This document shows, piece after piece, positions 1-64,000 of a stretch of 64,000 nucleotides of DNA. The notes below the pieces were generated by a model, which saw only the letters and a program-made list of their open reading frames with translations, made no database searches and had not been told where the DNA came from. Source of the DNA: Verrucomicrobiota bacterium (lineage in GTDB: Bacteria; Verrucomicrobiota; Verrucomicrobiia; Limisphaerales; J093). The translations under genes and the position numbers were made by a program. The stretch covers positions 14,087 through 78,086 of the forward strand of contig JAKLFY010000005.1 in assembly GCA_022710935.1 (NCBI GenBank), in the 5' to 3' direction. How positions within the stretch are numbered: position 1 is the stretch's first letter; each line of letters opens with the position of its first letter.

Positions 1-481
1 TGAGGAGGTTTTCGGCCAGGAGGCGTTTGCCGCCGAGGACGGTGCGCGAGCAGAGGCACATCTGGCGCAGGAACTCGAGAGCCAGGGTCGGGTTGTTGAC
101 GGCGCGCCGGAGGGTGTCGTCGTAGGTCTGAAGGATCAGGTCGAAGTCGCTCGCGGCCTTGCCCTTGGCCAGCATGCGCTGAATAGCCAGGGCGTTGCTG
201 TCGTACCCGCTGCGCCAGCGCAGCCAGGCGTCGCGGATCTTCTCGCCATCGCCCTCGCGATGGAACCGGATGGGCCCGTTCAACTCGTATGTGATGACGA
301 TCAGGCCGGGAAGATCCCACTGGGCGGTGAGAAAGGGAATCAGCGGCACGTAGGCATCCGGACCTTCGTCCGCCCTACAGAACAGATCGTAGATGTTCCC
401 GGTGAGCACCACAGACCGGGCTTGCCCGGAATTGAGAATGCGCCCGGCCTGCCGCAGGAAATCATGAGGGGGGGCGTTCAT
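1..481 (-). CDS. hypothetical protein, N-terminal part only (gene runs off the left edge)
   Basis: Minus-strand frame is open from ATG at 481-479 to position 1 (MNAPPHDFLRQAGRILNSGQARSVVLTGNIYDLF...). It is absent from the ORF track because it has no stop in the window. It lies 38 nt downstream of the ABC ATPase gene on the same strand. No diagnostic motif is visible in the 160 aa present. Confidence 0.55.
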   Translation of the reverse strand, partial: MNAPPHDFLRQAGRILNSGQARSVVLTGNIYDLFCRADEGPDAYVPLIPFLTAQWDLPGLIVITYELNGPIRFHREGDGEKIRDAWLRWRSGYDSNALAIQRMLAKGKAASDFDLILQTYDDTLRRAVNNPTLALEFLRQMCLCSRTVLGGKRLLAENLL

Positions 482-519
482 GAAAGGGAGTGGGGATGGG
501 AGTCGGTCGGAGGCGGATT

Positions 520-1479
520 TCACCGGGCGGTCTGTTCGCGCCAGTAGACCACATGCTGATGTCGGTCGCATGGCGGGGCCGGTTCGAAGACCACGCGACG
601 GATTTCCTCGCGTTGGGCCGTGAAGCGCTCGAAGTTGCGGGCGGTCTTGGTATCGAAGACGGGGGTCGGTTTGTCATAGACCACCGTCGCCCCCGGAGCG
701 GCGGCGTGGCCTTCCTTGCGCCAGTCCCAGAACTGCGAGAGCCCGACGAGGCGGTCGCCGACGTAGATCGCCTCGTTCAATTCGTGAGTGACGATGATGA
801 GGGTGTACGGAGGGCGGTTGCCTTGCCGCACCGCCTTCTGATTCTCCTCGTAGAGGCTCAGCAGCATGTACTGGAGATCCTCGCGCGTGGCTTCGTCGAG
901 CGCTCCAAAAGGCTCGTCGAGGAGGATGATCTCCGGTTTCATGATCATGGCCTGGGCCAACGCGACCCGCTGGCGCATGCCGCCGGACATCTCGTGCGGA
1001 TAGAGGTTCATCGCATCCGCCAGCTTCACCTTCTCGAGCATGTCGCCGGCGGCACGCCACTGTTCGCGCCGCAGTTGGCGCCAGCGCAGCCGGCGCAAGC
1101 AGCGGAACGCGAGGCTCGTCTGGTCGAGCATCGGGCCGATGGCCACGTTCTCCCGGGCGGTCAGGAAAGGGAACAGCGAGTATTGCTGGTAAACGATGCC
1201 CCGATCGCGTCCGGGGGCATCGATCACCTTGCCTTCGTCCCCGCTCTCGGCGGAGAAGAGCCGCAGTTCGCCCGCGCGGGGCGGGTGGGTGCCGACGATG
1301 GCGCGCAGGAAGGTCGATTTGCCGCATCCGCTCGGCCCGACCAGCGAGAGGAACTGGCCGCGGCGCAGCTTGAGATTGACGTCGAAGAGGACGGCTTTGG
1401 CGCCGAAGCCATGGCCCACGCCGCGGCTTTCGAGGGCGATGTCGCCGGCTGCGGGACTGGCATCACCTTCGGGGTTCAT
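520..1479 (-). CDS. ABC transporter ATP-binding protein, NitT/TauT (nitrate/sulfonate/bicarbonate) type
   Basis: Walker A GPSGCGKST, signature LSGGMRQRVALAQA, Walker B ILLDEPFGALD and H-loop VTHE. ATG at 1479 (MNPEGDAS) is preferred over the upstream start. Overlaps the permease stop by 17 nt. Confidence 0.9.
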   Translation of the reverse strand: MNPEGDASPAAGDIALESRGVGHGFGAKAVLFDVNLKLRRGQFLSLVGPSGCGKSTFLRAIVGTHPPRAGELRLFSAESGDEGKVIDAPGRDRGIVYQQYSLFPFLTARENVAIGPMLDQTSLAFRCLRRLRWRQLRREQWRAAGDMLEKVKLADAMNLYPHEMSGGMRQRVALAQAMIMKPEIILLDEPFGALDEATREDLQYMLLSLYEENQKAVRQGNRPPYTLIIVTHELNEAIYVGDRLVGLSQFWDWRKEGHAAAPGATVVYDKPTPVFDTKTARNFERFTAQREEIRRVVFEPAPPCDRHQHVVYWREQTAR

Positions 1480-2266
1480 ACCAGGGGCACAGCTTGCGTT
1501 GGAGCAGGCGCAGCAGCGAGTCCATGCCAAACCCGAATGCGGCGAGGATGGCGAGGTAGGGATAGACGACGCTCATGTTGAGGAGCTTGGACTGGAGGCG
1601 GATCCGATAGCCGAAGCCGACATCGCCCACGACCATTTCCGCGGCGATGAGGTAGACCATGGCCGGGCCGATCGAGAGCCGGAAGGCGTCGATGAACCTG
1701 GGCAGCACCTGGCGGAAGATGATGGTCCAGACCACCTCCATGTGGGAGGCGCCCAGGGTATAGGCTTTGTAGAGAAGTTCGTCCGGGAACTCCTTGACCG
1801 CCAGATTCACCGTGAGTGTCATGGTGGGCAAAACGCCGAATGCGATCATTGCCACGTACATGTTGTTGCCGGTTCCCACCAGGACAAAGAACACGGCCAG
1901 CGCGGCGGTGGGAGGCACCTTGGCAAGCAGGGAGAGCGGCGGGTGCAGAAAGGCCTCGATGGGAGTGAAACAGCCCATAGCCAGACCCAGCAGAAGCGAC
2001 GCCGCCACGCCGCCGGCCAGACCCAGGAAGAGGCGTTGTCCGCTCGCGACGGCGTCGACCACCAGCCAGCGGTCCTCGCTGCGCCGATTGACCTCGATGG
2101 CGCTTTGCAGGCCTTTGTGCAATTGGCTCCAGCGCGGAATGGTCGTGTCGTCCGGGTTCCTCTGGTACTGCCGGTGGGCCAGAAACGTGTAGCCGCCGAG
2201 CAGGAGGAGGACCGACAGCACGCCCAGGAATGCCGCAGTCGAAGACTTGATGGGGCGACGAATCAT
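1463..2266 (-). CDS. ABC transporter permease (NitT/TauT family)
   Basis: Multi-TM protein sitting between the ABC ATPase and the binding protein. The track start at 2284 is TTG; ATG at 2266 (MIRRPIKSS..) is used instead. Confidence 0.85.
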   Translation of the reverse strand: MIRRPIKSSTAAFLGVLSVLLLLGGYTFLAHRQYQRNPDDTTIPRWSQLHKGLQSAIEVNRRSEDRWLVVDAVASGQRLFLGLAGGVAASLLLGLAMGCFTPIEAFLHPPLSLLAKVPPTAALAVFFVLVGTGNNMYVAMIAFGVLPTMTLTVNLAVKEFPDELLYKAYTLGASHMEVVWTIIFRQVLPRFIDAFRLSIGPAMVYLIAAEMVVGDVGFGYRIRLQSKLLNMSVVYPYLAILAAFGFGMDSLLRLLQRKLCPWYEPRR

Positions 2267-2401
2267 GGCGTGGGGTTGCCGCAATCCGGGCGGGGGGGGC
2301 CCAGTCCGCTCGCGCCGGCGCTGTTGGCGCCGATGCGGTTGGTCACGCGATTGGCCAGGGCCAGACGGACGTCGTTGGCCAGAGACACGGTGCGCACGGC
2401 G

Positions 2402-3472
2402 TCACTTCTTCTCGGCCACGGCGCGGATGAAGGCCGGATCGAAGCGCAGGGCCACGGCGCCCGCCTCGGCCTGGCTGCCGTAGCCGATCTTCGGCGCCGA
2501 GGAAACGATCTCCTGTTTCACGCAGAAATCGACCACGCGCCCGGTGACGGCCTTGAGTTCCGCGCCGGTGAAGAGGTCGAGGGCGGCCTTGGGCGTCGCG
2601 TAGAAGCGCGTCTGCTCGACCACCTTTTTCATCGACGCCAGATCGAGGTGGCTGAACTTCTCGCCCAGGGCGATCAAGGTGTCGTCGCGCGTGGCGGGCT
2701 CGGCGAGGCGTTGATTGATCTGATAGAACGCGTCAACGACCGCGCAGGCGAATTGCCTGCCGCCCGGTTTGTCGAGCGAGGCCTGGGCCATGACAACCGA
2801 GTCGATGATTTCGTTGGGAATCGTGGTCGAGTCGAAAAGCACATGGACGTCCTTGCGCTTGTTGAGCGTCTCGAGCACGAAGGGGTTCCAGACGATGATC
2901 GCCTCGATCTCCCGCTGTTTTTGCTGGAGCGCCACGGCGGCGGCGCCGGGATCCATGTTGCTGTACTTGTAGTCCTCGGGCCGTTCGCCCAGCAGCTCGA
3001 GGTTGCGGTTGAAGCAGTACTCGGAAACGCTTTTGGCCAGACCGTAGACCTTCCGGCCTCGCAGTTGTTTGATGTTCGTAATCGTCTTCGGAACGATCAG
3101 GGCATCGGCCCCGGCGCTGGTCGAGGTCGGCACAATCACGACAGAAGGGCGTCCCAGGGCGGGGTTCAACGCATCGAGTGTCGTCATGCACACGGCGTCG
3201 CATTGGCCCGAGCCGTACATCGTCAGACACGGATCGTACTCGGCCTCCTTCAGGACGATGTCGACACCCCATTTGTCCTCGACCGGACCGGTCTGCCCCT
3301 CGCGTCCATCAATGAGTTTGAACACGTGCGCGACGCCGAACGCGCTCCAGGAGGGATACTCGCTCCAGGCGAGCGAGAAGGCGGGCGCGGGCAAGGCGGA
3401 CGGGGCGCAGGTCATGAGGGCCGCGCCCAGAAGCCAGGCGGCTGGGGCGAGGGCGAATCGATTGCTTTTCAT
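2402..3472 (-). CDS. ABC transporter substrate-binding protein (NMT1/SsuA-like, NitT/TauT family)
   Basis: Signal peptide MKSNRFALAPAAWLLGAALMTCAPSA from ATG 3472. Periplasmic-binding-protein-like sequence adjacent to the permease and ATPase. Confidence 0.8.
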   Translation of the reverse strand: MKSNRFALAPAAWLLGAALMTCAPSALPAPAFSLAWSEYPSWSAFGVAHVFKLIDGREGQTGPVEDKWGVDIVLKEAEYDPCLTMYGSGQCDAVCMTTLDALNPALGRPSVVIVPTSTSAGADALIVPKTITNIKQLRGRKVYGLAKSVSEYCFNRNLELLGERPEDYKYSNMDPGAAAVALQQKQREIEAIIVWNPFVLETLNKRKDVHVLFDSTTIPNEIIDSVVMAQASLDKPGGRQFACAVVDAFYQINQRLAEPATRDDTLIALGEKFSHLDLASMKKVVEQTRFYATPKAALDLFTGAELKAVTGRVVDFCVKQEIVSSAPKIGYGSQAEAGAVALRFDPAFIRAVAEKK

Positions 3473-3513
3473 GGGAATCGGAGTGGTTCGAGTGGGGGGG
3501 GTGAATGCGAGGT

Positions 3514-4332
3514 TCATTCGGGCAGTGCCGATGACTTTTCGGCGGCGGGCGGCGCGGCGTCTTTCTTCTCTTCGATGCCGAGCAGGGCGTCGAACTCGTT
3601 GCTGGCGGCGGTCCGGCGGGCGTAATCGAGGAACTCCGCCTCCTGCGCCTTGACGTCGGTGCCGGCCATCTCCTTCGAGACCCGGGCCTCGGCCCGGAGT
3701 TCCTGGCGCATCTGGCGCAAGCGCTGCAGCTCCTCGGCCGACCCGTCCTTGGCGATGCCGGCGAGGGTGTCGGCCAGGTCGCGCTCCTGCTTGGCGGTGA
3801 TGATGTCGGCCACGGCGTCCGAGGCCTCGGCTTTGACCTTCTCGACATCGCGCAGGAGTTGCTGCAACTGGACCTTATGCTCGCCGATGGTCTTGCGGTA
3901 TCCTTCGACGTCGCGCTCGTTCTCGGCGATGCGCTCCTGCTTTTCGCCGAGGGTCGACGAGAAGTCGTTGTAGGCGGCCAGACATTTCTTGTAGTCCTCG
4001 TCGGTGTGAATCTCCTCCTTGGATTTGCCCGAGGCCTGGAGGCGCTCGACAGTCTGCTTGGCCTTGGCGAGCGCGCCGGCCTTGAGCCGTTCGAGCTGCT
4101 GGACATCCTCGGTGAGGCGCTTCACAGTGGCGATCTTGGTCTCCTGCTGCGCGATGAGGCCCGCCACCGCCTGCTTGTAAATCTGGATCTGGGAGATCTT
4201 CTCCCGGACAATCTGATCGTACTTGGCCCGCACGACATGCGGATTGGCATCGATGACGCGACGGGCGGAGTCCATCTGCCCGGTCAACAGGTAACCGAGG
4301 GCTTTGAACCAGCGGACAAGAGCGCCGAACAT
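3514..4332 (-). CDS. pspA: PspA/IM30 (phage shock protein A / Vipp1) family protein
   Basis: N-terminus MFGALVRWFKALGYLLTGQMDSARRVIDANPHVVRAKYDQIVRE followed by a long heptad-rich coiled coil. This is the typical PspA/IM30 architecture. Confidence 0.85.
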   Translation of the reverse strand: MFGALVRWFKALGYLLTGQMDSARRVIDANPHVVRAKYDQIVREKISQIQIYKQAVAGLIAQQETKIATVKRLTEDVQQLERLKAGALAKAKQTVERLQASGKSKEEIHTDEDYKKCLAAYNDFSSTLGEKQERIAENERDVEGYRKTIGEHKVQLQQLLRDVEKVKAEASDAVADIITAKQERDLADTLAGIAKDGSAEELQRLRQMRQELRAEARVSKEMAGTDVKAQEAEFLDYARRTAASNEFDALLGIEEKKDAAPPAAEKSSALPE

Positions 4333-4336
4333 AGAC

Positions 4337-5263
4337 TTATCCTTTCGTTTCCGAGGTGGGGACAGCCATCGCGTGGCGGCTGCCGATTGGGGTTTCGTTT
4401 AACAGAGAGGCAACCTGTTCTTCAACCGTTTTCGCCACGGCGAGGCTCTGATCGAGCTCTTCGCGCAGCCTGGCCAGCTCGCGCGACGATCCCTGGCCGG
4501 TGCCGAGGTTTTGCACCCCGACGAGCGTGTCACTCAGTTGTTTGACGGTGGCCTGGATGTCCGCAATCAGCCGCTCACGCTGGTCGAGCAGAGGCTGCCG
4601 GGCGGCCGTGGAATTCAACTGCCGCGCGGTCTGCCACAGCTTGCCGGTCTGGGCAACAGCCTCGACACCCTGGCGGAAGACCTCCTGCACCCGCGCCCGG
4701 AGGTCGACGATGAGCGGGAGATGGGCGGGACTGGCGGCGGCCTCGGCTTCGTCGAACGCGCGCAACAGCGCCCGAAGATCCCGCAGCGCGGTCTCGGGCC
4801 GCGGATCCTTGTCCGCCTCGGCCAACTGGCGGTCCAGATCGTCCAGGGCGCGCTGGGCCGCCTGGCCCTCCTCGATCAGGACTTCGTCGGTCACCTGGCG
4901 CGCCAGGCGCTCGCCGCGAAGCGTCAACTGCGTCACAAACGATCCGGCCGCCACAAGCACGCCCGCCAGGCCGGCGAAGAGGGCAAAACCGGTTCTCCAG
5001 CCAAAGGACCACGCCGCCGTGAGGGCCGTCATCCCGGCGATGAACGGGCCGATGACCAGCGGATGACCGGCCAGGCGCAGAATCATGCGGTTTCGGATTT
5101 TTCCAGCGTCGGGCATCTCGAAATTGAACTTGATCAGTGCCGAATATGCATCGGGTTCAAGTCCGTGGACAGTTTTTTTGCCGCGGCGTCGAGCTTCGCT
5201 GCGCCCGGGGGGCGCGCTGGCCGGCACCCACGGACAGCAGGGAACGCTGATGTCAGGCTGCAT
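4337..5263 (-). CDS. membrane protein with two TM helices and a long coiled coil
   Basis: TM segments LAGHPLVIGPFIAGMTALTAAWSF and FALFAGLAGVLVAAGSFV, then a coiled coil. The start at 5263 overlaps the upstream stop (TGATG). An alternative ATG lies at 5116. Confidence 0.6.
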   Translation of the reverse strand: MQPDISVPCCPWVPASAPPGRSEARRRGKKTVHGLEPDAYSALIKFNFEMPDAGKIRNRMILRLAGHPLVIGPFIAGMTALTAAWSFGWRTGFALFAGLAGVLVAAGSFVTQLTLRGERLARQVTDEVLIEEGQAAQRALDDLDRQLAEADKDPRPETALRDLRALLRAFDEAEAAASPAHLPLIVDLRARVQEVFRQGVEAVAQTGKLWQTARQLNSTAARQPLLDQRERLIADIQATVKQLSDTLVGVQNLGTGQGSSRELARLREELDQSLAVAKTVEEQVASLLNETPIGSRHAMAVPTSETKG

Positions 5264-6843
5264 CAGTAGGGCAACTGGCCAACAACGAAGAGCACGGTCT
5301 GACCTTCGCCGCCGGCCACAGTGCTGGGCTCGGCCTGGGTGCGCAGGCGATCGGGATTGATCCCATGGGCGCGCAGGGACTGGGCGACGGCCTCGGCTCG
5401 GGCCTGGGCGAGCCGCCTGTTGGCCTCGGCGTCGCCCTCAGCTCGAGTCTGCCCAATAATGCGGAGATAAAACTCGGGGAACGATTCGAGCCGCCGGGCG
5501 AGGGCCTGCAAATCCCGCTCGCTCGACTGGCTGACGGTGGCGGAGCCGCGCGCAAAAACCACGGGCTCGGCCCGCAGCTCGCCCACGGGCTGCAACCGGC
5601 TCCATTGCTCAGGGCTCAGCGCCCGGATCGCCTGGTCGGACCGCACCTGCTCGTCGGCGGCCGCGCCGGGCCCAAGTCCGGGAATCAGGTCCGCGCCCTT
5701 GGCTGGATGGAACTGTTCGCGCTGCATGGTGCCGAGGATCTGATCGTAATACAGGGTGCTGTACTTGCCTCCCAGCGGATCGCCGGCCAGGGCGCGGGTC
5801 TTGAGCAACACGTCCATCACCCGCCCGATGATGTCTTCGAGGGAGTCGACGCCCGATCGGGGCGGGGCCTGCGTCAGGCCGAAGTGGACGTAATTCTCGA
5901 GGGTGTTCTTCCACTGAATGCCTTGGACCACCCGCCTGGCCTGGGCCTCATCGAGGCTCTCGGCGCCTGTCTGGCGGGCATCCTCGCGGACCAGCCGCGG
6001 CAGGCCGTCGGGTTCCTGGCTGTACGCATAGGCAGCCCGGCAGTAGGCCTCGACGAAGGCCTTGACCCGGTCGGGGTGATCGCGCAGGAACTGCCGCTGG
6101 GCGATCAGCACATCGACGATGTATCCCTTGAGTTTCGAGCTATCGAGCAGGACGTGCACGCCGGGCTCCGCCAGCGCCTTGGTCACGTACGGTTCCCAGA
6201 GGGCGAAGGCCCTCTTCTCGCCGGGCTTGGCTGCGCGCAACTGGCTGTACACGGCCGGCGGTCCATCCGCCTCGATCCACCAGCGTTCGGGGAGTTGGGG
6301 CAGATTGAAGTGGGCGACGACCACGCGCGCGAGGAATTCGCTGGGCGAGTTGGGCGTGAGCACAATCCGGGCTTCGGGCGAGTTCAGATCCTGGAGGCTC
6401 TGCACCGAGCCGGCGGCCGCCACCAGCGCGTCGCTCCCCTTGGTCTCGTCCAAAACCAGCACGATCGTGCCCGGAAAATCCCCGAGACGGGCGCCGGCGA
6501 CCAGAAGCGAATCGATCGTGAACGCGGCGAGATGGGCTTTGCCCTCCTGCAACGCCTTGAGGCGGGCGGAGAAGTCACCTCGGTCCTCGCGGACCGTGTA
6601 CCGGATCTGGCGCGCCTTGAGCTGCTGCTTGAGCGCTTCCGAGCGCAGGAGCGCATAGCCGCTGAACGCGTCGGCGGCGACCACCAACTCCTCGCGGTAT
6701 TGGCTGCTCGATCCGGTGTCGCCGTGCAGTTTGTCCCGCAAGTACGGGTGCACCAGGTATCGGTACGCCACGCCCAAGACGGCGAGAATCAGACACCAAA
6801 TCACCGCGGCAATCAGACATCCCCTGGCGCGCTTTTCGCTCAT
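5263..6843 (-). CDS. substrate-binding-domain / OmpA family fusion protein
   Basis: N-terminal TM anchor, an NMT1/SsuA-like binding domain, and a C-terminal OmpA_C-like peptidoglycan-binding module (YLRIIGQTRAEGDAEANRRLAQARAEAVAQSLRAHGI). Confidence 0.75.
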   Translation of the reverse strand: MSEKRARGCLIAAVIWCLILAVLGVAYRYLVHPYLRDKLHGDTGSSSQYREELVVAADAFSGYALLRSEALKQQLKARQIRYTVREDRGDFSARLKALQEGKAHLAAFTIDSLLVAGARLGDFPGTIVLVLDETKGSDALVAAAGSVQSLQDLNSPEARIVLTPNSPSEFLARVVVAHFNLPQLPERWWIEADGPPAVYSQLRAAKPGEKRAFALWEPYVTKALAEPGVHVLLDSSKLKGYIVDVLIAQRQFLRDHPDRVKAFVEAYCRAAYAYSQEPDGLPRLVREDARQTGAESLDEAQARRVVQGIQWKNTLENYVHFGLTQAPPRSGVDSLEDIIGRVMDVLLKTRALAGDPLGGKYSTLYYDQILGTMQREQFHPAKGADLIPGLGPGAAADEQVRSDQAIRALSPEQWSRLQPVGELRAEPVVFARGSATVSQSSERDLQALARRLESFPEFYLRIIGQTRAEGDAEANRRLAQARAEAVAQSLRAHGINPDRLRTQAEPSTVAGGEGQTVLFVVGQLPY

Positions 6844-6845
6844 GG

Positions 6846-7823
6846 TCAACGGTTCTTGAAGAGACGGCGGATAACGACAAAAACAAACGCGGCCACGAAA
6901 GCGAGAATGATCAGCCAGGACGGGCCGCCAGAAGAGCCCCCACGAGGCGGCCGGCTCGGCCCGGGCGGCGCGGCCGGCGCGGGGGCAGCGGGTGGCACCG
7001 GCGTGCCTGCGGCCGGCTGAAGGTCGTCGGCGGACCGCGTGGACTCCGGGGGTGCGGTCTGGCGCGGTCTCTCCCCGATCGGATGGTTTCCGGAAGCCGA
7101 GAGGGCCTGCAGAGCGGCGGCGGCCACTTCGGGCGGCAGGGACGCCAGCTCGACGAAGGCGTCGGCCTGGGCGGTGTCGGTGCGCGGACGGCTCACCTCG
7201 GCCAGGACTTCCGCCACCGCCCGTTCGAGCGATGCGGCGTCGTTGGCGCGCCGATAGGAGTGGGCTTTGCGGGCCAGGGTGTGGTCCTGCCGCATCGCCA
7301 CCCCGATCACGTCCATCGTGATGCCGCGCGCGAGCACCTCCGGCGCATACCGGTCGACCAGGTTCTGGTCCTGGGCCTCGCCGTCGGTGACGACGAGGAG
7401 GCGGTAGGTGCCGTAGCCGAACTGCGCGGCCCGCTCCTCCAAGAGGCGATCCGCCCCTTGCTTGATATGGCGCCCCAGCGGCGTGTTCCCGTACGGCTCG
7501 AGCCGGTCAATCGCCGACGTCAACTCCTCGTCGTTGCGCGGCCCCAGCCGGTAGACCCACGGATCCCGGACGTCGCGGGCGCTGAAGACGAGCAGGCCGA
7601 TGTGTGTGGTGGGGGGGATCTGGCGCAGAACGGTCTTGAGCGCCGTCTTGGCCGCGGCCATCTTGCTCCCTTCTCCCCCCGGCATTCGGTCCTTCATGGA
7701 CCCCGACGCATCCAGGACAATGACCACGCTGTCGTGGTAGTCCTGGGCGCAGAGACGCGGCGTGCCCGGGCTCAAGGCGGCGAGGACCAGGATCGACAAC
7801 CAACCCCAGGGCGTGTGGCTCAT
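6846..7823 (-). CDS. vWA (von Willebrand factor type A) domain protein with C-terminal TM anchor
   Basis: Signal peptide from ATG 7823 (MSHTPWGWLSILVLAALS) and MIDAS motif VVIVLDASGSMKD. Pro-rich linker and a terminal TM helix LIILAFVAAFVFVVI. Confidence 0.85.
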   Translation of the reverse strand: MSHTPWGWLSILVLAALSPGTPRLCAQDYHDSVVIVLDASGSMKDRMPGGEGSKMAAAKTALKTVLRQIPPTTHIGLLVFSARDVRDPWVYRLGPRNDEELTSAIDRLEPYGNTPLGRHIKQGADRLLEERAAQFGYGTYRLLVVTDGEAQDQNLVDRYAPEVLARGITMDVIGVAMRQDHTLARKAHSYRRANDAASLERAVAEVLAEVSRPRTDTAQADAFVELASLPPEVAAAALQALSASGNHPIGERPRQTAPPESTRSADDLQPAAGTPVPPAAPAPAAPPGPSRPPRGGSSGGPSWLIILAFVAAFVFVVIRRLFKNR

Positions 7824-7848
7824 AAAAACTCCGGTGTGAATGCGGACG

Positions 7849-9696
7849 CTAGAAGTCGAAGTCGGACTGTGTGGTGGCCTCGGCGGCGACGCGGACGATG
7901 CGGAACTCGACCCGCATGTTTTTCTTGGCCTCGTCCATGTTCGAAGGCTTGGCGACGAACGGCTCGCGGATGCCGACGCCGACGGGCTGGATCTGCGTCT
8001 TGTCAATCGTCAGGCCTTTGCTCTTCGCGTACTCGACAATCGAGTCGAGCACCGCCTCGGCCCGACTGCGGGACAGGTTCAAGGCCGCCTGCATGGTCTC
8101 ACGCGGATTGCTGTCCGGCACGCCGTCGAAGGCGCCGCTCTCGATGAGCCGCGTCAGCTCGGCCGTGCCGCCCAGATCGAGCGCTTTCCCGTTCAGGGAA
8201 TACGAGTAGTTGCCCTGGCTGCCGACCCGCTTGAGCACGCCCCGCGCCAGGCCCGCTTTCACCAGGTCCAGCAGCGTCTTGGTCGGATCGGCATGACCGC
8301 GAACCGCCACAACCGCATTGCCGAAACGGGCCGCCGTTTCGACCACCCGCTGGAACTCGGCACCGTACTGCACGGCGCTGAACTCGGTCTGGTTCGGCTC
8401 GAAGTTGATCGTGAAGGAGAGGATCGTGCGTTCGTCCAGGGCGCCGCCGGCACTCAGTTGCTCGATCTCGCTTCGGACCGCCTCGGCGCGGAACCGCTCG
8501 CCGCGCTCGATCTGGGTCTTGCTCAGGTAACTCAGGAACAACGGCGACTTGTAATCGAGCCCGGAGGGGAAGAGCCCCATGCGCTCGCGCGCATAGCCCC
8601 GGTTGACCGCCAGGTCGAGAGCGGACTTCTGGAAGGCCTCGAATCCGGTGAGGTTGCCCTGTTCGAGGAAGAACGCCACGTTGCCCGGATAGCCGGCGAA
8701 CGTGCAGTCCGCCACCAATCCGTGGGCGTCTTCGAGCACGGGGATGGTCTTCTGCCCGTAGATGTTCTGCGTGATCTGGAGCAGGGCCTTGTAGGGCGCG
8801 GATCCGGAGGTCTCGTACTGCTTCTTCAGATCGAGAACCTCCTCGCACGCCTTGAGATAGCCGGCGACAAACCTGGTGACCAGTTCCTTGTTCGCATCGT
8901 AAAAGTCCTTCCGACACACATACACGTCCGCAATCGAGCGCGAAAGCTGGGCGGTCGAAACCAGGACACGCGCCCCCTTCACCGTCGTTTCGGCTCCCGT
9001 GCCGACGCTCGTGAGGCCCCCGCAGAGCCCCACCATGTCGGGGGTGATCGCGAAACAGGCGTCAATGTCGCCGCGCTTGCGGAACAACTCGGGCGGCGAG
9101 TCCGGCGAGGCGGACAGATCCTTGGCCCAGACCACCCGGATGTCGTTCCAGGTCAGTTGGGCGGACTTGAGGACGTCATCGAGCATGCCGACGTGCGGGC
9201 CGCACTGCTGGAGGGCGACGGTCTTGCCTTTCAAGTCGCCGAGGGTCCGCAACGCCTCGCGCGCCACCAGGTGATCCCCGGCGGACCAGGTCATCTGGAG
9301 AATGACCACGCCCTTGGTGCGGGGATCGGAGCCGATGACTTCCGACGCCAGTCCCACCATGTGAAACGTCCCGCGCAGAAACGGCGTCTTGCCCGCCCGA
9401 TAGTCGCGCACCTGCTGGACGAAATCGTCCGCGGGGGCGAGGCGCAGGTTGAGCCCCTGCTTGTGGAAGATCGTGCCGGGCTGCGTCGTGAGCCCGCCGT
9501 TGGCGTGGAATGTGGCGACGTCGCCCCCCCACGTGATCACGGGAACCTGCAGCGGCGCCGTTTGAGTCACGGCGCCGACAGCCCCCGGCCCGACAAGATC
9601 GGCGAAGCGTGTTTCCTGGGCCGTCAGCGGCCCGAGAGCCATCGTCATGGCGACGGCCGAGATGCGGAAGAGGTGAGGCCAGCATTGCGTTTTCAT
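7849..9696 (-). CDS. substrate-binding-domain / OmpA family fusion protein (second copy)
   Basis: Signal peptide from ATG 9696 (MKTQCWPHLFRISAVAMTMALGPLTAQE) and an NMT1-like binding domain. C-terminal OmpA_C-like module (AVRGHADPT...NLSRSRAEAV...NMRVEFRIVRV). The 839-aa track ORF is an upstream read-through. Confidence 0.8.
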   Translation of the reverse strand: MKTQCWPHLFRISAVAMTMALGPLTAQETRFADLVGPGAVGAVTQTAPLQVPVITWGGDVATFHANGGLTTQPGTIFHKQGLNLRLAPADDFVQQVRDYRAGKTPFLRGTFHMVGLASEVIGSDPRTKGVVILQMTWSAGDHLVAREALRTLGDLKGKTVALQQCGPHVGMLDDVLKSAQLTWNDIRVVWAKDLSASPDSPPELFRKRGDIDACFAITPDMVGLCGGLTSVGTGAETTVKGARVLVSTAQLSRSIADVYVCRKDFYDANKELVTRFVAGYLKACEEVLDLKKQYETSGSAPYKALLQITQNIYGQKTIPVLEDAHGLVADCTFAGYPGNVAFFLEQGNLTGFEAFQKSALDLAVNRGYARERMGLFPSGLDYKSPLFLSYLSKTQIERGERFRAEAVRSEIEQLSAGGALDERTILSFTINFEPNQTEFSAVQYGAEFQRVVETAARFGNAVVAVRGHADPTKTLLDLVKAGLARGVLKRVGSQGNYSYSLNGKALDLGGTAELTRLIESGAFDGVPDSNPRETMQAALNLSRSRAEAVLDSIVEYAKSKGLTIDKTQIQPVGVGIREPFVAKPSNMDEAKKNMRVEFRIVRVAAEATTQSDFDF

Positions 9697-9969
9697 GACA
9701 AGTCCTTTTGCGTTCGCGTCCTGTTTTCCAATCGCCGCGTCTGTTCCGTCAGCCGTGCGCGGGACATCCGGCTCTTCGATCACAAGCGCTCTCCCCTCAC
9801 GGGCTCGAGGCGCGGCACCACGATTTCGCGCGGATGAAATCGGGAGAGTGGTAACCGGTTTCAACCGCGGGGGCGAGTACAGTTCATCCGGGGCTTTATA
9901 ACGCCGCACCGCAGGTCCGCCAATGCAAAAGGCTTGACGGTCCGGCCCGATGTGATTGCATTCGGGCGC

Positions 9970-10356
9970 ATGAAGACGAACCTTTCGGCCTTGATCGCCA
10001 GTGTGTGCCTGATCGCCCTGACGGTTGGTTGTTATAACTCGGTCGACGGCCGCACCCGGACCGGCAAGCCGTTTGTGAAAGACCGGATCGAAAGCCGCTA
10101 CGAGCGCCCGCTTGACCAGATCTTCGAGGCGGCCCGGGAAGTGCTGGCATTCAACGGCACGCTCACCGGCGAGAACAGGATCGCGAACAGCCTCGAAGCC
10201 AGAATCGACAACAACACGGTCTGGGTGAAGCTCGACGACGTCGAGCCCAACATCTGCCGCGTCATGGTCCAGGCGCGCAAGAGCGGCGGAGGCGGCAATG
10301 TCGCCCTGGCCAGCGAAATCGATAAGCAGATCGCCCTGCAGCTCCAGGCCCGGTAG
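9970..10356 (+). CDS. small lipoprotein (DUF3568-like, tentative)
   Basis: Lipobox in MKTNLSALIASVCLIALTVGC, 128 aa. The family call is from memory of DUF3568-type sequences and is not verified. Confidence 0.6.
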   Translation: MKTNLSALIASVCLIALTVGCYNSVDGRTRTGKPFVKDRIESRYERPLDQIFEAAREVLAFNGTLTGENRIANSLEARIDNNTVWVKLDDVEPNICRVMVQARKSGGGGNVALASEIDKQIALQLQAR

Positions 10357-10377
10357 CGGCGCGAGCATTCGTTTTCC

Positions 10378-11631
10378 TCACGTCGACGGGGGCGAAGTGT
10401 GCCGCGGGGGAGGGCCTCCCATCTTCAGCCCCAGCCGTTTTTCATACGAGCCGAGCGCAACCGCTCGGCTCTCTTTTTTTGCGCGCAGTTCGAGCCCAAT
10501 CGTGGCCATCCGCCGCCGCGCCGCCTCCGCCGCCCCGCTCTCGGGTGAGCGCTCGATGATGCGCTCGAGCGTCTGCCGGGCCAGGGCGACATCGCCCCCT
10601 TCGCGGGCCTGCAACTCCGCCAGCAGGTTGAGCCAGCGGGTCACCTGCGCCTCCGGCGCACACGGCTGGGCGACCAACTGTTCGAGTTGCTCGGCGGCCA
10701 GATCAAGCCGCCCGAAATCGCACGCATAGACCAACGCCAGCTCCTCGCGCGCCTGGCTGTCGAGCGGGAATCGCTCCAACTGCCGCACCAGGACCTCCGC
10801 CCGGGCGACGGGATCGGGCGCCGGCGCTTTGAGTCCCTCGAAGTCCGGACGCAACCCGAGGCGATCCTCATGCCGGGTGAGTTTGAGCGGCTTGCGCTCG
10901 GTGGTGCCGGCCAGGAACTCCGCCGTCGCCAGGTGGGCCAGCCGCTGGTGCGCATGGTAGGCCTCCGGAGAGTCGGGAAACAGATCGACAATCCGCTGGA
11001 ACGTCGCACGCGCCGCAACCGGGTCTTTCAGATACTTGAGCTGCCAGTCCGCCAGCCGCGTGAAGGCATAGGCCACGTTCTTGGGGGCGTGCACCGGCTG
11101 GCTCGCAATCCGCTCGATCGTCTCCGTCGCGGCCGGGAGGTCATGGAGATTGTCCGCCTGGATTTCGGCCAGCATCATCAGGCCGCGGAAATGCGTCGGA
11201 AACACTTCGAGTTGTTTCTCGAGCTCCGCCACCGCCTCGATGTACCGGCCGGTCTTCTGGCGCGCCTCGGCGATCGAAAAGAACGGCTCCGGATCGGGCG
11301 GCACATCGCCGCCATCATAAAGCTGGCCGAATTTGCGCCCGACCGACCCCGCAAGATGCGGGACCCAGATAATGGCCAGGATGAGACCGCCCACGGCGGC
11401 CATCGGGACCCCGACGAAGGCCGCGCCGTAATCGAAGCGTCCCACGATCGGCCCGACCACCAGCCCCAGGAACAACAGGTCGGCCAAAGTCAGCAGCCAG
11501 CGCTTGAGAAGGCCGGGGCGGTCGTCGCTCTTCTTCCACCAGGCGGTCAGGAGCCAGGCCGCCACAACCACCCCGCCCAACGCGCCCAGGATCCGCGCTG
11601 CGATGGTCCAGAAATCAGTCATAGCCCGCAT
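10378..11631 (-). CDS. membrane-anchored tetratricopeptide repeat protein
   Basis: Three or four N-terminal TM helices followed by TPR-like helical repeats (AYHAHQRLAHL, ELALVYA..). The track start at 11667 is GTG; ATG 11631 is used. Confidence 0.7.
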   Translation of the reverse strand: MRAMTDFWTIAARILGALGGVVVAAWLLTAWWKKSDDRPGLLKRWLLTLADLLFLGLVVGPIVGRFDYGAAFVGVPMAAVGGLILAIIWVPHLAGSVGRKFGQLYDGGDVPPDPEPFFSIAEARQKTGRYIEAVAELEKQLEVFPTHFRGLMMLAEIQADNLHDLPAATETIERIASQPVHAPKNVAYAFTRLADWQLKYLKDPVAARATFQRIVDLFPDSPEAYHAHQRLAHLATAEFLAGTTERKPLKLTRHEDRLGLRPDFEGLKAPAPDPVARAEVLVRQLERFPLDSQAREELALVYACDFGRLDLAAEQLEQLVAQPCAPEAQVTRWLNLLAELQAREGGDVALARQTLERIIERSPESGAAEAARRRMATIGLELRAKKESRAVALGSYEKRLGLKMGGPPPRHTSPPST

Positions 11632-11691
11632 AGCAGTGCTCTTGCGACGTCTGACCGCCCCGTGCACCGTCGGAGTGTGACACAGGCAGGG

Positions 11692-12747
11692 TTAGCCGGT
11701 CCGCTGCGCGATGCGGTCCGGATGACGGGCGCGCGTCAGGGCGACATCATAGCTGATCAGGCAGCGGCAGTAGAGGTCGTAGAGGCAGGTGTCGAGCAGG
11801 GTCATGCCGTCCTTGCCGCCGGTTTGGATGATGGTCTCGATCATATGGAGCTGGTTTTCGCGGATGACGTTGCGCACCGCGCTGTTGGCCACGAGCAGCT
11901 CATAAGCCAGAGTCCGACGCGAGCGATCGACGCTGGGCACCAATTCCTGGGCGATGATCCCCTGCAGGGAATTGGCCATTTGAAGGATGACCTGGCGCTG
12001 CGCCGCGCCCTCGAACACCCCAATAATCCGCTCGATCGCATGGACCACGCTGGGCGAATGCAGGGTGCCGACGACCAGGTGCCCCGTCTCGGCCGCCGTC
12101 AGCGCCGTGGCGACCGCGGCGTGATCGCGCATCTCGCCAATGACGATCACGTCGGGATCCTGACGCAGGACGTGGATGAGGGCGCGACGGAACGAGTGGG
12201 TGTCGGAGAGCACTTCCTGCTGGACCACGATCGCACGCTTGTTCCGGTGCACGAACTCGATCGGATCTTCAATGGTCACGATTTTGCAGCGCCGCTCGCT
12301 GTTGATCAGATCGACGATGTAGTTGAGGGTCGTGGTCTTGCCGGAGCCCGTGGGGCCGGCGATCAACAAGAGCCCGTTGGGACGCCGCGCCAGTTCATCG
12401 AGCTTTGAAGGCAACCCGAGATCCTCCCGCGACGGAATCTCCTCGCCGCAGAACCTGAAGCTGAACTCCGCATGGCCGTCGCGCCGATAGAGCGCCACGC
12501 GCACCCGCCCCACCTCGGGGCAGTGCAGGGAAGTGCACAGTTCCCATTCGCGACGGAATGCCGCCGCCTGTTCGGCGTTCAACATGGATCCCGCCAAATC
12601 CTCGAGCTCGGTCGATGTGAGGACATCCCCGTCGGCGAGGATGATCTCCCCGTTGATCCGGAAGGCCGGAGGAGCGCCGGCGACGAGGTGGAGGTCGGAG
12701 GCCCCGCGCTCGACCGCCATCTGCAGCAGTGCGTCGAGCCGTTGCAT
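11692..12747 (-). CDS. pilT: type IV pilus twitching-motility ATPase PilT family
   Basis: ASDLHL, Walker A GPTGSGKTTT, IVTIEDPIEF, VIVIGEMRD and His box TGHLVVGTLH. Confidence 0.9.
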   Translation of the reverse strand: MQRLDALLQMAVERGASDLHLVAGAPPAFRINGEIILADGDVLTSTELEDLAGSMLNAEQAAAFRREWELCTSLHCPEVGRVRVALYRRDGHAEFSFRFCGEEIPSREDLGLPSKLDELARRPNGLLLIAGPTGSGKTTTLNYIVDLINSERRCKIVTIEDPIEFVHRNKRAIVVQQEVLSDTHSFRRALIHVLRQDPDVIVIGEMRDHAAVATALTAAETGHLVVGTLHSPSVVHAIERIIGVFEGAAQRQVILQMANSLQGIIAQELVPSVDRSRRTLAYELLVANSAVRNVIRENQLHMIETIIQTGGKDGMTLLDTCLYDLYCRCLISYDVALTRARHPDRIAQRTG

Positions 12748-12749
12748 CG

Positions 12750-13523
12750 TCAGCCCTCCCAGAACCTGCGGCACCGCCCGGCCAGGCGCGCCCAGAAACC
12801 GGCCTCACGCAGCGAAGCGTCCGCCTCGTCGGCCTCCGGGCACTGGGGATCGATCTCGCGCGCCTGGGCGAAGGAATCGTTCGCCGCGGCGCCGAGCCCC
12901 AACGCCAGTTGACAACGCCCCAGTTGCAGCCAGATCGCCGCCTGGCCGTTGTCCAGGGCCAGGGCTTGAGTCGCCAGTTTCAGCCCCAGCGAAAACTTGC
13001 GGTAGAAAGCGTGAATGCGCGAGGCGAGCCAGGGCCAGACCCAGTCCCCCGAGGCCACAGCCAGGGCCTTGACAAAACAGTGCTCCGCCCGCTTCTCCGC
13101 CCGCGCCAGCAGCACATCCCCGCGCGCCAGCCACACGTACGGCGTCGAACTCTCCTCTTCGAGGGCCGCGTCCGAAAAGGCCAACGCGGCTTTCGTGTCG
13201 CCTTGCCTGGCCAGCGCAACCGCCTTGGCCGCGAGGGCGTCCGCATGCCGGGGGAACCGCTCCAGCGCCTTGTCCGCCCAGCGGTTGGCCTCGTCGAACT
13301 GCCCCATCTCGATCAACATCCGCGCCTGCCCCACCCACGCCACCGCGTCGTTGGGCGCGCCTTCGAGCACGCGCGCATACAATCGCAACGCCTGCTCGAA
13401 CGCCCCGCGCCGAAAGGCCGCGTCCGCCTCGCGAAGATGCATCACCTCGTCGCTCACTGCCTCACTCTGCGACGCCTGCTCGATCCTCGAGCGACTGAAT
13501 TCCAGATTGCCGAAACGACTCAT
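12750..13523 (-). CDS. tetratricopeptide repeat protein
   Basis: TPR-like repeats (FEQALRLYARVLEGAPNDAVAWVGQARMLIEMGQFDEANRWADKAL). ATG at 13523. The stop lies 2 nt before the pilT start. Confidence 0.7.
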   Translation of the reverse strand: MSRFGNLEFSRSRIEQASQSEAVSDEVMHLREADAAFRRGAFEQALRLYARVLEGAPNDAVAWVGQARMLIEMGQFDEANRWADKALERFPRHADALAAKAVALARQGDTKAALAFSDAALEEESSTPYVWLARGDVLLARAEKRAEHCFVKALAVASGDWVWPWLASRIHAFYRKFSLGLKLATQALALDNGQAAIWLQLGRCQLALGLGAAANDSFAQAREIDPQCPEADEADASLREAGFWARLAGRCRRFWEG

Positions 13524-13870
13524 GCTGTCCCGATCCCTGCCCGACGCCGTCCCAACCGCCTCGCCCCGACAGGCCTCCCGACGCCGATCCCTCTCCCTCC
13601 CCCCCGTGCGACCGGGGCGGCGGGCCGGTCTGCGTCGGGCTCGATGGAAGTGTCGCACACCGTTGCCGCGAGACAAACTTTTTCCCCGGTCGTACTGCGT
13701 CGACCAAACGCCCGTTGGACAGTCGGCGCGCGCGAACGTCACGCGCCGATCGAAGGCGCCCGGCGACCAGCGCCGAACAACCGCCGATGCCTGACGGGGC
13801 CCCGGCGATTGAAGACCTTGGGCTCCGGCATCGTCCACTCAGACTGAAACCGAATTCAACGCTCGGCCAA

Positions 13871-14662
13871 ATGCTTATGAAATGCTCGATTGTTTGCCTG
13901 CTCGCAGGCGCCGGAATTGTGTTTTGTCTCCCGAGCCCGGGGGGCGAGCCGCCGTCCTCCAAGGAGTTCCTCCCGCCCGCCCCGGAGGGCAAGGAGTGGA
14001 AGCTGGTATGGCAGGACGAATTCAACGGGGCGGCCCTGGACGAGACCAAGTGGAATCGGCTGGGAGACTGGAAACGCCGCGACGGCTTCTGGGTCAAGGA
14101 CGATGCGTACGTCGACGGCCAGGGCCATCTGGTGCTTCGCACCAAAAAGGACGGCGAGCGGTTTACCTGCGGCGCCGTCAACACCCGCGGCAAGTTCGAG
14201 CACGCGTTCGGCTACCTGGTCGCGCGCTGCCAGATGCCCAAACAACCCGGCCATTGGCCCGCCTTCTGGCTGATGTGCGATGGTGTCAGCAAGCTCGGCG
14301 ACGAGGGCCGGGACGGCACCGAGATCGACATCGTCGAGGTCCCGTGGCGCGACGGCCAGTTGACGTCGAACCTGCATTGGGACGGCTACGGCAAAGACCA
14401 CAAATCGGCCGGGATCAAGTTCAAGGTCGATGGCGTCATGGAAGGGTGGCACACCTTCGGACTCCTGTGGCTGCCGGAGGAGTATGTGTTCTATGTCGAC
14501 GGCAAGGAGACCTGGCGCACCACGGCCGGGGGCGTCTCCCGGGTGCCGGAGTTCATCAAGCTGACCGAAGAGATCGGGACCTGGGGCGGCGACATCACGA
14601 AGGCCGAGCTCCCCGATTATTTCCGTGTCGATTACGTCCGCGTTTACAGCTTTGCGCCGTAG
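13871..14662 (+). CDS. glycoside hydrolase family 16 (beta-glucanase-like)
   Basis: Signal peptide MLMKCSIVCLLAGAGIV, then WQDEFNG, WPAFWLM and the catalytic EIDIVE motif. Confidence 0.85.
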   Translation: MLMKCSIVCLLAGAGIVFCLPSPGGEPPSSKEFLPPAPEGKEWKLVWQDEFNGAALDETKWNRLGDWKRRDGFWVKDDAYVDGQGHLVLRTKKDGERFTCGAVNTRGKFEHAFGYLVARCQMPKQPGHWPAFWLMCDGVSKLGDEGRDGTEIDIVEVPWRDGQLTSNLHWDGYGKDHKSAGIKFKVDGVMEGWHTFGLLWLPEEYVFYVDGKETWRTTAGGVSRVPEFIKLTEEIGTWGGDITKAELPDYFRVDYVRVYSFAP

Positions 14663-14668
14663 GATCCC

Positions 14669-15211
14669 ATGAATGCGCCCGCTCGCAGCCCCTCCCTCGA
14701 GTTCATTGTTGGACGCCGCAGCATCCGGGTCTACCGGCCCGGCGAGATTGACGAGCCGACCGTTCAGGCGCTTCTCGAAGCCGCCATGGCCGCGCCCTCA
14801 GCCGTCGCCAGGGATCCATGGCGTTTTGTGGTGATCCGCTCGCGCGCCACCCTCACCGCGATGACGCAGATCCTGCCGAACGGCCAGATGCTGGCGACCG
14901 CCGCCCTGGGCATCGTCGTCTGCGGCGAACTCGAAGCGGCCCACGACCGGCAACTCAGCTACCTGCTCCAGGATTGTGCCGCGAGCGTCGAAAACCTCCT
15001 GCTCGCCGCGCACGGGCTGGGGTTGGGGGCGTGCTGGCTGGGGATCCACCCGCGGGAAGCCCGGGTTCAAAAGATCGCGAGCCTCCTCGGTATTCCGGCG
15101 GGTGTCATTCCCGTCGCTGCGATCGCGCTCGGTTGGCCCGGGGAAACCAAGGAACCGCGCACTCGCTTCAACGGCGCCCGGGTGCATCGCGAGCGGTGGG
15201 GCGGGCCCTGA
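14669..15211 (+). CDS. nitroreductase family protein
   Basis: RRSIRVY...EAAMAAPSA..DPWRFVVI, plus length and layout typical of NADH/FMN nitroreductases. Confidence 0.8.
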   Translation: MNAPARSPSLEFIVGRRSIRVYRPGEIDEPTVQALLEAAMAAPSAVARDPWRFVVIRSRATLTAMTQILPNGQMLATAALGIVVCGELEAAHDRQLSYLLQDCAASVENLLLAAHGLGLGACWLGIHPREARVQKIASLLGIPAGVIPVAAIALGWPGETKEPRTRFNGARVHRERWGGP

Positions 15212-15241
15212 CCCCGTGGAGTCAAACCCAGACTACGAGCC

Positions 15242-15652
15242 GTGAGTTCGATTTCGAGGGACCGGCACCACCGGCTTTTTGCCCGTCTTTCCGAACACCT
15301 GGCGCCGTTCAAGTCGTCCTGCTACTATTGTCCTGAAGCCGACGCCTTGAACCTCCATTTCCGAGCGGATGAGTATTACGCGGAGCGGGTCGATGATCGG
15401 TTGACCGTCTACCTATCGCTCGATTCCGATCAGCTTGTCGGGTGCCAAGTGAAGGGAATTCGACACACCTTGCACCGGTTTGAAGGCTTCGGTATTGGGG
15501 TTTCGGGGCAGGACGTCGATGTGGCCGCCGTATTCTTCGCACACGGGATGCTGGCAAAGGTGACCGAGCGCAAGCGTTACGCCGAACTAGCTCTCGAGGC
15601 TGCAAAACACCGCCTGCACGTGCCCCAGAACCGCATGTTAGTGCCCGCGTAG
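15242..15652 (+). CDS. hypothetical protein
   Basis: 136-aa ORF with a GTG start and coding-like composition. No family recognised. Confidence 0.4.
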   Translation: MSSISRDRHHRLFARLSEHLAPFKSSCYYCPEADALNLHFRADEYYAERVDDRLTVYLSLDSDQLVGCQVKGIRHTLHRFEGFGIGVSGQDVDVAAVFFAHGMLAKVTERKRYAELALEAAKHRLHVPQNRMLVPA

Positions 15653-15760
15653 CCCGTCCAGGCGTGGCCGATGGTCCTCCCGCCATCGGGAGTTTCGGCA
15701 GCGGCTCGCCGCCGCCTCGACGCGAGCAAGCCGGAAGAAGACCGATGCCCGCCGCCAGTC

Positions 15761-15952
15761 CTACGCTGAAACTATGATCAGGCCCTTTTCCACCGCAGTG
15801 GCGCGCAGTTCATTCAGCAGGGTGATCGCTGCGACCAACCCGTCATTGATGGCCTGGACATCGGCTCGAGTGGGCGGATCGCTGATGATCCGAGAGTCGT
15901 AGGTTACCGCAGCCTGGGTGGCCCCGGCCCGCTCGGCCGTCGGCTTCGCCAC
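15761..15952 (-). CDS. small hypothetical protein (phage fibre-tip-like C-terminal motif)
   Basis: GTG at 15952, 63 aa (VAKPTAERAGATQAAVTYDS...ADVQAINDGLVAAITLLNELRATAVEKGLI). A diverged paralogous stretch is present at about 21006-21230. The frame overlaps the end of the preceding gene. Confidence 0.35.
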   Translation of the reverse strand: MAKPTAERAGATQAAVTYDSRIISDPPTRADVQAINDGLVAAITLLNELRATAVEKGLIIVSA

Positions 15953-15969
15953 CGAGTGTTGCGCCCTCT

Positions 15970-16353
15970 CTACGCCTCCGGCACCTCCCACACGTACCCG
16001 CTGGTGTGCCGCTTGATGTGGCCGGCGGTGACGTTCAGGATGAGGTAACCCGTTGGGATGGCGCCCGATGACGGGTCCGTCGTCACCGCCGCCGGCCTGA
16101 TCTGCATCCATGTCCCTGGCGTCCCGGCCACCGTGCAAACCCACTCCCCGCCCAGCGCATCGCGCCAAAACTCATTCAGGACCCGCGCGCCCGAGGTCGG
16201 CGGGCCGATGATGGTGGTCGGGTTGCCGTTCTGGTAGGCGGCGACCCGCTTGGCGATTTCCTCGGCCAGGACGGTGAAGTTGTCGGCGGTCAGTTCGCGG
16301 AACAGTGCCGCCTTGCTGACGTCCTTGAGTCCGCTCGGTGCGATGGTGCTCAT
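15970..16353 (-). CDS. hypothetical protein (127 aa)
   Basis: ATG overlaps the upstream stop (ATGA). A paralog of the C-terminal 50 aa (SSGAIPTGYLILNVTAGHIKRHTSGYVWEVPEA) occurs at 21230-21394. Confidence 0.6.
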   Translation of the reverse strand: MSTIAPSGLKDVSKAALFRELTADNFTVLAEEIAKRVAAYQNGNPTTIIGPPTSGARVLNEFWRDALGGEWVCTVAGTPGTWMQIRPAAVTTDPSSGAIPTGYLILNVTAGHIKRHTSGYVWEVPEA

Positions 16354-16637
16354 GGTCGGATGGACTGGATCAGGCGGGTGAGGGCGTCGACGGTCTCGGC
16401 GGCGTTGGTGACGCCGTGTTGGCCGATCGAGTCGGTGCCGAAGCTCTGGGTCTTGTCGGTCTGGAGGGCCTTGATCTTCGAGACCGTCTGGGCCGGCGAG
16501 AAGAACGCGGTGCCCGAGATCCGCGTGGTGATCGTGCGTTTGTTGGGACTTTCATCAATCTGGGTGACGCTGAAGCGGGCGCAGCCGGCCTCCAGGGCCA
16601 GCAGCCCGACGCCAAGGGTGATGAGGTTGCGATTCAT
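16350..16637 (-). CDS. small lipoprotein (95 aa)
   Basis: MNRNLITLGVGLLALEAGC lipobox. The start overlaps the upstream stop. The longer track ORF (to 16952) merely reads through the tandem repeat. Confidence 0.6.
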   Translation of the reverse strand: MNRNLITLGVGLLALEAGCARFSVTQIDESPNKRTITTRISGTAFFSPAQTVSKIKALQTDKTQSFGTDSIGQHGVTNAAETVDALTRLIQSIRP

Positions 16638-16879
16638 ACTTTGGCTATGGTGATGGAGTCGAAGTCGAGGCTGCGGTAGCCGCCCAGGGCGAGGTAGGCC
16701 CGGACGGTGAAGTCGGTCTCGGCGCCCAAGGCGGCGACCAGCTCGGCGTTGGCGAGGGTGAAGGGTCCGTCCCTGCCGACGGTCAACGTCGCCTTGAGAA
16801 CGCCGCCAGCCCAGAGTTCGAGGACCGCCCGAAGTGCCGCGCGTTCTTCGAGTCCTTCTACGCCCTTCCGGTTCAACAT
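16634..16879 (-). CDS. hypothetical protein (81 aa), first gene of the mini-operon
   Basis: ATG at 16879 (MLNRKGVEGLEERAALRAVLELW..) immediately follows the tandem repeat. Translationally coupled to the next ORF. Confidence 0.5.
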   Translation of the reverse strand: MLNRKGVEGLEERAALRAVLELWAGGVLKATLTVGRDGPFTLANAELVAALGAETDFTVRAYLALGGYRSLDFDSITIAKV

Positions 16880-16880
16880 G

Positions 16881-16953
16881 AGTCCGCATAGAAGTCCGCA
16901 TAGTCCGCATAGAAGTCCGCATAGTCCGCATAGGAGTCCGCATAGTCCGCATA
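16881..16953. repeat. tandem repeat with 7 copies of core GTCCGCATA (about 21-nt super-period)
   Basis: Read directly: gaGTCCGCATAgaaGTCCGCATAGTCCGCATAgaaGTCCGCATAGTCCGCATAggaGTCCGCATAGTCCGCATA. Confidence 0.95.
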
Positions 16954-17280
16954 GAACCGCCACGCCACCCCCACTCATGAAGAAATGTTTCGATGCCAAT
17001 TCGCCGGAAAAACGCTCCGGCACCCGGTCGCAGACTACTGCTGATGACGCCTGCAAGGTGTTGCGCCGCAGCCTGGTGATGTCAGGGTAGGCCCTTCCTC
17101 TCGCGCCGTGTCCGAGTGTTCCGGTGCTCGCCAGAGCGCTGCCTAAGTGTTCGCCACACGCTCGGACTCTCGAAACCGGCATCCCCTATGCTTTGGCTTT
17201 TGAGCGAAGCCGAACGTCGATCCCGCTGGTCCGTCGAGAGACGCCGGCGGGCAGACACAGAACCATAGACTCATGATGTT

Positions 17281-20200
17281 ATGAAGACGCGAGATGCGAT
17301 CAAGAGGTCAGCGAAGCCGGACAACAGTCTCCTGAACCGTTTGCGCCCAGAAGCGGTTCGCTTCCACCTACAACTTGCGCTGACTGCGCTGGTGCTCGGA
17401 TTCTTGTGCCTTTGGGCCTCGAAAGCCGAAGCCCAGAATCCGGTGCCTTTCATCAGCGAGCCGCTCGTGCCGGCGAGCGTGTCGCCAGGCGGACCAGCGT
17501 TCACTCTGACCGTCAACGGGGCCAACTTCGTGCCCGTTTCTATCGTGACCTGGAATGGCACCCCTCGTCCGACGACCTACATCAATCAGTCACAGTTGAC
17601 CGCGGATATCTCTGATGCGGACATCGCTCGGGCCGCCACGGCGTGGATCACAGTGGTGAACCCCACGCCTGGCGGTGGCACATCGGATCTCGCCTTCCTT
17701 CCCATTGCTTCACACAGTGGCGCCATTCTCTTCGACAAGCTCGATTTCCCCAGTCCACCTGACAACATTGACTTTGCGACCGGGGATTTCAACGGGGATG
17801 GCAAGCTGGACCTGGCATCGGCCAACTGGCACACAAGCTCGGTATCCATCTTCCTGGGCAACGGCGACGGAACGTTTCAACCCTACCAGGAATACTGGGT
17901 TTGCGGCGCTCACGGTGTGAAGACGGGCGATTTCAACGGAGACTGCGTCGCTGACTTGGCAGCCACAGCGCGCGGCTGCAATGAGGTCGTCATTCTGATC
18001 GGCAACGGTGATGGGACATTTCATCATAACCAGAACTACGATGCTCCGAGTTCTCCTTACTTTCTATGTGTGGCGGATTTCGACTCCGACGGGGCGCTTG
18101 ACCTTGTTGTGTGCAACGAGGGCGCCTGCAGCATGTCCGTACGGCTTGGCCGAGGTGATGGAACCTTCGAAGGGCGGCAGGACTACCCGATCGGTAATGA
18201 CGCTGGCCAGGTGTGCGATGTAGCTACCGCCGATTTCAATTACGACGGGCACCTCGACGTGGCGGTCAGCACGATCGAGGGGTTTGTCGCGGTCATGCTC
18301 GGCAACGGCAACGGGACGTTTGGTTCGCCTCACCGGTACGCGACCGAGCCAGGCCACGGCAACACTCTGATTGCAGTCGACTTGAACAAGGACGGGCTGG
18401 CCGATCTGGCCGTTCCGAATGATTCGGGATCAGTCTTGGTGCTTCTGGGTCGCGGTGACGGCACCTTTTTGCCGTACGTCAGTTATCAGACGGGTGGGGG
18501 TTCTATGTCGATCGCTGCCGGCGATCTAAACGGTGATGATCTGCTCGACCTGGTTACGGCCAACCACCCTTCTGCCACCCTATCAGTGCTGTTAGGCGAT
18601 GATGCCTTCGCATTTGGTCCTTACACCCACTATACGGCGCATGGTGGACCGCGAGCCGTCTGCTTGGGAGACTTCAACGGGGACGGTCGTCTCGATGTGG
18701 CTGTCGGCGACCAAGGTCGCTCTTGGATCTCGATCTTGGTCAATCGAGACGTGACTATTCCTTCGCTCATAAGTCCGCCGAAGGATCAGACGGTGTTTGC
18801 TGGAGAGTCCGTGGTGTTTTGGGTCACTGTAGCAGGCCTTGACCCCCTGGCATACCAGTGGCAATTCGACGGCGCTGATCTTCAGGACGGCGACCGGATT
18901 TCCGGCAGTAGCACCAGTACCCTGCGAATCAGCCCCGTGGTTCCTGCGGATGCCGGCACCTACACGGTCATCGTTAGCAACGTTCACGGATCGGTGACGA
19001 GTAATCCAGCGGAACTTGCTGTTCTCCTTCGGCCACCCGAGATTACAGCCCAGCCGGAGGATCAGACTGTCATCAGCGGTGCCTTGGCGACGTTCGCGGT
19101 GGATGCGACCGGCAGCTTGCCAATGACCTTCCAATGGCGACGCAACGGAGATGACCTCAATGACGGCGGCAGGATCTTCGGCGCTCAAACCGCGACCCTG
19201 AACATCGCCGATGCCGGCATCGAGGATCTGGGCGTCTACACGGCAATGATCAGCAATGCCTACGGCTCAGTGACCAGCGCCGCCGCAAGCCTGACGGTGA
19301 TTCTCCAACCACCGCAGATCAGTGCCGACCCGACAGACCAAAGTGTCTACAGCGGATCAGACGTGAGTTTCGGCGTCACGGCCGTCGGCAGTCTGCCGTT
19401 GAGCTACCAGTGGCGGTGTAACGGCGTCTCACTCGTGGACGATGGGCGGATCACCGGCAGCCAGACGGCCACATTGAGCATTGCAGCCGCCGAAGTGCAG
19501 GACCTCGGCCTTTACGTGGTGGAGGTCCGGAACGCGTACGGGTGGACCGTGAGCTTTCCAGCACAACTAACGGTCGTGCTGGCACCGCCCAACATCACCG
19601 TCGGACCGCAGGGCCAGACGGTCGCCTTGGGCTCGACGGTGTCCCTGCACGTCGAGGCCACGGGAAGCCTCCCGCTGAGCTACCAATGGCAGCGGGAAGG
19701 TGTCGATGTGGTGGACGGAGGGCGCTTCTCCGGGGCGAGGACGAGCACGCTGACCATTGCCGACGTTGGCCTGCTGGAGTTGGGCGACTACAGCGTTCTG
19801 GTCGAGAACGCACTTGGGCGCGTTCAGAGCAAGTCGGTGGCGGTGGCGACCTTTAGCGTGGTGCTGCAGATCAGGCGAGAAGGAGATCAAGTGGTGGTAT
19901 CCTGGAATGAGGCCGGTAAAGGGATGATGTTGCAGACGGCGAGCAGCCTGACCAATCCGGACTGGCAGGAGGTTGCGGCGTCGGATGGGACCACCACTGT
20001 GAATCTGCCCGTGGGCGCGGAAATGGTGTTCTTTCGATTAGCCATCGCGCAGGCTCCGTTGACAACCGTCACCGTACGAGGCCAATCCAATCCCTGGCTC
20101 GCGGGTATGCCGTTTGGTTCCCATGACCCTTGCGGCGTAGCGGATGTGGTTCCAGACCAATCGCCTATGGAGGTTTCCGGAATCTGGATAATGCCAGCTC

Positions 20201-20625
20201 AGAGGCTGTCATTCCGAGCTGAAGGCGGTGTTTCGAATGATCCGCTGAACGCACTTTGTCCGCCGGATGGTGATGCCTCGAGCATCGGGCAGTGGCATAG
20301 AGAAGGGAACGGCATCGCGGGAATCGTCGCCCCATTGAGTTCGCTCATCGGAGTGTTTTTGGGTCCCGATGAGCCAGATTTCACGCCCGCTCCTGTTGGT
20401 CTGGACTTCGGGGCGGCCGTGAGTCGGAGTCAACTTTCGCTCGCCCCTGGCCTGAAGCAGCCATTTTTCATCGGTGATGGGAGAACTGAAACTGGGCAAG
20501 TGCAGGTGATCTTCGTGCCCGAAGGTGCCAGCCGGCTCTTTCTCGGTGTGTGTGATGGTTGCGGCTGGTGCAATAACCCCGGTGAGTTCACGGTATATGT
20601 GGAGATGATGATCACTCCTCTGTAG
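17281..20625 (+). CDS. secreted FG-GAP/VCBS repeat protein with Ig-like (I-set) repeats and a C-terminal beta-sandwich domain
   Basis: Signal peptide. Repeated FNGDGxxDLA/DFNxDGxLD FG-GAP motifs. Four Ig-type repeats each containing YQW(Q/R). An internal WQEV...MVFFRLAI module. C-terminal domain with FFIGDG...LFLGVCDG..NNPGEFTVYV. Confidence 0.85.
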   Translation: MKTRDAIKRSAKPDNSLLNRLRPEAVRFHLQLALTALVLGFLCLWASKAEAQNPVPFISEPLVPASVSPGGPAFTLTVNGANFVPVSIVTWNGTPRPTTYINQSQLTADISDADIARAATAWITVVNPTPGGGTSDLAFLPIASHSGAILFDKLDFPSPPDNIDFATGDFNGDGKLDLASANWHTSSVSIFLGNGDGTFQPYQEYWVCGAHGVKTGDFNGDCVADLAATARGCNEVVILIGNGDGTFHHNQNYDAPSSPYFLCVADFDSDGALDLVVCNEGACSMSVRLGRGDGTFEGRQDYPIGNDAGQVCDVATADFNYDGHLDVAVSTIEGFVAVMLGNGNGTFGSPHRYATEPGHGNTLIAVDLNKDGLADLAVPNDSGSVLVLLGRGDGTFLPYVSYQTGGGSMSIAAGDLNGDDLLDLVTANHPSATLSVLLGDDAFAFGPYTHYTAHGGPRAVCLGDFNGDGRLDVAVGDQGRSWISILVNRDVTIPSLISPPKDQTVFAGESVVFWVTVAGLDPLAYQWQFDGADLQDGDRISGSSTSTLRISPVVPADAGTYTVIVSNVHGSVTSNPAELAVLLRPPEITAQPEDQTVISGALATFAVDATGSLPMTFQWRRNGDDLNDGGRIFGAQTATLNIADAGIEDLGVYTAMISNAYGSVTSAAASLTVILQPPQISADPTDQSVYSGSDVSFGVTAVGSLPLSYQWRCNGVSLVDDGRITGSQTATLSIAAAEVQDLGLYVVEVRNAYGWTVSFPAQLTVVLAPPNITVGPQGQTVALGSTVSLHVEATGSLPLSYQWQREGVDVVDGGRFSGARTSTLTIADVGLLELGDYSVLVENALGRVQSKSVAVATFSVVLQIRREGDQVVVSWNEAGKGMMLQTASSLTNPDWQEVAASDGTTTVNLPVGAEMVFFRLAIAQAPLTTVTVRGQSNPWLAGMPFGSHDPCGVADVVPDQSPMEVSGIWIMPAQRLSFRAEGGVSNDPLNALCPPDGDASSIGQWHREGNGIAGIVAPLSSLIGVFLGPDEPDFTPAPVGLDFGAAVSRSQLSLAPGLKQPFFIGDGRTETGQVQVIFVPEGASRLFLGVCDGCGWCNNPGEFTVYVEMMITPL

Positions 20626-21005
20626 GCGGGCGAGCGAGTGGCGGGTGGACCTGCCCAGCTTCGCAACGGCGAGCGCGGCTCAATGGCCCGGGCTCGTCAG
20701 CCGGGATGGCGGCTTGCTGCGGTGGCAGCGGGTGGAGAACGATCCTGCCTGAGGACTCGAAATCCACAGCGTGTTGCGGCGGGAACGGCTAGCCCGAAGT
20801 ATCTGGACGTTGACGAACACAAGCCATTGGTTCCGTGCGTCTTAAACGCAGAGTTCGATCAGGTTTTCTGGATGCATCCCTGAGCTACCAGACCCATCGC
20901 GTGTTGCTGGAGCTCAGTAAGGAGAGCATCGATGGTGGTCTCGGCAGACTCCGATCGGCTCACGCTGGGATGAATACGGTTGAGGGTGATCGTCGGCCAG
21001 TCGCG

Positions 21006-21394
21006 TTACAGGCTGGCAATGCTGTGGACTGGATAGCCCTCGGGAGCTTCTTTGCACCGCGCCTTGCGCGCTGCGCTCTCGGCGCGTTGCGCCGGTGCGA
21101 CGATCGACTCCCGCAGCACGTTCGCTTCCTCCGGATCGTCTTCGCCGGTGGGCTGCGCAACGAAGGTAACAGCCGTCTGGGCGGCCCAGGCCTCCCGCGG
21201 CATGGGCGTGACGCGGCTGAAAAACGCCTTCCCTGCGCCTCCGGCACCTCCCACACGTAATCGCCGGCGTGGCGCTTGATGTGGCCGGTGGTGACGCTCC
21301 AAATCAAGTAGCCAGTCGGGATCGTGCCGCTCGACGGATCGCCCATGACGGCCACGGACCTGATCTGGATGGAGATCTCGCCGGGGCGGTTCAA
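21006..21394 (-). pseudogene. partial diverged duplicate of the 15761-16100 region (3' end of the 127-aa gene plus the small downstream ORF)
   Basis: EISIQIRSVAVMGDPSSGTIPTGYLIWSVTTGHIKRHAGDYVWEVPEA aligns with TWMQIRPAAVTTDPSSGAIPTGYLILNVTAGHIKRHTSGYVWEVPEA. There is no stop after VPEA and no intact N-terminus. Confidence 0.6.
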
Positions 21395-21539
21395 TGGCGA
21401 GCGATTCCGAAACCGGCAGACCGCAGTTCATAAACCGTACACTCTCCGCACCTTTCACCCATCATCCCTCACTGAAATCCGGCACGACCGGTCTCGCAAA
21501 TCACCACGTCCGCGTCCCGCCGCAGGAACCGCACACCCG

Positions 21540-22396
21540 GTCACGGCAACAATCGCTTATAACCACAATCCGGAAGGGACTGCTCTGTCCGTGACCGCTA
21601 TCGCCACGGATGCGGACTTGCCGGGCGATGTCTTGACATACAGCCTGCTGACCGCGCCTGACGGGGCGACGATCGACGCAGAGAGCGGAGTCATCACCTG
21701 GCCGACCGCTGAGGCTGATGGCCCCGGTGTTTATTCCTTCAGCGTGCAGGTGTTCGACAACGGCGATCCGGCACGCAGCGGTGAACAGGGCTTCCACGTC
21801 ACCGTTTTAGAGGTGAACACGCCTCCGACGCTTGGTGCGATCCCTGCGGTGAGCGGGGATGAGTTGACCGCCTTCACCTTCACGGCAACCGGGGCTGATG
21901 CGGACCTTCCTAAACAGGGTCTGTCGTTCCGCCTCGAGGGAGCGCCCGACGGAGCCGCGATCGACCCCGCGACCGGAGCTTTCGCGTGGACACCGTCCGA
22001 AGAGCAAGGCCCCGGTGCTTATCCGATCGACGTCATTCTCACCGACGATGGCGCTCCGCCGCTGAGCGCGACCCAACAGGTCACCGTGACGGTGCGCGAA
22101 GTCAACGCACCGCCGACTCTGGCGTCGATCACGGATCAATCGGCCCGAGCGGGGCAGTTGCTGACGGTGCCGCTCGATGCAGCAGACAGCGATGTGCCGG
22201 CGAATGAGTTGACGTTCGAGTTGGTCCAGGCCCCGTCTGGCGCGGCCATCGACCCCGCCGCTCGGCTGTTCCAACCGCGCCCGTATGGCAGACGCTCGTC
22301 GCGGAGATCATCGGGGCGGGAAGCACGCGAACCGTCGCCGTTTCGATCAGCGCGGGGCAACCGCAGCGGTTCTACCGCGTCATCCAATTGCCATGA
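21540..22396 (+). pseudogene. decayed cadherin-like / putative-Ig-domain repeat protein gene
   Basis: Three repeats of the type DADLPxxxLTYSL..APxGAxIDxxxGxxxWTPxExxGPG. No signal peptide or credible start. The frame breaks near 22265-22285. A different frame then gives a typical C-terminal module ...WQTLVAEIIGAGSTRTVAVSISAGQPQRFYRVIQLP ending at 22396. Confidence 0.6.
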
Positions 22397-22546
22397 CGGG
22401 CGGCGGGGCAACCGATCGCGAACGCTGGCGACGGCTGACGCGAACCACCGGGGACTCCGAACACGCCGAAACAAGACCGAGGCGGGCGATCAGCGGGTGC
22501 GCACTCACCGGCACCTTTGTCCGTGTATTCGGCGTGTTCGGTGGTC

Positions 22547-22821
22547 CCTTCAGAGTGAATTGGGGTCACATCTCGACAATCGACAATTGACGGGGGCGCG
22601 AAGCGAGTTCATCTGGGGCCATGTCCCGGCCATTGAGGATTGAGCGGGCCTGCGGGTTGAAGCTGGGGGGGACTGGCGGCGGCGGCGGGGATGAGCGATG
22701 ACAAGGCGGTGTCGGCCGCCCTGCGGCGGTATGAGCGACGTCGCTGCAGCGGAGCACCTCCGTGCGGGAGCGGTTGAAACAGGTATCCCAAACGTCGAAT
22801 GTCGAGATGTGACCCCAATTC
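22547..22821. repeat. 275-bp unit bounded by perfect 22-bp terminal inverted repeats (MITE-like or long hairpin)
   Basis: GAATTGGGGTCACATCTCGACA at 22547-22568 and its exact reverse complement at 22800-22821. Imperfect complementarity extends about 10 nt further inward. Confidence 0.85.
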
Positions 22822-22896
22822 TTTGGGGCAGAGTCGCGCACCCCGTCGCCGCGCATGCCGGTTGGACTCCGCAGAGCTCTATGAAACAGCCGGGCT

Positions 22897-22966
22897 AACC
22901 CGCATTTCAGGTGAAATGTGATGGTGACCGGTCAGATGACATGAACAGTTGGTGAGAAATGCGGGC
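22897..22966 (-). repeat. 70-nt palindromic REP-like element, copy 1
   Basis: CCCGCATTTC...GAAATGCGGG termini with an internal CATTTCnnnnGAAATG hairpin. A copy of about 91 percent identity lies in opposite orientation at 52694-52763. Sits 6 nt past the porin stop codon. Confidence 0.85.
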
Positions 22967-22972
22967 TGAGGG

Positions 22973-24265
22973 TCAGAAACTGTAGATCACATTGAGCGCA
23001 AGCGACAGGCAGTCCTTGTCGGTTCCATCGTTGAAAACGCCGGTGCCGCTCAAATCATGGTCCCAGCGGAATTCGAGGCGCGTCAACACACTGGCCCAGA
23101 GACTGTAATCGACGGTGGCCGTAACACCGAGCAGTTCGTTCTTCTCGCCATCCATCATCAGGAGCGGATCCGGATTGCCGTCGTCGTCCGTATTCTCGAG
23201 ATCCCAGATGCCGGACGAGTGCCAGGTGCCGTTCGAGCCGCGGGCATACTCGCCGCGGGTGGCGATCTTGAGTTTCTCGGCGGCCTGCCAGACGATGTAA
23301 CCCGCCAGGGCATTGGCCCAGCGCGAGTCGACCCCCTGGCCTTCGCGGTTGGCCCGGTAGTCATAGGCAATCCCCAAAGTCACGTTCGGCAGCGGCGCGG
23401 GAATACTGCCCCCGACATAGCACTGGATGATGTCCGGCTCGCCGTCGATGGCATGATCAATCACCCCGCCTGTGAGGGTGCCGCCCTTCAGGATGCCCGC
23501 GCTCTCGGGGGCGGTGACCGCAATCGACCCCATGTAGGAGAAGAGCCCGTTGGCATCAGTCCGGGCATTGATGGTGTTCGCGTTCACCAGGATGTTGTTG
23601 GGATCCGCGATGCCGGCGGACACGGTGACGGCCTCGCAAACCTCGTACGACATCAAGACGCCCGTGTGAACCAGCGGCTCGATATAGAAACCATACGAAC
23701 GGCTGTAGTTGGGATTGCTGCCGGCTTCAAAGACCTCGTATCCGATCAGCGTGTCGAACACGCCCATCTTGAATTCGAGGCCGTTCCCCGCCGGAGCGCG
23801 GAGCGACACGTAGGCGTTCTTCACGGCAAAGTCGGAGGTGGCGTAGTTCTCCCCAGCCGCCAGGGCGCCCAGTGTATTGGCCGAGGTCGTGGCCACAGTG
23901 TTTGCGTCCGGCCCGAATAACAAGCCGACGCGATATCCGGCGGCCCACCGGCCCTCGTCGATCGGCTTCTCGATCTGCACCTTCGCCACGTTCAGATTGA
24001 ACCCATTCTGTTTCGCATCGCCGTCGAACGAACGCCCGACAGTCCCGTTGCCACTGCCGAACTTCAGAATGGCCGACGTGTCGACGTAGCCGCTCAGGGT
24101 CGTCGAGGACAGCGCGGCGGAGAGGGGCTGCTGACTCTCCGCCTCGTCGGCCCACACGCCGCCCGGCAGGGCAAGCGTCCCGACAGCCGCCAATCCCAGC
24201 GTCCAAACCTGCCGTCGTTGTCTGTTGAACTCCCTAAGGTCCGATCTTCGCACGCGATGCTTCAT
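22973..24265 (-). CDS. outer-membrane beta-barrel porin
   Basis: Signal peptide after ATG 24265, alternating beta-strand pattern, and a terminal aromatic residue (..LNVIYSF). Located downstream of glnA-amtB, as is common for N-regulated porins. Confidence 0.65.
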   Translation of the reverse strand: MKHRVRRSDLREFNRQRRQVWTLGLAAVGTLALPGGVWADEAESQQPLSAALSSTTLSGYVDTSAILKFGSGNGTVGRSFDGDAKQNGFNLNVAKVQIEKPIDEGRWAAGYRVGLLFGPDANTVATTSANTLGALAAGENYATSDFAVKNAYVSLRAPAGNGLEFKMGVFDTLIGYEVFEAGSNPNYSRSYGFYIEPLVHTGVLMSYEVCEAVTVSAGIADPNNILVNANTINARTDANGLFSYMGSIAVTAPESAGILKGGTLTGGVIDHAIDGEPDIIQCYVGGSIPAPLPNVTLGIAYDYRANREGQGVDSRWANALAGYIVWQAAEKLKIATRGEYARGSNGTWHSSGIWDLENTDDDGNPDPLLMMDGEKNELLGVTATVDYSLWASVLTRLEFRWDHDLSGTGVFNDGTDKDCLSLALNVIYSF

Positions 24266-24486
24266 TTCAGGTGTCTTCCGTTGATTCGTTGAGTTTGAGG
24301 TTCTCTCACCAACCCTCGCGAACGCGGGGCAGAGTCGCGCTTCGGTTGTTCCGGTGTATAGGGTCTGGCCCAGCACGAGCCAGGGCGGGCACAGCATGTC
24401 CCAGCCCTGGGGGGGGACGGAGCCGCCCCCTCCCAGGTTCAGGCAAAACCACGGTGTCTGGACCCAACCCCTTGCAGCGCCCAGCG

Positions 24487-25899
24487 TCAGACGTCGTAAT
24501 AGAGGAAGAACTCGTACGGATGCGGGCGCAGACGCAGGGCATCATACTCCTTGCGCTTGGCGCTGATCCATGTCTCGAGAAAATCCCGCGTGAACACGTC
24601 GCCCTTCAACAGGAACTCGTGGTCGCGTCCAAGGGCATCGAGCGCCTCGGGCAGGCTTCCGGGCACCTGCGGGACCTTGGCCAGTTCCTCCGGCGGCAGT
24701 TCGTAGAGGTTCTTGTCCATCGGCTCGCCCGGATCCACCTTATTGAGGACGCCGTCCAAACCCGCCATCAGGATGGCCGTGTAGCAGAGGTAGGGGTTGG
24801 CGCTGGGATCGGGCGGACGATACTCGATGCGTTTGGCCTTCGGGCTGTCGCTGAACGTCGGGATCCGGATGGCCGCCGAGCGGTTGCGGGCCGAGTAGGC
24901 CAGGTTGACGGGCGCTTCGTATCCCGGCACCAGGCGCTTGTAGCTGTTGGTTGTGGGACTGCACAGGGCGCTGAGCGCTTTGGCGTGCTGGAGAATGCCG
25001 CCGATGAAGTAGAGCGCCATCCGCGAGAGGCCGGCGTATTCCGGACCTGCGAACAACGGCTTGCCCTTCTTCCAGAGACTGACGTGTGTATGCATGCCCG
25101 AGCCGTTGTCGCCGAACAGAGGCTTGGGCATGAACGTCACGGTCTTGCCGTGCCGGCGCGCGACGTTCTTGATCACGTACTTGAAAACCATCATGTTGTC
25201 GGCCGTCTTCACCAGCGTGTCGAACCGGAAGTCGATTTCCGCCTGGCCCGCGGTGGCCACCTCGTGATGCTGGCGCTCGACATTGAGCCCCAGCTCCTGC
25301 ATGACAAGGGACATCTCCGTGCGGATATCCTGTTGGGTGTCGGCCGGAGCGACCGGGAAGTAACCCTCCTTGTGGCGGATCTTGTAGCCCAGGTTGGGCG
25401 CCTCGTCCCGGGCGGTATTCCAGACCGCCTCCTCGCTGTCCACGGTGTAGAATGTGCCGTTGCTCTTCGCGTCGAACTGCACATTGTCGAAGATGAAGAA
25501 CTCGGCTTCCGGACCGAAGACCGCGGTGTCGGCCAGGCCGGTCGACGCGAGGTACTTCTCGCCCTTCTGAGCGATGCCGCGGGGATCCCGGCTGTACGGC
25601 TCCTTCGTGCCGGTCTCGGCAATCGTGTTGGTCAGGGAGAGGGTGGGCACCGCGCAGAAGGGGTCGATGAATGCCGTGGCGGGGTCCGGCATGGCCAGCA
25701 TGTCGGAGGCCTCGATCGACTTCCAGCCGCGGATCGAGGATCCGTCGAAGCCGAGACCCTCGGTGAAGATCTCTTCGGTGAGTTCTCCGATCGGACAGGA
25801 GAAGTGCTGCCAGGTGCCAAACGTGTCGACGAATTTGAAGTCGATCATCTTGGCCCCGGCCTTGGTTGCCATTTCAATAACCTGTTTGGGTGTGCTCAT
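24487..25899 (-). CDS. glnA: glutamine synthetase, type I
   Basis: [25 protein letters not shown].., [13 protein letters not shown] and [12 protein letters not shown]. About 470 aa counted from ATG 25899. Confidence 0.95.
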
Positions 25900-25965
25900 C
25901 TCAATGTGATGCTCGTTTTGGTGTTGTTCTGACAGTTGGTGTTGTTCGGACAATAATCTGTTGCG

Positions 25966-27435
25966 CTAGGCCCCGTGGTAACCCTCTTCCCCATGCTCGG
26001 CCAAATCGAGTCCAAGCGTCTCAGTCTCCTCGCTGGGGCGCAAGCCCATGACCGCCTGCACGATCGAGGCAATGAGGGTCGTCATGACCACCGCCAGCAC
26101 AATGGTGAGCAGGATCGCCTGCACCTGATGCCACCAGAGGGTCTTGCCCACGATGTCCGCAAGGTTGATTTCCAGGTTGGCGTTGACTCGAGGGGTCGCG
26201 AGCAGGCCGGTCAGCAAGGCGCCCAAGGTCCCGCCCACCGCGTGCACCCCGAACGTATCGAGCGCATCGTCGTAGCCCAATTTGGATTTGAGGTAAGCCA
26301 CCGCCAGGAACGGGATGATGCCAGCCAGCACCCCGATGAGAACCGCGCCGCCCGTCGTCACGAATCCGGCAGCCGGAGTGATCACGACCAGGCCGGCCAC
26401 GATCCCGGAACAGAAGCCGAGCACGCTGGGTTTGCCTTTGAACGCGTATTCGATCATCGCCCAGACAAAGGAAGCCACGGCGGCGGCGATGGTCGTGGTG
26501 GCGAAGGCATTGGCCGCAACGCCATCGGCCGCGACGGCGCTGCCGGCGTTGAACCCGTACCATCCGACCCACAGCATGCCCGTGCCGACCATGCAGAGGA
26601 CCATGCTGTGCGGCGGCATGGGCTCCTTGGGGAAGCCGAGGCGCTTGCCCAGAATGATGCAGAGAATCAGCGCCGACCAGCCGGACGACATGTGCACCAC
26701 GGTCCCGCCCGCAAAATCGATGGCCTTGATCTTCGCGTCCGCGTTCCATACCCCGTTCATCAGTCCGTTCGCCCCCCACACCATGTGCGCCAGAGGAAAA
26801 TAGACAAGGAGCATCCAGAGGCCCACGAAGACAAGCACGGCCGCGAATCGCATCCGCTCGGCGATGGCGCCGATGATCAGCGCCGGCGTGATGATCGCGA
26901 ACATCATCTGGTACATCGAAAAGACATTGTGCGACACCCAGTACGAGTAGTTGGTGTTGGGCGCCGAATCCACGCCCTTCAGAAACGCGAACTTCAGGTT
27001 GCCGACAATCGGCCCCGTGCCGTCCGCAAACACCAGGCTGTAACCGCAGAGCCACCACAGAATCGTCACCAGCCCGGCAATCCCCAGACATTGCGCAAGG
27101 ACCGAGAGGACGTTCTTGCGCCGGACCAGGCCCCCATAAAACAGCGCCAGGCCCGGCAGCGTCATGAATAGCACCAACGCCGCGCAGACCATCATCCACC
27201 CGTTGTGCCCCGGACCGGGCTTCCCCGAGGTCGGAGTGGCCAAGCCGGCCGGGACCTTGCCGTCCTGGTCTTTCAGGGCCGCCGTGGGATCGCCGTTATT
27301 GACGTAGGCTTCCAGACTGGCAATTCGTTGTTCGAGCGTGGGGGCAACCGGTGCCGCGGATTCCGCCGCGAGGAGGCTTCGCACGGACGGCACCAGGCAA
27401 ACAAGAAAGGCTGCAAGCAAAAGAAGTCTCTTCAT
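25966..27435 (-). CDS. amtB: ammonium transporter
   Basis: Amt/MEP family motifs (AIAERMRF, DFAGGTVVHMSSG, FGVHAVGG) and 11 or more TM helices. ATG at 27435 (MKRLLLLAAF). Confidence 0.95.
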   Translation of the reverse strand: MKRLLLLAAFLVCLVPSVRSLLAAESAAPVAPTLEQRIASLEAYVNNGDPTAALKDQDGKVPAGLATPTSGKPGPGHNGWMMVCAALVLFMTLPGLALFYGGLVRRKNVLSVLAQCLGIAGLVTILWWLCGYSLVFADGTGPIVGNLKFAFLKGVDSAPNTNYSYWVSHNVFSMYQMMFAIITPALIIGAIAERMRFAAVLVFVGLWMLLVYFPLAHMVWGANGLMNGVWNADAKIKAIDFAGGTVVHMSSGWSALILCIILGKRLGFPKEPMPPHSMVLCMVGTGMLWVGWYGFNAGSAVAADGVAANAFATTTIAAAVASFVWAMIEYAFKGKPSVLGFCSGIVAGLVVITPAAGFVTTGGAVLIGVLAGIIPFLAVAYLKSKLGYDDALDTFGVHAVGGTLGALLTGLLATPRVNANLEINLADIVGKTLWWHQVQAILLTIVLAVVMTTLIASIVQAVMGLRPSEETETLGLDLAEHGEEGYHGA

Positions 27436-27464
27436 AGTCGGCACGTTGTGAAACAGATCGGTTC

Positions 27465-27881
<417 letters not shown>

Positions 27882-28070
27882 TCATTCTATAAAGTGTTGG
27901 TCTTAAATATTATACGAGAATTAAGAATGCTGAATCGAGTTGGCTGCTAAGGAATAATGGCGCATCAGGTGTCTCTATTTGAACAGTGAGGTCAAATCAC
28001 CGCACAGAGCAGACGCTCTGGGTTGTGTCGGAGCCGATGCCACAGCATCCGTTCCTTGCCTGCACCCGAT

Positions 28071-29246
28071 TCAATAGACGCATTGGCGGGCCGCCTCGGC
28101 CAGGACGCGGAGGTTCTCCGGTGGGGCGTCAAAGAAATGGTCGCACGCAGACAGGATGTAGCCGCCGCCCTCCCCGAAGCCTGCGAACAAACGCTCGACC
28201 TCGACGCGAATATCGTCCGGACGGCCTCGCGTGAGGATGTTGAATTGGTCGAGCCCGCCAATCAGCGCGATCTTGCCGCCAAACGCACGGCGGACCTCGG
28301 CTGGATCGGTCACGTTGCCGCCCACTCCGGGAGGCGCCAGGGTCTCCGAGACATCCGTCTCGTTGGCCAGGATCGCATCGAGGATGTGCATCATCCCGCC
28401 ACAGGTATGGTACGTCGACTTGAGCCCTGCGGCATGAAGGGCGCGGTGCAGGATACGGTCGTAGGGCAGGCAGAACTCGGCATGCATCCTGGGCGAAACG
28501 ACCGTGTCACTGGCAGCACCACCGCCAGTCTCGATCAGGTCGAATCTCGCCCCTCGCAGAGATTGATCGATGAACTGTAGTTTCTTTTCTAGTAATATTC
28601 CAAGTAATGCATGCACCCAGGCAGGATCGTCCATTGCCTTGAGGATCAGTTCCTGGGTGTCCATGAGGCAGCAGGCGTGCTGCCAGCATCCGGACTGGTC
28701 GCCCCAGAGAAAGCCCCGCAGGATTCCGGCGTCGCCCAACTGGTCGTAGGCAGCCGCTATGCGGCGCCGGTCCAGGCGCGGCACCGGCATGAACATGCGG
28801 ATGGTCTCGATGTCCTCGGGGTGCTTGATCAGGTATTCGGTGATCCAAACGGTCTCGGCGTTGGCACCTGTGGCATACTCGAGGACTCCGGCCGGGGTCT
28901 CGATTGAATGGCGGACGATCCTGGTTTCCGGATCGGACTGGTGGATTCGGATTGTCTCGCGCCATTGGGGCGTGTGCTCGATGAGACCCTCGACGTACGG
29001 AGCCCAGAACTGGCCGCCGGGTTCCCAGTACTGAATCGAGGCGTCGAGTCCGCACCACGCGAAGGCTTCGAGCGCGCTCCTGCCCGCCATGTAACGCCGC
29101 AGATGGACATCCTGCCACTGATGAATCGTTGCAGGCAGGCGATCGGGCTTCTGCCGATCGATGGCTCGCAGCATGCGTTCCTTTGATGTCATGGGCGGAT
29201 TGGCCGGGAAGGCATGGGGATTGTGCTCGACGCTCAGGAATGGCAT
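28071..29246 (-). CDS. uroporphyrinogen decarboxylase (URO-D) family protein
   Basis: N-terminus ..MTSKERMLRAIDRQKPDRLP.. and overall URO-D-like layout. Here it sits in a sugar-utilisation context rather than a haem context. Confidence 0.7.
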   Translation of the reverse strand: MPFLSVEHNPHAFPANPPMTSKERMLRAIDRQKPDRLPATIHQWQDVHLRRYMAGRSALEAFAWCGLDASIQYWEPGGQFWAPYVEGLIEHTPQWRETIRIHQSDPETRIVRHSIETPAGVLEYATGANAETVWITEYLIKHPEDIETIRMFMPVPRLDRRRIAAAYDQLGDAGILRGFLWGDQSGCWQHACCLMDTQELILKAMDDPAWVHALLGILLEKKLQFIDQSLRGARFDLIETGGGAASDTVVSPRMHAEFCLPYDRILHRALHAAGLKSTYHTCGGMMHILDAILANETDVSETLAPPGVGGNVTDPAEVRRAFGGKIALIGGLDQFNILTRGRPDDIRVEVERLFAGFGEGGGYILSACDHFFDAPPENLRVLAEAARQCVY

Positions 29247-31714
29247 GGGTCTGAGGGGCGACTCCCTGGCCCGGACATTTCACGCCGCTGCGCTTGATCG
29301 GATGTCCGGCCTTCGCCCGTCATCGGCGCCTCGTGCCAGGGGCCGCCGCGCTCGATCCGGAGGGTCTTGATCTCCCAGGGCTGAAGTTCGAGCGGAATGA
29401 CCGGAGAGCCGTCGACATCGAGTTCGCCGCGGGTGGTCTCGCCGGCAGTCTCCTGAACGCGCACCACCAGTCCCGAGCCGCCCCATGCCGGTTTGCAGGC
29501 CAGGAGTCGGATGTGCCCGGGTGTCAGGCTGAGGAACGGGCGCGCGGCGACGTTGGTGCCGATGGGCAGATGGGCATAAACAGGCGGGGGGGCGCTGAGC
29601 CAGTCGGCGAGACCGGACACGCGGCGCCGGACGGAACCCGGCTCACCGACCGTCACCAGCAGACGAATGTCGTGGACGCCCTGGTCCATGAAGCTGCGCG
29701 AAGGGACCGGACCGATCTGGAAGCCTTGCTCGTGGCAATAGGCGGCGCTGCGCACCACCGAGAGACGCACCTCGCTGTCGGCGAAGTCGTATCCGTTCTG
29801 TCCGTTGTTGATCACGGCAAGGCTAATCGCGCGGCCATCGAGCCGGCCGGTCAGGACAAGCCAGCGGCGATGCACATGCTCCTGGCCGTCGGCGGGCCGC
29901 CGGATGGCGCCGCCCGGCACCTCGCATTCGAGCAAGGGATCGGCCAGGCGCGTGGGCACGGCCAGTTTGAGCCGCCGGCGCTCCTCGTTCCAATGCACGC
30001 GCATCCGAAACTCGAGGACGGGCCACCGGGCGTAGGCGATTGTGTGAGAGACAATCCGGCTTCGGCCGAATTCGAGAACTGCCTCGGTGATGTTGCGCAC
30101 CGGGCCCTGCTCGATCATCCGGACACTTCCCGGCACGCATGCGAACCGGCCCAACTCGACGCGGTAACTCCAGCGATCGGTCCCCCAGGCGTCCCCGTCG
30201 TCGTCCACCACCCGAGGTTCGAGCAGGGGCCCAGCGAGGCACTCGAGCCCGTCTCCGGCGTCGAGGCGCCTGATGAGCCCCGTGTGCGGATCGAGTTCGT
30301 GGGACAGGCAGGGGACGCACGGCTGTTGAGCGCGCGCGCCCTCGAACATGCGCAGTTCGTAATGCGCCGCGCCGACGTGGGGCAGGGCGTCGAGGAAGCT
30401 GACCTTCCGCCGCCAGCCGTTGAAGGGCAGCAACGCCTCAGGCTGTTCCTCCTGGGACGCGATCTCGGCGCCGTCGAGACGGAAAAGGCGCAGATGCCAT
30501 TGGCCGGTCCACATCGGCCGCCAATCGAGCATGGCCTCGAACTCGACCGGCGCCACGGGGCAGGACGGATTCGCATTCAGCACGGTCACAGGGATCGGGA
30601 TCTGGCGGGGCGACCCTTGATTCAAGGAAACGGCTGCAGCCAGGCGCAGGCGGCGGACCTCGTTTTCGACCTCGCCGTACAGTTTGCGCGCATCCTGCTC
30701 GGCCGATCGCACGCACGACCCCGGGAGAATGTCGTGGAAATCGTTGAACAGATGCTTGCGCCAGACGTCGTCGAAGACCTCCGCCGGGTAGGGTTGGGAG
30801 TGCTGCCACCAGGTGGCGGCGCGCCAGGCCTCGGCCTGGGTCAGACCGACAAGGCTCGACTGCGAAAGGCGCTTCAACCGCGCCAGGGAGGTGTAGCAGC
30901 CTGTGAACACGCGCCCGAGTTCGCCCTCGATTCGAGGCGCGGAGGCCAGCCCGGCCTCGAGCGCGTCATAGAGCCGTTCGGTGGTGCTGTGCCGGATTTC
31001 AACGCGTGTTTCCTGACGGGCAAAGTCGTCGATCACCCGCAGATCCTCCCGCGTGGGACCGCCGCCGTGATCGCCGAGCCCCCAGAAGACCGGCACATCG
31101 CGTTCGAGTCGCAGCGCGAGAGCGACCCCTTCCTCGAGCCGTTGGCGCAGGGTGTGGCGCTCGGTATGATAAAGCCCCACGACAATCCGCAGCGCCCCGA
31201 CCTCCGAGCCGTCCAAACCCCGCCAGCGATACAAGTCGGACGGCAGCTTCAGATCCGGTTCCTGCGGTCTCATGTGGATGTAGAACTCGTAGCCCGCGCG
31301 CCTCAACAGTTGGGGCAGTCCGGCGCTGTGGCCGAACGAATCGAAATTGTAGGCGACACGCGGCTCGACCCCGAATTCCTCGCGGAAAAACCGGCGCCCC
31401 TCCTCGATCCCGCGAATCAGCGATTCGGTGTCCGGCAGGTTGACGTCCGGTTGAAGGTACCAGCCGCCGCTCACACACCAGCGTCCGGCCGCGGTCAGGT
31501 CTTGGATCTCGCGGTATAGCCCCGGGGCGTGGTCCTTGACCCAGCGGTAGAGGACCGCTTCGTTGTGATTGAAGACGAGCGCGGGATGCTCCTCGAGGAT
31601 CTCGACCGCCGTCGCGAAGGTGGACAGCGCCGCGGCGCAACCCTCTTCCCAGCGCCATTGCCAGACAGGATCAAGGTGCGCGTTGCAGATCAGATGGACG
31701 ACAGGCTTCGTCAT
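29234..31714 (-). CDS. glycoside hydrolase family 38 alpha-mannosidase
   Basis: HLICNAHLDPVWQWRWEEG, FNHNEAVLYRWV, and 826 aa. Confidence 0.85.
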   Translation of the reverse strand: MTKPVVHLICNAHLDPVWQWRWEEGCAAALSTFATAVEILEEHPALVFNHNEAVLYRWVKDHAPGLYREIQDLTAAGRWCVSGGWYLQPDVNLPDTESLIRGIEEGRRFFREEFGVEPRVAYNFDSFGHSAGLPQLLRRAGYEFYIHMRPQEPDLKLPSDLYRWRGLDGSEVGALRIVVGLYHTERHTLRQRLEEGVALALRLERDVPVFWGLGDHGGGPTREDLRVIDDFARQETRVEIRHSTTERLYDALEAGLASAPRIEGELGRVFTGCYTSLARLKRLSQSSLVGLTQAEAWRAATWWQHSQPYPAEVFDDVWRKHLFNDFHDILPGSCVRSAEQDARKLYGEVENEVRRLRLAAAVSLNQGSPRQIPIPVTVLNANPSCPVAPVEFEAMLDWRPMWTGQWHLRLFRLDGAEIASQEEQPEALLPFNGWRRKVSFLDALPHVGAAHYELRMFEGARAQQPCVPCLSHELDPHTGLIRRLDAGDGLECLAGPLLEPRVVDDDGDAWGTDRWSYRVELGRFACVPGSVRMIEQGPVRNITEAVLEFGRSRIVSHTIAYARWPVLEFRMRVHWNEERRRLKLAVPTRLADPLLECEVPGGAIRRPADGQEHVHRRWLVLTGRLDGRAISLAVINNGQNGYDFADSEVRLSVVRSAAYCHEQGFQIGPVPSRSFMDQGVHDIRLLVTVGEPGSVRRRVSGLADWLSAPPPVYAHLPIGTNVAARPFLSLTPGHIRLLACKPAWGGSGLVVRVQETAGETTRGELDVDGSPVIPLELQPWEIKTLRIERGGPWHEAPMTGEGRTSDQAQRREMSGPGSRPSDPCHS

Positions 31715-31729
31715 GGGTGAAGGCAGGGC

Positions 31730-33505
31730 TCAGGTTTCATCGGCGGCAGGCAGGTTGCGGTACCAGGTGAAGTAAAGCCCAATGCCAAGACCGATGAGCG
31801 CGGCTATCCACAAGGCCATCTCCGGCCAGCGGCGCAGAAACAAATAGAACGGAACCAACGCCAGCGCCATCTGAAACAGCGCAGTCAGGACGCCATTCAG
31901 CAGATCGATCCGCGGCATCGGGTCCCGCGCGGGCACCAACCCTCGCTTGACGGCCTCGGCGCGCACCGGCGCCCAGTATCCGAACGGGCGCACCCTGGCA
32001 TAGAACGCCACCAGGACATCCATGTCCGCCGGCTTGAACAGCATGCCGAAACCGAGGCTGAGCGCCACGCTCGCCAGAACGTCCACCGTCAGTGTGAGAC
32101 TGATGTTCCAGTGCGGGACCAGGAGTTTTTGGAGCAGAATGAACGCCGCGGACGCGGCCATGCTCCAGACAAAGGCTCTGGCGCCGAAACGCCACCAGTG
32201 CCACCGCATCGTGGCCGGCGCCAGGATCATGGTCACCACCACAAAGATCATCGTCTCCCACGCGGAGACGACGTCTTGAAACGCCAGGCTGAAGAGGAAC
32301 CCGAGCGTGATCGCGCCGAGCGAAGCCGCCTGCCCCATCCGCACCAGCCGCTTCTCGGGGAAGTGCCGGGCGAAATAGCGCCGGAGAAAGTCGTTGAGCA
32401 CGACGGAGCTGGTGACGTTGATCATGGCGCTGAGGGTCGACATCAGGGCCGCCAACAAGACCGCCATGAACACCCCGCGCAGGCCCGCGGGCAGACGATC
32501 CAACACCAGCGGCATGATCTTTTCCGCGTCGAACGCGGCCTGCGACCCCAACAGCCCGATGCCGAGCACCAGGAAAGCGAGCCCGAGAAACCACCGGAGC
32601 GTGTAGCCGACGGTCCACAAGCCCGCGGCCAGCGACGCGTCGCGCGGGCTCCGCGTGCTGAGAAAGAACTGGAAATCCCAGACGTTGGGCCCGGCCAGGA
32701 GGCGAAAGATCATCCAGAGAAACCCGGCCATCAGGACCGGTCCAAAGGCCGCATAATGCCTGTAGCTGGCCGGCACCTCCTGAGCGTAGCCCGACCACAG
32801 CGACCACGTGGGAGCCAGGGCGAGCCAGTCTGCGCCCTTCGCTTCGAGCGCGGCGGAGCCAAGGTCGCTGTGAAAGGCCAGGAGCGTCAGCACCACCGCC
32901 CCCAGCGCGATCAGGACGGTCTGGAGCACATCGGTCAGGATCACCCCGAAAAAGCCACCCAGCGTGACATAGAGGCCCACCACGCCGAAGACGATCAGTG
33001 TCGAATGCCAGCGCGGCAGCGGAACAAACTCCTCGACGAACTTGCCGGTCCCGACCGCCATGTACATCAGGTTGCAGATCATGAGCACCAGGAGAAACAG
33101 GGCGGCCGCGATGCGCGCCGCCTCGGCCTCGCGCGTCGCTCCAAAACGCGTCTCGTTCCATTCGGCGAACGTCATGACGCCCGAACGCCGGATATATTTG
33201 GCCTGAAACGCCATGTAGAGGCTGATCATGAACCAGCCCCAGAAGACGTGCGTGATCCAGACGGACTTGAGCCCCAGGTAGAACAGGACCCCCACCATCG
33301 CCATCGTCCCGCCGACGTCGATGTAGCTCGAACAGCCCGAGAGCCCAAGCATCCACCACGGAACGGCCCGATCGGCCAGGTAATAGGAATCGAGCTTCCG
33401 GGTGGCGCGCCGGCGGACAACAAACCCGATCAGCACCAGCGCGGCCAGATAGGAGCCGACGATGCCGAGATCCAGAGCGCCCCAGTCACGTTGCGCGGCA
33501 GGCAT
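31730..33505 (-). CDS. sodium:solute symporter family transporter
   Basis: About 13 TM helices with an SSS-like sequence. The track start at 33538 is TTG; ATG 33505 is used. Confidence 0.8.
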   Translation of the reverse strand: MPAAQRDWGALDLGIVGSYLAALVLIGFVVRRRATRKLDSYYLADRAVPWWMLGLSGCSSYIDVGGTMAMVGVLFYLGLKSVWITHVFWGWFMISLYMAFQAKYIRRSGVMTFAEWNETRFGATREAEAARIAAALFLLVLMICNLMYMAVGTGKFVEEFVPLPRWHSTLIVFGVVGLYVTLGGFFGVILTDVLQTVLIALGAVVLTLLAFHSDLGSAALEAKGADWLALAPTWSLWSGYAQEVPASYRHYAAFGPVLMAGFLWMIFRLLAGPNVWDFQFFLSTRSPRDASLAAGLWTVGYTLRWFLGLAFLVLGIGLLGSQAAFDAEKIMPLVLDRLPAGLRGVFMAVLLAALMSTLSAMINVTSSVVLNDFLRRYFARHFPEKRLVRMGQAASLGAITLGFLFSLAFQDVVSAWETMIFVVVTMILAPATMRWHWWRFGARAFVWSMAASAAFILLQKLLVPHWNISLTLTVDVLASVALSLGFGMLFKPADMDVLVAFYARVRPFGYWAPVRAEAVKRGLVPARDPMPRIDLLNGVLTALFQMALALVPFYLFLRRWPEMALWIAALIGLGIGLYFTWYRNLPAADET

Positions 33506-33695
33506 GACGCAGGTTGAGAAATATCCCGCCCCGGTCAAGGGAAGTTTTCAACGGACGGTCCCAGCCGGCACGCGCAGTGAGGTCAGCCACGGGAGCCAAC
33601 CGCCGAGGACGTTCCATCTGCCCGCGGGTCGAGCGGCCGGCCCGAGGTGGCCGCACCGAGTTGAACGATTCTCATGTCGTCGCTGTCGTTGCTCC

Positions 33696-33740
33696 ATGAA
33701 ACCCGCGCCCAGCAAGGAGAATTGGCTCATCGGTTCAGCA
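33696..33740 (+). repeat. 45-nt dispersed repeat, copy 1
   Basis: ATGAAACCCGCGCCCAGCAAGGAGAATTGGCTCATCGGTTCAGCA. It matches the reverse complement of 52861-52905 at 44 of 45 positions. Confidence 0.9.
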
Positions 33741-33883
33741 ATGCCGGTTCAGAAGACCAGCCATCCGGTGGTCATGCTTTCTTCTTCGCCAAAGACCGCC
33801 ACGATTTCGCCGGTATCCTGTCGAATCCAATCTGGGTATTTGAGTTCAGGATAATTGCTTGCCCCGGGGTCGTCTCTTACCAA

Positions 33884-36800
33884 ATGCTCCGGATAATGCT
33901 CTGGAACATGTGTTGGGTGCCTTTGGCTGTACGGCGGAGTCATTGTTCTTTCTGCCGGCTTCTACTCATAGCCGTGACGGTTGCTGGCTTTGCGGGTGTC
34001 GTCTCGAGTCGTGAAGCACTTGCACAGGGTCTTTCGTTGCCCAAACCCATCGTGCTTGAGGATTTCGAGAATGTTGCCGAGGGTGCCATTCCGGTCGGTT
34101 GGCGCCGGGAGCATCACTCGACGGTTTCCCAATCCACGACCTCCTTGCAGGATTTGAACTCGGTGTCTTACGCAAACTGGCTGGTGGTGAACGCGTCGCG
34201 CTTCCGCACCGCTTTCCAGACCTACTCGAGCCACACGCCGGTCGATTATTCGCGTGTGCTGACCTCCAACCCCGAGAACGTGGTCAATGGCCGGCTGGTG
34301 ACCGAACTGGCGCGGGGGCGAATGCTGTTCAGCGATTCCGGTTATCGGGATGGTGTGCAGGTCATGTACCTCGACACCTCGGATTATGATCTTACCGGCA
34401 GGACGAACGTTCATGTCGCGATGAACAGCCTTTACGAACAGAACCAGGATAACATCGCGGCCCTCGAGTACTCGATCGACCGCGGCGCGAACTGGCTGCC
34501 GGTCGTCTACTATCTGGACTCCAAAGACATTCTCACCACGGCCGGCCAAATCGATGCCGTCAGGACTTTCAACACCCGCTACTCCGACGTGGCGACCTAT
34601 CGCGACCCTGCGACCGGCGCCACGGTCGGCGGCTACTATGGCGCGTTTATCAAAGCCCCTGTTTCGCAGGCTCTCGCGCCGTTCATTGCTGGGCGGACCG
34701 ACGATGACCCCGTCAGTTCAAAGCGGGTGGAGCTCTTCCGCCTGGCGGCGGCGGACAACCAGGCTGCCGTCCGCTTCCGTTTTGCTCATGCGGGCACGGA
34801 TAGCTGGTATTGGGGCATCGACAACTTCGGCCTGTACAGCATTACCCCGGGGCAGATGCCGGTCATTGTGGCCGCTCCAGCCGATCTGGAAGTGACGGCT
34901 GGGCTCGAGGCAACCTTCCGGGTGGTCGCCGCGGGTGTGGAGCCGCTGGCGTATCAGTGGCTGTTCAACGGCACAAACATCGCGGGCGCCACCAATGCGA
35001 TCCTGACCCTGACGCCGGCGGACAACCCGCGGCAGGGAGACTACACCGTGGTCATTTCCAACCTGTTTGGCGTCATCGAGAGCGGCCCGGCCCGGCTGAC
35101 GCTGTCGCACCCCAGGGTGACCGGGCAGTGGGACTTCGATCAGGGCGACCTCCGAGCGACCGTAGGCGCCGACCTCGAGTTCGTTGCCGACACCGCTTCG
35201 GTCGTCTCGTTCGCGCCGGCGGAGTTCCAAGGCGGGGTTGCGGGCGTTATGGAGTATGGCCCGTTTTCACCCCGGCAAGGGCTCTACATGCGCCACGGCG
35301 CAAACCCGAACGGGGGCGGCCGTTTCGTGAATCGTTACACGCTGCTCATGGATGTCAGGTGTGATTTCGAGAGCAGCGGCTCGCTCCGCGCCGTTCTGCA
35401 AACCGATCCCTTCAACCACGACGGGAACGAAGCCGACTTTCTCATCGGCGCCGCCAACGGTCTGGGCGGCCCGAACGGCCTGGGCGCGGACAGCCAATTT
35501 CACGGATCGGCTGCGCCTGACCAGTGGCACCGCATCGCCTTCGCGGCGGACCTTGCCGCCGAACCGGGCCGCCAACTCTCGAAGTACATCGATGGGGTCC
35601 TGGTCGGCCAGCAATCGCTGCCCGGGGGAATCGACGGCCGCTATGCGCTGGGCCCCACGGCATTGCTGTTCACTGGCGGGCTCGCCGCGGAGGCTGCCGC
35701 ATCGGGCGCCGTGAACAGCATCCAATTCGTCGACACCTGGCTCACGCCCGCCGCGATTGCCGAGCTGGGCAACCCGACAGCCCAGGGCCTTCCGCCGGGC
35801 GAACATGCTCTGACGCTCACCCTGGCCGCGTTTGAAGGCGAGGCGCTGCGACTGCAATGGACCGGACCCGCCGGCTGGTACGAGGTGCAGAAGGCCACGA
35901 AGCTCACTCCGCCCGATTGGGAGGTCTGTTCAAACCCGACCAGCAACCACACCATCGTCCTGCAGGGAACTGGGGAAGCCGCCTTCTACCGCGTCCGCCA
36001 ATCCGAAGCGAACATGACCGTTGGCCAACTGCCTGGCGGCGCCCAGTCTCTGCCCAGCATGCAACTGGTCCGCCCCGCGGGCGATTCGCTGCAATTCTCC
36101 GGGCGCCCGGTCGACCTGGCCCTCTCTCCGGACCGGCGAACCGTCTACGTCAAAAACATCAACAACCTGCTGGTGATCGATGCGAACGCCTGGAGAGTGC
36201 GGCAAACACTGCCATACCCGGCTGGCGGCGCCTCGATGCATGGCATCGCCGTGTCCCCGGATGGCCGACGGGTTTACGTCACCGGCGCCGGCAACGAGCT
36301 TTACGAGTGGGGAGTGGATGCCGAGGGCGTGGTGACATTCTCCCGGACCATTGGTCTGCCCGCCGGCTCCTACCCCTGCGGCATTGCGTTGTTTGGGAGC
36401 GGCGACCGCGCCGCCGTATGTCTTTCCATTCCCAATCGGCTGGCCATTGTGAATCTCACCACCGGCACGCTCCTTTCCAGCGTCCGTGTCGGCATTGCCC
36501 CGTGGGACGTCGTGCTTTCGTCTGACGAATCCACGGCGTTCGTTTCGGACTGGGGCGGTCGCTGGCCGGACGCAAACGACCTCAAGGCGCCTTCCGCGGG
36601 AACGCCGGTTGTGGTGGACGAGCGCGGAATTGGGGCGAGCGGCGTGGTGTCCTTTGTCAACCTGGCGGTAAGCCGCGAAACGGGCCAGGTCCCCACCGGT
36701 CTTCATCCGTCAGACCTCGAGCTGTCTCCGGACGGCCGCGCGCTGTATGTCGCCAATGCGAATTCCGATACCGTCACCATCATCGATACCACGACCCGCT

Positions 36801-38512
36801 CCGTGAGGGAGAATGTCCTGGTGCGGCCTGATGACGACTTTCCCTATGGCAGCGCGCCCACCGGGCTCGCGCTGAGCGCGGATGGCTCGCGCCTGTTTGT
36901 CGCGCTCGGGGGAAATAATTGCATCGCCGTCGTGGCCCTCTCTGCCACGCCGGGCGAGAGCGCGGTCACGGGTTTTCTGCCCACCGACTGGTATCCTGGC
37001 GCGGTAGCCGCCGTCCAGGACCGCCTCTACGTGGCAAGCGTGAAGGGACTCGGCTCGCGACTCGGGCAACCCACTGCCACCAGCTACCAGATCGGCGCTC
37101 ACCTCGGAACGGCGAATCGGATCACCATCCCCGACCAGGAAACCCTGAGCAAACTGAGCGCGCGCTCTTTCGAGGACGGGCGGGTGCCGGCCATCCGCCG
37201 CGCTCATGAACGAGGCGTCCCGACCCGCCCGCCCGTGCCGGTGCCCGCTCGGCTTGGAGAACCCTCCGTGTTCGAGCACGTGCTCTATATCCTGAAGGAG
37301 AACAAGACCTACGACCAAATGTTCGGGGACATCAAGGAAGGCAACGGCGACCCCAACCTGTGCATCTACCCGGAATTGGTCTCTCCGAATCACCATGCCC
37401 TCGCCCGGCAGTACGTTCTGCTGGATAATTTCTACTGCAACGGCGTGGTTTCGGCCGATGGACATTCCTGGTCCACCGAAGCCAATGTCACGGACCATCT
37501 CGAGAAGGCGTTTGGCGGGTTTGCCCGCAGCTATACCTTCGGCGACGACCCGCTCACCTATTCTTCGAGCGGGTTTATCTGGGACAATGTCCTCCGCCAC
37601 GGCCTCAGCTTCCGCAATTATGGCGAGATGGACTACGCTTCGCCGTCCGGAAACGAGACCTGGCTGCAGATCCACGACGATTTTGTGAGCGGCCGCAGGT
37701 CGGTCCGCTACCTTCAAAACATCGGCATCGAGAACCTTCGGCGCTGCAGCTCGACGAACGTTCCCGGCTGGAACATGGGGATCCCGGATATCGTCCGGGC
37801 CGACGGTTTCCTCCGCGAGTTGCGCGAGGCTGAGGCCCGGGGCGCCTGGGAGAACTTCAGCTTTCTTTACCTGCCCAACGATCACACCGGCGGCCCGCCA
37901 ACCCCCCGCGCCCAGGTGGCGGATAATGACCTCGCCCTTGGGCGGGTGGTCGAAGCCGTCACGCGCAGTCGCTTCGCCACCAATACGGTCATCTTCGTCA
38001 TCGAAGACGATCCCCAGAGCGGCTACGATCACGTGGACGCGCACCGCTCTCTCTGTTTGGTGATCAGTCCTTACACCCGGCGTGAGGCGGTCATCAGCAC
38101 GTTCTACAACCAGGCTGGGGTCGTCCACACCATGGAGCGCATCCTCGGTCTGCCTCCCATGAACCAGCAGGATGCCATGGCCCCGCTGATGTTCGATTGT
38201 TTCACGGACGTGCCGAACTTCGCGCCCTACACCGCCCGCGCCAACAACATTCCGCTCGACGAGGGTGCTCGGAAGGTGGGTTCCCTTACCCCCGCACAAC
38301 TCCACTGGGCGGCGCAGTTGAAGACAATGGACTTCTCGAAACCCGACCGCATCGATGACGACCTCTTCAATCGGTACATCTGGTTTGCGAACAAGGGCGA
38401 TGCTCCCTATCCCGTGGAGTTTGTGGGAGCGCACGGGAAGGGCCTGAAACAGCTCGGCCTGGTCCTCGCGGCCGGAAGGGCGGATGAGGACGATGAGGAG
38501 GAGGATGACTGA
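33884..38512 (+). CDS. large secreted multidomain protein: N-terminal beta-sandwich, Ig-like, YncE-like beta-propeller and phosphoesterase (PLC/AcpA-type) domains
   Basis: Signal or anchor sequence after ATG 33884. Ig repeat with YQWLFNG. Internal ...EAAFYRVRQSE module. Propeller repeats (LYVANANSDTVTIID, VYVTGAGNELYEW). Phosphoesterase motifs FEHVLYILKENKTYDQMFGD and SADGHSWSTEA. Acidic tail. Confidence 0.8.
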   Translation: MLRIMLWNMCWVPLAVRRSHCSFCRLLLIAVTVAGFAGVVSSREALAQGLSLPKPIVLEDFENVAEGAIPVGWRREHHSTVSQSTTSLQDLNSVSYANWLVVNASRFRTAFQTYSSHTPVDYSRVLTSNPENVVNGRLVTELARGRMLFSDSGYRDGVQVMYLDTSDYDLTGRTNVHVAMNSLYEQNQDNIAALEYSIDRGANWLPVVYYLDSKDILTTAGQIDAVRTFNTRYSDVATYRDPATGATVGGYYGAFIKAPVSQALAPFIAGRTDDDPVSSKRVELFRLAAADNQAAVRFRFAHAGTDSWYWGIDNFGLYSITPGQMPVIVAAPADLEVTAGLEATFRVVAAGVEPLAYQWLFNGTNIAGATNAILTLTPADNPRQGDYTVVISNLFGVIESGPARLTLSHPRVTGQWDFDQGDLRATVGADLEFVADTASVVSFAPAEFQGGVAGVMEYGPFSPRQGLYMRHGANPNGGGRFVNRYTLLMDVRCDFESSGSLRAVLQTDPFNHDGNEADFLIGAANGLGGPNGLGADSQFHGSAAPDQWHRIAFAADLAAEPGRQLSKYIDGVLVGQQSLPGGIDGRYALGPTALLFTGGLAAEAAASGAVNSIQFVDTWLTPAAIAELGNPTAQGLPPGEHALTLTLAAFEGEALRLQWTGPAGWYEVQKATKLTPPDWEVCSNPTSNHTIVLQGTGEAAFYRVRQSEANMTVGQLPGGAQSLPSMQLVRPAGDSLQFSGRPVDLALSPDRRTVYVKNINNLLVIDANAWRVRQTLPYPAGGASMHGIAVSPDGRRVYVTGAGNELYEWGVDAEGVVTFSRTIGLPAGSYPCGIALFGSGDRAAVCLSIPNRLAIVNLTTGTLLSSVRVGIAPWDVVLSSDESTAFVSDWGGRWPDANDLKAPSAGTPVVVDERGIGASGVVSFVNLAVSRETGQVPTGLHPSDLELSPDGRALYVANANSDTVTIIDTTTRSVRENVLVRPDDDFPYGSAPTGLALSADGSRLFVALGGNNCIAVVALSATPGESAVTGFLPTDWYPGAVAAVQDRLYVASVKGLGSRLGQPTATSYQIGAHLGTANRITIPDQETLSKLSARSFEDGRVPAIRRAHERGVPTRPPVPVPARLGEPSVFEHVLYILKENKTYDQMFGDIKEGNGDPNLCIYPELVSPNHHALARQYVLLDNFYCNGVVSADGHSWSTEANVTDHLEKAFGGFARSYTFGDDPLTYSSSGFIWDNVLRHGLSFRNYGEMDYASPSGNETWLQIHDDFVSGRRSVRYLQNIGIENLRRCSSTNVPGWNMGIPDIVRADGFLRELREAEARGAWENFSFLYLPNDHTGGPPTPRAQVADNDLALGRVVEAVTRSRFATNTVIFVIEDDPQSGYDHVDAHRSLCLVISPYTRREAVISTFYNQAGVVHTMERILGLPPMNQQDAMAPLMFDCFTDVPNFAPYTARANNIPLDEGARKVGSLTPAQLHWAAQLKTMDFSKPDRIDDDLFNRYIWFANKGDAPYPVEFVGAHGKGLKQLGLVLAAGRADEDDEEEDD

Positions 38513-38860
38513 GTTACTGCCCCGTCGAGAAGGTTGAAGCTTACGCCAGCGGCAATGCCAATTCGCCTGGCTTCAACCGGCTCGCCCAAGGTGACAAAGG
38601 CGCCGTTCGGCACAACCGAAAGTCGAATTACGCCATGGCGGATGGAAGCGGTTCGCTCCTGGACCCCGGGCGCATCGCCACGCGCATCTCGCCGGAGCCA
38701 CGCCAGCCTCTTTTCCTGCGTTGCCTCGCATCCACTGGCAAAGGCCGATGAGGAAACGGGCCCCGATCCTCGATTCGCAACGTGTGCGCGGTGCGGGCCA
38801 ACCGCGATGCCAGCCCAGCGACTGGACCATACAGATTCCTGTTTTTCGGGACCGACCCCT

Positions 38861-39376
38861 TTATGAAGCTGAATTCGTCGAAGCGCGACACGACGACTTC
38901 GCCAGGCTGTGAGTGGTTTCGTTTCGGGGCTGTCGTGGGTGCGCTTCTATTAGCCGAAGCCTGCTTTGCTCCGCGAGCGCGCGCATAATTCTTGATACAC
39001 ACCAGTCAGGGCGCTTTGCGAGGTCGTGCTGCCAAATTCGTAGAACGCGCCAGCCTTTCTTGCGCAGAGCGCGGTTTACGTGGAGGTCACGAGTCCTGTT
39101 TGCGGACAGCTTCCGCCTCCAAAAGGCGCGATTGCTCACCGGAGTGCTGCAATGTATCGGGCAGCCGTGCCAAAAGCAGCCGTCCACGAAAACGGCCAGG
39201 CGTGACGCTCGAAAGACAAAATCCGGACTTCCGAACACGGTCTGGTTCCGCCTCCATCCCACGATCCCCCGACTCCGCATCAAGGTGCGCAGTCTCTGTT
39301 CTGTGGCACGGTTTCCCTTCGATCGAATTCGGGACATTATTTCGGATCGAAACCTAGCTGAAAAAACATCTGCCAT
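38861..39376 (-). CDS. vsr: very short patch repair endonuclease
   Basis: RSKGNRATEQRLR...PDFVF...AVFVDGCFWHGC...WRVLRIWQHDL. The last 35 aa or so may be read-through. Confidence 0.9.
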   Translation of the reverse strand: MADVFSARFRSEIMSRIRSKGNRATEQRLRTLMRSRGIVGWRRNQTVFGSPDFVFRASRLAVFVDGCFWHGCPIHCSTPVSNRAFWRRKLSANRTRDLHVNRALRKKGWRVLRIWQHDLAKRPDWCVSRIMRALAEQSRLRLIEAHPRQPRNETTHSLAKSSCRASTNSAS

Positions 39377-39417
39377 GAATGCGGTCCGACAAGCCTAGAC
39401 TCCAGTTGGGCGGGACT

Positions 39418-40488
39418 TCAGCGCCGTCGATGAACACCATTCGCGCCTTTCCTGCGGACAGCGTGTGCGGCGAGGGCACGCCTCACTTCCACCGCCTGCC
39501 GACGCACAAGTTCGGGAGGCAGTGCGTTGCCGATCATCAAGGCTACCCCCTGCTTTCCGGCAGTGAGGTCAAATTTGTATCTTCGCGGAAACGTCTGAAT
39601 CAGCGCCGCTTCGCGCATGGTGATATTCCGGTTCTCCACCGGATGGAGGAATCGGCCCTTTGACGGGTTGAAACATCCACCGGTGATTGTCGGGGCAACA
39701 TCATCCCAGGCCATGCGACCATAGATGTCCTTGAAACCGTCGCAGCGTCGATGACACTCAAGTTGCATGCTCGCGGGCAGATCGCGGCGGCTGCCTCCGT
39801 CCTTGGGGATTCGTGCAATCTTGCGGCGAACTTCCATGCTGCGCTGTTCAGGCAGATCGTGCAAAGGGTCGCCACTTTTTCCGGCTGGCGGCAGGTTTCC
39901 TATGGCTTGTCGGACGGTGCGATGTGTTCGAGCCGGTCGCGGGAAAGAAACCTCCAAGGTGAGTCCGGCAATCAGCACAAGTCGCCGCCGGCGTTGAGGG
40001 ACGCCGAAATCCTGCACATCCACAATCTCCCACTGCACTCTGTAACCCATTGACTCCAACGCGGTGGTGAATTCTCGGAACACCTTCTTCTCCCCGAGTC
40101 GCGGGACATTCTCCATCATGACTGCCTTTGGCCGCATCTCCTGCACCAGCCTCAGCATTTCTTTGACGAGGTTGTTCCGCGGGTCGCGATTTCGAGTCGC
40201 GCCATTGCGTGTCCGCAATGTCGAAAACCCCTGGCAGGGCGGACAGCCGACCAGCAGATCGAGTTCTCCCCGTTTGATCGTCAGTTCGCGCATCCACTTT
40301 CGCCCCTTGATGTCCCGGATGTCGTTCTGCGACAACTTCGTCCCGGGGTGGTTCAGTGCGTAGGTTTTTCCCGCCAAGGGATCAATTTCCACGGCACCAA
40401 TCACCTTGAACCCCGCGCGACACAGCCCTTCGGTTACCCCGCCGCAACCCGCAAACAAATCAATCGCTGTTGGTCGTCTTCGCTCCAT
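39418..40488 (-). CDS. dcm: DNA (cytosine-5)-methyltransferase
   Basis: Motif I DLFAGCGG, motif IV GCPPCQGFS, motif VI MENVPRL, motif VIII QRRRRLVLIA and motif X GNALPPEL. ATG 40488 lies 4 nt after the upstream stop. Confidence 0.95.
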   Translation of the reverse strand: MERRRPTAIDLFAGCGGVTEGLCRAGFKVIGAVEIDPLAGKTYALNHPGTKLSQNDIRDIKGRKWMRELTIKRGELDLLVGCPPCQGFSTLRTRNGATRNRDPRNNLVKEMLRLVQEMRPKAVMMENVPRLGEKKVFREFTTALESMGYRVQWEIVDVQDFGVPQRRRRLVLIAGLTLEVSFPRPARTHRTVRQAIGNLPPAGKSGDPLHDLPEQRSMEVRRKIARIPKDGGSRRDLPASMQLECHRRCDGFKDIYGRMAWDDVAPTITGGCFNPSKGRFLHPVENRNITMREAALIQTFPRRYKFDLTAGKQGVALMIGNALPPELVRRQAVEVRRALAAHAVRRKGANGVHRRR

Positions 40489-40492
40489 GCCG

Positions 40493-42556
40493 TCAAACCT
40501 CCCCGTCTCTGTATATGTCCACCGAAGTCTCAAGACATGGGCGCAGATCGAAATCATTCATGCCCAGTCCGGAGCGGGGCCGATCGATCCGCTGGTAAAT
40601 GTCGAAGCCCCGGCCAATCTTCACGATCCATCCGTTGTCCAAATGAATCTTCCGATCGTGAAGGCGTGAATCGAAAGTAAACTCAAACGCGATTGAATGC
40701 TGTTTGAGATCATCCACCAGGGCATCCAGCTTCTCGGACACCTCCACCTCCTGTGATTGGTCGTCGGCTCCGGTTACCAACCGAATCCTCTCGGCATCAC
40801 CCGTTTTCACCACCAGCTCGCAGAATCGTGTAAAATTGGCAATTTGGTGCGGCAGGCGGATATACGGATCCTCTATTCGGATCACTTTCGCCCCGGCGAG
40901 ATACGGTCCGAGCATCTTTTCGTAGCTGTAACCGGTATCCCCGTAGTGAATCGTAAAGTGCTTCTCCTTCAGTGAGGGGCGAGTCGCTTCTGCGGCGTCT
41001 GACGCGGCCACAGCCTGCGGCTCCACTGCCCTCGGCGCACTCGCACTTGGCGCGGTCTGCTTGTCCGCAGAGGGCAGCGGTTCCTGAGCTGCCACGCCGC
41101 CAATCCCCTTCGATTCCTGACAATGCACCGCCTGCTCCTGACCGTCTGCCTTGAAGAACGAGAATTGGAGTGCGGCAAACTCATCGTCCGGTTTTCGCTT
41201 GTTCAACTGCTCTTTCACGCGTCGACGTCCTTCCAAGGCATACTCCAGATACTCATTGAATTCCTGGTCGGAAGGTTCGCCGTGTGGGTGCAACAACTTC
41301 AAGAACCCCGCCACCGTCTTGATGACGGCAGTCTCATCGCGGCCGCGCACGGCGGCGCCCAGCCGTGCCTTCCCCTTCACGAATGCGTAGCGGTTTGTCT
41401 GCTTTGCCAGGTGGTGCAGGGCTTCCGCCAGATAATCCGTGATGAACCCGTAACTCGCAGTCAACAAATCGCTGCTATTCGGCGGAATCTCCCAGCCCGG
41501 CAGGTAGGTGTGAAACCGATGCAACACCGCCAGGTCAAAGGCTTCCGGCAGCGGTTTGAAAAGATCATGGTCCGGCGAGCGCACGAGGGCCTCAATCGAG
41601 TCATCAATGTTTCCAATGAAGGCGAGGCTGGCGTTGGCGATGATTTCCGCCGGGCCGCGGCTGAATCGTCCGTTTGCCATGTAATCCTTCATGATCTGAA
41701 TCGTGTCCCGATCCTTTACCCGGATGCCGGCGACCTCGTCGAAAGCCACCACATCCCAAAACCCGATGATCCCCACGCGGCGACGCTGGTTATTGTAGAA
41801 CAGGACGGAGGTGCTCGCCTGTCCGCCGCTGACCAGGGTCACATACGGCGAGAATTCACTGAATACGTAGGACTTGCCGGTGCCGCGCGGCCCCAATTCA
41901 ATGAAGTTGTAGTTCGCCTCGACAAAGGGGATCAGCCGGGTCAGGAAGTGCAGTTTGAGCCGTTTGGTCAGCTTGGTTGGCTCCAGCCCGACTGAACGCA
42001 GCAGCACATCCATCCAGGCGTCCCGACTGAACTGCTGCGCACCCTCGCAATAACGGGTGAAGTCGAATCTTGAGAGCTGCACGGGCCGGAGATCCTCAAC
42101 GTAGAAAGCGTAATCGTCATCCTCCACATCGTTGTAACCCAGCGTCACCTCCGCCCAAATGCCACCCTCCAGCAGGCGGTCGTTTTCCCGGTAGAACTTC
42201 TCGTTGATCGCAATGCGGCGCGAGTTGAAGTTCTCCATCGCCGCCCAGTGTCGTTTCTCCCGCTCCACATAGGAAACATGGATCTTGTCGATGAATTTGT
42301 GGCTGCCCTTCTGTTGCACCAGTGATTGTGCCCGGTTTGACTCGTCCGGGCGCACGTAGTTCTGCTGGATCGTCTCCAGCACGGCTGCGATGCCCGCCTG
42401 AATCTCGTGCGGATCATCTGTTGCACAGAATTTCGCGAGCAGGAATTCCAGCACAAAGGAGGGCACGTTTGTGCCCTTCTTGATCTGGTGCAGCAGATCT
42501 TTGCGCACGACGCACCCGGAAAATGTCCGGTTCAACTGTTGGTCGAGGTCATCCAT
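40493..42556 (-). CDS. BrxL-like AAA+ ATPase with a C-terminal MIT_C (MITD1-type phospholipase-D-like) domain in place of the Lon protease domain
   Basis: The N-terminal 460 aa or so are BrxL/TIGR02688-like (FSGCVVRKDLLHQIKKGTNVPSFVLEFLLAKF, Walker A GPRGTGKSY, Walker B VVAFDEV). An Ala/Pro-rich linker follows. The C-terminus carries EDPYIRLPHQIANFTRFCEL, LHDRKIHLDNGWIVKIGRGFDIY and DFDLRPCLETSVDIY. These match my memory of the human MITD1 C-terminal domain (DPYIR..[46 protein letters not shown]). Confidence 0.8.
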   Translation of the reverse strand: MDDLDQQLNRTFSGCVVRKDLLHQIKKGTNVPSFVLEFLLAKFCATDDPHEIQAGIAAVLETIQQNYVRPDESNRAQSLVQQKGSHKFIDKIHVSYVEREKRHWAAMENFNSRRIAINEKFYRENDRLLEGGIWAEVTLGYNDVEDDDYAFYVEDLRPVQLSRFDFTRYCEGAQQFSRDAWMDVLLRSVGLEPTKLTKRLKLHFLTRLIPFVEANYNFIELGPRGTGKSYVFSEFSPYVTLVSGGQASTSVLFYNNQRRRVGIIGFWDVVAFDEVAGIRVKDRDTIQIMKDYMANGRFSRGPAEIIANASLAFIGNIDDSIEALVRSPDHDLFKPLPEAFDLAVLHRFHTYLPGWEIPPNSSDLLTASYGFITDYLAEALHHLAKQTNRYAFVKGKARLGAAVRGRDETAVIKTVAGFLKLLHPHGEPSDQEFNEYLEYALEGRRRVKEQLNKRKPDDEFAALQFSFFKADGQEQAVHCQESKGIGGVAAQEPLPSADKQTAPSASAPRAVEPQAVAASDAAEATRPSLKEKHFTIHYGDTGYSYEKMLGPYLAGAKVIRIEDPYIRLPHQIANFTRFCELVVKTGDAERIRLVTGADDQSQEVEVSEKLDALVDDLKQHSIAFEFTFDSRLHDRKIHLDNGWIVKIGRGFDIYQRIDRPRSGLGMNDFDLRPCLETSVDIYRDGEV

Positions 42557-42557
42557 A

Positions 42558-45098
42558 TCAAGTCAGGATTTCCACTTTCAGTTTCAAAGGTAATCCGTAG
42601 GTCAATCCCGTCTCCGCATCCACGGCCCGGACTTCCATCGGTCCGACGAAATCTTCGACGATCCGCATCGGCACTTTCACAGCCTGCCCCGCCTTCAGCT
42701 TCACCACGCCGGTTGCAGGATCGACATGTGCACAGGACGCCGCTTCCCCGATGACGGTTTCCTGGGATCGGACCTTGGCCCTCGCTTCCAGCCGGAACGA
42801 CACCTCGCTGGCAAACAATTCTCCGCCGAATACGCTCACATCCAGCACCGGCCGTCGGGTCGTCACCGTGCCTTGCGCTTCCCCTCGGTAACGCAATTGC
42901 ACGTCCACCGCAGAGTGCGGCTCCGCTTCTTGATTACCCAGGTCAACTTCGATCAGAGGCGTTACCGCCTCCTGCAGGGAGAGGCCCTCGTGAAAATAGG
43001 GGTGCCGCTTGTTGAATGTCCCCAATGAGCGGGGAACCAGGTAGGACTCCACCTCCCCCTGAATGCCGACCTGTTCCTTGCCAAAGAGTATCGTCCCGGG
43101 AGTCGCCGATCCCCGCCCGAGCATGCACCGGTCTTTGACTTGGATCCAGTCCCCTTGGGGCTTCGCCACGGTGTCGCCCGCCGCCAGGCCGGGATGCAGG
43201 ACAAATCCGTGGTCGGTGGTGAAGATCACGTGGTGAAATCCCAGCTTCTTGAGTTTGCCGACAGCGGCGATCAGTTTCGCCAGAACATGAGGGAGGAACA
43301 GACAAACGTTGCTCGCATCCATCTCCCCCTGCTCGTCAATGTCGGTGGTCATGACCAGCAGCAGATCAACACCGCTCAGAGGCTCCGGCTTTTTCTTCCC
43401 CGCAGGCTTGAGCGCGATCAAATCGTCCAAGTCCAGCAGCTTCGTGCGGTCGCCGTAAAACTCCTGCGTGTAGGCAAAACGCTCAGCCGGCGTGCGAATC
43501 GGCTTGCCGTGCAGTGTCGGCACCAGCTTGTCCTCCGATATTTTCAGAACCAGATTTCCATCCGCTTTGGGTAACAGCGAAGCCATTCCGACGGCGGTAA
43601 TGGTCGGCAACTGTGCGCAGACCGACTTCAGCCGGCAGGTATAGCTGCCGCCCAGTTGCCGCTCCAGCGCCGTCCCCAATTCAAAGCGCAGGGCATCTAC
43701 AAAGAACAACGCGACTCTTTTGCCGCGCGTATCCAGGAGCGGGGCGATGCATTTGTCAAAGACCTGCGTGGCGCGCAGTCGTCCGCTGGTTGGCCACCCC
43801 TCCTTGGCCACACAATCAATGAATCGGCGCTGCAACTCCTCGGCGACCGCGAGAAACCGATGTCGTGCCGACTCGATCAATTCCTCGACGCCGTCGCTTT
43901 CTCCGTAGGTGTCGGCCACAGCTTTTTCCAGCTCGCGATGAGCTTGATCCAACCGGTAGGCCCGCCCTGTGTAGAAGGAAATCAGATCGTCCGCTGATTT
44001 TCCCGCCGCCGGCAAATCCCGTTCCAAATCTCCGGCGATCACGAGGAGTTCTCGGGCGCGTTCGGCGACCGTCCACAACATGCCGCGATCCGTATGCTTC
44101 ACCCATACGGACTCCTTCCGCTGGTCGGCAATCTCCGCTGCGGCTCCCCAATTGCCCGTCAAAAGTGCTTTTACGTATTGCCGAAGGAAACTGCGCTCCT
44201 CGAATGCGAAAGTGTCCCGCTTCCCCAGATCCGGCACTTCACGGGTCCTCGCTTCCAGCGTCAGCTCGGCAGCCACATTTCCGGCGCGGGCGATGTAGCT
44301 CGCATGATGCTTCTCCTGCCGCAGCGTATCACACACGCGGTTGACCAGCGCCTCGGCGCTCAGCTTTGCCCGGGGAATACCGGCCAAACTCTCCGGAAGT
44401 CCACCGGGCAGGTCGAGGGCGAATTCACTGAACAACACGAATCGCCAGAATTCCTCCGCCAGCGCATCCCACTTCTTCGTCTTGGTTTTGGGCGTGAAAC
44501 CAAGTTGCGAGCCGAACAGTTCTTTCGCTTCGGTTGCCCAGCCGTCGGTGGATTTCAGCTTCAGGAGCTGTTCAGCGTTGGGAACGAGAAGCGCAGTTAT
44601 GATTTCGGCCGCGGACTCGACGCCCAGCAGTGTTTGCAGTTGCGGCCAATGGTTTCCACCTTCGACCGCATCAATCATCGCCAGGTCCGGCGTGCCACTG
44701 CTGAACAACTCGCGAACCTTGTCCCGGTGGTCGGGTTTGGCCTTCTCACACAGACTTTGAAATGAATCGTCGTCGCTGCGCGGAAACCAGTCTGAGCCGG
44801 CGGCAATACCGCTGAACGGATCGTGACATCGTTCCTCGGGCGTCTTCGGCCTGTCCATCGGCACATACACGACCAATCGGCGCTCTGCTGCCTCGGCTTT
44901 CCCGAGCCCAGCCCAACATTCGACCGCGCGTTCGTGCGCTTCGATGAACGACTCCGAGGCATCCAGCACCATGCATTGCTCGTTCATCATGGTCAGCACC
45001 AGGTTGCGGTAGCGCCTGGCAGCATCATACACCACCAGCGCGCCCGCTTTGTCGGCCCGCTCGCGTAGTGTCGTTTGAATGAATTGCCCGATCTTCAT
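42558..45098 (-). CDS. pglZ: BREX-type alkaline-phosphatase-fold protein PglZ
   Basis: 846 aa. PglZ core RVALFFVDALRFELG, LPTITAVGMASLLP and VIFTTDHGFVL. N-terminal region typical of BREX type-1-like PglZ. Confidence 0.9.
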   Translation of the reverse strand: MKIGQFIQTTLRERADKAGALVVYDAARRYRNLVLTMMNEQCMVLDASESFIEAHERAVECWAGLGKAEAAERRLVVYVPMDRPKTPEERCHDPFSGIAAGSDWFPRSDDDSFQSLCEKAKPDHRDKVRELFSSGTPDLAMIDAVEGGNHWPQLQTLLGVESAAEIITALLVPNAEQLLKLKSTDGWATEAKELFGSQLGFTPKTKTKKWDALAEEFWRFVLFSEFALDLPGGLPESLAGIPRAKLSAEALVNRVCDTLRQEKHHASYIARAGNVAAELTLEARTREVPDLGKRDTFAFEERSFLRQYVKALLTGNWGAAAEIADQRKESVWVKHTDRGMLWTVAERARELLVIAGDLERDLPAAGKSADDLISFYTGRAYRLDQAHRELEKAVADTYGESDGVEELIESARHRFLAVAEELQRRFIDCVAKEGWPTSGRLRATQVFDKCIAPLLDTRGKRVALFFVDALRFELGTALERQLGGSYTCRLKSVCAQLPTITAVGMASLLPKADGNLVLKISEDKLVPTLHGKPIRTPAERFAYTQEFYGDRTKLLDLDDLIALKPAGKKKPEPLSGVDLLLVMTTDIDEQGEMDASNVCLFLPHVLAKLIAAVGKLKKLGFHHVIFTTDHGFVLHPGLAAGDTVAKPQGDWIQVKDRCMLGRGSATPGTILFGKEQVGIQGEVESYLVPRSLGTFNKRHPYFHEGLSLQEAVTPLIEVDLGNQEAEPHSAVDVQLRYRGEAQGTVTTRRPVLDVSVFGGELFASEVSFRLEARAKVRSQETVIGEAASCAHVDPATGVVKLKAGQAVKVPMRIVEDFVGPMEVRAVDAETGLTYGLPLKLKVEILT

Positions 45099-45104
45099 GG
45101 CGTC

Positions 45105-46961
45105 CTACCAACTGTCTGATCCGCCGCGCTTCTCATCGCGCGCCTGTTTTATACCGCAAAAACCCAGGAAGTCGCAATGCGAACACCGCGCCCCACCGCC
45201 CTGCCTTGCCTTCGGTCCTTCGCTGAATTTGCGGTTGCGAATGTCCGCGGCAGTGGTCGCCACCAGCTTCGTGGCCGCCGTCAGCGCGGCCGCATTCAGT
45301 GGCACGCTCAATTCCGCCTTCATCGCATCATCGGCGTCCAAGTAGCGGACCAGTCCCTGTTCGGGCTGATACTCCAATTCCTTTTTGGCCGCCACTGCAT
45401 ACAGCGCCACCTGTAACCGCATCTCTTCCTCGTCCAGCTTTTGGTGCTTGTCCGACTCCGGATCGCCGGACTTGAAGTCCACCAGCGTCACCTGCGGCGG
45501 ATTGTCCCGCCGGATGACGTCAATAGCTCCCGACACCAGCACGCCACCCTCGCCGTCTTCATACTCCACCAGCGTCTCAAAGCTCTTCTCCGGTTCAAAT
45601 GTCAACTCGCCCAGCTCGCCCGCATAACGCTCGATGTAATTCGCCACCACCTCCAACCCCTTTGCCCGCATGTTGTCCGCCGGATTGCCTGTCGTGTAGC
45701 GCAGGTAAAACAATCCGTGGTCAATCAACCCCTGGATTTCCCGCTCCAACGCCGGGCGATTCGTTGCCAGCGCCGCCCACTTCTTGGGATCCGAATGCAC
45801 GGCACGCATCAGGTTATGCACCCCGCGGCCGTAACCGAATGCCTGGTCGATGGTGGGCGCAAACCCGAGCACTTTTCTGAGATAGAAATCGTGCGGGCAT
45901 TCCAGATAGTAACGGAGGTCCGAGAAGGACGTGGCCAGCCGCACGTCCCGCAGATGCTCCTTGGGGGCATACTTCAGTTCGTTCAGCAGTTGTTGTGAGT
46001 CGTCGGTCACCGTTCCGCCGCTTTCGCTGACCATCGGGCGGAGTTCCTTGATGAAACTCGATGTCCGTTTTCCGCAGTGGCTGATGAACAGAAACCGCTC
46101 GGCGCGGGTCAGCGCCACATACATGAGCCGCCGCTCGCCGTCCCGGGTTTCATTGTCGGCCAGCCCTTCCACATCAATCTCCTCGACGATGCGTCCCTCC
46201 AGCGGCAGGTCCGGCTTCCGCCGGGCCATGCTGTTCGGAAAGCTGTTGGCGTTCACGGCGGCGAGGAACACCCCGGCGAACTCCAATCCCTTTGCACCGT
46301 GGATCGTGCTGATCGTGACTGCGTCCGGTTGGACCATCAGCGGCTGCTCCTCCGCCCGCGCCTCCTCGGAGCCGTATTGGCAAAGCCCGATGATCTGCCA
46401 GCGGTAGTCCCGGGTGCTTGTCCATCCGGGGGTTTCAATGCCCGTGATCAATCCGCTGAGCGCCCCAAGGTGGAACAATGCCGTCTGGCCGCGGCCCTCG
46501 CACGTGTCCCAGGCTTCCACCTCGGCCTCAGACAACAGCATGTGGAAGATCTTCTGGGGAAAGACGCGCCTCAGATCACCCGATTTGGTGAGAAACTCGC
46601 GCAACGAAGGGGTTCGGAAGGCCGCCGCTTTCTTTGGGTTGAGGGCCGTCCCGTGGTCAATCCGATCGGCAATCGCCCCCGCCGCCAGCAGCAGCCGGTC
46701 TTCGACCTCGCGGCTGAACGCCAGACCCGAGGCCCGTAACATCCGGGCCGATGCCCGCAGCACCTCCGTCGGATGAGGGGCACACCCCAACACTCCATCA
46801 ATCCGCTGGGGCAGACTTTTCGGGTTGTATTCCGACCCGAAGAATTCATCCATCCTTGCCGTCAGTGCCAGTGCCCCGACAAACAACAGAACCTCCGGCT
46901 GCGAGAACAAGTCCGGGCCGGCGCGCACCACGCAGGGGATGGCGCCTGTATCCTGATGCAC
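45105..46961 (-). CDS. UvrD-family helicase C-terminal half fused to a Cas4/AddB-like PD-(D/E)XK nuclease (no Walker A half)
   Basis: UvrD 2B-like IPCVVRAGPDLFSQPEVLLFVGALAL, motif V TISTIHGAKGLEFAGVFL and motif VI LMYVALTRAERFLFIS. Nuclease part: SFSDLRYYLECPHDFYLR, GAIDVI, LVDFKSG, QVALYAVA and Cys cluster CSHCDFLGFC. GTG start at 46961, first ATG at 46853. No ATP-binding motifs I to III are present. Confidence 0.75.
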   Translation of the reverse strand: MHQDTGAIPCVVRAGPDLFSQPEVLLFVGALALTARMDEFFGSEYNPKSLPQRIDGVLGCAPHPTEVLRASARMLRASGLAFSREVEDRLLLAAGAIADRIDHGTALNPKKAAAFRTPSLREFLTKSGDLRRVFPQKIFHMLLSEAEVEAWDTCEGRGQTALFHLGALSGLITGIETPGWTSTRDYRWQIIGLCQYGSEEARAEEQPLMVQPDAVTISTIHGAKGLEFAGVFLAAVNANSFPNSMARRKPDLPLEGRIVEEIDVEGLADNETRDGERRLMYVALTRAERFLFISHCGKRTSSFIKELRPMVSESGGTVTDDSQQLLNELKYAPKEHLRDVRLATSFSDLRYYLECPHDFYLRKVLGFAPTIDQAFGYGRGVHNLMRAVHSDPKKWAALATNRPALEREIQGLIDHGLFYLRYTTGNPADNMRAKGLEVVANYIERYAGELGELTFEPEKSFETLVEYEDGEGGVLVSGAIDVIRRDNPPQVTLVDFKSGDPESDKHQKLDEEEMRLQVALYAVAAKKELEYQPEQGLVRYLDADDAMKAELSVPLNAAALTAATKLVATTAADIRNRKFSEGPKARQGGGARCSHCDFLGFCGIKQARDEKRGGSDSW

Positions 46962-47514
46962 TCAGGCCCAGCCGCTGCATGACCCGGTCCAGGGAATGTC
47001 CCGTTCCCCGCGTCGTCCCGAACAGCCGCCGCGAAAACGCAATGGTGTCGATGGATTCGACGGTTCGGATGCGTGCTCGATGTCGCCTGCAGGTTGCTTC
47101 CAGGAATTTGGTGTCAAACCGGTGGCCGTTATGCGCCATGATCACCGAGTCGCCGACGAATTGGGAAAACTGCGACAGCACCTCAATGGGCCGTGGCGCG
47201 TCGCGCACGTCCCGGTCTGTGATGCCGGTGTAATCGGAAATGAACCGGGAGATCGGCTGACTTGGCCGGCAATAACTGAAGAAGGAGTCCCCCGCCACCA
47301 CCTCACCGTTCTGAAACCGCGTCGCGGCGATTTGAATGATTTCGCATCCGCCCGGATAAAGCCCCGTCGTTTCAAGGTCAAAGATGACGAATGAACCGCC
47401 TCCAACAACCGCGAACACATTGCCGCATTGCGGACAGCGGATGCGAGCCTCGGTCGCTGTCTCCGGGATTCTCAACGTAGCCCCGCATTGGCTGTTGCTG
47501 CACTTCGTGATCAT
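46846..47514 (-). CDS. zinc-ribbon plus DEDDh (DnaQ-like) 3'-5' exonuclease domain protein
   Basis: CSNSQCG...CPQCG zinc ribbon. Exo I FDLETTGL and Exo II MAHNGHRFD. The Exo III H-x4-D motif is not evident. The last 35 aa or so (RRHPLRGARRPGLVLAAGGSVVCRGTGTDGKDG) look out of frame and overlap the next ORF by 116 nt. Confidence 0.7.
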   Translation of the reverse strand: MITKCSNSQCGATLRIPETATEARIRCPQCGNVFAVVGGGSFVIFDLETTGLYPGGCEIIQIAATRFQNGEVVAGDSFFSYCRPSQPISRFISDYTGITDRDVRDAPRPIEVLSQFSQFVGDSVIMAHNGHRFDTKFLEATCRRHRARIRTVESIDTIAFSRRLFGTTRGTGHSLDRVMQRLGLSASGYRRHPLRGARRPGLVLAAGGSVVCRGTGTDGKDG

Positions 47515-47522
47515 GGCAAATT

Positions 47523-47792
47523 CTAAATGTTGGTGCGCGGCGCTACGACACCTGGTTCATCCTGAACGGAGATTTTATAGAAGTGGCTGGGGCCGACGCC
47601 GGAGGTGAAGCGTTCAACGCTGAATCGATCGGGTTTCACATACCACGCTTGAGCGATCTTCCAGCGCGCTGCCACAATCGCTGATGCCAGGCCGCAGACC
47701 TTTGAGCCCGTTAGACCGATCTCCACGTTGTATCCGCTTTGGTGGTAGAGCTGAGAATACAGTTTCGTCAGGAAATCTATGTTCTCCTTCAA
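47523..47792 (-). CDS. hypothetical protein (89 aa)
   Basis: The TTG start overlaps the brxC stop (ATTTGAAGG). Noticeably AT-richer than its surroundings. No family recognised. It could be a frameshifted continuation of brxC. Confidence 0.35.
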   Translation of the reverse strand: MKENIDFLTKLYSQLYHQSGYNVEIGLTGSKVCGLASAIVAARWKIAQAWYVKPDRFSVERFTSGVGPSHFYKISVQDEPGVVAPRTNI

Positions 47793-49750
47793 ATCAGTCG
47801 ACGAGAGCGGGTAGCAATGCGCTCGTCCCGACGTTTGTCATAGACGGCGGCGTCCACCAACTCGATCACGTATTGGACCGGTTCGCGTTCGCCCAGCAGC
47901 GAAACCATCTGCGCCCCCACCGTTGTCTTCATGCCGGCGGTCACGCTCCGGGTGCCTTCCAGGCGCACTTCCGGCTGGTGCGTGAAGATCTGGGTGAGTT
48001 TCTCGTTTAGAACTTTCCGCAGGTCGCGGTCGAACACGTTGATCTTGCCCTTGGCGGCTTCCATCTCCGCCACGGCTTCGCTCATGAAGCGGAGCTTGCC
48101 GTCCACTTCGTTCAGGTGGACCGCCTTCTCCTCCATCAGACGCGTGACCGCAGCTTTCACCGATTCCATTTGGGAAGGAGCATCCACCCGGGGATGCAGC
48201 AGTGCGCCCACGTTCTCGCGGCTGATCGGGAAGTCGTCGAGCACCTGCAGCACGGCGATCACCTTGGCCACCTTCACTTCAAAGGAATCTCCGCTGAACG
48301 CCTTCTCAGCGCGGGCGACGCCATCAACGACATGTTTGAAGGAGCGTTGGATGTCGAGGCGCAGCGTGTCGTAGAACGTAATCGTGGTGGCCAACTCGCC
48401 GGCAGATGCGTCCGCCAGCAGTGCCTGACCGGAGCGCAAGCCGCTCTGATCCACCAGCACATCCTGGATGACCTTGATGGCGGACCGCAGGCCGATGCCG
48501 CCGCTCGTCTTCGCCAGGCGGCCAAGCAATTCCAGCAGGATGTCGAAGTGCTGCGGCAGGAACGGATAGAGCCGGCGGAATTCGTCTTTTTCCAAGGCCG
48601 ATTTGTAGTAGCGAGTGCCGGTTAGTTGCGTGTGATGTTTCAGCGCCGGGCCGTGCGTGTCGAAAAGGACAGCCAGGGTCTTGTCGCCCTCCGCCGACTT
48701 GGTCAGCAGCCGGTTGTAGCAGATCTCCCGGATGTCACTCGCCTCCAGGTCCACGCGAATGGGAAAGCGATCCGACAGCTTGAACAGTTTGGCGGAATTG
48801 AACCGGGCATTTGGATCGTCCTCGGTCAGGGTCTGTTGTGCCGTGGCGACCAGCCAGACCTTGCCGCCGCCGAGGTGTTTGACGTTCTTGGCCAGTCCGT
48901 CGAGGTTCAGGATAAGGTTGTCCCGTGCGGCGATGTATTGGCCGACCTCGTCGAGAATGAAGATGATGTTCGGTTTACCTGAGCGTCGGCGGACCAGTTC
49001 CAACATCTCCGCCACACGCTCGTTTTCCTTCTCGGCTTCGTCCACGCGCAACTTCTGGAATGCCGTCGCGTCGGGAAACACCTCGGGATAGAACTCGTGG
49101 GCCAACCGGGACGCGAATTGGTTGACGACCAGCGGCTGATTCTGAATCTGTTTCCACGTCTTGCCCTTGGACAACTCGACAATGCGTTTCTCGAATGCCT
49201 CCATTTTGCCATCCTTCTCCAGCATGAACTGGAGATAGGCGACCTTCTTGTCCTTCGAGTAGCCCGCCCACTGCATGACTGTCCAGTAGAGCACGGTGGA
49301 GATTTCCACCATCGTTGCGCCGGCGATCTGGGCGCTGGCCAGGTCCACCATGATGACCGTCGCCGGATAGCGTTTGGCCAAGGCACCGAGCTGTGCTTTG
49401 AGTGCCGCGGACTTTAGCTGTGCCTGCAGCCATTCGAGAAATGGCCGTTCGTCCACGGCACGAGAGGGATCAAGCGCAAATCCCAGATACTTCGTGAAGG
49501 AACTCTTGCCCGATCCGTAAAAGCCGGACACCCAGACACCGATTTCGTGTGCGCCGCCGCCAAGGCCGTCGTTCAGGTGCGACAAGAGGCGGTCGAAACT
49601 CCTGGCGATGTTGTCGGTGACGACATATTCGGTGACTTCCCGCTTGAGCTGGTCATTCTCGGTGCTGTCGAACGAAATGACCTTTTCGATTCGCCGGTCC
49701 AGACTGCGGCTGATTTCAAACAGGTCGCGTATTTTGCTCATGGGTGTCAT
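47789..49750 (-). CDS. brxC: BREX P-loop protein BrxC/PglY, N-terminal ATPase half only (653 aa)
   Basis: N-terminus KIRDLFEISRSLDRRIEKVISF....EYVVTDNIARSF and Walker A GVWVSGFYGSGKSSFTKYLG are typical of BrxC (DUF499). Walker B IIFILDEVGQY. From memory, canonical BrxC is about 1200 aa. Confidence 0.8.
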   Translation of the reverse strand: MTPMSKIRDLFEISRSLDRRIEKVISFDSTENDQLKREVTEYVVTDNIARSFDRLLSHLNDGLGGGAHEIGVWVSGFYGSGKSSFTKYLGFALDPSRAVDERPFLEWLQAQLKSAALKAQLGALAKRYPATVIMVDLASAQIAGATMVEISTVLYWTVMQWAGYSKDKKVAYLQFMLEKDGKMEAFEKRIVELSKGKTWKQIQNQPLVVNQFASRLAHEFYPEVFPDATAFQKLRVDEAEKENERVAEMLELVRRRSGKPNIIFILDEVGQYIAARDNLILNLDGLAKNVKHLGGGKVWLVATAQQTLTEDDPNARFNSAKLFKLSDRFPIRVDLEASDIREICYNRLLTKSAEGDKTLAVLFDTHGPALKHHTQLTGTRYYKSALEKDEFRRLYPFLPQHFDILLELLGRLAKTSGGIGLRSAIKVIQDVLVDQSGLRSGQALLADASAGELATTITFYDTLRLDIQRSFKHVVDGVARAEKAFSGDSFEVKVAKVIAVLQVLDDFPISRENVGALLHPRVDAPSQMESVKAAVTRLMEEKAVHLNEVDGKLRFMSEAVAEMEAAKGKINVFDRDLRKVLNEKLTQIFTHQPEVRLEGTRSVTAGMKTTVGAQMVSLLGEREPVQYVIELVDAAVYDKRRDERIATRSRRLI

Positions 49751-50331
49751 CCTCCAATGTGGACCGACCGGTAGTTCCCGTCGGGCGGATAGAAGCCGAG
49801 AAATCTCAGCGTGGTTTTTCCGTCACGGACTCCGGGATACAGAATCACGGTCGGGACGGTAAACTTGCCTTGGAGCTTTTGCTCCAGGACGCCGACGCGC
49901 AGATAAGGATGCAGGGCTTCCAGATCGGTGATGAAGAGCACGGTTTGCGCGCGGCCCCGGAGCGACTCCAGCCTGGTCTCGATCTTCCGCTTCAGAAGCT
50001 CATCGGCCGTCAGGGCGTCCTCCAGCGTCTTGTTGATCTCGGTCACGGACTCCCGGTCACACACAGTGTTCGCCGGGCTCGACAACCACACGTCGCGCAG
50101 TTCGTTGCTGCGGAAAATCTCCAGAACGGTGGCGGCCATCGACATCGTTTCCATGGTCCATCCCTGCTTGGCGAGCCGGGCCGCCCACTGTTTCTGCAGC
50201 CGTTTGATTTCGAGCATCTGCTCGGGCTTGAACACCAGGTAGTAAACGGGATCGTCGCCCGTGTTGGTCAGGCCGCGGCCCGCACGCAACCGCTGCCACA
50301 ATTCTTCAAAACTTTCACTGGGCGACGACAT
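49747..50331 (-). CDS. brxB: BREX protein BrxB (DUF1788-like)
   Basis: 194 aa from ATG 50331. DDPVYYLVFKPEQMLEIKR...ILYPGVRDGKTTLRFLGFYPPDGNYR is the typical DUF1788 pattern. The stop overlaps the brxC start (ATGA). Confidence 0.75.
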   Translation of the reverse strand: MSSPSESFEELWQRLRAGRGLTNTGDDPVYYLVFKPEQMLEIKRLQKQWAARLAKQGWTMETMSMAATVLEIFRSNELRDVWLSSPANTVCDRESVTEINKTLEDALTADELLKRKIETRLESLRGRAQTVLFITDLEALHPYLRVGVLEQKLQGKFTVPTVILYPGVRDGKTTLRFLGFYPPDGNYRSVHIGG

Positions 50332-51103
50332 CGAGAGATTCCTCCATTGTTTTGCACGCCCACGAAATCCGCACGATATCCCCGACCTGAACGATGAAAC
50401 GTCCCTGTCCGGAGAGTCGGCGCAGCTCATTTAGGACGTCGGACGACGAGAGCCCAAACAGCTCCCAATCCATGTGGGTCAAAATCATGGCGTCGTTCAC
50501 GCCGGAGAAATGCAGTTCGTGTGCGAGGTAGGTGATCGTGCTGGCCGAAGGGGTAAACGGGAGGATGGGACGACGATCGCCCTGCGGGTCGCCCAGCATT
50601 TTGAAATCGCACAACGCGGTCAGCAGATAGCGGCCGATTCGGATGTTGTTGCCTTCCGTCCACCGCGTCTTGATCCGTCCGTTGGCTTGTGCGGACTTGA
50701 TGAAGTTCACCGAATCTTCACGGAATAGGAACTGAGCCCCGGCAGAGTAGCGGGGCCAGTAAACCTCGCGGATGAAATCGTAGAGGATCAGATGCTCACG
50801 GGCGGTGTAGAGCAGAAACAGTTGATTTAGACGGTCGAGGTTGACGCCGCGCTGAACCAGAGGCCGAAGCCAGCATGCCGGACGGCCGCCTTCGCGCACA
50901 TATCGCGGCGCGAACCCGCGGCTGACAATGTCAGAAACACGCTGGGATGTGGCTTTCGGAATCAATCCTTGGCTGCGGACTTTTTCCGCCAACTGCTGCG
51001 AACTCATTCCCGGCTCCCAAACCTGCAGCAGGCGAAGCGTCTCCGGAAGCATTCCCTGGCCTTTGCACAAACCTGTGTTGTATTCACGTTCCAGGCCGCT
51101 CAT
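50315..51103 (-). CDS. brxA: BREX protein BrxA (DUF1819-like)
   Basis: Position directly upstream of brxB. The LFLLYTAREHLILYDFIREVYWPRY pattern is typical of DUF1819. The start overlaps the upstream stop. Confidence 0.7.
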   Translation of the reverse strand: MSGLEREYNTGLCKGQGMLPETLRLLQVWEPGMSSQQLAEKVRSQGLIPKATSQRVSDIVSRGFAPRYVREGGRPACWLRPLVQRGVNLDRLNQLFLLYTAREHLILYDFIREVYWPRYSAGAQFLFREDSVNFIKSAQANGRIKTRWTEGNNIRIGRYLLTALCDFKMLGDPQGDRRPILPFTPSASTITYLAHELHFSGVNDAMILTHMDWELFGLSSSDVLNELRRLSGQGRFIVQVGDIVRISWACKTMEESLDVVAQ

Positions 51104-51594
51104 GCAAAATAAGGGAAGACCCGTGTGCCCGAGCGGAAGCCGGCTGCGTAGGTCGCCGCCAAACGCGCCATGCCGCCCTGCGTGTCCGTTTCCTTTAACG
51201 GGCCGATGTGGATCGGGCCGGTGCCAGGCATCGGTTTTGCTTCTGCCGCCACAGCGTCAAGCAACTGCAAAGCAGCATCCCACGTGCACATCCTCTGGAG
51301 TTCTGGGATTCCCAGCCTGGAAAGACCGACTCGCACTTTCGCCTCACTCTCACGGGGGAGACGGAACAGGTGGGCGACGCGCCCTTTGCCTATTCGCTCG
51401 TCGTGCGCGCGACACGCGGCCTCCGAGGCGGCGTTTACTGCCGCCCAAGCCGCCGTCTTCGGGTAAACCAACTCCAGATACCTGAAGCCAACGGCATTGA
51501 GGAACGCGGTCTCCCACCAACCGGCCGCCGTTTTCTCGCCGAGGTGCGCGACCGCGATTCGGAGGGCGCAGGCCATGGTGTCGTGCCTTTGCAT
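51100..51594 (-). CDS. hypothetical protein, possibly BrxE-like
   Basis: 164 aa, first gene of the operon, ATGA-coupled to brxA. The motifs HLGEKTAAGWWETAF and VAHLFRLPRESE resemble my recollection of BrxE-family proteins. Not verifiable here. Confidence 0.45.
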   Translation of the reverse strand: MQRHDTMACALRIAVAHLGEKTAAGWWETAFLNAVGFRYLELVYPKTAAWAAVNAASEAACRAHDERIGKGRVAHLFRLPRESEAKVRVGLSRLGIPELQRMCTWDAALQLLDAVAAEAKPMPGTGPIHIGPLKETDTQGGMARLAATYAAGFRSGTRVFPYFA

Positions 51595-51597
51595 CGT

Positions 51598-52100
51598 CTA
51601 TTGCTGCTTCAGGAATGTCCCGAGCTCGGCGTCCTGGCTGGTCGTCGAAGCGCTCGTGGGATACAGCACAGTTGTCTGGATTCCCCGACCCGAGCCGCGC
51701 CGCCGCACATGCTCCAGGCAAAGACGATGCAGCTCAGGCTCTTGCCAGACCCCGTGCCGCTCGTGAGCACGTATGATTTCTGCTCCTTGGCCTTGCGGAT
51801 GCCGTCGGTCTGGTGCGCATGAAGCAGCAGTTGCTTGCCGGTAAGGTCGGATTGCGTCTTGTCCAGGCGGAAGACCTTGGCGCATTCGGGGTGGAGGGTT
51901 CCGTCTGTAACGAGGTCGTCGATGGTGCCGCCGGGTTGGAAGGTCGGATTGAGTTGAAGGAGGGGCTCGGGCCAGAACGCACCGGCTTCGAGCTCTGCCT
52001 CCACTTTGGCCAGGACCGCTGGGTCGGCGATCTTGATGAAGCTGCGCGTGTAGCGCGCGTAGTCGGTGACCAACCTCTGCCGCAGATCAAAGGCGTTCAT
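51598..52100 (-). pseudogene. 5' stump of a large DEAD/DEAH-box (YprA/DUF1998-type) helicase gene
   Basis: MNAFDLRQRLVTDYARYTRSFIKIADP...FWPEPLLQLNPTF...LLLHAHQTDGI...YVLTSGTGSGKSLSCIV. A frameshift near 51720 continues as LEHVRRRGSGRGIQTTVLYPTSASTTSQDAELGTFLKQQ (compare conserved LYPMNALANSQ). A stop at 51598 lies 3 nt before the first BREX-like gene. Confidence 0.7.
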
Positions 52101-52435
52101 GCCAGCGTTCTTGCACTGCAGTCCCTGCTTTTGTCCCAATCAGGAATCCCACTTGTGCCAGCAAACCCTGATTGTGACGGCGAGCCTACGCGGCCTTTTC
52201 CACGGAAACCAGAACAAATCCAGGTGCAGCCGGTCACGGTGAGGCATTGGCTGGACAGGGCCTCGCCGAGCGTCAGGTACGGCGCGGGGCCCGCATCCGG
52301 GCCGAGCAAGGGGAAGACGACGATGTTGCGGTGTCTCTGGGCCGGCCATTTGGATGATGGTCGGCGGTTGATGGTTGACGGACCGGGCTTTGGCCGTGGA
52401 CGGCGAAGAAGCGGTCCCGACCCCGGCCCCCGGCC

Positions 52436-52517
52436 CCCGATCTCCCATTTCCGAACTCCGATCTCCGAACTCCGATCTCCCATCTTCGATTTTCCATCTC
52501 CCATCTCCCATCTTCGC
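52436..52517. repeat. low-complexity direct-repeat tract
   Basis: CCGATCTCC occurs 3 times, CCGAACTCCGATCTC twice and CCATCTC 4 times. GTTGATGG-type repeats flank it at 52366-52376 and 52611-52640. Confidence 0.85.
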
Positions 52518-52693
52518 CTGCAAGTTTACGCGAGGGGGTGTGACATCTGTGGACACCCCCCCATACAAAGTTTTGGCAGAATTGCAGTGGGTGGCGGCCT
52601 TTGGGGAACGGGTTGATGGCGGATGGTTGATGGTTGATGGGCAACTGGTTGAACGTTGGAAGTTGAGCGTTGCACGTTGAGCGTTAAGTATTT

Positions 52694-52763
52694 AGCCCGC
52701 ATTTCTCACCAACTCTTGATGTCATCTGATCGGTCAGCGTCACATTTCACCTGAAATGCGGGC
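52694..52763 (+). repeat. 70-nt palindromic REP-like element, copy 2
   Basis: AGCCCGCATTTCTCACC...CATTTCACCTGAAATGCGGGCT. It is the reverse-complement partner of 22897-22966, with about 64 of 70 positions identical by hand alignment. Confidence 0.85.
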
Positions 52764-52860
52764 TCATCAGAAACCCGCGCCCCAAACCGATGGACCCAAT
52801 CTCGACCACACTGTGTCCGCGTGCCCGCGTCACCCAAGCGGCTGGGGCGCGTCCTGGCGT

Positions 52861-52905
52861 TGCTGAACCGATCAGCCAATTCTCCTTGCTGGGCGCGGGT
52901 TTCAT
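52861..52905 (-). repeat. 45-nt dispersed repeat, copy 2
   Basis: Its reverse complement equals 33696-33740 except for one base. Confidence 0.9.
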
Positions 52906-52908
52906 AGA

Positions 52909-52972
52909 CCCGGAAATCTCACCCACGGACCGTCAGGAATCCTGGGACCGCCCCACTGGTGAGATTTCCGGG
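52909..52972. repeat. perfect 15-bp inverted repeat (hairpin) with a 34-nt loop
   Basis: CCCGGAAATCTCACC at 52909-52923 and GGTGAGATTTCCGGG at 52958-52972. The arm resembles the GGTGAGAAATGCGGG arm of the 70-nt element. Confidence 0.85.
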
Positions 52973-53161
52973 TTAGAGATTGAACCGCTAAACACGCGAA
53001 ATACGCGAAAGGGAACCAACGGCACCCCTGTAGTCGGGCCTTGACTCTCGGGGCCAATCATCCGTCTCATGGCGATGTTGAACACCTCGACGTCATCGGA
53101 CACGCGCGTGTGGCGTCATCCGAACAGCCTGCCAGCCGAGACAGTCCGGGAGGGCACGGCG

Positions 53162-54256
53162 ATGAGTCGTCTTCTCGAGTGGTGCGAGGGGCAGGAGGCG
53201 ACCGATCTGCATGCCCGGGCGGGGAAGCCTCTCACCGTGCGCGTCCATGGGCGGCTGGCGCGGGTGCCGCCCGATCTGTTTGCGCCGCCCACCGACGAGG
53301 GGCTGTGCCAGATGCTGCGGGAGACCTTCTCGCCCTCGACCTGCGTTCGGATCGAGCGGCAGCGCGAGTTGGATCTGAGTTTCTACCATGGCGCGCTGCG
53401 GTATCGCGCCAACTTCAGCAAGCAGATGGGGCGACAGTCGTTCTCGTTCCGGACCGTGCCTCAGCAGCGCCTGAGGTTGAAGGATCTCGGCCTTCCGGAA
53501 TCGTTGTTGTCGCTGGTGGACGAGCCGCGCGGGCTTGTGCTGGCGACGGGCCCGACCGGGCAGGGCAAGAGCACCACCCTGCGGGCCCTGATCCAGGAGA
53601 TCAACCAGACCCGGGCGATGCGGATCATCTCGATTGAAGACCCGGTCGAGTATGTGTTCACGGACGAGCTTTCCCAATTCGAGCAGCGGGAGGTGGGCAT
53701 CGACACCGCCTCGTTCGCCGACGGGATCCGCAACGCGGTCCGGCAGGATCCGGATGTGATTTTCGTGGGGGAGATTCGGGATCGGGAGAGCATCTTTGCG
53801 GCGATGCAGGCGGCGGAGACGGGGCATTTGGTGCTGACGACGCTGCACGCTGATTCGGTGGCCCAGGCGATCGCGCGCATCCGGGAGCACACCCCGGTCG
53901 CGGAGCAGGAGGGCATGAGCGCGCTGCTTGCCCGCAACACCAACGCGATCATCTGCCAGCGCCTGCTGCCCAATGTGCAGGGGACGCGGACGCCGTGCCT
54001 CGAGGTGATGCGGCGCAACCGGGGCGCGCAGGAAGCCATCGCGAACAACCAGCTCGAACTGTTGAGCGGAATCATCGAGACTGCGGTCAATGAAGGCATG
54101 CACACATTCGATCAATACCTGACCGAGTTGCTGGCCGCCGGCGTCGTCACGCAACAGACGGCCCTCGAATACGCGGTCAACCGGCATCGGCTCGAGATGG
54201 CGCTGCGCGGCTTCGCAAGCGCCCCACCCATCTTGCGCCGCGACGAAGACCGATAG
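53162..54256 (+). CDS. PilT/PilU-family type IV pilus retraction ATPase (second copy)
   Basis: ATDLHA, Walker A GPTGQGKSTT, IISIEDPVEYVF, VIFVGEIRD and TGHLVLTTLH. Start chosen by alignment to the first PilT. An upstream in-frame ATG exists at 53069. Confidence 0.85.
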   Translation: MSRLLEWCEGQEATDLHARAGKPLTVRVHGRLARVPPDLFAPPTDEGLCQMLRETFSPSTCVRIERQRELDLSFYHGALRYRANFSKQMGRQSFSFRTVPQQRLRLKDLGLPESLLSLVDEPRGLVLATGPTGQGKSTTLRALIQEINQTRAMRIISIEDPVEYVFTDELSQFEQREVGIDTASFADGIRNAVRQDPDVIFVGEIRDRESIFAAMQAAETGHLVLTTLHADSVAQAIARIREHTPVAEQEGMSALLARNTNAIICQRLLPNVQGTRTPCLEVMRRNRGAQEAIANNQLELLSGIIETAVNEGMHTFDQYLTELLAAGVVTQQTALEYAVNRHRLEMALRGFASAPPILRRDEDR

Positions 54257-54345
54257 GATCCTCGAACAATGAAGCGCGTTGCTCGCATGACACGTTGGGC
54301 GCCGCTCATGGATGCGGCGGGGGCGCGTCTCGACACATTGCTGCC

Positions 54346-55059
54346 ATGCTGACCCTTTTGCGATTCGTGCTGACTGTCGCGCTCCTGTACGGCCTGATGC
54401 GGGCGGCAAAGAACGCAGGGGAGAACCCGCAGGCGGGCGATCTCACGAACGCCTTCTGGATGGCGTATTGCGTCGTCGTCGGCATTTTTGCCGCCATCAC
54501 CTGGGCGCCCGTGGTGGGCAGCCGGATCGCCGAGCCCCTGACGGGCATCCTGACGGACAGCACCTATGTCGAACGCCCCAATTGGCTGCTGAAGCTGATC
54601 CGGTGGCTCGAGCGCAGGCGCTGTCGATTCCTCGTCCGATGGCTCTGTTTCATCGAGGGGATCCGGCATCCCTGGCTCCCGGCCCAATTCATCACGGGCC
54701 TGAACCACGCGCGGCCCGGATCGTGGCTCGAACTCGTCTTCGCGCGCGAGGTCTATCGGTTCAACAATCTCCAGAACTGCATGCAGGCGTTCCGTGTCTT
54801 GCGCGGACGCGGCGTCATGCCTCAACCGCATCCGAACACCGAGATCAACCTTGTGCTGATGTCGCTTGAAAAGGCCGCCAAACCGGATGCCGCAGTCCTC
54901 CCGGTTCCCGCGTCGTCAGCCCCACAACTCAAACGCAACCTGAGGATCCGGCTCGCCGCCGATGACCCGGCACCAGGGCCGACGCCGACGCCGCCCTCGT
55001 CATCGGCGACGTCCGGTTCGACCGACACCGAGCCGCCCAACCCGACTGATCGCGCATGA
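54346..55059 (+). CDS. hypothetical membrane protein
   Basis: Two N-terminal TM helices and a Pro/Ser-rich tail. The stop overlaps the next start (ATGA). Confidence 0.5.
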   Translation: MLTLLRFVLTVALLYGLMRAAKNAGENPQAGDLTNAFWMAYCVVVGIFAAITWAPVVGSRIAEPLTGILTDSTYVERPNWLLKLIRWLERRRCRFLVRWLCFIEGIRHPWLPAQFITGLNHARPGSWLELVFAREVYRFNNLQNCMQAFRVLRGRGVMPQPHPNTEINLVLMSLEKAAKPDAAVLPVPASSAPQLKRNLRIRLAADDPAPGPTPTPPSSSATSGSTDTEPPNPTDRA

Positions 55060-55673
55060 AAAAGGGTCTCTTCTGGGCGTTGCATCGCGCCGTCAAGGCG
55101 CTGTTCTGGTGCTTTTGGATTGCTGCGGCCGGCTTCCTCTACACGCAGCGCGCGGCCCTCGAACCCGCGGTGGATTTGACGGAGCTTTGGTGGAACCGGC
55201 CTTCGAATCGGCCGTCTGAATTGGGCCGCATCGAGGGGCGCGTCACCCGGCTTTTTGCCGCCGACAGTCTCCAACTGCGCGATGACAACGGCTGGCTGTT
55301 CAACTACGGCCTGGCGGGAGCCGCGGTTCCCAAGGTGAGCATGAACGCGACTTCGAACGACCGGTACGCGGCCGGGGCGGGCCTGACGAATGTGACTCGC
55401 CTGGTGCTCAACCAGCACGTGGCCATCGACGTCACGCTGGCCAATCCCCAGACCCGGACCGGACTGGGCCTGGTGCGAGTTGGCGGGACAAACGTGAACG
55501 AGACGCTGCTCCGCGACGGGTTGGCGCGCCTGAATCGGGACCAGATCCGCGTTCTGCCGCTTCTCGATCAGTACGCGCTGGTCCGCGCCGAACGACTGGC
55601 ACGACGGGAACGGATTGGTCTTTGGGCGCCTACCGCGGCCGAAGGGTTGCCCCCTGGGCCCGATGCCCAATAA
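55056..55673 (+). CDS. membrane-anchored thermonuclease (SNase)-like protein, catalytic residues not evident
   Basis: N-terminal TM helix, then GRVTRLFAADSLQLRDDNGWLFNYGLAGAAVP...NVNETLLRDGLARL...RAERLARRERIGLW. This follows the SNase pattern, but the GIDAPE-type motif reads GLAGAAVP. Confidence 0.5.
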   Translation: MKKGLFWALHRAVKALFWCFWIAAAGFLYTQRAALEPAVDLTELWWNRPSNRPSELGRIEGRVTRLFAADSLQLRDDNGWLFNYGLAGAAVPKVSMNATSNDRYAAGAGLTNVTRLVLNQHVAIDVTLANPQTRTGLGLVRVGGTNVNETLLRDGLARLNRDQIRVLPLLDQYALVRAERLARRERIGLWAPTAAEGLPPGPDAQ

Positions 55674-55841
55674 CCCGCCGCGCGCGGGCTTGCAGCCACA
55701 CGTCCGTGCTCGCCGCAGCCTCGGTCACGGCGGATCGGATGTCTGCCCTCCGGGGGGGATCAGTCCACTCCCAAAGAGGGGGTGCTATCTGACTCTTGCC
55801 TTCTGGACCGGCCCCATTACGATGCCGCGCCAAATCACGCG

Positions 55842-58800
55842 ATGAATCCCACGATGCCCAGGCTCAAGTTCGAAGCGTTCTCGACTCTCACCCGCATTGT
55901 ATTGGCGGCCAGTCTGCTGCTGACAGCGTCTGCCGCAGCCGCCACCCTGTCCGTGACGCCCCCCGCCGTCGGCGACAACTCGAGGGGCAAGATCACCTTG
56001 AACATTGGCGGCATACCCGCTGGCGCCTCCCTCAAGGTGGAAAAGTACTACGATTTCGATGCCGACGGACAGATCGACGCCGATGAGTTGCCCGTCCAGG
56101 GATTCACCATCACCGACGGTCAGTTGCCGATTATCGGTGGCGTACGTAACATCAACGTGCCCGGGGACGAGGACGCCACCGCAGACGGCCAAATCCGAAC
56201 CGAGGTCTTCATGCCCGGCGTCGGGCAGATCGCGGATCACGCGAGCGGCTGGTTCATCTATCGCGTCTCGGGAATCGCTGGCGGATTCGAGCCCGCCACT
56301 GCTCGATTTCGGGTGACCCAGACCGCCAAGCCGCAGGGCGTGGTGGGCAAAGTGACCCAGGCCACCAGCGGTACACCCCTGACGGCAATGATTGCGCTGG
56401 TCCGTCAGGAAAGCAACGAAGGCAGCGTCGTCCTCACGGATGCCGCGGGCAACTTCACCGTGTACGGCGAACCGGGAGAGTACGTGCTTCTGGCGGCCTG
56501 GAGAGGTTATGTGTGCAACATGCCCGCTGCGGGCGTGGTTCTGAATGCAGGCGAGATCGTCTCCCGCAACCTCACGCTGACGCCCGGAACGCTGACGGTT
56601 TCGGGCCAAGTGCTCGATACAAGCCTGGGTTTCGGGCTCCCCGGTGTTCTCATCTCCACTGAATCCGACTCGGGTTGGTTCTCGTTCGGATTCACCGACA
56701 CCCAAGGCTTGATCGACACACGCATCGTCCCGGACTCCTGGGAGTTTCGTCTGGACGGATCTTCGATGGCCGTGCAGGGCTATGTCGGCTTTGACGAGCC
56801 ACTCGAAGCCCATTTGACCACCGACCTTGTCGGCTTCTCTGTGCCCGTCACCAAAGCAAATGCCCTGATTTACGGGACGATCAAAGATGACTCCAACCAG
56901 CCTGTCTTCGGCCTGACCATCCGCGCCCAGGAGGACTCCAAGACGTTCGAGCCGAAGGGCACCGCGCTCACCGCCAACGGCGATTACGCGCTCGGTGTGG
57001 TCGGCGGAATGACGTGGACCGTGGACTTCGACGACGACGAAGTCCAGGCCGCAGGCTACTTCGGGCCCGAACACCAAGTCACGCTCGCCGCCGGTCAGGC
57101 CGTCCGCCGCGACATCGTCCTGCGCAGGCGCACCGCCACCATCTCCGGCCATGTCCGCAGCAGCACCGGCCGGCCCGTGCCCGATCTCTACGTCTGGACG
57201 TCCGGCAGCGTCAACGGCACCTCCTACCATGCCGACGCCCAAACGGACGCGGACGGCCTCTTCCAGTTGGGTGTCGCGCCCGGATCCTGGACCGTCGGCG
57301 TCGACTGCGGCAGTGACGAGGGTCTGTACGCGCGCGGCTATGGCTGCCCCAATAGCCAGGCCGTGATTGTCACAGGCCCAAATCATGTGCTCGAGTTCCT
57401 GACCCCCGCCCTCGAACCGGGTTGGACCTACCTCGAAAACGCGGCGGAGAACTGCTTCTATTCGAGTCAACTCGAGGCGGTTGGCGGCTGCCGGCCGTAT
57501 TCCTGGACACTCGCGCTGGGCTCGGACGATCCTCCGCCCGGGCTGACTCTTTCCCCCCAGGGCGTGATCTCCGGGCTCCCCACGGCCCAAGGCCAGTATG
57601 AATTCATCCTGGAAGTCAGGGATGCCGAAGGCTCGAGCTTCGAGGCCACTTACACCCTCGACATCAATCCCCCTCTCGAAATCGTCACTGCGAGCCTGCC
57701 GAACGCCGCAGTCGATACCCCCTACTTCTGGTGGCTCGAGAGCCTGGGCGGCCAGGCATCCCAATCCTGGAGTGTGCTCTCGAACAGCCTGCCTGCCGGG
57801 CTCGTGCTCGATGCCTCAGGTCAAATCTCCGGGACCCCGGCCATCGCGGGTGCCAGCACGTTCACCGTCGCGGTGTCCGACGAATGCGATACCGCCACGC
57901 GCACCTTCACGCTCGTCATCGCCGGCAAAATGCAGATCGTAACCCCCAGCCCGCTCCCCACGGCAACCCAGGGCGCCCCGTACGACCTCCAACTCGTGGC
58001 CAGTGGCGGCCAAGCACCCTACATCTGGTCCCGAAAACCAGGTTCCGCCAATCTCCCGGCGAGCTTGTCGATCACCCCCGAGGGCCATCTCTCCGGCGTT
58101 CCGGCTGCAACTGGCACCTTCCATTTCATCCTGCGCGCAACCGACAGCAGTGTCCCGGCAACCAGCGCCGACAAGACCTTCGCATTGACCGTCCGTGCGG
58201 CAGGCCCCGGCTTCCCCATCGCCGTGGATGCAGGCGATGAGTATTTCTACGGTCTGGCAACCGACGGCACGAACTACCTCGTCACCTACACCGACAGCGC
58301 TCAGTCCTCGAACATCACCGCCCGGCTCGTCGCCCCAAGCGGCGCGCTCATCGAACCGCCGATCCGCCCCGGGCGCGTGAGCGGCGCCTCCCAGGCGGCT
58401 TTCGGCCAGGATGTCTACCTGGTGGTCTGGGAAGACCGCACCGAGCAGGCCGGCACCGACCTCTACGCCCAGCGGTTGGACCGTAACGGCGCCGCGCTCG
58501 GCGCTCCCTTTCCCGTGTGCACCGCTGCCGGCGAGCAGCGACTCGATTCCCGCAAGAGCCTCGTATTCGACGGCACCAACTTCCTCGTCGTCTGGCGCGA
58601 TCATCGCTCAGGCTCCGCCGACGGCGATGTCTACGGCCAGCGAATCGCGCCTGATGGATCGCGGGTCGGAGACGAACTGCTCATCGCCGGCCAACCCGCC
58701 AACCAGGGCAACCTCGGCGCCGCATTCAATGGCACCCGCACTCTCGTCATTTGGATGAATCAGCCGACCGCCGGCATCGAATTGTACGAAACATGGGGAG

Positions 58801-59546
58801 CGTTCGTCTCGAAAACCGGCGCCGTCAGCGCGGCTTTCAAGATCAGTCAATCAGCCACCCCGCGAACCTACCAGGCCCGTGTCGCCTGGAACGGATCCCA
58901 ATTCCTGGCCCTCTGGCTCCGAGACCGGGCACCCAGCGTCGCGGACCCAGCCGCCTGGGACCTGGCAGCCCGGCTGATTGCCGCGGATGGCACTCTGATC
59001 GACGATGAATTTCAAATCGGCCCCAGTGCCGGACACCAGGTCGCCGCTTCGGTCACCGCCCTGGGTTCAGGTTTCCTGGTGCATTGGCTGGACGATTTCG
59101 GAGGCGAGCACCCCGCACAGCAGGGCCAGATCCTCGATTCTCGCGGCCAACCAGCGGGCCAGCGCTTCCTGATCGCTCCACAGTTCGACGGCCGCGTGCC
59201 GCTCGGCACTGTGATCTCAACCTCGTCCGGCCTCCTGGCGTTCTTCATGTATGGCACGTGGATCTACCAGGATAACCTCCGCGGCCCCCTCACGGACGTC
59301 GATATCTACGGCCAGTTCATCGCTCGGCCGCCTTGGCTCGACACGCCGGAACGGCTCGCCGATGGCACCGTCCGCGTCCGGTTCGAAGGCGGCCAACTCG
59401 TCAACCATGTCCTCGAAGCCAGCACCAACCTCGATGCCTGGCAAGCCGTGCTCACCACCGACAATCCAACCGGCACCGTGACCTTCATCGACACATCGGC
59501 CCCCACCCTCCCCGCGCGCTTTTACCGAGTCCGCATCGAGCCGTGA
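55842..59546 (+). CDS. large secreted protein: CarboxypepD_reg-like domains, cadherin-like putative Ig domains and a C-terminal FYRV module
   Basis: Signal peptide. About 4 carboxypeptidase-regulatory-like repeats (e.g. ISGHVRSSTGRPVPDLYVW). About 4 repeats of the type Y..QL.A.GG..PY.WS......LP.GL.L...G.ISG.P. C-terminus ...LEASTNLDAWQAV...ARFYRVRIEP. Confidence 0.8.
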   Translation: MNPTMPRLKFEAFSTLTRIVLAASLLLTASAAAATLSVTPPAVGDNSRGKITLNIGGIPAGASLKVEKYYDFDADGQIDADELPVQGFTITDGQLPIIGGVRNINVPGDEDATADGQIRTEVFMPGVGQIADHASGWFIYRVSGIAGGFEPATARFRVTQTAKPQGVVGKVTQATSGTPLTAMIALVRQESNEGSVVLTDAAGNFTVYGEPGEYVLLAAWRGYVCNMPAAGVVLNAGEIVSRNLTLTPGTLTVSGQVLDTSLGFGLPGVLISTESDSGWFSFGFTDTQGLIDTRIVPDSWEFRLDGSSMAVQGYVGFDEPLEAHLTTDLVGFSVPVTKANALIYGTIKDDSNQPVFGLTIRAQEDSKTFEPKGTALTANGDYALGVVGGMTWTVDFDDDEVQAAGYFGPEHQVTLAAGQAVRRDIVLRRRTATISGHVRSSTGRPVPDLYVWTSGSVNGTSYHADAQTDADGLFQLGVAPGSWTVGVDCGSDEGLYARGYGCPNSQAVIVTGPNHVLEFLTPALEPGWTYLENAAENCFYSSQLEAVGGCRPYSWTLALGSDDPPPGLTLSPQGVISGLPTAQGQYEFILEVRDAEGSSFEATYTLDINPPLEIVTASLPNAAVDTPYFWWLESLGGQASQSWSVLSNSLPAGLVLDASGQISGTPAIAGASTFTVAVSDECDTATRTFTLVIAGKMQIVTPSPLPTATQGAPYDLQLVASGGQAPYIWSRKPGSANLPASLSITPEGHLSGVPAATGTFHFILRATDSSVPATSADKTFALTVRAAGPGFPIAVDAGDEYFYGLATDGTNYLVTYTDSAQSSNITARLVAPSGALIEPPIRPGRVSGASQAAFGQDVYLVVWEDRTEQAGTDLYAQRLDRNGAALGAPFPVCTAAGEQRLDSRKSLVFDGTNFLVVWRDHRSGSADGDVYGQRIAPDGSRVGDELLIAGQPANQGNLGAAFNGTRTLVIWMNQPTAGIELYETWGAFVSKTGAVSAAFKISQSATPRTYQARVAWNGSQFLALWLRDRAPSVADPAAWDLAARLIAADGTLIDDEFQIGPSAGHQVAASVTALGSGFLVHWLDDFGGEHPAQQGQILDSRGQPAGQRFLIAPQFDGRVPLGTVISTSSGLLAFFMYGTWIYQDNLRGPLTDVDIYGQFIARPPWLDTPERLADGTVRVRFEGGQLVNHVLEASTNLDAWQAVLTTDNPTGTVTFIDTSAPTLPARFYRVRIEP

Positions 59547-59680
59547 CGGGCCCCTCACCATCCCCCGTCCGAGGAGGACAATCGGGTCGTATCCAAACGT
59601 GCGATCACAGCGAGCGCCAAAATGTCAACCATTGATTCGGCTGAAGGCTGTGGGGTTTTCAGCAGAATCACTCTTCCAAC

Positions 59681-59736
59681 CACGAATCACACGAATGACA
59701 CGAATTCGAGGGGAACCATGATTCGTGTGATTCGTG
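59681..59736. repeat. perfect 16-bp inverted repeat built from CACGAAT units
   Basis: CACGAATCACACGAAT at 59681-59696 and ATTCGTGTGATTCGTG at 59721-59736, with a third CACGAAT inside the loop. It lies 135 nt after the upstream stop and 75 nt before the antitoxin ATG. Confidence 0.85.
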
Positions 59737-59810
59737 TCTACTGGTCACTCCGTTTCCTGGGCCCGCCCGCGCGGATTGACTTTGCCGGGCATCCGTGCGA
59801 CATACAACTT

Positions 59811-60047
59811 ATGAGTGACACACTGTCCATCCGGATTGCCGTGGACGAGAAACGCCGGCTGGCCGAGCTGGCCGCCCAGTCCGGCGAGACGGTCAATGAG
59901 TTCGTGCGCAAGTCCATCCGCGCACGCGTCGCCCAGATTGGCCGAGACCTGCCGTCGCCGCTGCGTGAGTTCTTCGGTTCAGTGGATGCCACCGTGCCGC
60001 CACCGACGAACAAGGCCGTGCGTCGCGCCCTGCGAGGTGGACGATGA
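59811..60047 (+). CDS. ribbon-helix-helix (CopG-like) antitoxin
   Basis: 78 aa: MSDTLSIRIAVDEKRRLAELAAQSGETVNEFVRKSIRARV. The stop overlaps the PIN gene start (ATGA). Confidence 0.7.
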   Translation: MSDTLSIRIAVDEKRRLAELAAQSGETVNEFVRKSIRARVAQIGRDLPSPLREFFGSVDATVPPPTNKAVRRALRGGR

Positions 60048-60460
60048 TCTACCTCGTTGACACGGGCCCGCTGGTGAGTGCGTTCGCCCGCCGGGAAACC
60101 GCGTTCAAACGTTGGGCCGAGGCCCTGCTGGTGACGCTCCCCCTCCCGTTGGTGACCTGCGAGCCTGTCGTCACCGAAGCCGCCCACATGCTGGGGTCGG
60201 GCGACCGTTTGCTCGAAGCGATGCACCGCGGTCTGTTGGTCTGCCGCTTCGACCTCCAAGCCAACGCTGACTCGGTCCGCCAACTGTGCGCCCGGTACGC
60301 GAGCCTTCCCATGGACCTGGCGGATGCCTGTTTGGTCCAGCTCTACGAGACCTATCGCGCGGGGACCGCAACCATCGTCACCGTCGACCGCGAGGACTTC
60401 TCGGTCTATCGCGCCCATCGCAATCAGCCGTTGTTGTGCGAGTTCCCGCCAACCGGCTGA
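60044..60460 (+). CDS. vapC: PIN-domain toxin (VapC-like)
   Basis: MIYLVDTGPLV (first acidic residue), ...CEPVVTEAAH..., ...MDLADACLV... and ...IVTVDREDF, giving the classic four acidic positions. 138 aa. Confidence 0.75.
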   Translation: MIYLVDTGPLVSAFARRETAFKRWAEALLVTLPLPLVTCEPVVTEAAHMLGSGDRLLEAMHRGLLVCRFDLQANADSVRQLCARYASLPMDLADACLVQLYETYRAGTATIVTVDREDFSVYRAHRNQPLLCEFPPTG

Positions 60461-60536
60461 GAGCAAGCGGCCAGGCAATGCGGGAGCATCTGAATTCGCC
60501 TGTCCCAATGCGACCCCATTGCCTCGCCACCGGGCG

Positions 60537-62069
60537 CTACTTCGTCTCCGCGGCCACTTTGCGCAGGTCGAACCCGGGCGGGCGTGTGTAGACCGGCACC
60601 CGAGCCGTGAGCGCGTCGAAGCCGAGGAGATAGCCTTTGGACTGGCTGTTTTTTCCGGCGCCTTCAAACCGGAGTGTGTGCTCGCCTGGCGCCAGTGTGA
60701 ATGTGCCCAGGCGATGCGGCATGGGGGTGATGCTCGCGTGGTACAAGTCGAGCCGCCCTGCGTCTCTGCCATCGAGCCGCACCCGGTAGGTGCCATAGTC
60801 CGGCGCGTGCAGCATTTTGGCCCAGAATTCGGCGGTCATTTCGGCGTCGGTCCTGAACGTCACTTCGAGCCAGCTTTCGCCGGTCGAGGGCCGGAACCAG
60901 AGCTGTTTCCCATCCGTCACCCCGCCGATGGGCTGGACTTCGAGCGGGGCTTCGGAGTGTTTGGCGTCGGGCACGGCCTTCCAGCCAACGACCGGTGTTT
61001 GCTCGCGGAACGGCAGCCGGTCCGGACCCGGCGGCAGGGCGGGCCAGGGCTTGTGCGGCTCGGCCTGGTACCACAGGGCGACCGACGACATCAGGTCATC
61101 GCGTTCGATGAACCCGCTGCCCTGGCCGTCTGGGAACTGCTGCGAGCCCTTGTGCTCGATCTCGACCCGCAGCGATTTGGCGAACGGGACCGGATCCGGG
61201 ATGTGAAAGCGATAGGCCGTGCTCCGATCGCCCTCGCCGTATCCTTCCCAAAGCGGCGTGCCGTAGAACGGCCCATCCTGTTGTCGGAACCCCCAGGCAT
61301 CGCAGAAGTAATCTTCCGTGCCCGTGCCGCGCAATTGCGGCTCGGTTGCGCCATCGACAAAGAAGAAGTCGTCGCCTTCGCCATACCAGCCCGAGGACAT
61401 GTGGTAGACGCTCTGGATGGTCCCGACGTAGTGGCCGCGTCCGGCGAGGTCGGCGAGCAGGTAGTTGCGTCCCATGACGCAGGGATGCTCCTGTCGGTAC
61501 ATCGCGTGGAAATAGGCGGTGTCGTCGGGCAGAGAATCCTGTTTCTGCCAATCGATGTAGTAGTAGAAGGCGCCGCATCGCTTGTCGCTTTCGTTCGTGA
61601 CTGTCAGGCGCGCCGACTTGCGGAACGGCATCGGCCAATAACAGTTGCGCGCCCGGCCGTCGGACGAGACGCGGATCGGAATCGAGATGAACGATTTGTC
61701 GACGCCGTGCCCGATTCCGAAAAAGTCCCCCACCGGGCACTCGACGCTCGGGCGATCTTCGCCATCCCAATACATGCGCAGGGTCAGGAGCCGGGAATAG
61801 AATGGGGCCTCGTGCGCGATGGTGAACCAGATGTGGGTGATGACGCCGGGGCCGTCGAGTTCGGCCAGGGTCAGGGTGCCGCCGGGCGCGATCGGACGGG
61901 CATCCGCGTTGCCGTCTTTCCAGTTGGCATCCGAGGAAGAGGCTCGGCGCGCCTCGAAGTCCTTGAGCCGTTCCAGTCCGGACAGCGGGTTGCCGGGCGT
62001 GAGTTGAGCCAGGGTCGTAGCGCCGCCGCACAGGGCGATCAGGGCGAGGATCGACAGAGTCGTTTTCAT
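60537..62069 (-). CDS. DUF2961 / glycoside hydrolase family 172 protein
   Basis: Signal peptide from ATG 62069 (MKTTLSILALIALCGG). ITHIWFT, RNCYWPMPF, GRGHYVG, WYGEGDDFFFVDG and GTGTEDYF. Confidence 0.8.
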   Translation of the reverse strand: MKTTLSILALIALCGGATTLAQLTPGNPLSGLERLKDFEARRASSSDANWKDGNADARPIAPGGTLTLAELDGPGVITHIWFTIAHEAPFYSRLLTLRMYWDGEDRPSVECPVGDFFGIGHGVDKSFISIPIRVSSDGRARNCYWPMPFRKSARLTVTNESDKRCGAFYYYIDWQKQDSLPDDTAYFHAMYRQEHPCVMGRNYLLADLAGRGHYVGTIQSVYHMSSGWYGEGDDFFFVDGATEPQLRGTGTEDYFCDAWGFRQQDGPFYGTPLWEGYGEGDRSTAYRFHIPDPVPFAKSLRVEIEHKGSQQFPDGQGSGFIERDDLMSSVALWYQAEPHKPWPALPPGPDRLPFREQTPVVGWKAVPDAKHSEAPLEVQPIGGVTDGKQLWFRPSTGESWLEVTFRTDAEMTAEFWAKMLHAPDYGTYRVRLDGRDAGRLDLYHASITPMPHRLGTFTLAPGEHTLRFEGAGKNSQSKGYLLGFDALTARVPVYTRPPGFDLRKVAAETK

Positions 62070-62148
62070 GGGCTTATGCAGGCGTCCACTGTGACGCGGA
62101 CCCGCGCGTCCGACAAGATCCAATCAGGTCCCCCGATCCTCGCCCCAC

Positions 62149-62371
62149 GGCCAATTCATGAAGGCGAAAAGGGTGGAGGGGGGACGTCTCGTCCCCCGGC
62201 AATGAGAGTTGCGGACACTGTTTGCGGGCGACGAGGACGTCGCCCCTCCCGTGCTCTGTCGGTGAACACGAAGGCGTTGGAGCGGGGGGACGTCTCGTCC
62301 CCCGGCAATGAGAGTTGCGGACACTGTTTGCGGGCGACGAGGCCGTCGCCGCTCCACTTCATGAATTGGCC
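62149..62371. repeat. composite repeat: two 67-nt direct copies (62178-62244, 62284-62350), each with two 7-bp hairpins, bracketed by a perfect 15-bp inverted repeat
   Basis: The two copies differ at one base. Hairpins are GGGGGACgtctcGTCCCCC and GGCGACGaggaCGTCGCC. The outer inverted repeat is GGCCAATTCATGAAG (62149-62163) and CTTCATGAATTGGCC (62357-62371). Confidence 0.9.
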
Positions 62372-62434
62372 CTGTCCTCGCCCAAGCCACTCGGAAGTTG
62401 ACCGTTTCTCGAGTCGGTGGCACCGTCGTCCACC

Positions 62435-64000
62435 ATGAAGACTCCCTTCCACATCCTTTTAGCTGTTGTTCTGGGCGTGTGCGTGCTCTGGACGAGCCCT
62501 GCCACCGCCGGTCAGTTCAAGCGGATTGCCATCGACGGGGACTTCGGAGACTGGGCAGGCGTGGCGCCCGCGGCCGTCGACACGGAAGGCGACTCGACCT
62601 CGCTCGACTTCCGCGAGGTCTATGTGGCCAATGACGAGGACTATCTGTACCTCCGGGTAAAGCTCTATACCGAGATCAACTACAGCGCGTTCCAGCACCA
62701 TGTGTTCATCGATGCGGATGCCAACCCGGCAACCGGCTTGTCGATCGGGGGCATTGGCTCGGAGCTGATGATCGAGAACGGTGGCGGGTATCAGCAGAAG
62801 AATGGGGGGTGGAACGAAGGCAGCGCCTCGAATCTGGGCTGGGCAGCGGCGCCCAGCGGGCTGACCGCGGAGTTCGAGGTGCGCATCTCGAGGCAGGTGC
62901 GCGACGCCGGGGGCGAACTGGTCTTCGCCTCGGACAGCATCCTGGTGGCGGTCGAGGCGGAGGACAGCAATTGGGCCACGGTCGATATCGCGCCTGACAG
63001 CGGTGGCGCGGCCTACGATTTCGCGCCGACTCCCCCGAAGGCCACGGGCACGACGACGTTGGTGTCACTCGACGGCACGGTCTGGCGGTACAGCGATGAT
63101 GGGACCGATTGGGGCACGGACTGGCTGGCGTTCGACTTCGACGAGATTCAGTACGGGTGGAACAGCGGTCCTGGGCTCTTCGGCTTTGGTGTGTCGGCGG
63201 GAACCTACCCGACCCTGGCGACGACTCTTGCCTCCGGCCAAGACACGTACTACCTGCGCGCTCCCTTCACGTGGGACTACGACAGCCTGGGGATCGCGCT
63301 GGTGGCGAATCTCTACCTGTCCGACGGCGCGGTGCTGTATCTGAACGGTGCTGAGGTCAAGCGCGTGCGGATGCCGGATGGGGCGGTCGAGTACGGCACG
63401 CCCGCCACGGGAGGTCCGGCCGTGCCGGGCCAGGCGGAGTCTTTCATTGTGCCCGCAAACGCTTTGGTCACGGGAGCGAATGTCCTCGAGGCCGAGGTCC
63501 ATCAGGCAGCCGGCACGCCGGCCGAGTTGGCCTTCGGTTTGAAGTTGGAGGCGACCGACAGCCTTCCGCCGCTGATCGTTGATCCCACCCAGCCGGCCGA
63601 CCGCACCGTGACGGAGGGCGAGGCGACCACCTTCAGCGTGGGCACCGTGACCGGCACGACACCTCTGGCCTACCAGTGGTTCAAGGATGACGCGCCGATC
63701 GAAGGCGCGACGGAGCCGACACTGACCATCCCCGTCGTGCTGGTGACCGACGCCGGCGGGTACCGGGTCGAGATCACGAATGCGACGGGGGCCAAGGCCG
63801 TCAGCCGCACGGCGCAACTGACGACCACCGCCGTGGCGGTCAGCCTGACAAACGACGCCGAGCCGGCGGATCGGACCGTTCTTCAAGGGGAATCGACCAC
63901 GTTCGCCGTGGAAGCAACCGGCTCGCCGGTGCTCAGCTATCAATGGTTCAAGAACGAGGTGGCGATTGAAGGTGCGACAGGCCCCGAATACACCATCGAC
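62435..64000 (+). CDS. secreted protein with Ig-like (I-set) repeats, partial (runs off the right edge)
   Basis: ATG 62435 with signal peptide MKTPFHILLAVVLGVCVLWTSPATA. The frame is open for all 522 codons to 64000 and is absent from the ORF track because there is no stop. Ig repeats carry YQWFKD/YQWFKN. Confidence 0.8.
   Translation, partial: MKTPFHILLAVVLGVCVLWTSPATAGQFKRIAIDGDFGDWAGVAPAAVDTEGDSTSLDFREVYVANDEDYLYLRVKLYTEINYSAFQHHVFIDADANPATGLSIGGIGSELMIENGGGYQQKNGGWNEGSASNLGWAAAPSGLTAEFEVRISRQVRDAGGELVFASDSILVAVEAEDSNWATVDIAPDSGGAAYDFAPTPPKATGTTTLVSLDGTVWRYSDDGTDWGTDWLAFDFDEIQYGWNSGPGLFGFGVSAGTYPTLATTLASGQDTYYLRAPFTWDYDSLGIALVANLYLSDGAVLYLNGAEVKRVRMPDGAVEYGTPATGGPAVPGQAESFIVPANALVTGANVLEAEVHQAAGTPAELAFGLKLEATDSLPPLIVDPTQPADRTVTEGEATTFSVGTVTGTTPLAYQWFKDDAPIEGATEPTLTIPVVLVTDAGGYRVEITNATGAKAVSRTAQLTTTAVAVSLTNDAEPADRTVLQGESTTFAVEATGSPVLSYQWFKNEVAIEGATGPEYTID

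What the first reader, a model, noticed from the sequence alone, without database searches (positions are those of the whole stretch)
38861..52139. BREX-like defence operon with no PglX: different nucleases and a C5-MTase in its place
Eleven co-directional minus-strand ORFs (51594 down to 38861) are packed with overlaps or gaps of 41 nt or less. They contain BREX parts in type-1 order: BrxE-like?, BrxA, BrxB, BrxC N-half, PglZ and a BrxL-like ATPase. I found no PglX-type N6-adenine methyltransferase and no BrxP-type PAPS reductase. As I recall the six subtypes defined by Goldfarb et al. 2015, every one carries one or the other. The pglX slot holds an 89-aa ORF, a zinc-ribbon DEDDh exonuclease and a headless UvrD/PD-(D/E)XK nuclease. 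The operon ends with dcm-vsr. This is either a new BREX-derived architecture (cytosine-methylation marking plus a nuclease effector) or a recently scrambled locus. The intact frames and start/stop coupling argue that at least part of it is maintained.
Basis: partly seen in the sequence, partly recalled or inferred. Interest (0 to 1): 0.9.

Follow-up and report, generated by a model that had tools for sequence, protein, structure and literature searches.

The report
Decayed BREX defence locus, PglX deleted
This is an ordinary type-1 BREX phage-defence operon, interleaved with a cytosine-methylase/helicase-nuclease/Vsr cassette, that recently lost its PglX methyltransferase and parts of three other genes by deletion; it is not a new PglX-free kind of BREX.

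Summary
But four ORFs in the "pglX slot" are gene fragments. BrxC stops at about residue 646 of roughly 1,200. The 89-aa ORF is the last ~85 codons of a ~1,250-aa CARF/kinase/AAA gene. The DEDDh exonuclease is cut just after its motif-III His. The "headless" UvrD starts at about residue 450 of ~1,060.

A relative 95% identical in DNA still has more of UvrD upstream of the breakpoint. Relatives at 59-71% PglZ identity carry a full PglX upstream of PglZ, with Exo-UvrD/PD-(D/E)XK-PglZ-BrxL-Dcm-Vsr in two of the four. Of 79 more distant loci, 73 show PglX upstream of PglZ; the other six have too little upstream sequence to judge.

The UvrD/PD-(D/E)XK gene belongs to an autonomous Dcm-UvrD/Cas4-like-Vsr cassette. 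I found it with both partners in 41 of 52 loci across many phyla, mostly without BREX, and it was described computationally in 2017.

The rearranged segment is 99.8-100% identical in four independent assemblies, so it is real and established in one Limisphaerales-like lineage. Verdict: a recently degraded composite defence island. Low interest.

The parts
51612..52139 (-). Remnant of a DruE-like (COG1205/YprA-type) defence helicase. Only the N-terminal ~135 residues, up to the Walker A motif GTGSGKS, are kept, followed by unrelated residues and a stop.
   Evidence: PADLOC DruE models of 1,460-2,055 aa match residues 15-136 only (best E 1.6e-10). There was no Pfam or NCBIfam hit.
51100..51594 (-). 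brxE-family gene, intact. It is the first gene of the BREX operon.
   Evidence: NCBIfam BrxE_fam, 124.5 bits against a cutoff of 40. A homologue lies upstream of brxA in the relatives whose locus reaches that far.
50315..51103 (-). brxA, intact.
   Evidence: PADLOC BrxA PDLC02445, 6.4e-83, positions 4-261/262; Pfam PF08849.
49747..50430 (-). brxB, intact. The likely true start is Met34, at about 50331.
   Evidence: PADLOC BrxB PDLC02465, 3.2e-65, protein residues 34-227 against model positions 1-190/190.
47789..49750 (-). brxC truncated to its N-terminal half, which holds the AAA+ ATPase with Walker A and B. Homology ends at residue ~646, followed by 7 foreign codons and a stop.
   Evidence: PADLOC BrxC positions 4-642/1212. 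NCBIfam BREX_BrxC positions 1-615/1173. tblastn with the L007 BrxC reading frame (1,231 codons) covers its residues 1-667 only. DNA homology to L173 ends at 47814.
47807..47816 (.). Deletion joint 1: brxC codon ~646 joined, out of frame, to the last ~85 codons of a CARF/STK/AAA-type gene. The missing material is the BrxC C-terminal half, all of pglX, and about 1,170 codons of the cargo gene.
   Evidence: BrxC homology ends at 47816/47814, and CARF_STK_AAA homology starts at 47807.
47523..47792 (-). The 89-aa ORF. It is the 3' remnant of a ~1,250-aa CARF6/Ser-Thr-kinase/AAA (ORC-CDC6-like) defence gene. Its TTG "start" overlaps the brxC stop.
   Evidence: PADLOC PDLC01925, positions 1112-1186/1187, E 5e-20. 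It is 72% identical to residues 1147-1227 of the 1,253-aa gene that lies between PglX and PglZ in L172 (E 9e-40). The full-length homologue in L007 scores 1,160 bits.
46846..47514 (-). Zn-ribbon plus DEDDh (RNase_T) 3'-5' exonuclease gene, truncated just after the motif-III His. The last 30 codons are UvrD sequence read in the wrong frame.
   Evidence: Pfam RNase_T positions 1-149/164. Relatives read ...YRRHDARGDIQALADAV..., whereas the window reads YRRH|PLRGARRP. Homology to the L008 Exo covers residues 1-196/231.
46941..46942 (.). Deletion joint 2 (about 1.45 kb lost): the exonuclease 3' end, the intergenic spacer and about 440-460 codons of the UvrD helicase core (motifs I-IV).
   Evidence: L001 is 95.3% identical and gap-free from window 46941 down to 41830. 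Upstream of that point it carries further UvrD sequence, including the NFRST motif, where the window carries exonuclease sequence.
45105..46961 (-). C-terminal 57% of a UvrD (SF1) helicase fused to a Cas4-like PD-(D/E)XK nuclease, with the four Fe-S Cys. The helicase motor is missing. The GTG "start" lies inside the exonuclease tail.
   Evidence: Pfam UvrD_C positions 277-348/350 plus a full PDDEXK_1. It aligns to residues 461-1075 of L004 and 441-1055 of L008. The full-length proteins are 1,048-1,075 aa.
42558..45098 (-). pglZ, intact.
   Evidence: PADLOC PglZ PDLC02561, positions 1-836/840, 2.8e-254. All columns that are invariant across 25 homologues are present.
40493..42556 (-). brxL, intact. 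It is the variant with a C-terminal MIT_C/HKD (PLD-like) domain.
   Evidence: Pfam BrxL_N, BrxL_ATPase and MIT_C. PADLOC PDLC02508 positions 1-695/698. TIGR02688 scores above its cutoff. The BrxL-HKD variant is described in PMC12839542.
39418..40557 (-). dcm-type C5 cytosine methyltransferase, intact (the likely start is Met24, at about 40488). It is the M gene of the Dcm-UvrD/Cas4-like-Vsr cassette.
   Evidence: Pfam PF00145, 3.3e-60. Orthologues (E 1e-93 to 1e-173) lie next to the UvrD/PDDEXK gene in 44 of 52 loci.
38861..39376 (-). vsr (T:G mismatch endonuclease), intact. It is the V gene of the cassette.
   Evidence: TIGR00632, positions 1-119/119, 110 bits against a cutoff of 97.85. Pfam Vsr. 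It is next to the UvrD/PDDEXK gene in 43 of 52 loci.

Best explanation
The region is a horizontally acquired defence island in a Limisphaerales-type (Verrucomicrobiota) chromosome. It originally held two systems written into one another.

(1) A type-1 BREX operon: brxE-brxA-brxB-brxC-pglX-[cargo]-pglZ-brxL, with the HKD/MIT_C form of BrxL.

(2) A Dcm-UvrD/Cas4-like helicase-nuclease-Vsr cassette with an accessory Zn-ribbon DEDDh exonuclease. In this clade Exo-UvrD sits just upstream of pglZ, and dcm-vsr just downstream of brxL.

In the window's lineage, deletions have broken both systems:
- One deletion joined brxC codon ~646 to the last ~85 codons of a CARF/kinase/AAA cargo gene. My estimate is at least 9 kb lost. 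It removed the BrxC C-terminal half and all of pglX.
- A second deletion of about 1.45 kb joined the exonuclease, just after its motif-III His, out of frame to uvrD codon ~450. It removed the helicase motor.
- A DruE-like helicase upstream is also reduced to about 135 codons.

Shown by the data: the fragment identities, the breakpoints, the intact state in relatives, and the reproducibility of the rearrangement in independent assemblies.

Inferred:
- Canonical BREX (N6-adenine marking by PglX and PglX-dependent exclusion) no longer works here.
- The helicase-nuclease cannot translocate, and the exonuclease is probably dead.
- Dcm and Vsr probably still work as an orphan 5mC methylase with its T:G repair nuclease.
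- brxE, brxA, brxB, pglZ and brxL are intact but stranded, and are either awaiting decay or retain some unknown residual role.
For: Breakpoints:
- BrxC homology ends at 47814-47816, and CARF_STK_AAA C-terminal homology starts at 47807.
- Homology to L001 starts at 46941. L001 carries further UvrD sequence upstream of that point.
- The DEDDh motif III, HDARGD in relatives, is cut after the His.

Relatives that keep PglX:
- L087/L008 (66% PglZ identity): BrxC-PglX(1,651 aa)-456 aa-Exo-UvrD-PglZ-BrxL-Dcm-Vsr.
- L171 (71%): PglX-...-GmrSD-Exo-UvrD-PglZ-BrxL-Dcm-Vsr.
- L172 (68%): PglX-580 aa-CARF/STK/AAA(1,253 aa)-GmrSD-PglZ-BrxL-Dcm-UvrD.
- L007 (59%): BrxE-A-B-C-PglX-PglZ-BrxL-Dcm.

Among more distant loci, 73 of 79 have PglX upstream of PglZ, and the other six have at most 4.6 kb of upstream sequence. 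In 35 of the 73 there is at least 1 kb of cargo between PglX and PglZ.

Cassette autonomy: of 52 loci with a close UvrD/PDDEXK homologue, 44 have Dcm, 43 have Vsr, 41 have both, and only 6 have BREX. This context was described in PMC5704561.

No PglX, BrxC C-terminal or UvrD N-terminal remnant lies anywhere in the 64 kb.

The rearranged segment is 99.8-100% identical in four independent assemblies.

dN/dS of the UvrD remnant against L001 is 0.04, with no internal stops, which fits a recent deletion.

In tested type-1 systems, BrxA/B/C/PglZ plus PglX are needed for methylation and all genes are needed for restriction (PMC9122589).
Against: - Seven genes remain full-length and tightly coupled.
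- The truncated ORFs contain no secondary stops.
- The same arrangement is established in a population sampled in several metagenomes, so it is not strongly deleterious.
- A BrxC N-terminal domain (residues 1-551 in Acinetobacter) is enough in vitro to bind BrxB:PglZ (PMC13326643), so the stump could in principle still assemble.
- Only 64 kb of the genome was seen, so a pglX elsewhere cannot be excluded.
- No expression or methylome data are available.
Confidence: 0.87

Rival explanations
1. A genuinely new, maintained BREX-derived system. In this reading, C5 methylation by Dcm replaces PglX as the self mark, and the exonuclease and the UvrD-C/PD-(D/E)XK protein act as effectors together with BrxE/A/B, a short BrxC, PglZ and BrxL.
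For: - The ORFs are open and closely spaced.
- The arrangement is identical in four independent assemblies.
- The UvrD remnant has a low dN/dS.
- The BrxC N-terminal domain alone binds BrxB:PglZ in vitro.
- PglX or BrxC has also been disrupted independently in two close relatives that keep PglZ-BrxL or Exo-UvrD: L004 (PglX cut to 430 aa) and the Prado240 MAG (BrxC fused to a DUF262 domain about 44 residues beyond the window's breakpoint).
Against: - Each "new" ORF is a piece of a larger gene that is intact in relatives. Its start codon lies at or next to a deletion joint.
- The exonuclease has lost a catalytic Asp, and the UvrD part has lost helicase motifs I-IV.
- No other taxon shares this order. 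The breakpoints differ between the three decayed relatives.
- Every relative with enough sequence has PglX.
- The low dN/dS was measured against a relative whose UvrD ORF continues further upstream of the breakpoint, so it mostly reflects the time before the deletion.
Confidence: 0.05
2. An assembly chimera or mis-join in a metagenome-assembled contig produced the apparent truncations.
For: Both joints are abrupt. The source is probably a metagenome assembly, because its closest matches are MAGs.
Against: Four contigs from independent samples and assemblers (ENA ERZ795055, JGI 3300009771, ENA ERZ27257480, JGI 3300025715) span both joints at 99.8-100% identity.
Confidence: 0.01
3. A programmed (phase-variable) rearrangement, as known for pglX shufflons. 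In this reading the missing parts are stored nearby in another orientation.
For: PglX is a known target of programmed inversions (PMC9881135). Several proteobacterial relatives show split PglX ORFs or duplicated PglX C-terminal halves.
Against: - No PglX, BrxC C-terminal or UvrD N-terminal sequence lies on either strand of the 64-kb window.
- No long inverted or direct repeats flank the joints.
- I did not search the island for a recombinase. None of the ORFs that were scanned matched one.
Confidence: 0.02

Closest known systems
Type-1 BREX (brxA-brxB-brxC-pglX-pglZ-brxL), in the subfamily with an upstream brxE and a BrxL carrying a C-terminal HKD/MIT_C domain
   Same: BrxE, BrxA, BrxB, PglZ and BrxL are full-length members in the canonical order. 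73 of 79 loci around PglZ homologues show PglX upstream of PglZ, and those that reach far enough upstream show E-A-B-C-X-Z-L. The BrxL-HKD variant is described in PMC12839542.
   Different: Here BrxC is cut at about residue 646 and pglX is absent. The defining tripartite core (BrxC, PglX, PglZ) is therefore incomplete, and the system should be non-functional as BREX.
The Dcm-UvrD/Cas4-like-Vsr predicted defence/RM-like cassette (Hudaiberdiev et al. 2017, PMC5704561)
   Same: The window's Dcm, Vsr and UvrD-C/PD-(D/E)XK are orthologues of this cassette's three genes. The cassette was seen with both partners in 41 of 52 loci across many phyla.
   Different: In this clade the helicase-nuclease has moved upstream of pglZ, next to a Zn-ribbon DEDDh exonuclease. 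In the window it has lost its helicase motor. As far as I could find, the cassette has never been tested experimentally (one search found only the 2017 paper).
BREX islands with embedded cargo, such as the GmrSD-type BrxU (pEFER, PMC8565348) and the auxiliary nucleases catalogued in PMC12839542
   Same: The PglX-PglZ gap is a cargo site. In 35 of 73 relatives it holds 1-7.9 kb of extra genes, often GmrSD. Embedding of nucleases in BREX loci is described.
   Different: The cargo here is an SF1 helicase-Cas4 nuclease, a DEDDh exonuclease and a CARF/kinase/AAA gene. That survey's main text has no match for UvrD, Vsr, Dcm, Cas4, RecB, DnaQ or exonuclease. In the window the cargo is fragmentary.
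Type-4 BREX (BrxP PAPS reductase instead of a methyltransferase)
   Same: It is the only described BREX type without PglX.
   Different: There is no PAPS reductase, DUF4007 or cysteine desulfurase here. The core proteins match type-1-style models rather than type-4.

Membership tests
BREX type 1 | BrxA and BrxB present | tested here: met
   PADLOC 6.4e-83 and 3.2e-65, both covering nearly the whole model.
BREX type 1 | Full-length BrxC/PglY P-loop ATPase (about 1,200 aa) | tested here: not met
   Only model positions 4-642/1212 and 1-615/1173 are present. Homologues in relatives span about 1,200-1,240 codons.
BREX type 1 | PglX N6-adenine methyltransferase | tested here: not met
   No PglX model hit any ORF. 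tblastn with three PglX proteins against the 64-kb window gave a best E of 0.13.
BREX type 1 | PglZ alkaline-phosphatase-fold protein | tested here: met
   PDLC02561 positions 1-836/840, 2.8e-254. The invariant residues are kept. It scores below the NCBIfam subtype cutoffs.
BREX type 1 | BrxL Lon-like/MCM-type ATPase | tested here: met
   TIGR02688, 496.8 bits against a cutoff of 329.3. Pfam BrxL_N, BrxL_ATPase and MIT_C.
BREX type 4 | BrxP PAPS reductase replacing the methyltransferase | tested here: not met
   No such hit among the 12 ORFs in Pfam or PADLOC.
Dcm-UvrD/Cas4-like-Vsr cassette | C5 methyltransferase and Vsr endonuclease of the cassette's own families | tested here: met
   Both are full-length. 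Orthologues flank the UvrD/PDDEXK gene in 44 and 43 of 52 loci.
Dcm-UvrD/Cas4-like-Vsr cassette | SF1 UvrD helicase core (motifs I-IV, Walker A/B) | tested here: not met
   The window protein aligns only to residues 441/461 onward of the 1,055-1,075-aa proteins. There is no PF00580 hit.
Dcm-UvrD/Cas4-like-Vsr cassette | C-terminal Cas4-like PD-(D/E)XK nuclease with four Cys | tested here: met
   PDDEXK_1 positions 2-246/247, 1.7e-25. Cas4 hits. The Cys residues (ECPHDF ... CSHCDFLGFC) can be read in the translation.
DEDDh (DnaQ/RNase T) exonuclease | All three Exo motifs, including the motif-III H-x4-D | tested here: not met
   The alignment with four orthologues shows HDARGD replaced by H|PLRGAR at the deletion joint. 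The final Asp and about 35 C-terminal residues are lost.
Druantia (DruE helicase) | Full-length DruE (about 1,500-2,000 aa) with partner genes | tested here: not met
   Only residues 15-136 match the N-terminus of DruE models. No partner genes were seen.

The most novel reading that the evidence does not exclude
In the intact relatives (L087, L171, L170, L005, L004, L086), BREX and the Dcm-UvrD/Cas4-like-Vsr cassette plus the Zn-ribbon DEDDh exonuclease may be more than neighbours. The order Exo-UvrD-PglZ-BrxL-Dcm-Vsr, seen complete in L087, L170 and L171, has gaps of 1-76 nt in the two loci with gene calls. BrxL-Dcm-UvrD-Vsr also recurs in loci from at least four other phyla.

This could mean that the helicase-nuclease and exonuclease supply a DNA-degrading effector arm to BREX, or a second 5mC-based layer co-regulated with it. 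In that case the window's stump (BrxE/A/B, BrxC N-terminal domain, PglZ, BrxL-HKD, Dcm, Vsr) might keep a PglX-independent activity.

Nothing here excludes this reading, but nothing requires it. The cassette is autonomous in most genomes, and defence genes cluster for other reasons.
Probability: 0.12. Interest if true: 0.6.

Novelty: new member of a known kind. Interest (0 to 1): 0.2.

Why it matters
The main value is as a correction. A gene order that looks like a PglX-free BREX with "replacement" nucleases and a C5 methylase is a deletion product of two known modules. It should not be counted as a new defence architecture.

Three smaller points have some use:
- It documents recurrent, independent loss of the brxC/pglX part of BREX in one verrucomicrobial clade, with pglZ-brxL kept.
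- It adds an SF1-helicase/Cas4-nuclease, a DEDDh exonuclease and a CARF/kinase/AAA gene to the cargo seen in the pglX-pglZ slot.
- It shows that the still untested Dcm-UvrD/Cas4-like-Vsr cassette is widespread and repeatedly docks at the 3' end of brxL. That makes the cassette a reasonable candidate for an ordinary phage-defence assay.

Tried and rejected
- The promoter/terminator consensus scan over 38.3-52.7 kb gave fewer hits than shuffled sequence and said nothing about operon limits.
- There are no tRNA genes in the window to mark an integration site.
- No IS-like or long direct or inverted repeats lie at the joints. Only short chance-level matches were found.
- An exact look-up of the 653-aa BrxC stump returned nothing, although the protein search later showed it in the collection as P0121. 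The look-up with the 222-aa exonuclease worked instead.
- The first close-relative scan with PglZ alone gave a single locus. An alignment-based scan was needed.
- Goldfarb et al. 2015 is not in the held library. The statement that all BREX types have PglX or a PAPS-reductase module therefore rests on PMC12839542.
- One literature query failed on syntax.
- I did not run structure prediction. The sequence evidence was decisive.
- I considered the DruM-like best PADLOC hit of Dcm, together with the upstream DruE fragment, as a possible Druantia remnant. I rejected this because Dcm is clearly orthologous to the cassette methylases that lie next to UvrD.


Full report
**1. Observation**

The eleven co-directional minus-strand ORFs are present as described.

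Profile searches give the following identities:
- BrxE family: NCBIfam 124.5 bits against a cutoff of 40.
- BrxA and BrxB.
- BrxC, covering only positions 4-642 of a 1,212-position model and 1-615 of 1,173.
- An 89-aa ORF.
- A Zn-ribbon plus RNase_T/DEDDh exonuclease.
- A protein with only the last ~70 positions of UvrD_C plus a full PDDEXK_1 domain.
- Full-length PglZ.
- Full-length BrxL with an MIT_C domain.
- A C5 methyltransferase and Vsr.

No PglX or BrxP model matched any ORF. tblastn with three PglX proteins found nothing in the whole 64 kb.

The block has 57.5-62% G+C against about 64-66% in the flanks. It lies between ordinary chromosomal genes: large secreted Ig/beta-propeller proteins, a T2SSE ATPase, a GH38 enzyme and a symporter.

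**2. The "pglX slot" ORFs are gene fragments**

The 89-aa ORF matches positions 1112-1186 of a 1,187-position PADLOC model, CARF6--CARF_STK_AAA (E 5e-20). It is 72% identical to residues 1147-1227 of a 1,253-aa kinase/ORC-CDC6-like gene. In a relative (L172) that gene lies between PglX and PglZ.

BrxC homology ends at window 47814-47816, and the cargo-gene homology begins at 47807. The joint is therefore only a few bases wide and is out of frame. BrxC reads seven foreign codons and stops. The 89-aa ORF "starts" at a TTG that overlaps that stop.

The second joint is at about 46941. A Limisphaerales MAG contig (L001) is 95.3% identical, without gaps, from 46941 down to 41830. Upstream of that point it carries further UvrD sequence, whereas the window carries exonuclease sequence.

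Orthologous exonucleases read ...YRRHDARGDIQALADAV... The window reads YRRH|PLRGARRP... and continues as UvrD sequence in the wrong frame. The last catalytic Asp of the DEDDh motif and about 35 residues are therefore lost.

The "headless" protein aligns to residues 441/461 onward of proteins of 1,048-1,075 aa. It lacks helicase motifs I-IV but keeps the Cas4-like nuclease.

Upstream of brxE, ORF 51612-52139 matches only the first ~135 residues of DruE-type helicases of 1,460-2,055 aa. This is a further remnant.

**3. What relatives look like**

I collected 79 further loci around PglZ homologues from one genome per species and annotated them with the window's proteins and a PglX from a relative.
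- 73 have PglX upstream of PglZ.
- The six without a PglX hit have at most 4.6 kb of upstream sequence.
- Loci that reach far enough upstream show the order BrxE-BrxA-BrxB-BrxC (about 1,200-1,240 codons)-PglX-PglZ-BrxL.
- In 35 of the 73, between 1 and 7.9 kb of extra genes sit between PglX and PglZ, often a GmrSD-type enzyme.

The closest clade shows what the window looked like before the deletions:

| Locus | PglZ identity | Gene order |
|---|---|---|
| L087/L008 | 66% | BrxC-PglX(1,651 aa)-456 aa-Exo-UvrD/PDDEXK-PglZ-BrxL-Dcm-Vsr |
| L171 | 71% | PglX-440-306-GmrSD-Exo-UvrD-PglZ-BrxL-Dcm-68-Vsr |
| L172 | 68% | PglX-580-CARF/STK/AAA-GmrSD-PglZ-BrxL-Dcm-UvrD |
| L002/L003 | 73% | PglX-GmrSD-GmrSD_N-Exo-PglZ-BrxL-Dcm-UvrD-Vsr |
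| L007 | 59% | BrxE-A-B-C-PglX-PglZ-BrxL-Dcm, then a full CARF_STK_AAA gene |

That condition is met.

**4. The nuclease and dcm-vsr belong to a separate, known cassette**

I scanned for homologues of the full-length UvrD/PDDEXK protein and found 52 loci with close relatives. They come from Verrucomicrobiota, NC10, Proteobacteria, Planctomycetota, Bacillota, Chloroflexota, Bacteroidota, Actinomycetota, Nitrospirota and others.
- 44 have the Dcm orthologue within 3 kb, 43 have Vsr, and 41 have both. The usual order is Dcm-UvrD-Vsr on one strand.
- Only 6 are next to BREX, and 4 have the exonuclease.

Hudaiberdiev et al. 2017 (PMC5704561) already described the UvrD-Cas4 fusion in a Dcm plus Vsr context and predicted a defence role. 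I found no later paper on it.

So dcm-vsr is not a substitute marking module for BREX. It is two thirds of an autonomous, RM-like cassette whose third gene has been broken here.

When the cassette is next to BREX it sits directly after brxL (L096, L105, L107, L138, L002, L172). In the Limisphaerales-type clade, UvrD has moved in front of pglZ beside the exonuclease.

**5. Is the rearrangement real, and how old is it?**

The exact 222-aa exonuclease with its frameshifted tail occurs on contigs from four independent samples and assemblers. Those contigs are 99.8-100% identical to window 43945-49561 and span both joints. It is not an assembly artefact, and it is established in a lineage.

Against L001, the UvrD remnant has dN/dS 0.04 (dS 0.29) and PglZ has 0.10. 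There are no secondary stops. The deletions therefore look recent relative to that divergence.

Two close relatives carry different lesions in the same part of the operon:
- L004 keeps a full BrxC, but its PglX is cut to 430 aa (model positions 1-335 of 1,332).
- In the Prado240 MAG, BrxC is 93% identical to the window's. It continues about 44 residues past the window's breakpoint and then runs into a DUF262 domain.

Loss of the brxC/pglX portion is therefore recurrent and independent. That is the pattern of decay, not of a conserved new design.

**6. How it works now**

This section is inference.

In the type-1 systems that have been dissected, BrxA/B/C and PglZ plus PglX are needed for methylation, and all genes are needed for restriction (PMC9122589). 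The BrxC-PglX-PglZ triad is regarded as the core (PMC12839542). Without pglX, and with half a BrxC, canonical BREX should be off.

The UvrD remnant has no motor, and the exonuclease lacks a catalytic residue.

Dcm has motifs I, IV, VI, VIII and X readable, and Vsr is complete. They probably still methylate one cytosine motif and repair the resulting T:G mismatches.

BrxE, BrxA, BrxB, PglZ and BrxL-HKD are intact. A BrxC N-terminal domain can bind BrxB:PglZ in vitro (PMC13326643). A residual activity therefore cannot be excluded, but nothing supports one.

**7. Comparison and novelty**

The locus fails two defining tests for type-1 BREX (full BrxC, PglX). It fails one for the Dcm-UvrD/Cas4-Vsr cassette (helicase core). 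It is a degraded member of both.

Embedding of nucleases in BREX loci and the BrxL-HKD variant are both published. That survey's main text has no match for UvrD, Vsr, Dcm, Cas4, RecB, DnaQ or exonuclease. The recurrent docking of this cassette onto BREX is therefore a small new observation.

Overall the finding is ordinary: a recently scrambled composite defence island. I score interest at 0.2. The most novel reading not excluded is functional integration of BREX with the helicase-nuclease/exonuclease/5mC cassette in the intact relatives. I give it about 0.12 probability.

Noticed in passing
L024, L025, L027, L028, L031, L034, L065 and many other proteobacterial loci: PglX appears as two ORFs split at the same point (about residue 663/670 of the L002 protein). 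Some loci have a 1.8-kb gap (L025) or two copies of the C-terminal half (L065). PADLOC has separate half-length PglX models. This fits the programmed inversions and split-PglX designs reported in PMC9881135.
   Followed up: partly
L173 1-2134 (GCA_025457745.1, JALOTT010000461.1; the same MAG as L086): BrxC, 93% identical to the window's, runs about 44 residues past the window's breakpoint and then continues in frame into a DUF262/GmrSD_N domain. It is followed by a different C5 methyltransferase. This is an independent disruption of brxC in a close relative.
   Followed up: partly
L004 3658-4950: A 430-aa ORF is the N-terminal third of PglX (PADLOC positions 1-335/1332). It is followed by a 107-aa AAA_15/AAA_21/DUF3696 ORF, apparently a fragment, and an NsnC-like gene. 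This is another decayed BREX, with BrxC, Exo, UvrD, PglZ and BrxL intact.
   Followed up: partly
L096, L105, L107, L138, L002/L003, L172: The Dcm-UvrD/Cas4-like cassette sits directly after brxL on the same strand, in loci assigned to Desulfobacterota, Gammaproteobacteria, Bacillota, Actinomycetes and Verrucomicrobiota. Vsr follows in all but L172. The BrxL is of two types, with and without MIT_C. This docking is not mentioned in the 2026 BREX survey.
   Followed up: partly
L127 8353-13240: The UvrD/PDDEXK gene is in three pieces, with the middle piece (residues ~170-707) on the opposite strand. This looks like an internal inversion. An exonuclease homologue and two Vsr copies follow.
   Followed up: no
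L007, L089, L091, L102, L172: The large CARF6/Ser-Thr-kinase/AAA gene, whose 3' end survives as the window's 89-aa ORF, repeatedly lies next to the Dcm-UvrD-Vsr cassette or inside BREX loci. It may be a frequent co-traveller.
   Followed up: no
window 52415-52513 and 52352-52685: Short tandem heptamer arrays (CCGATCT x11; GGTTGAT x4; GTTGAAC x5) lie in the non-coding stretch just upstream of the DruE-like remnant, at the edge of the island. Their function is unknown.
   Followed up: no
window 45105-46941 against 42558-45098, compared with L001: Synonymous divergence from L001 is 0.29 in the UvrD remnant but 0.12-0.14 in PglZ and BrxL. The adjacent genes may have different histories, for example through recombination within the island.
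   Followed up: no
L005 1422-2063 and L086 2705-2923: A uracil-DNA-glycosylase-family gene lies directly upstream of the exonuclease in L005 (complete). In L086 only a match to its C-terminal ~45 residues was found. This is another variable neighbour of the Exo-UvrD pair.
   Followed up: no

Follow-up and report, generated by a model that had tools for sequence, protein, structure and literature searches.

The operon described here is probably a type 1 BREX operon that was recently inactivated by deletion and that carries an older, solitary dcm-vsr pair at its 3' end. It lies in a stretch of 64,000 nt (the window) from a Verrucomicrobiota bacterium (GTDB lineage Verrucomicrobiia; Limisphaerales; J093), which covers positions 14,087-78,086 of the forward strand of contig JAKLFY010000005.1 in assembly GCA_022710935.1. 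A sequence-only reading of this DNA had proposed dcm-vsr as a replacement for PglX. This proposal is unsupported, since brxL-dcm coexists with PglX in relatives (L008 and L205), the loss of PglX appears strain-specific and recent, dcm-vsr appears older, and half of BrxC is gone as well.

Organization of the locus

The BREX genes brxA, brxB, pglZ and brxL form one operon on one strand, with gaps of at most 6 nt except at two deletion scars. The features are:

51100..51594, minus strand: brxE-family gene, first gene of the operon (NCBIfam NF033447 BrxE_fam, 124.5 bits, cutoff 40)
50315..51103, minus strand: brxA (PADLOC BrxA, 276.5 bits; Pfam BrxA)
49747..50331, minus strand: brxB, 194 aa with the ATG at 50331 taken as its start (PADLOC BrxB, 217.8 bits)
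47789..49750, minus strand: brxC', N-terminal 653 aa only, of ~1200 (PADLOC BrxC, 873.9 bits)
47815..47816, no strand: deletion scar A, about 12.5 kb lost (alignment to sibling contig L233)
47559..47807, minus strand: remnant of a Ser/Thr-kinase-AAA gene (PADLOC CARF_STK_AAA type), last ~83 codons
46846..47514, minus strand: Zn-ribbon and DEDDh 3'-5' exonuclease gene (PF00929, 8.6e-29)
46941..46948, no strand: deletion scar B, a loss of 1479 bp compared with L175 (blastn breakpoints and junction alignment)
45105..46961, minus strand: 5'-truncated UvrD-Cas4 helicase-nuclease gene, 618-aa ORF (tblastn, Pfam)
42558..45098, minus strand: pglZ, full length, 846 aa (PADLOC PglZ, 844.2 bits over 1-842)
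40493..42556, minus strand: brxL, full length, 687 aa (PADLOC BrxL, 870.9 bits over 1-684)
39418..40488, minus strand: dcm, intact C5-cytosine DNA methyltransferase gene, 356 aa (PF00145, 2.6e-60)
38861..39376, minus strand: vsr, very-short-patch-repair T:G mismatch endonuclease gene, 171 aa (PF03852, 1.1e-20)

In the long ORF of brxB, residues 34-227 correspond to positions 1-190 of the PADLOC BrxB profile. The BrxC match covers only positions 4-642 of the 1212 in the PADLOC profile, and an exact-protein look-up with the truncated BrxC returned no record. BrxL harbors the Pfam domains BrxL_N, BrxL_ATPase and a C-terminal, PLD-like MIT_C. Downstream of vsr, only unannotatable short ORFs are present, followed by a convergent gene for a 1612-aa beta-propeller protein.

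Identity and junctions of dcm and vsr

The brxL stop codon (TGA, 40495-40493) is followed by cggc and then by the dcm ATG at 40488, a gap of 4 nt read directly from the sequence. A GGGGAGG run resembling a Shine-Dalgarno sequence lies within the 3' end of brxL, 9 nt before this ATG. The dcm stop is at 39420-39418 and vsr begins on the same strand with the ATG at 39376, after a spacing of 41 nt; both genes are intact, and both junctions are as the sequence-only reading had placed them. An ORF listing puts the dcm start at an upstream ATG (40557, 379 aa). Dcm homologues begin to align at residue 1-8 of the 356-aa form and dcm starts 5-6 nt past the brxL stop in the related contigs L007 and L008 (gap of 6 nt in L008); therefore, 40488 is the supported start.

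Dcm matches TIGR00675 with 174 bits (cutoff 100.65) and PF00145 over positions 3-319 of 324. The C5-methyltransferase motifs I, IV, VI, VIII and X are present (DLFAGCGG, GCPPCQGFS, ENV, QRRRR and GNALPP) and were also aligned to DNMT1. As the nearest solved structures (DNMT1, M.HaeIII and M.HhaI) align with the catalytic core only, the target motif of Dcm cannot be inferred from them. Vsr covers positions 1-119 of 119 in TIGR00632 (110.3 bits, cutoff 97.85) and thus has a complete domain; the final ~35 aa of the product are not conserved, and nucleotide synteny of the window with L007 stops at 39159, inside vsr. An identical Dcm protein is encoded on seven contigs from independent assemblies, behind brxL every time, and the dcm locus is therefore not an assembly artefact. 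Both enzymes are predicted to be active. From what is known of these families, Dcm would methylate the C5 of cytosine at its own motif in host DNA, and Vsr would nick 5' of the T in T:G mismatches that arise from 5mC deamination.

Co-transcription of dcm-vsr with brxL and the other BREX genes, as proposed before, is likely given the tight abutment and the conservation of the brxL-dcm junction in relatives, and the pair would most likely be read through from brxL. A scan for promoter and terminator consensus sequences over 38300-52300 gave fewer matches than shuffled sequences and none at the brxL-dcm junction, which in a Verrucomicrobial genome is weak evidence. In metatranscriptome X25, 6% of the dcm words were recovered; they gave a single 203-nt contig (94% identity) inside dcm, and no contig spans the junction.

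Two deletion scars

At scar A, the 3' half of brxC, a 267-aa ORF, pglX, a 307-aa ORF, a thymidine-phosphorylase-like gene and most of the kinase-AAA gene were lost. Nucleotides 1-36 of L233, which together with L068 belongs to one sibling MAG, align to window positions 47851-47816 and then diverge into the remaining part of brxC. Past this breakpoint, L233 carries the C-terminal half of brxC, a PglX of 1451 aa, the thymidine-phosphorylase-like gene and the N-terminus of the kinase-AAA gene, of which the window retains only the C-terminal remnant. Homology of brxC to the BrxC of L008 and L175 ends at 47816-47819. The kinase-AAA remnant corresponds to residues 1152-1234 of a 1246-aa protein of L008 (tblastn, 41% identity, E 5.6e-16), which itself matches PADLOC CARF_STK_AAA with 1160 bits.

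Scar B, with a CAT microhomology at the joint, removed the 3' end of the DEDDh gene and helicase codons 1 to ~446. The DEDDh gene is homologous to intact 231-aa relatives until residue ~196 (79-82% over residues 1-196 to the L175 and L151 homologues) and then continues out of frame into the helicase remnant. This remnant represents residues ~447-1061 of a ~1060-aa UvrD-Cas4 protein, that is the end of UvrD_C and the PD-(D/E)XK domain. The full-length helicase-nucleases of L109 and L087 match it at residues 447-1061 and 439-1056 only (tblastn), and the UvrD ATPase domain PF00580, present in the full-length proteins, is missing from it (Pfam). In the sibling, homology of L068 begins at 46941 (95.3% nucleotide identity over window positions 46941-41830) and its helicase continues upstream to at least residue 311.

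Contigs of four independent runs (2016-2021) read across both joints. On contigs of runs X1, X2 and X4 the junction sequence of the window meets L233 as a loose end at its position 36, and the match of an X3 contig likewise ends there. L233 was recovered from the four runs (X1 at ~20x depth) only as isolated short pieces, nearly all 90-95% identical, so that no pglX copy of the window lineage is assembled elsewhere in these runs. PglX thus appears to have been lost through a single deletion, specific to this strain, which took half of brxC with it. Four metagenomes over about 5 years show no allele other than the deleted one, which persists in several digesters; it is therefore not obviously deleterious.

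A tblastn search with the L008 PglX over the whole 64 kb gave no match at E<1, which confirms the previously noted absence of PglX. No methyltransferase besides Dcm was detected by Pfam and PADLOC among the large ORFs of the window, and the earlier description of Dcm as the sole self-marking activity holds in the sense that the locus retains no other DNA methyltransferase. The previous observation that no cognate restriction endonuclease is visible extends to the entire 64-kb window, in which no REase-like, MORC-like or Z1-like ORF, no type IV enzyme and no intact partner of Dcm was found. In E. coli BREX, deletion of brxX (pglX) or brxC abolishes defence and methylation (PMC6326788), and PglX is described as the DNA-recognition factor that is needed for BREX defence itself (PMC11842806 and PMC11341690). 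With pglX and the 3' half of brxC deleted, the window strain has therefore most likely lost canonical BREX function.

Age of the dcm-vsr pair

In several relatives Dcm and PglX occur together. L008 carries BrxC-PglX-PglZ-BrxL-Dcm on one contig with PglX intact, and L205, L161 and L189 have PglX together with a brxL-proximal Dcm. L007 encodes BrxL-Dcm-Vsr with an identical 41-nt dcm-vsr spacer, and in L087 and L205 3' relics of brxL are still joined to dcm. The window differs from L007 by a brxL dS of 1.4 and a Dcm identity of 77%, compared with a dS of 0.12-0.30 to the sibling. On this divergence dcm-vsr would predate the PglX loss of the window strain, and it appears to be far older.

In the sibling MAG no contig covers dcm-vsr, and the runs that contain the sibling pglX yielded only short low-depth contigs. 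Dataset X28 contains, as separate fragments, part of a vsr gene with ~95% identity and part of a sibling-type helicase gene, the latter ending at 46941. By parsimony from L007, the pair was presumably present in the sibling strain.

No frameshifts or stops were detected in pglZ, brxL, dcm and vsr, which are presumably still intact because the deletions are recent. The dN/dS values against the sibling are low (0.00-0.10; 0.10 for pglZ against L068), although they mix pre- and post-deletion parts of a divergence that mostly predates the deletions. Given the intact ORFs and the low dN/dS, the BREX remnant may be under continued selection.

The Dcm, UvrD-Cas4 and Vsr cassette family

The combination of Dcm, UvrD-Cas4 and Vsr was described by Hudaiberdiev et al. 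2017 (PMC5704561), who predicted a role in defence, proposed only an ancillary role for the UvrD-Cas4 helicase-nuclease, noted a MORC link and summarised the link between Dcm and Vsr. We found no experimental test of this predicted family in the literature. Among the UvrD-Cas4 loci collected here, Dcm lies directly upstream in 32 of 54 and Vsr directly downstream in 54 of 71. Loci of Dcm homologues (n=58) contain a MORC-like protein of the REase_II family in 25 cases, UvrD-Cas4 in 13 and a Z1 helicase in six; the MORC-like partners are HATPase_c_3 proteins (PADLOC REase_II PDLC03419) and the Z1 helicases correspond to PADLOC Helicase_II. BREX-linked cassettes are located either between pglX and pglZ or after brxL.

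The 618-aa ORF upstream of pglZ had been missed by the sequence-only reading. It is a truncated form of the usual partner of this Dcm family. As a cognate classical REase the ORF was rejected, being a truncated UvrD-Cas4 accessory in a window that lacks the more REase-like partners of this family (MORC-like and Z1). The DEDDh and UvrD-Cas4 genes lie between pglX and pglZ in L175, L151, L150 and L205, and this embedded position appears to be the ancestral arrangement. A tandem duplication as the source of the helicase-nuclease upstream of pglZ was rejected for the same reason.

We propose that dcm-vsr represents the smallest form in which a family of mobile, restriction-modification-like cassettes survives. 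This family would consist of Dcm, UvrD-Cas4 and Vsr, frequently accompanied by a restriction partner of the MORC-like GHKL or Z1-helicase type and sometimes by a DEDDh exonuclease. The attachment of the pair to the 3' end of a type 1 BREX operon probably dates to an ancestor of this Limisphaerales lineage, where Dcm-Vsr would have existed alongside PglX for most of the lineage history and not as its stand-in. Later, one deletion of about 12.5 kb would have taken the 3' half of brxC, pglX and embedded accessory genes, and a second of 1.48 kb the part of the embedded UvrD-Cas4 gene that encodes the ATPase half.

Alternative readings

It is tempting to speculate that Dcm-Vsr, UvrD-Cas4 and DEDDh are more than mere neighbours of BREX in this clade and act as an accessory layer integrated with its function, possibly as a second restriction line that relies on 5mC and shares its regulation with BREX. 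The window strain would then have kept the modification and repair half because methylation loss is costly. The 4-6-nt brxL-dcm junction is maintained down to 59% Dcm identity, the brxL relics of L087 and L205 remain attached to dcm, and 12 of 80 UvrD-Cas4 loci, spanning at least two Dcm clades, have BREX genes in their flanks. However, several BREX-linked loci come from related samples and nearly duplicate one another, the majority of cassettes have no BREX alongside, and from the BREX side the link is rare, with Dcm downstream in two of 63 BrxL loci at species level. In addition, the pglX-pglZ gap of the window's clade holds numerous defence genes of unrelated kinds (GmrSD, a MORC-like REase and a KaiC-like ATPase), which fits a defence-island hot spot. 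We therefore regard an integrated layer as unlikely. Its stronger form, in which Dcm-Vsr and UvrD-Cas4/DEDDh (perhaps with the thymidine-phosphorylase-like and kinase-AAA genes) co-evolve with a BREX subclade, are fused to brxL in transcription and are coupled to PglZ-BrxL in function, seems quite unlikely; if it were true, the PglX-less remnant would keep a 5mC-dependent self/non-self function.

It is very improbable that Dcm-Vsr, the DEDDh exonuclease and the PD-(D/E)XK remnant form a working split restriction-modification unit in which the nuclease fragment restricts. The remnant does retain the full PD-(D/E)XK domain (PF12705, 1.7e-25), and its full-length homologues are the commonest partners of the Dcm family. 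However, its entire UvrD N-terminal ATPase domain (PF00580) is gone, no start signal of its own is evident, its longest ORF shares 116 nt with the fused DEDDh tail, and many cassettes carry a MORC-like or Z1 protein in addition, UvrD-Cas4 being regarded as ancillary (PMC5704561).

Finally, that Dcm took over self-marking for a PglZ-BrxL defence after PglX loss, with 5mC at the Dcm motif as the mark of self and unmethylated phage DNA excluded by the remaining BREX proteins, is hardly credible: Dcm is the sole methyltransferase of the locus and abuts brxL translationally, pglZ and brxL are intact with low dN/dS, and the deleted allele persists in several digesters, but Dcm stood behind brxL before PglX was lost (L008, L205 and L007), the divergence points to a very recent loss, the deletion took half of a BrxC that E. 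coli BREX requires (PMC6326788), and the 356-aa Dcm has no domain of PglX, the protein described as recognising the sites and as needed for defence itself (PMC11842806 and PMC11341690).

Implications

A recently broken BREX operon with an older orphan methylase-repair pair can thus look like a tidy "BREX without PglX plus Dcm" operon, and annotation pipelines for defence systems could easily call such loci new subtypes; the window is a cautionary example. That a Dcm, UvrD-Cas4 and Vsr cassette family is repeatedly found within type 1 BREX operons or attached to their end is of mild interest in itself, and the pglX-pglZ gap in the window's clade appears to be a hot spot for embedded defence genes as well as for deletions. 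The intact sibling and the deleted strain, from wastewater and digester communities, form a natural pair that could be used as an experiment in the field on what BREX costs its host and what it brings.

Comparison with known systems

In E. coli K-12, dcm and vsr encode a solitary C5 methyltransferase and the VSP repair endonuclease, without a cognate restriction enzyme, and the two genes overlap. The window pair resembles them in gene order, strand and the presumed logic of methylation and repair of deaminated 5mC, whereas its Dcm is distant from that of E. coli (NF007772, 30.7 bits, cutoff 710), its genes are 41 nt apart and it stands at the end of a defence operon. In restriction systems associated with Dcm-Vsr, MORC-like GHKL ATPases or Z1-domain proteins are the partners; such proteins lie next to homologues of the window Dcm, but both are absent from the window. 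The Caulobacter protein ScmA is described as a solitary C5 methyltransferase that occurs together with a Vsr-type protein and whose role in fitness is unconnected with restriction (PMC12907096); unlike the window Dcm, it is not reported in a BREX context.

Other BREX operons likewise harbor unrelated defence genes, either internally or at their end, for example BrxU/GmrSD on pEFER (PMC8565348), and in L150 and L151 GmrSD-family genes occupy the gap between pglX and pglZ. The accessories of the window are instead a C5 methyltransferase paired with Vsr and a helicase-nuclease accompanied by an exonuclease, and no type IV enzyme is among them.

The cassettes of Hudaiberdiev et al. 2017 (PMC5704561) contain homologous Dcm, Vsr and UvrD-Cas4 (PF00580, UvrD_C and PF12705), and their order of Dcm, UvrD-Cas4 and Vsr is seen in dozens of the loci collected here. 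In the window, by contrast, the helicase-nuclease is 5'-truncated and lies 4.6 kb upstream of dcm with pglZ and brxL in between, and dcm and vsr are directly adjacent (41 nt) and fused to the BREX operon. Compared with type 1 BREX of E. coli HS, Acinetobacter and Salmonella StySA, brxA, brxB, pglZ and brxL follow the canonical order with near-full-profile PADLOC matches. The window differs in the absence of pglX and of the C-terminal half of brxC, both apparently through strain-specific deletion, in a brxE-family gene before brxA, and in the extra genes between the position of pglX and pglZ.

Results

The BREX-like operon extends on the minus strand from 51594 down to 38861, with the following genes in order:

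51100-51594, minus: brxE-family gene (NF033447, 124.5 bits), heading the operon
second, minus: brxA
third, minus: brxB
fourth, minus: brxC, covering profile positions 4-642 of 1212 only
after brxC, minus: Zn-ribbon/DEDDh exonuclease gene
between the DEDDh gene and pglZ, minus: 618-aa ORF, in which a PD-(D/E)XK domain follows the end of a UvrD_C domain
42558-45098, minus: pglZ, full length, 5' of brxL
between pglZ and dcm, minus: brxL, full length, with a PLD-like MIT_C C-terminus
39418-40488, minus: dcm, C5-cytosine methyltransferase of 356 aa (PF00145, 2.6e-60; TIGR00675)
38861-39376, minus: vsr, whole-length match to TIGR00632 above the curated cutoff

Except at two places, the genes overlap or are separated by at most 6 nt. 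The brxL stop TGA (40495-40493) is followed by cggc and the dcm ATG at 40488, a GGGGAGG run lies 9 nt 5' of this ATG, and a 41-nt spacer separates the dcm end (39418) from the vsr start (39376); the 4-nt and 41-nt distances of the sequence-only reading are thus correct. Its two absences also hold: no PglX homologue was found anywhere in the 64-kb window, and no restriction enzyme in the rest of it, where housekeeping and surface proteins are encoded. Dcm carries motifs I, IV (PCQ), VI (ENV), VIII (QRRRR) and X, and seven contigs from independent assemblies encode the identical protein, each behind brxL. Promoter and terminator consensus signals were not found at the brxL-dcm junction. The 4-nt gap, an SD-like run internal to the brxL end, the absent consensus signals and the conserved junction lead us to infer that brxL and dcm are probably co-transcribed.

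The type-1-like operon is headed by a BrxE-family gene (51100-51594); BrxE is usually listed under type 6 BREX components. Instead of a Lon-protease-like C-terminus, BrxL has a PLD-like MIT_C domain at residues 542-683 (40505-40933; PF16565, 1.1e-46). Of the BrxL relatives fetched, about half end in this way and the remainder match residues 1 to ~500 only; the ending was already remarked on (PMC12065111). Neither the 137-aa Vsr of the relative L007 nor other homologues share the last ~35 residues of Vsr (38861-38968), and synteny to L007 at the nucleotide level stops at 39159; the edge of the island is apparently within the 3' end of vsr.

Two deletion joints were located by nucleotide comparison with the closest relatives. 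At the first (~46941-46948, CAT microhomology), 1479 bp are missing relative to the BREX relative L175, from the 3' end of the DEDDh gene to helicase-nuclease codon ~446. The 618-aa ORF corresponds to residues 447-1061 of ~1060-aa homologues, which combine the N-terminal ATPase domain of UvrD (PF00580) with UvrD_C and PD-(D/E)XK; the N-terminal half was not found anywhere in the window, and the ORF is a gene fragment. At the second joint, brxC homology ends at 47816, and in the adjoining 300 bp nothing is left but the ~83 terminal codons of a Ser/Thr-kinase-AAA gene (47559-47807).

In the sibling genome, the MAG Limisphaerales AS-MICRO-OLR.142, contig L068 matches window 46941-41830 at 95.3% identity and upstream runs into the helicase N-terminal part. 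Its contig L233 matches 47851-47816 and then continues into the C-terminal half of brxC, a 267-aa ORF, a 1451-aa PglX, a 307-aa ORF, a thymidine-phosphorylase-like gene and the kinase-AAA N-terminus. This gene content at the breakpoint indicates that ~12.5 kb (estimated by adding the absent kinase sequence to L233) were lost from the window strain in one deletion. Contigs from four independent metagenome runs (X1-X4, 2016-2021) span both joints; in X1, X2 and X4 the window junction sequence branches off as a loose end at L233 position 36, and one X3 contig's match also stops there. Beyond the shared stretch, L233 was represented in the four runs (X1 at ~20x) by no more than scattered short fragments, of which nearly all were 90-95% identical, and therefore pglX was not relocated elsewhere in those populations. 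Divergence from the sibling is uneven, with a dS of 0.30 in the helicase-nuclease fragment (45108-46952) vs 0.12-0.14 in pglZ and brxL (compared with L068), which hints at recombination within the locus.

Discussion

The sequence-only reading proposed Dcm as a replacement for the missing PglX, and relatives contradict this. L008 (BrxL 78% identical) has the order BrxC-PglX-PglZ-BrxL-Dcm, with a brxL-dcm gap of 6 nt and an intact PglX (1378 aa, PADLOC 1428 bits), so that Dcm abuts brxL where PglX is present. L007 (BrxL 89%) encodes PglZ-BrxL-Dcm (77%)-Vsr (67%) with the same 41-nt spacer. The dS between the window and L007 is 1.4 for brxL, whereas pglZ, brxL and the helicase fragment differ from the sibling by 0.12-0.30; the loss of PglX therefore came long after the Dcm-Vsr tail. 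In four further loci (L161, L189, L198, L200), PglX-PglZ-BrxL is followed by Dcm, UvrD-Cas4 and Vsr. L205 has PglX, UvrD-Cas4, PglZ, BrxL, MORC-like REase, brxL 3' relic, Dcm and Vsr, and in L087 a brxL 3' relic, Dcm and UvrD-Cas4 adjoin a beta-galactosidase gene. Both relics lie directly upstream of dcm (L087 7770-7991, residues ~613-686, otherwise without BREX; L205 12312-12410, residues 646-678, with the MORC-like REase inserted), which suggests that the brxL-3'/dcm junction may travel as a unit.

Hudaiberdiev et al. (2017) described the full-length family of the 618-aa ORF as a UvrD-Cas4 fusion and already noted its association with Dcm and Vsr (PMC5704561). Among 80 metagenomic loci that encode a close homologue, Dcm is the immediate upstream neighbour in 32/54 and Vsr the immediate downstream neighbour in 54/71 informative cases. 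At 58 genomic loci with homologues of the window Dcm, we observed a ~660-aa HATPase_c_3 (MORC-like) protein, classed by PADLOC as a type II restriction enzyme (25 loci), UvrD-Cas4 (13), a Z1-domain helicase (6) and, at most loci, Vsr. These neighbours place the window Dcm in a family of mobile restriction-modification-like cassettes. In a neighbour-joining protein tree without bootstrap, brxL-linked Dcms occupy two or more clades and are mixed with ordinary cassette members. The cassette is linked to BREX at 12 of its 80 loci; counted from BrxL, the link is found at only 2 of 63 loci. Real functional coupling behind the linkage is unlikely.

In E. coli type 1 BREX, deletion of brxX (pglX), brxB, brxC or brxZ abolishes defence and methylation, whereas deletion of brxL abolishes defence only (PMC6326788). 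Defence needs PglX binding at BREX sites and PglX sets specificity (PMC11842806, PMC11341690). Since PglX and half of BrxC are missing, the window locus is expected to be inactive as BREX. The 356-aa Dcm is no substitute for the recognition role of PglX; most likely, the pair now acts as a solitary methyltransferase and a deamination-repair endonuclease, read through from brxL. dN/dS values are low (0.00-0.10) and further lesions are lacking, which is a sign of recent deletions only and no proof of new function.

Mildly new are the recurrent physical fusion of the Dcm/UvrD-Cas4/Vsr family to BREX and, in this BREX clade, the role of the gap between pglX and pglZ, a hot spot in which GmrSD, MORC-like REase, KaiC-like ATPase or DEDDh plus UvrD-Cas4 are embedded. 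In the closest BREX relatives (L150 315-3822; L151 6291-7952 and 11890-17020; L175 3554-7956) the GmrSD-family enzymes are of type IV, and the variable interval also contains a second C5 methyltransferase and an AAA_21/DUF3696 fragment. PglX of L175 is a 430-aa N-terminal fragment only, an independent case of BREX decay. After brxL, L175 encodes not dcm-vsr but a 1644-aa Sacsin-domain protein (16509-21443; PADLOC TmtA (Tiamat), 311 bits), and thus the post-brxL position is variable too. The thymidine-phosphorylase-like protein (~410 aa; NCBIfam PRK05820, 1.9e-33, under cutoff) and its Ser/Thr-kinase, ORC/CDC6-like AAA partner (~1240 aa; PADLOC CARF_STK_AAA, 1160 bits) recur beside the cassettes in unrelated genomes (window 47559-47807; L008 13080-18039; L233 7911-9423; L094, L113, L166, L167, L179, L195). 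The pair lies inside the sibling's BREX operon, the window retaining the kinase's end only, and may be an uncharacterised defence module.

Overall, the finding is ordinary. The locus is not a functional type 1 BREX (pglX absent, brxC truncated), nor a classical RM system, being without an REase, nor a full Dcm, UvrD-Cas4, Vsr cassette, as the helicase-nuclease is truncated and displaced. The two genes have the tested features of the Dcm and Vsr families, and the pair would work like E. coli dcm-vsr.

Follow-up and report, generated by a model that had tools for sequence, protein, structure and literature searches.

The window, by which the whole 64-kb stretch of DNA that was analysed is meant, carries a BREX locus on its minus strand (Table 1). 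The brxE, brxA and brxB genes (49747..51594) make up the head of the operon and are followed by a partial brxC, two further gene remnants, pglZ and brxL. A gap of 1 nt separates the pglZ stop from the brxL start in the junction sequence. Directly downstream of brxL, at a spacing of 4 nt, lies a dcm-vsr pair (38861..40488), and the same brxL-dcm-vsr order is found in Verrucomicrobial relatives (loci L001, L003, L005 and L006).

Table 1. Genes of the BREX locus, and domains and motifs of the brxL product, with their positions in the window
Feature	Position in window	Strand	Residues or length	Evidence or remarks
brxE	51100-51594	(-)		NCBIfam BrxE_fam, E 5.5e-36
brxA	50315-51103	(-)		Pfam BrxA, PADLOC BrxA
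brxB	49747-50430	(-)		Pfam BrxB, PADLOC BrxB
brxC, N-terminal half only	47789..49750	(-)	653 aa	PADLOC PDLC02483 positions 4-642/1212; NF033441 1-615/1173
RNase_T exonuclease gene remnant	46846-47514	(-)		Pfam; tblastn residues 1-196/231
UvrD/PD-(D/E)XK helicase-nuclease gene remnant	45105-46961	(-)		Pfam; tblastn residues 432-1046 only
pglZ	42558..45098	(-)	846 aa	Pfam PglZ; PADLOC PDLC02561 full length, E 2.8e-254
brxL, MIT_C/'HKD' type	40493..42556	(-)	687 aa	ORF list: ATG start, intact ORF; PADLOC BrxL model PDLC02508, residues 1-684 = profile positions 1-695/698, E 1.5e-262
BrxL_N domain	42134..42526	(-)	11-141	Pfam PF20442, E 7e-45
BrxL AAA+ (MCM-like) ATPase	41162..42106	(-)	151-465	Pfam PF13337, E 1e-121
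Walker A, GPRGTGKS	41870-41893	(-)	222-229	
Walker B, VAFDEV	41732-41749	(-)	270-275	
Ala/Pro/Ser-rich disordered linker	40964..41104	(-)	485-531 (~47 aa)	Composition 66% A/P/S/E/Q
MIT_C domain (PLD-superfamily fold)	40508..40933	(-)	542-683	Pfam PF16565, positions 1-142/142, E 1.1e-46
IEDPYIR motif	40856..40876	(-)	561-567	Acidic residue after strand beta2
HxR(x)4D variant of the HKD motif	40637..40660	(-)	H633-D-R635-K-I-H-L-D640	
dcm (C5 DNA methyltransferase)	up to 40488 (probable true start)	(-)		Pfam DNA_methylase E 3e-60
vsr	38861-39376	(-)		Pfam Vsr E 1e-20

The operon has suffered considerable loss. A full BrxC has about 1200 aa and the brxC of the window ends at about codon 645, while homology with the BrxC of locus L007 ends at window position 47816. 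Of a kinase/ORC-like gene no more than the final ~100 codons are left in the window, and a blastn comparison with locus L005 revealed a deletion of ~1.5 kb that joins the RNase_T and helicase-nuclease remnants. The pglX gene is absent from the whole 64-kb window, as judged by tblastn with two PglX sequences, PADLOC and NCBIfam; a 1612-aa ORF at 33674-38512 was considered as pglX and rejected, as it encodes a beta-propeller/phosphoesterase protein. Two deletions, with junctions at about 47816-47822 and 46927-46952, account for the loss of pglX, of half of brxC and of part of the helicase-nuclease gene. With brxA, brxB, pglZ and brxL present, pglX absent and brxC truncated, the locus falls short of a complete type-1 BREX system. 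The deletion in the helicase gene is recent, since a 95%-identical Limisphaerales MAG contig (L067) keeps the helicase reading frame intact across one junction, and the same intact frame rules out a deletion common to the lineage.

With pglX and half of brxC gone from the operon, brxL is probably a recently orphaned remnant that stands outside any working system. In this genome brxL is fairly likely to be a leftover without function, in that deletions have inactivated the BREX system while brxL has so far escaped disabling mutations. This is favoured by the lack of a PglX homologue in the 64-kb window, by the partial state of the brxC, kinase/ORC-like and helicase-nuclease genes and by the recent date of the helicase deletion, but it has to be set against the full-length open frames of brxE, brxA, brxB, pglZ, brxL, dcm and vsr. 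Furthermore, faulty assembly of the metagenome bin could have produced the deletions, and BrxL, PglZ and Dcm might keep partial function. The status of a leftover would be compatible with every biochemical role of the C-terminal domain that is considered below.

That the brxL product is a BrxL of the MIT_C type, and as such of a known kind, is virtually certain, and the identity is firm because several independent methods agree. The protein scores 496.8 with TIGR02688 (NCBIfam), for which the cutoff is 329.3, and follows the PADLOC BrxL model almost from end to end. It combines BrxL_N, a DNA-binding region composed of HTH and OB elements (PMC12839542), with a BrxL-type AAA+ ATPase in which both Walker motifs are intact; G222, P223, G227, K228, S229, D273 and E274 are invariant across an alignment of 27 homologues. 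Its position directly downstream of pglZ is likewise that of a BrxL, and the same order recurs in 60+ related loci. One homologue of equal length (P0001, 687 aa) is 98% identical.

Acinetobacter BrxL (8EMC/8EMH) is a Lon-type protein of type-1 BREX that forms hexameric or heptameric rings and undergoes ATP-dependent loading on double-stranded DNA. Residues 3-493 of the protein described here match 8EMC at 5e-135 in a PDB sequence search, and BrxL_N, BrxL_ATPase, Walker A and B and the operon position are all shared between the two. The C-terminus of Acinetobacter BrxL, in contrast, has a Lon-protease-like fold without catalytic activity, by which two rings are paired, whereas the present protein ends in an MIT_C domain of PLD fold. 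Lon-type BrxL has been described as a DNA-loading ring whose C-terminal domain drives tail-to-tail ring dimerisation (Shen et al. 2023), and this domain is devoid of a catalytic dyad (PMC12839542). The 687-aa protein itself is not of the Lon type, as Pfam gives no match to Lon_C and the score of 579.1 with TIGR02653 falls short of the cutoff (628.25), the alignment being confined to positions 2-484/675. Between the ATPase and the C-terminal domain runs the linker, which is predicted by AF2 with low confidence (pLDDT 51-66) and whose columns show no conservation in the 27-homologue alignment. The initial annotation had recognised residues 1 to about 460 as the BrxL/TIGR02688 N-terminal and AAA+ region and an Ala/Pro-rich linker behind it; the Pfam, TIGR02688 and 8EMC matches bear out the former, and the composition of residues 485-531 the latter.

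The C-terminal domain belongs to the MIT_C family by virtue of its full-length PF16565 profile match and of its fold, which is that of the MITD1 C-terminal domain. In a phmmer search of PDB sequences residues 536-684 match the C-terminal domain of human MITD1 (4A5Z/2YMB) at 3e-36, with 42% identity over about 150 residues, and the two have the motifs EDPYIR, HQxxNFxRFCE, HDR, NGWxxKIGRG and DFDLRPCxET in common. The AF2 model of the domain (pLDDT 85.6) was aligned with MITD1 by Foldseek at E 3e-19, with a TM of 0.88-0.90 and an rmsd of 2.2 A, and the more distant matches that follow MITD1 are PLD-superfamily entries, namely Zucchini (4GGJ, E 5e-5), PssA, F13 and PLD. The likeness of the last ~150 aa to MITD1, for which the initial annotation had quoted three peptide motifs, therefore holds in sequence, where all three are present and aligned with MITD1, as well as in structure. 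Profile, sequence-to-PDB and fold comparisons all support its claim that MIT_C stands in the place of the Lon domain. What differs is the partner: MITD1 has an N-terminal MIT domain, through which it binds ESCRT-III, and acts in cytokinesis, whereas here MIT_C is joined to a DNA-loading AAA+ ring. The MIT domain (PF04212) finds no Pfam match in the 687-aa protein, which is thus no MITD1.

The relationship to PLD nucleases is more distant. A profile was derived from 150 MIT_C representatives, clustered at <=50% identity, with eukaryotes included and with quite different N-terminal partners. Against PDB sequences it recovered only MITD1, plus VPS4 through the MIT-domain columns, and reached none of the canonical HKD nucleases; the link to the PLD superfamily hence rests on fold and motif spacing. 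Zucchini/MitoPLD (4GGJ) is of the same fold class, but the TM is about 0.45 and the identity 11-13%. Nuc, BfiI and NucT are single-HKD nucleases of the PLD superfamily. In HKD enzymes of this superfamily two motifs, supplied by an internal duplication or by a homodimer, make up a single active site, and phosphodiesters are cleaved via a phospho-histidine intermediate. Enzymes of this kind likewise carry one motif per chain with H-x-[K/R]-x4-D spacing, but they have Lys at the catalytic site where the present protein has Arg, and the profile detected no sequence link to them.

The initial annotation implied that the fusion of BrxL and MIT_C was new, whereas it is an architecture already described. 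MIT_C has been reported in many BrxL C-termini, with WP_019470419.1 as an example, and enzymatic activity has been hypothesised for it (Li et al. 2025, NAR gkaf357). An 'HKD-endoDNase' tail with an HRD motif replaces Lon in 1030 of 2913 BrxL-bearing type-1 BREX taxa, or ~35% (NAR gkag035, PMC12839542, 2026), which puts a figure on the balance between MIT_C and Lon_C that the initial annotation had raised. NCBI names such proteins BrxL and the PADLOC model PDLC02508 incorporates the fusion, so that on the annotation's own terms the novelty falls. The published type has an identical architecture, with an HTH/OB N-terminus, an MCM-like AAA+ ATPase and a PLD-fold domain with H-x-R...D, and occupies the same place after pglZ in type-1 BREX. 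The protein itself shows no differences from it; only the local context does, the operon being without pglX and half of brxC and being followed by dcm-vsr.

The best 120 homologues, which are 62-98% identical, all have the three-domain architecture. On residues 1-490, the region shared by both types, 43 MIT_C-type sequences form one clade and are separate from 25 Lon-type sequences. These two observations rule out a rare or recurrent fusion. Relatives without MIT_C have their Lon_C match in the corresponding place (about residues 510-670), in agreement with the expectation that a Lon-like domain normally lies there, and proteins of the two types are of nearly equal total length (670-690 aa). 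Since the MIT_C type is one clade and Lon_C sits at the same position in the others, the Lon-like domain has been exchanged for MIT_C once in evolution. Without exception, brxL of the MIT_C type comes after pglZ in the species-level genomes, and every contig long enough on that side also has pglX and brxC upstream. Canonical brxC-pglX-pglZ-brxL operons with an MIT_C-type brxL occur in many phyla, and BrxL-MIT_C proteins are found in Verrucomicrobia, Proteobacteria, Bacteroidota, Firmicutes, Chloroflexi, Acidobacteria, Planctomycetes and Spirochaetes.

Within the MIT_C domain the initial annotation had singled out an 'HDRK' motif. Residue 636 is Lys only here and in a few other proteins, Glu being the family consensus, and the conserved element is therefore HDR. 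It opens an HxR(x)4D motif, the spacing of which mirrors HxK(x)4D. H633, D634, R635 and D563 do not vary across the 27 BrxL-MIT_C proteins, in which some two dozen polar residues are invariant, and conservation of D640 is 90% or higher. In the broader set of 150 representatives the His is kept in 143 of 146, position 563 is D in 130 and E in 17 of 148, and Q571, H633, D634, R635, T595, R649 and D563 are retained in 88-100%. Position 640 is more variable (D in 99, N in 20, S in 19); MITD1 has Asn there, whereas most bacterial members and this protein have D. A conserved D/E after beta2 and HDR before beta5 have been suggested as a putative site (Li et al. 2025, NAR gkaf357), and both elements are present here as E562/D563 and H633-D634-R635, invariant or nearly so. 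Judging by motif spacing and the literature, H633 is the putative catalytic-His position. The motif departs from the canonical HxK(x)4D in that Arg replaces Lys in 144 of 146 MIT_C representatives. The equivalent change in PLD1, K898R, abolishes catalysis and serves as the standard inactive allele, and it is thus an assumption that HRD preserves activity. A literature search found no joint mention of MITD1 and HKD.

The leading hypothesis for the domain is that of a nuclease, an activity that the literature, too, states for BrxL MIT_C as a hypothesis only (NAR gkaf357; PMC12839542). The N-terminal DNA-binding region and the MCM-like ATPase are homologous to those of Acinetobacter BrxL, and the ring-pairing Lon-like domain has given way to a single-lobe, MITD1-type PLD domain at the end of a flexible linker of ~47 residues. 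Since single-lobe PLD domains act as dimers, and a dimer is reportedly what the MITD1 C-terminal domain formed on crystallisation (4A5Z and 2YMB have four chains each, of one sequence), we infer that the MIT_C domains most likely pair, within one ring or across two, and fill the ring-pairing role. In the paired domains H633, R635, D640 and E562/D563 would line a pocket for phosphodiester binding. Such a pocket would cleave the DNA held by the ring and would make BrxL an auxiliary BREX nuclease beside PglZ. For the explanation as a whole, a known MIT_C-type BrxL of type-1 BREX including the nuclease step, the chances appear evenly balanced. Catalytic nuclease activity of the MIT_C domain is given slightly less than an even chance, and that HxR(x)4D is catalytically competent and the paired MIT_C domains of two rings cut the encircled DNA is put forward tentatively. 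To our knowledge, no enzymatic activity has been demonstrated for any MIT_C domain, MITD1 included. Nuclease, membrane binding and dimerisation, the three functions proposed in the initial annotation, all remain live options.

As the main alternative, MIT_C may be non-catalytic, a pairing module for tail-to-tail BrxL rings that perhaps also acts as a passive phosphate or DNA clamp. The Lon-like domain that it replaced provides a precedent, being itself dyad-less and a driver of tail-to-tail ring dimerisation, and a swap at the same position with near-equal protein length is what would be expected of interchangeable structural modules. The loss of the HKD Lys in favour of the Arg that inactivates PLD1, the lack of a known activity of MITD1 and the caution of Li et al. 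point in the same direction. A purely structural role is nevertheless rather unlikely: polar-residue conservation across 150 divergent MIT_C proteins resembles an active or ligand site more than a dimer interface, and the exact spacing of HxK(x)4D has been retained.

Less probable still is a membrane-binding module as in MITD1, which would anchor the BrxL ring at the inner membrane, at the site of phage DNA entry. Membrane binding is reported for the PLD-like domain of MITD1 (Hadders 2012, cited in Li et al. 2025), and some of the 150 MIT_C representatives are fused to membrane-remodelling modules, 24 to MIT and 2 to Dynamin_N. However, BrxL is a DNA-loading ring, Lon-type and type-4 BrxL have no membrane module (PMC12839542), and other prokaryotic MIT_C fusions have nucleic-acid-binding partners (S1, PC4, PUA-like and AlbA_2), which makes membrane tethering improbable. 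It is highly improbable that after the loss of pglX, PglZ and BrxL-MIT_C have come to serve with the adjacent Dcm as a makeshift modification-restriction pair.

As a discovery the BrxL-MIT_C fusion carries little weight, given its publication and its frequency among BrxL-bearing type-1 BREX taxa. With an operon that is without pglX and half of brxC, the window is also a poor subject for the nuclease question, for which homologues in intact operons, such as those of Opitutaceae TAV4 (P0020) and Roseomonas ATCC 49961 (L019), are better suited. If the HxR(x)4D pocket of MIT_C is indeed a nuclease, BREX would possess a second effector that cuts DNA. An HKD-type site would then function in the absence of its lysine, and human MITD1 would by implication be an enzyme as well.

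The brxL gene is a genuine open reading frame encoding a 687 aa protein, and its domain assignment as BrxL_N, BrxL_ATPase and MIT_C is confirmed. The initial annotation had read it as a BrxL-type N-terminus and ATPase with a MITD1-type tail, joined by an Ala/Pro-rich linker, and both points are upheld by Pfam, NCBIfam, PDB sequence and fold matches and by the linker composition. Its score of 496.8 bits clears the 329.3 cutoff of the NCBIfam model for 'BREX system Lon protease-like protein BrxL' (TIGR02688), and it falls below the cutoff of the Lon-type model TIGR02653, to which only residues 2-484 align. Among PDB sequences, residues 3-493 match the Lon-type Acinetobacter BrxL (8EMC, 5e-135) and residues 536-684 the human MITD1 C-terminal domain (4A5Z and 2YMB, ~3e-36), with which every peptide motif quoted in the initial annotation aligns. 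Modelled with AlphaFold2, residues 501-687 reach a mean pLDDT of 85.6, the first 30 of them being poorly ordered linker. The structural comparison with MITD1 that had been proposed returns MITD1 chains as the best PDB match (Foldseek E 3e-19, target TM 0.88-0.90, rmsd 2.2 Å, 42% identity), followed by the PLD-superfamily proteins Zucchini/MitoPLD (4GGJ, 5e-5), phosphatidylserine synthase, vaccinia F13 and PLD. This identity between bacterial and human MIT_C hints at transfer of the domain between bacteria and eukaryotes.

Genes of the BREX locus and domains of the brxL product (nucleotide positions in the window; residues where stated)
Feature	Position	Strand	Remarks
brxE	51100-51594	-	BrxE-family; head of operon
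brxA	50315-51103	-	
brxB	49747-50430	-	
brxC	47789-49750	-	N-terminal half only
89-codon fragment	47523-47792	-	
RNase_T exonuclease	46846-47514	-	fragment
helicase-nuclease	45105-46961	-	UvrD_C and PD-(D/E)XK part
pglZ	42558-45098	-	
brxL	40493-42556	-	between pglZ and dcm
BrxL_N (PF20442)	residues 11-141	-	Pfam E 7e-45
BrxL_ATPase (PF13337)	residues 151-465	-	Pfam E 1e-121
linker	residues 485-531	-	66% A/P/S/E/Q
MIT_C (PF16565)	residues 542-683	-	Pfam E 1.1e-46; all 142 profile positions covered
dcm	39418-40488	-	C5 DNA methyltransferase
vsr	38861-39376	-	mismatch endonuclease; after dcm

The gene is an ordinary member of a BrxL variant that has been described and counted. Over practically its whole length the protein fits the PADLOC-DB (2023) BrxL model PDLC02508 (E 1.5e-262; residues 1-684 align with model positions 1-695 of 698), and all three Pfam domains are present in each of the 120 best homologues from a collection of 5.8 billion proteins (62-98% identity, 670-742 aa), for which the NCBI name, where there is one, is 'BREX system Lon protease-like protein BrxL'. 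A MIT_C tail has been described for many BrxL proteins, with WP_019470419.1 as example and enzymatic activity as a hypothesis (Li et al. 2025), and an 'HKD-endoDNase' with a HRD motif replaces the Lon-like domain in 1030 of 2913 BrxL-bearing type-1 BREX taxa (NAR gkag035). The novelty that the initial annotation implied for the fusion is thereby lost by the refuting condition it had itself set, this being a standard described architecture.

Relatives are encoded in 570 stretches of one-genome-per-species contigs, with hosts including Verrucomicrobia, Alpha-, Beta- and Gammaproteobacteria, Bacteroidota, Firmicutes, Chloroflexi, Acidobacteria, Planctomycetes and Spirochaetes. In the 80 loci kept, MIT_C-type brxL always directly follows pglZ, with pglX and brxC upstream wherever the contig extends far enough. 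Relatives without MIT_C are of nearly equal length and carry Lon_C in the equivalent position (approximately residues 510-670), as the initial annotation had held for canonical BrxL. A neighbour-joining tree of residues 1-490, built without bootstrap from a sample biased toward relatives of the query, places 43 of 43 MIT_C-type sequences in one clade apart from 25 Lon-type ones, which suggests a single ancient domain swap rather than repeated fusions.

Two deletions, placed by comparison with the related loci L005 and L007, have eroded the surrounding BREX locus. In relatives with 82-88% BrxL identity the genes at these positions are full-length, for example PglX (~1350 aa), kinase/ORC-like (~1230 aa), RNase_T (231-245 aa) and helicase-nuclease (1046-1058 aa). 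At ~47816-47822, brxC codon ~645 (of ~1200) meets the last ~100 codons of the kinase/ORC-CDC6-like gene (47523-47822), so that pglX is lost entirely, together with the remainder of brxC. At ~46927-46952, RNase_T residue ~196 (of 231) meets helicase-nuclease residue ~432 with the loss of ~1.5 kb. The helicase frame is intact through this second junction in L067 (1-600), a Limisphaerales MAG contig with 95% nucleotide identity to the window and 100% identity over BrxL residues 1-242, so the ~1.5 kb deletion either happened recently and in this strain only or is an artefact of assembly. BREX restriction requires PglX, of which no homologue was found anywhere in the 64-kb window. It is also a core component required for BREX self-DNA modification (NAR gkag035), and with PglX missing brxL is probably an orphan remnant, its own frame intact.

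The BrxE-family gene at the operon head, together with a pglZ that scores best against the BREX-6 PglZ model, yet below cutoff, gives the locus type-6-like traits despite the presence of brxL; type 6 has been merged into type 1 (NAR gkag035). dcm starts 4 nt past the brxL stop, its true start probably being the ATG at 40488 and not 40557. Verrucomicrobial relatives (L001, L003, L005, L006) also have dcm directly after brxL, several with vsr and helicase-nuclease nearby (L005 and L006 have dcm and vsr, L001 has dcm, helicase-nuclease and vsr, and in L003 no vsr was seen), and the dcm/vsr add-on is absent from more distant BrxL-MIT_C loci. The G+C content of the defence island (~38000-52000) is 0.58-0.61 versus 0.63-0.68 in the surrounding genome, which is consistent with horizontal acquisition. 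The genes on either side of it serve ordinary metabolic and transport functions (GH38 mannosidase, SSF symporter, ammonium transporter, URO-D), and an adjoining 1612-aa ORF (33674-38512, plus strand) with beta-propeller (YNCE/lactonase-like), Ig-like and phosphoesterase-family domains is unrelated to BREX.

In a HMMER search of 1.84 billion representative proteins, 1243 clusters matched MIT_C at E <=1e-3, of which 655 reached E <=1e-10. Among the best 150 of the 1243, most representatives are short proteins in which MIT_C is the sole Pfam domain; the remainder include MIT (MITD1-like, 24), BrxL_ATPase (14), IF2_N (6) and Dynamin_N (2), with S1, PC4, PUA-like, FHA and others once each. Many of these representatives (the set P0121-P0270) are 400-560 aa with uncharacterised N-termini; P0156 (915 aa) is a Dynamin_N-MIT_C protein and P0147 (858 aa) a complete BrxL-MIT_C followed by a C-terminal Schlafen/AlbA_2. 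Invariant in 27 BrxL-MIT_C proteins are D563, R567, H570, Q571, N574, R577, C579, E580 and T595, then H633, D634, R635, G642, W643, G648, R649, G650 and D652, and finally D668, R672, C674, E676, T677 and D680, while conservation of D640 is 90% or more. The best 150 retain Q571 (147/147), R635 (144/146), H633 (143/146), T595 (142/148), D634 (137/146), R649 (135/140) and D563 (130/148, plus 17 Glu), while position 640 is D in 99, N in 20 and S in 19, human MITD1 having Asn there. The conserved motif is HDR and not the 'HDRK' first proposed, because position 636 is usually Glu and Lys in only 8. The stretch H633-D-R635-K-I-H-L-D640 is spaced exactly like HxK(x)4D, the signature of PLD, but has Arg in place of Lys.

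Strong homology shows that the protein has the N-terminal region and AAA+ domain of a BrxL ring, which with ATP assembles on double-stranded DNA. A single-lobe PLD domain such as that of BrxL would require a partner lobe, and Hadders is said to have found in 2012 that the MITD1 C-terminal domain is a dimer, so the MIT_C domains of BrxL probably pair. In Lon-type BrxL the C-terminal domain is catalytically dead (NAR gkag035) and forms tail-to-tail contacts between two rings (Shen et al. 2023); paired MIT_C domains probably take over this ring-pairing role, and the pair probably makes a polar, phosphate-directed pocket. We put the chance that this pocket is an active nuclease or phosphodiesterase at somewhat below even. 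DNA cutting is favoured by the near-invariant polar constellation and HKD-like spacing, and by a related PLD domain being a predicted effector in Menshen (Li et al. 2025); an auxiliary nuclease role has been proposed for the 'HKD-endoDNase' tail alongside an AF3 model (NAR gkag035). Against it counts PLD1 K898R, the same Lys-to-Arg change and a classic inactive allele. We also know of no demonstrated MIT_C activity, which weighs in the same direction. For both reasons the claim that the HRD motif 'likely preserves' activity (NAR gkag035) is an assumption. That MIT_C is a purely structural or binding module is a distinctly less probable reading, and a membrane tether, as in MITD1, is improbable. 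Catalysis by the HxR(x)4D pocket is a question for the whole family, which an intact operon would be the better place to address.
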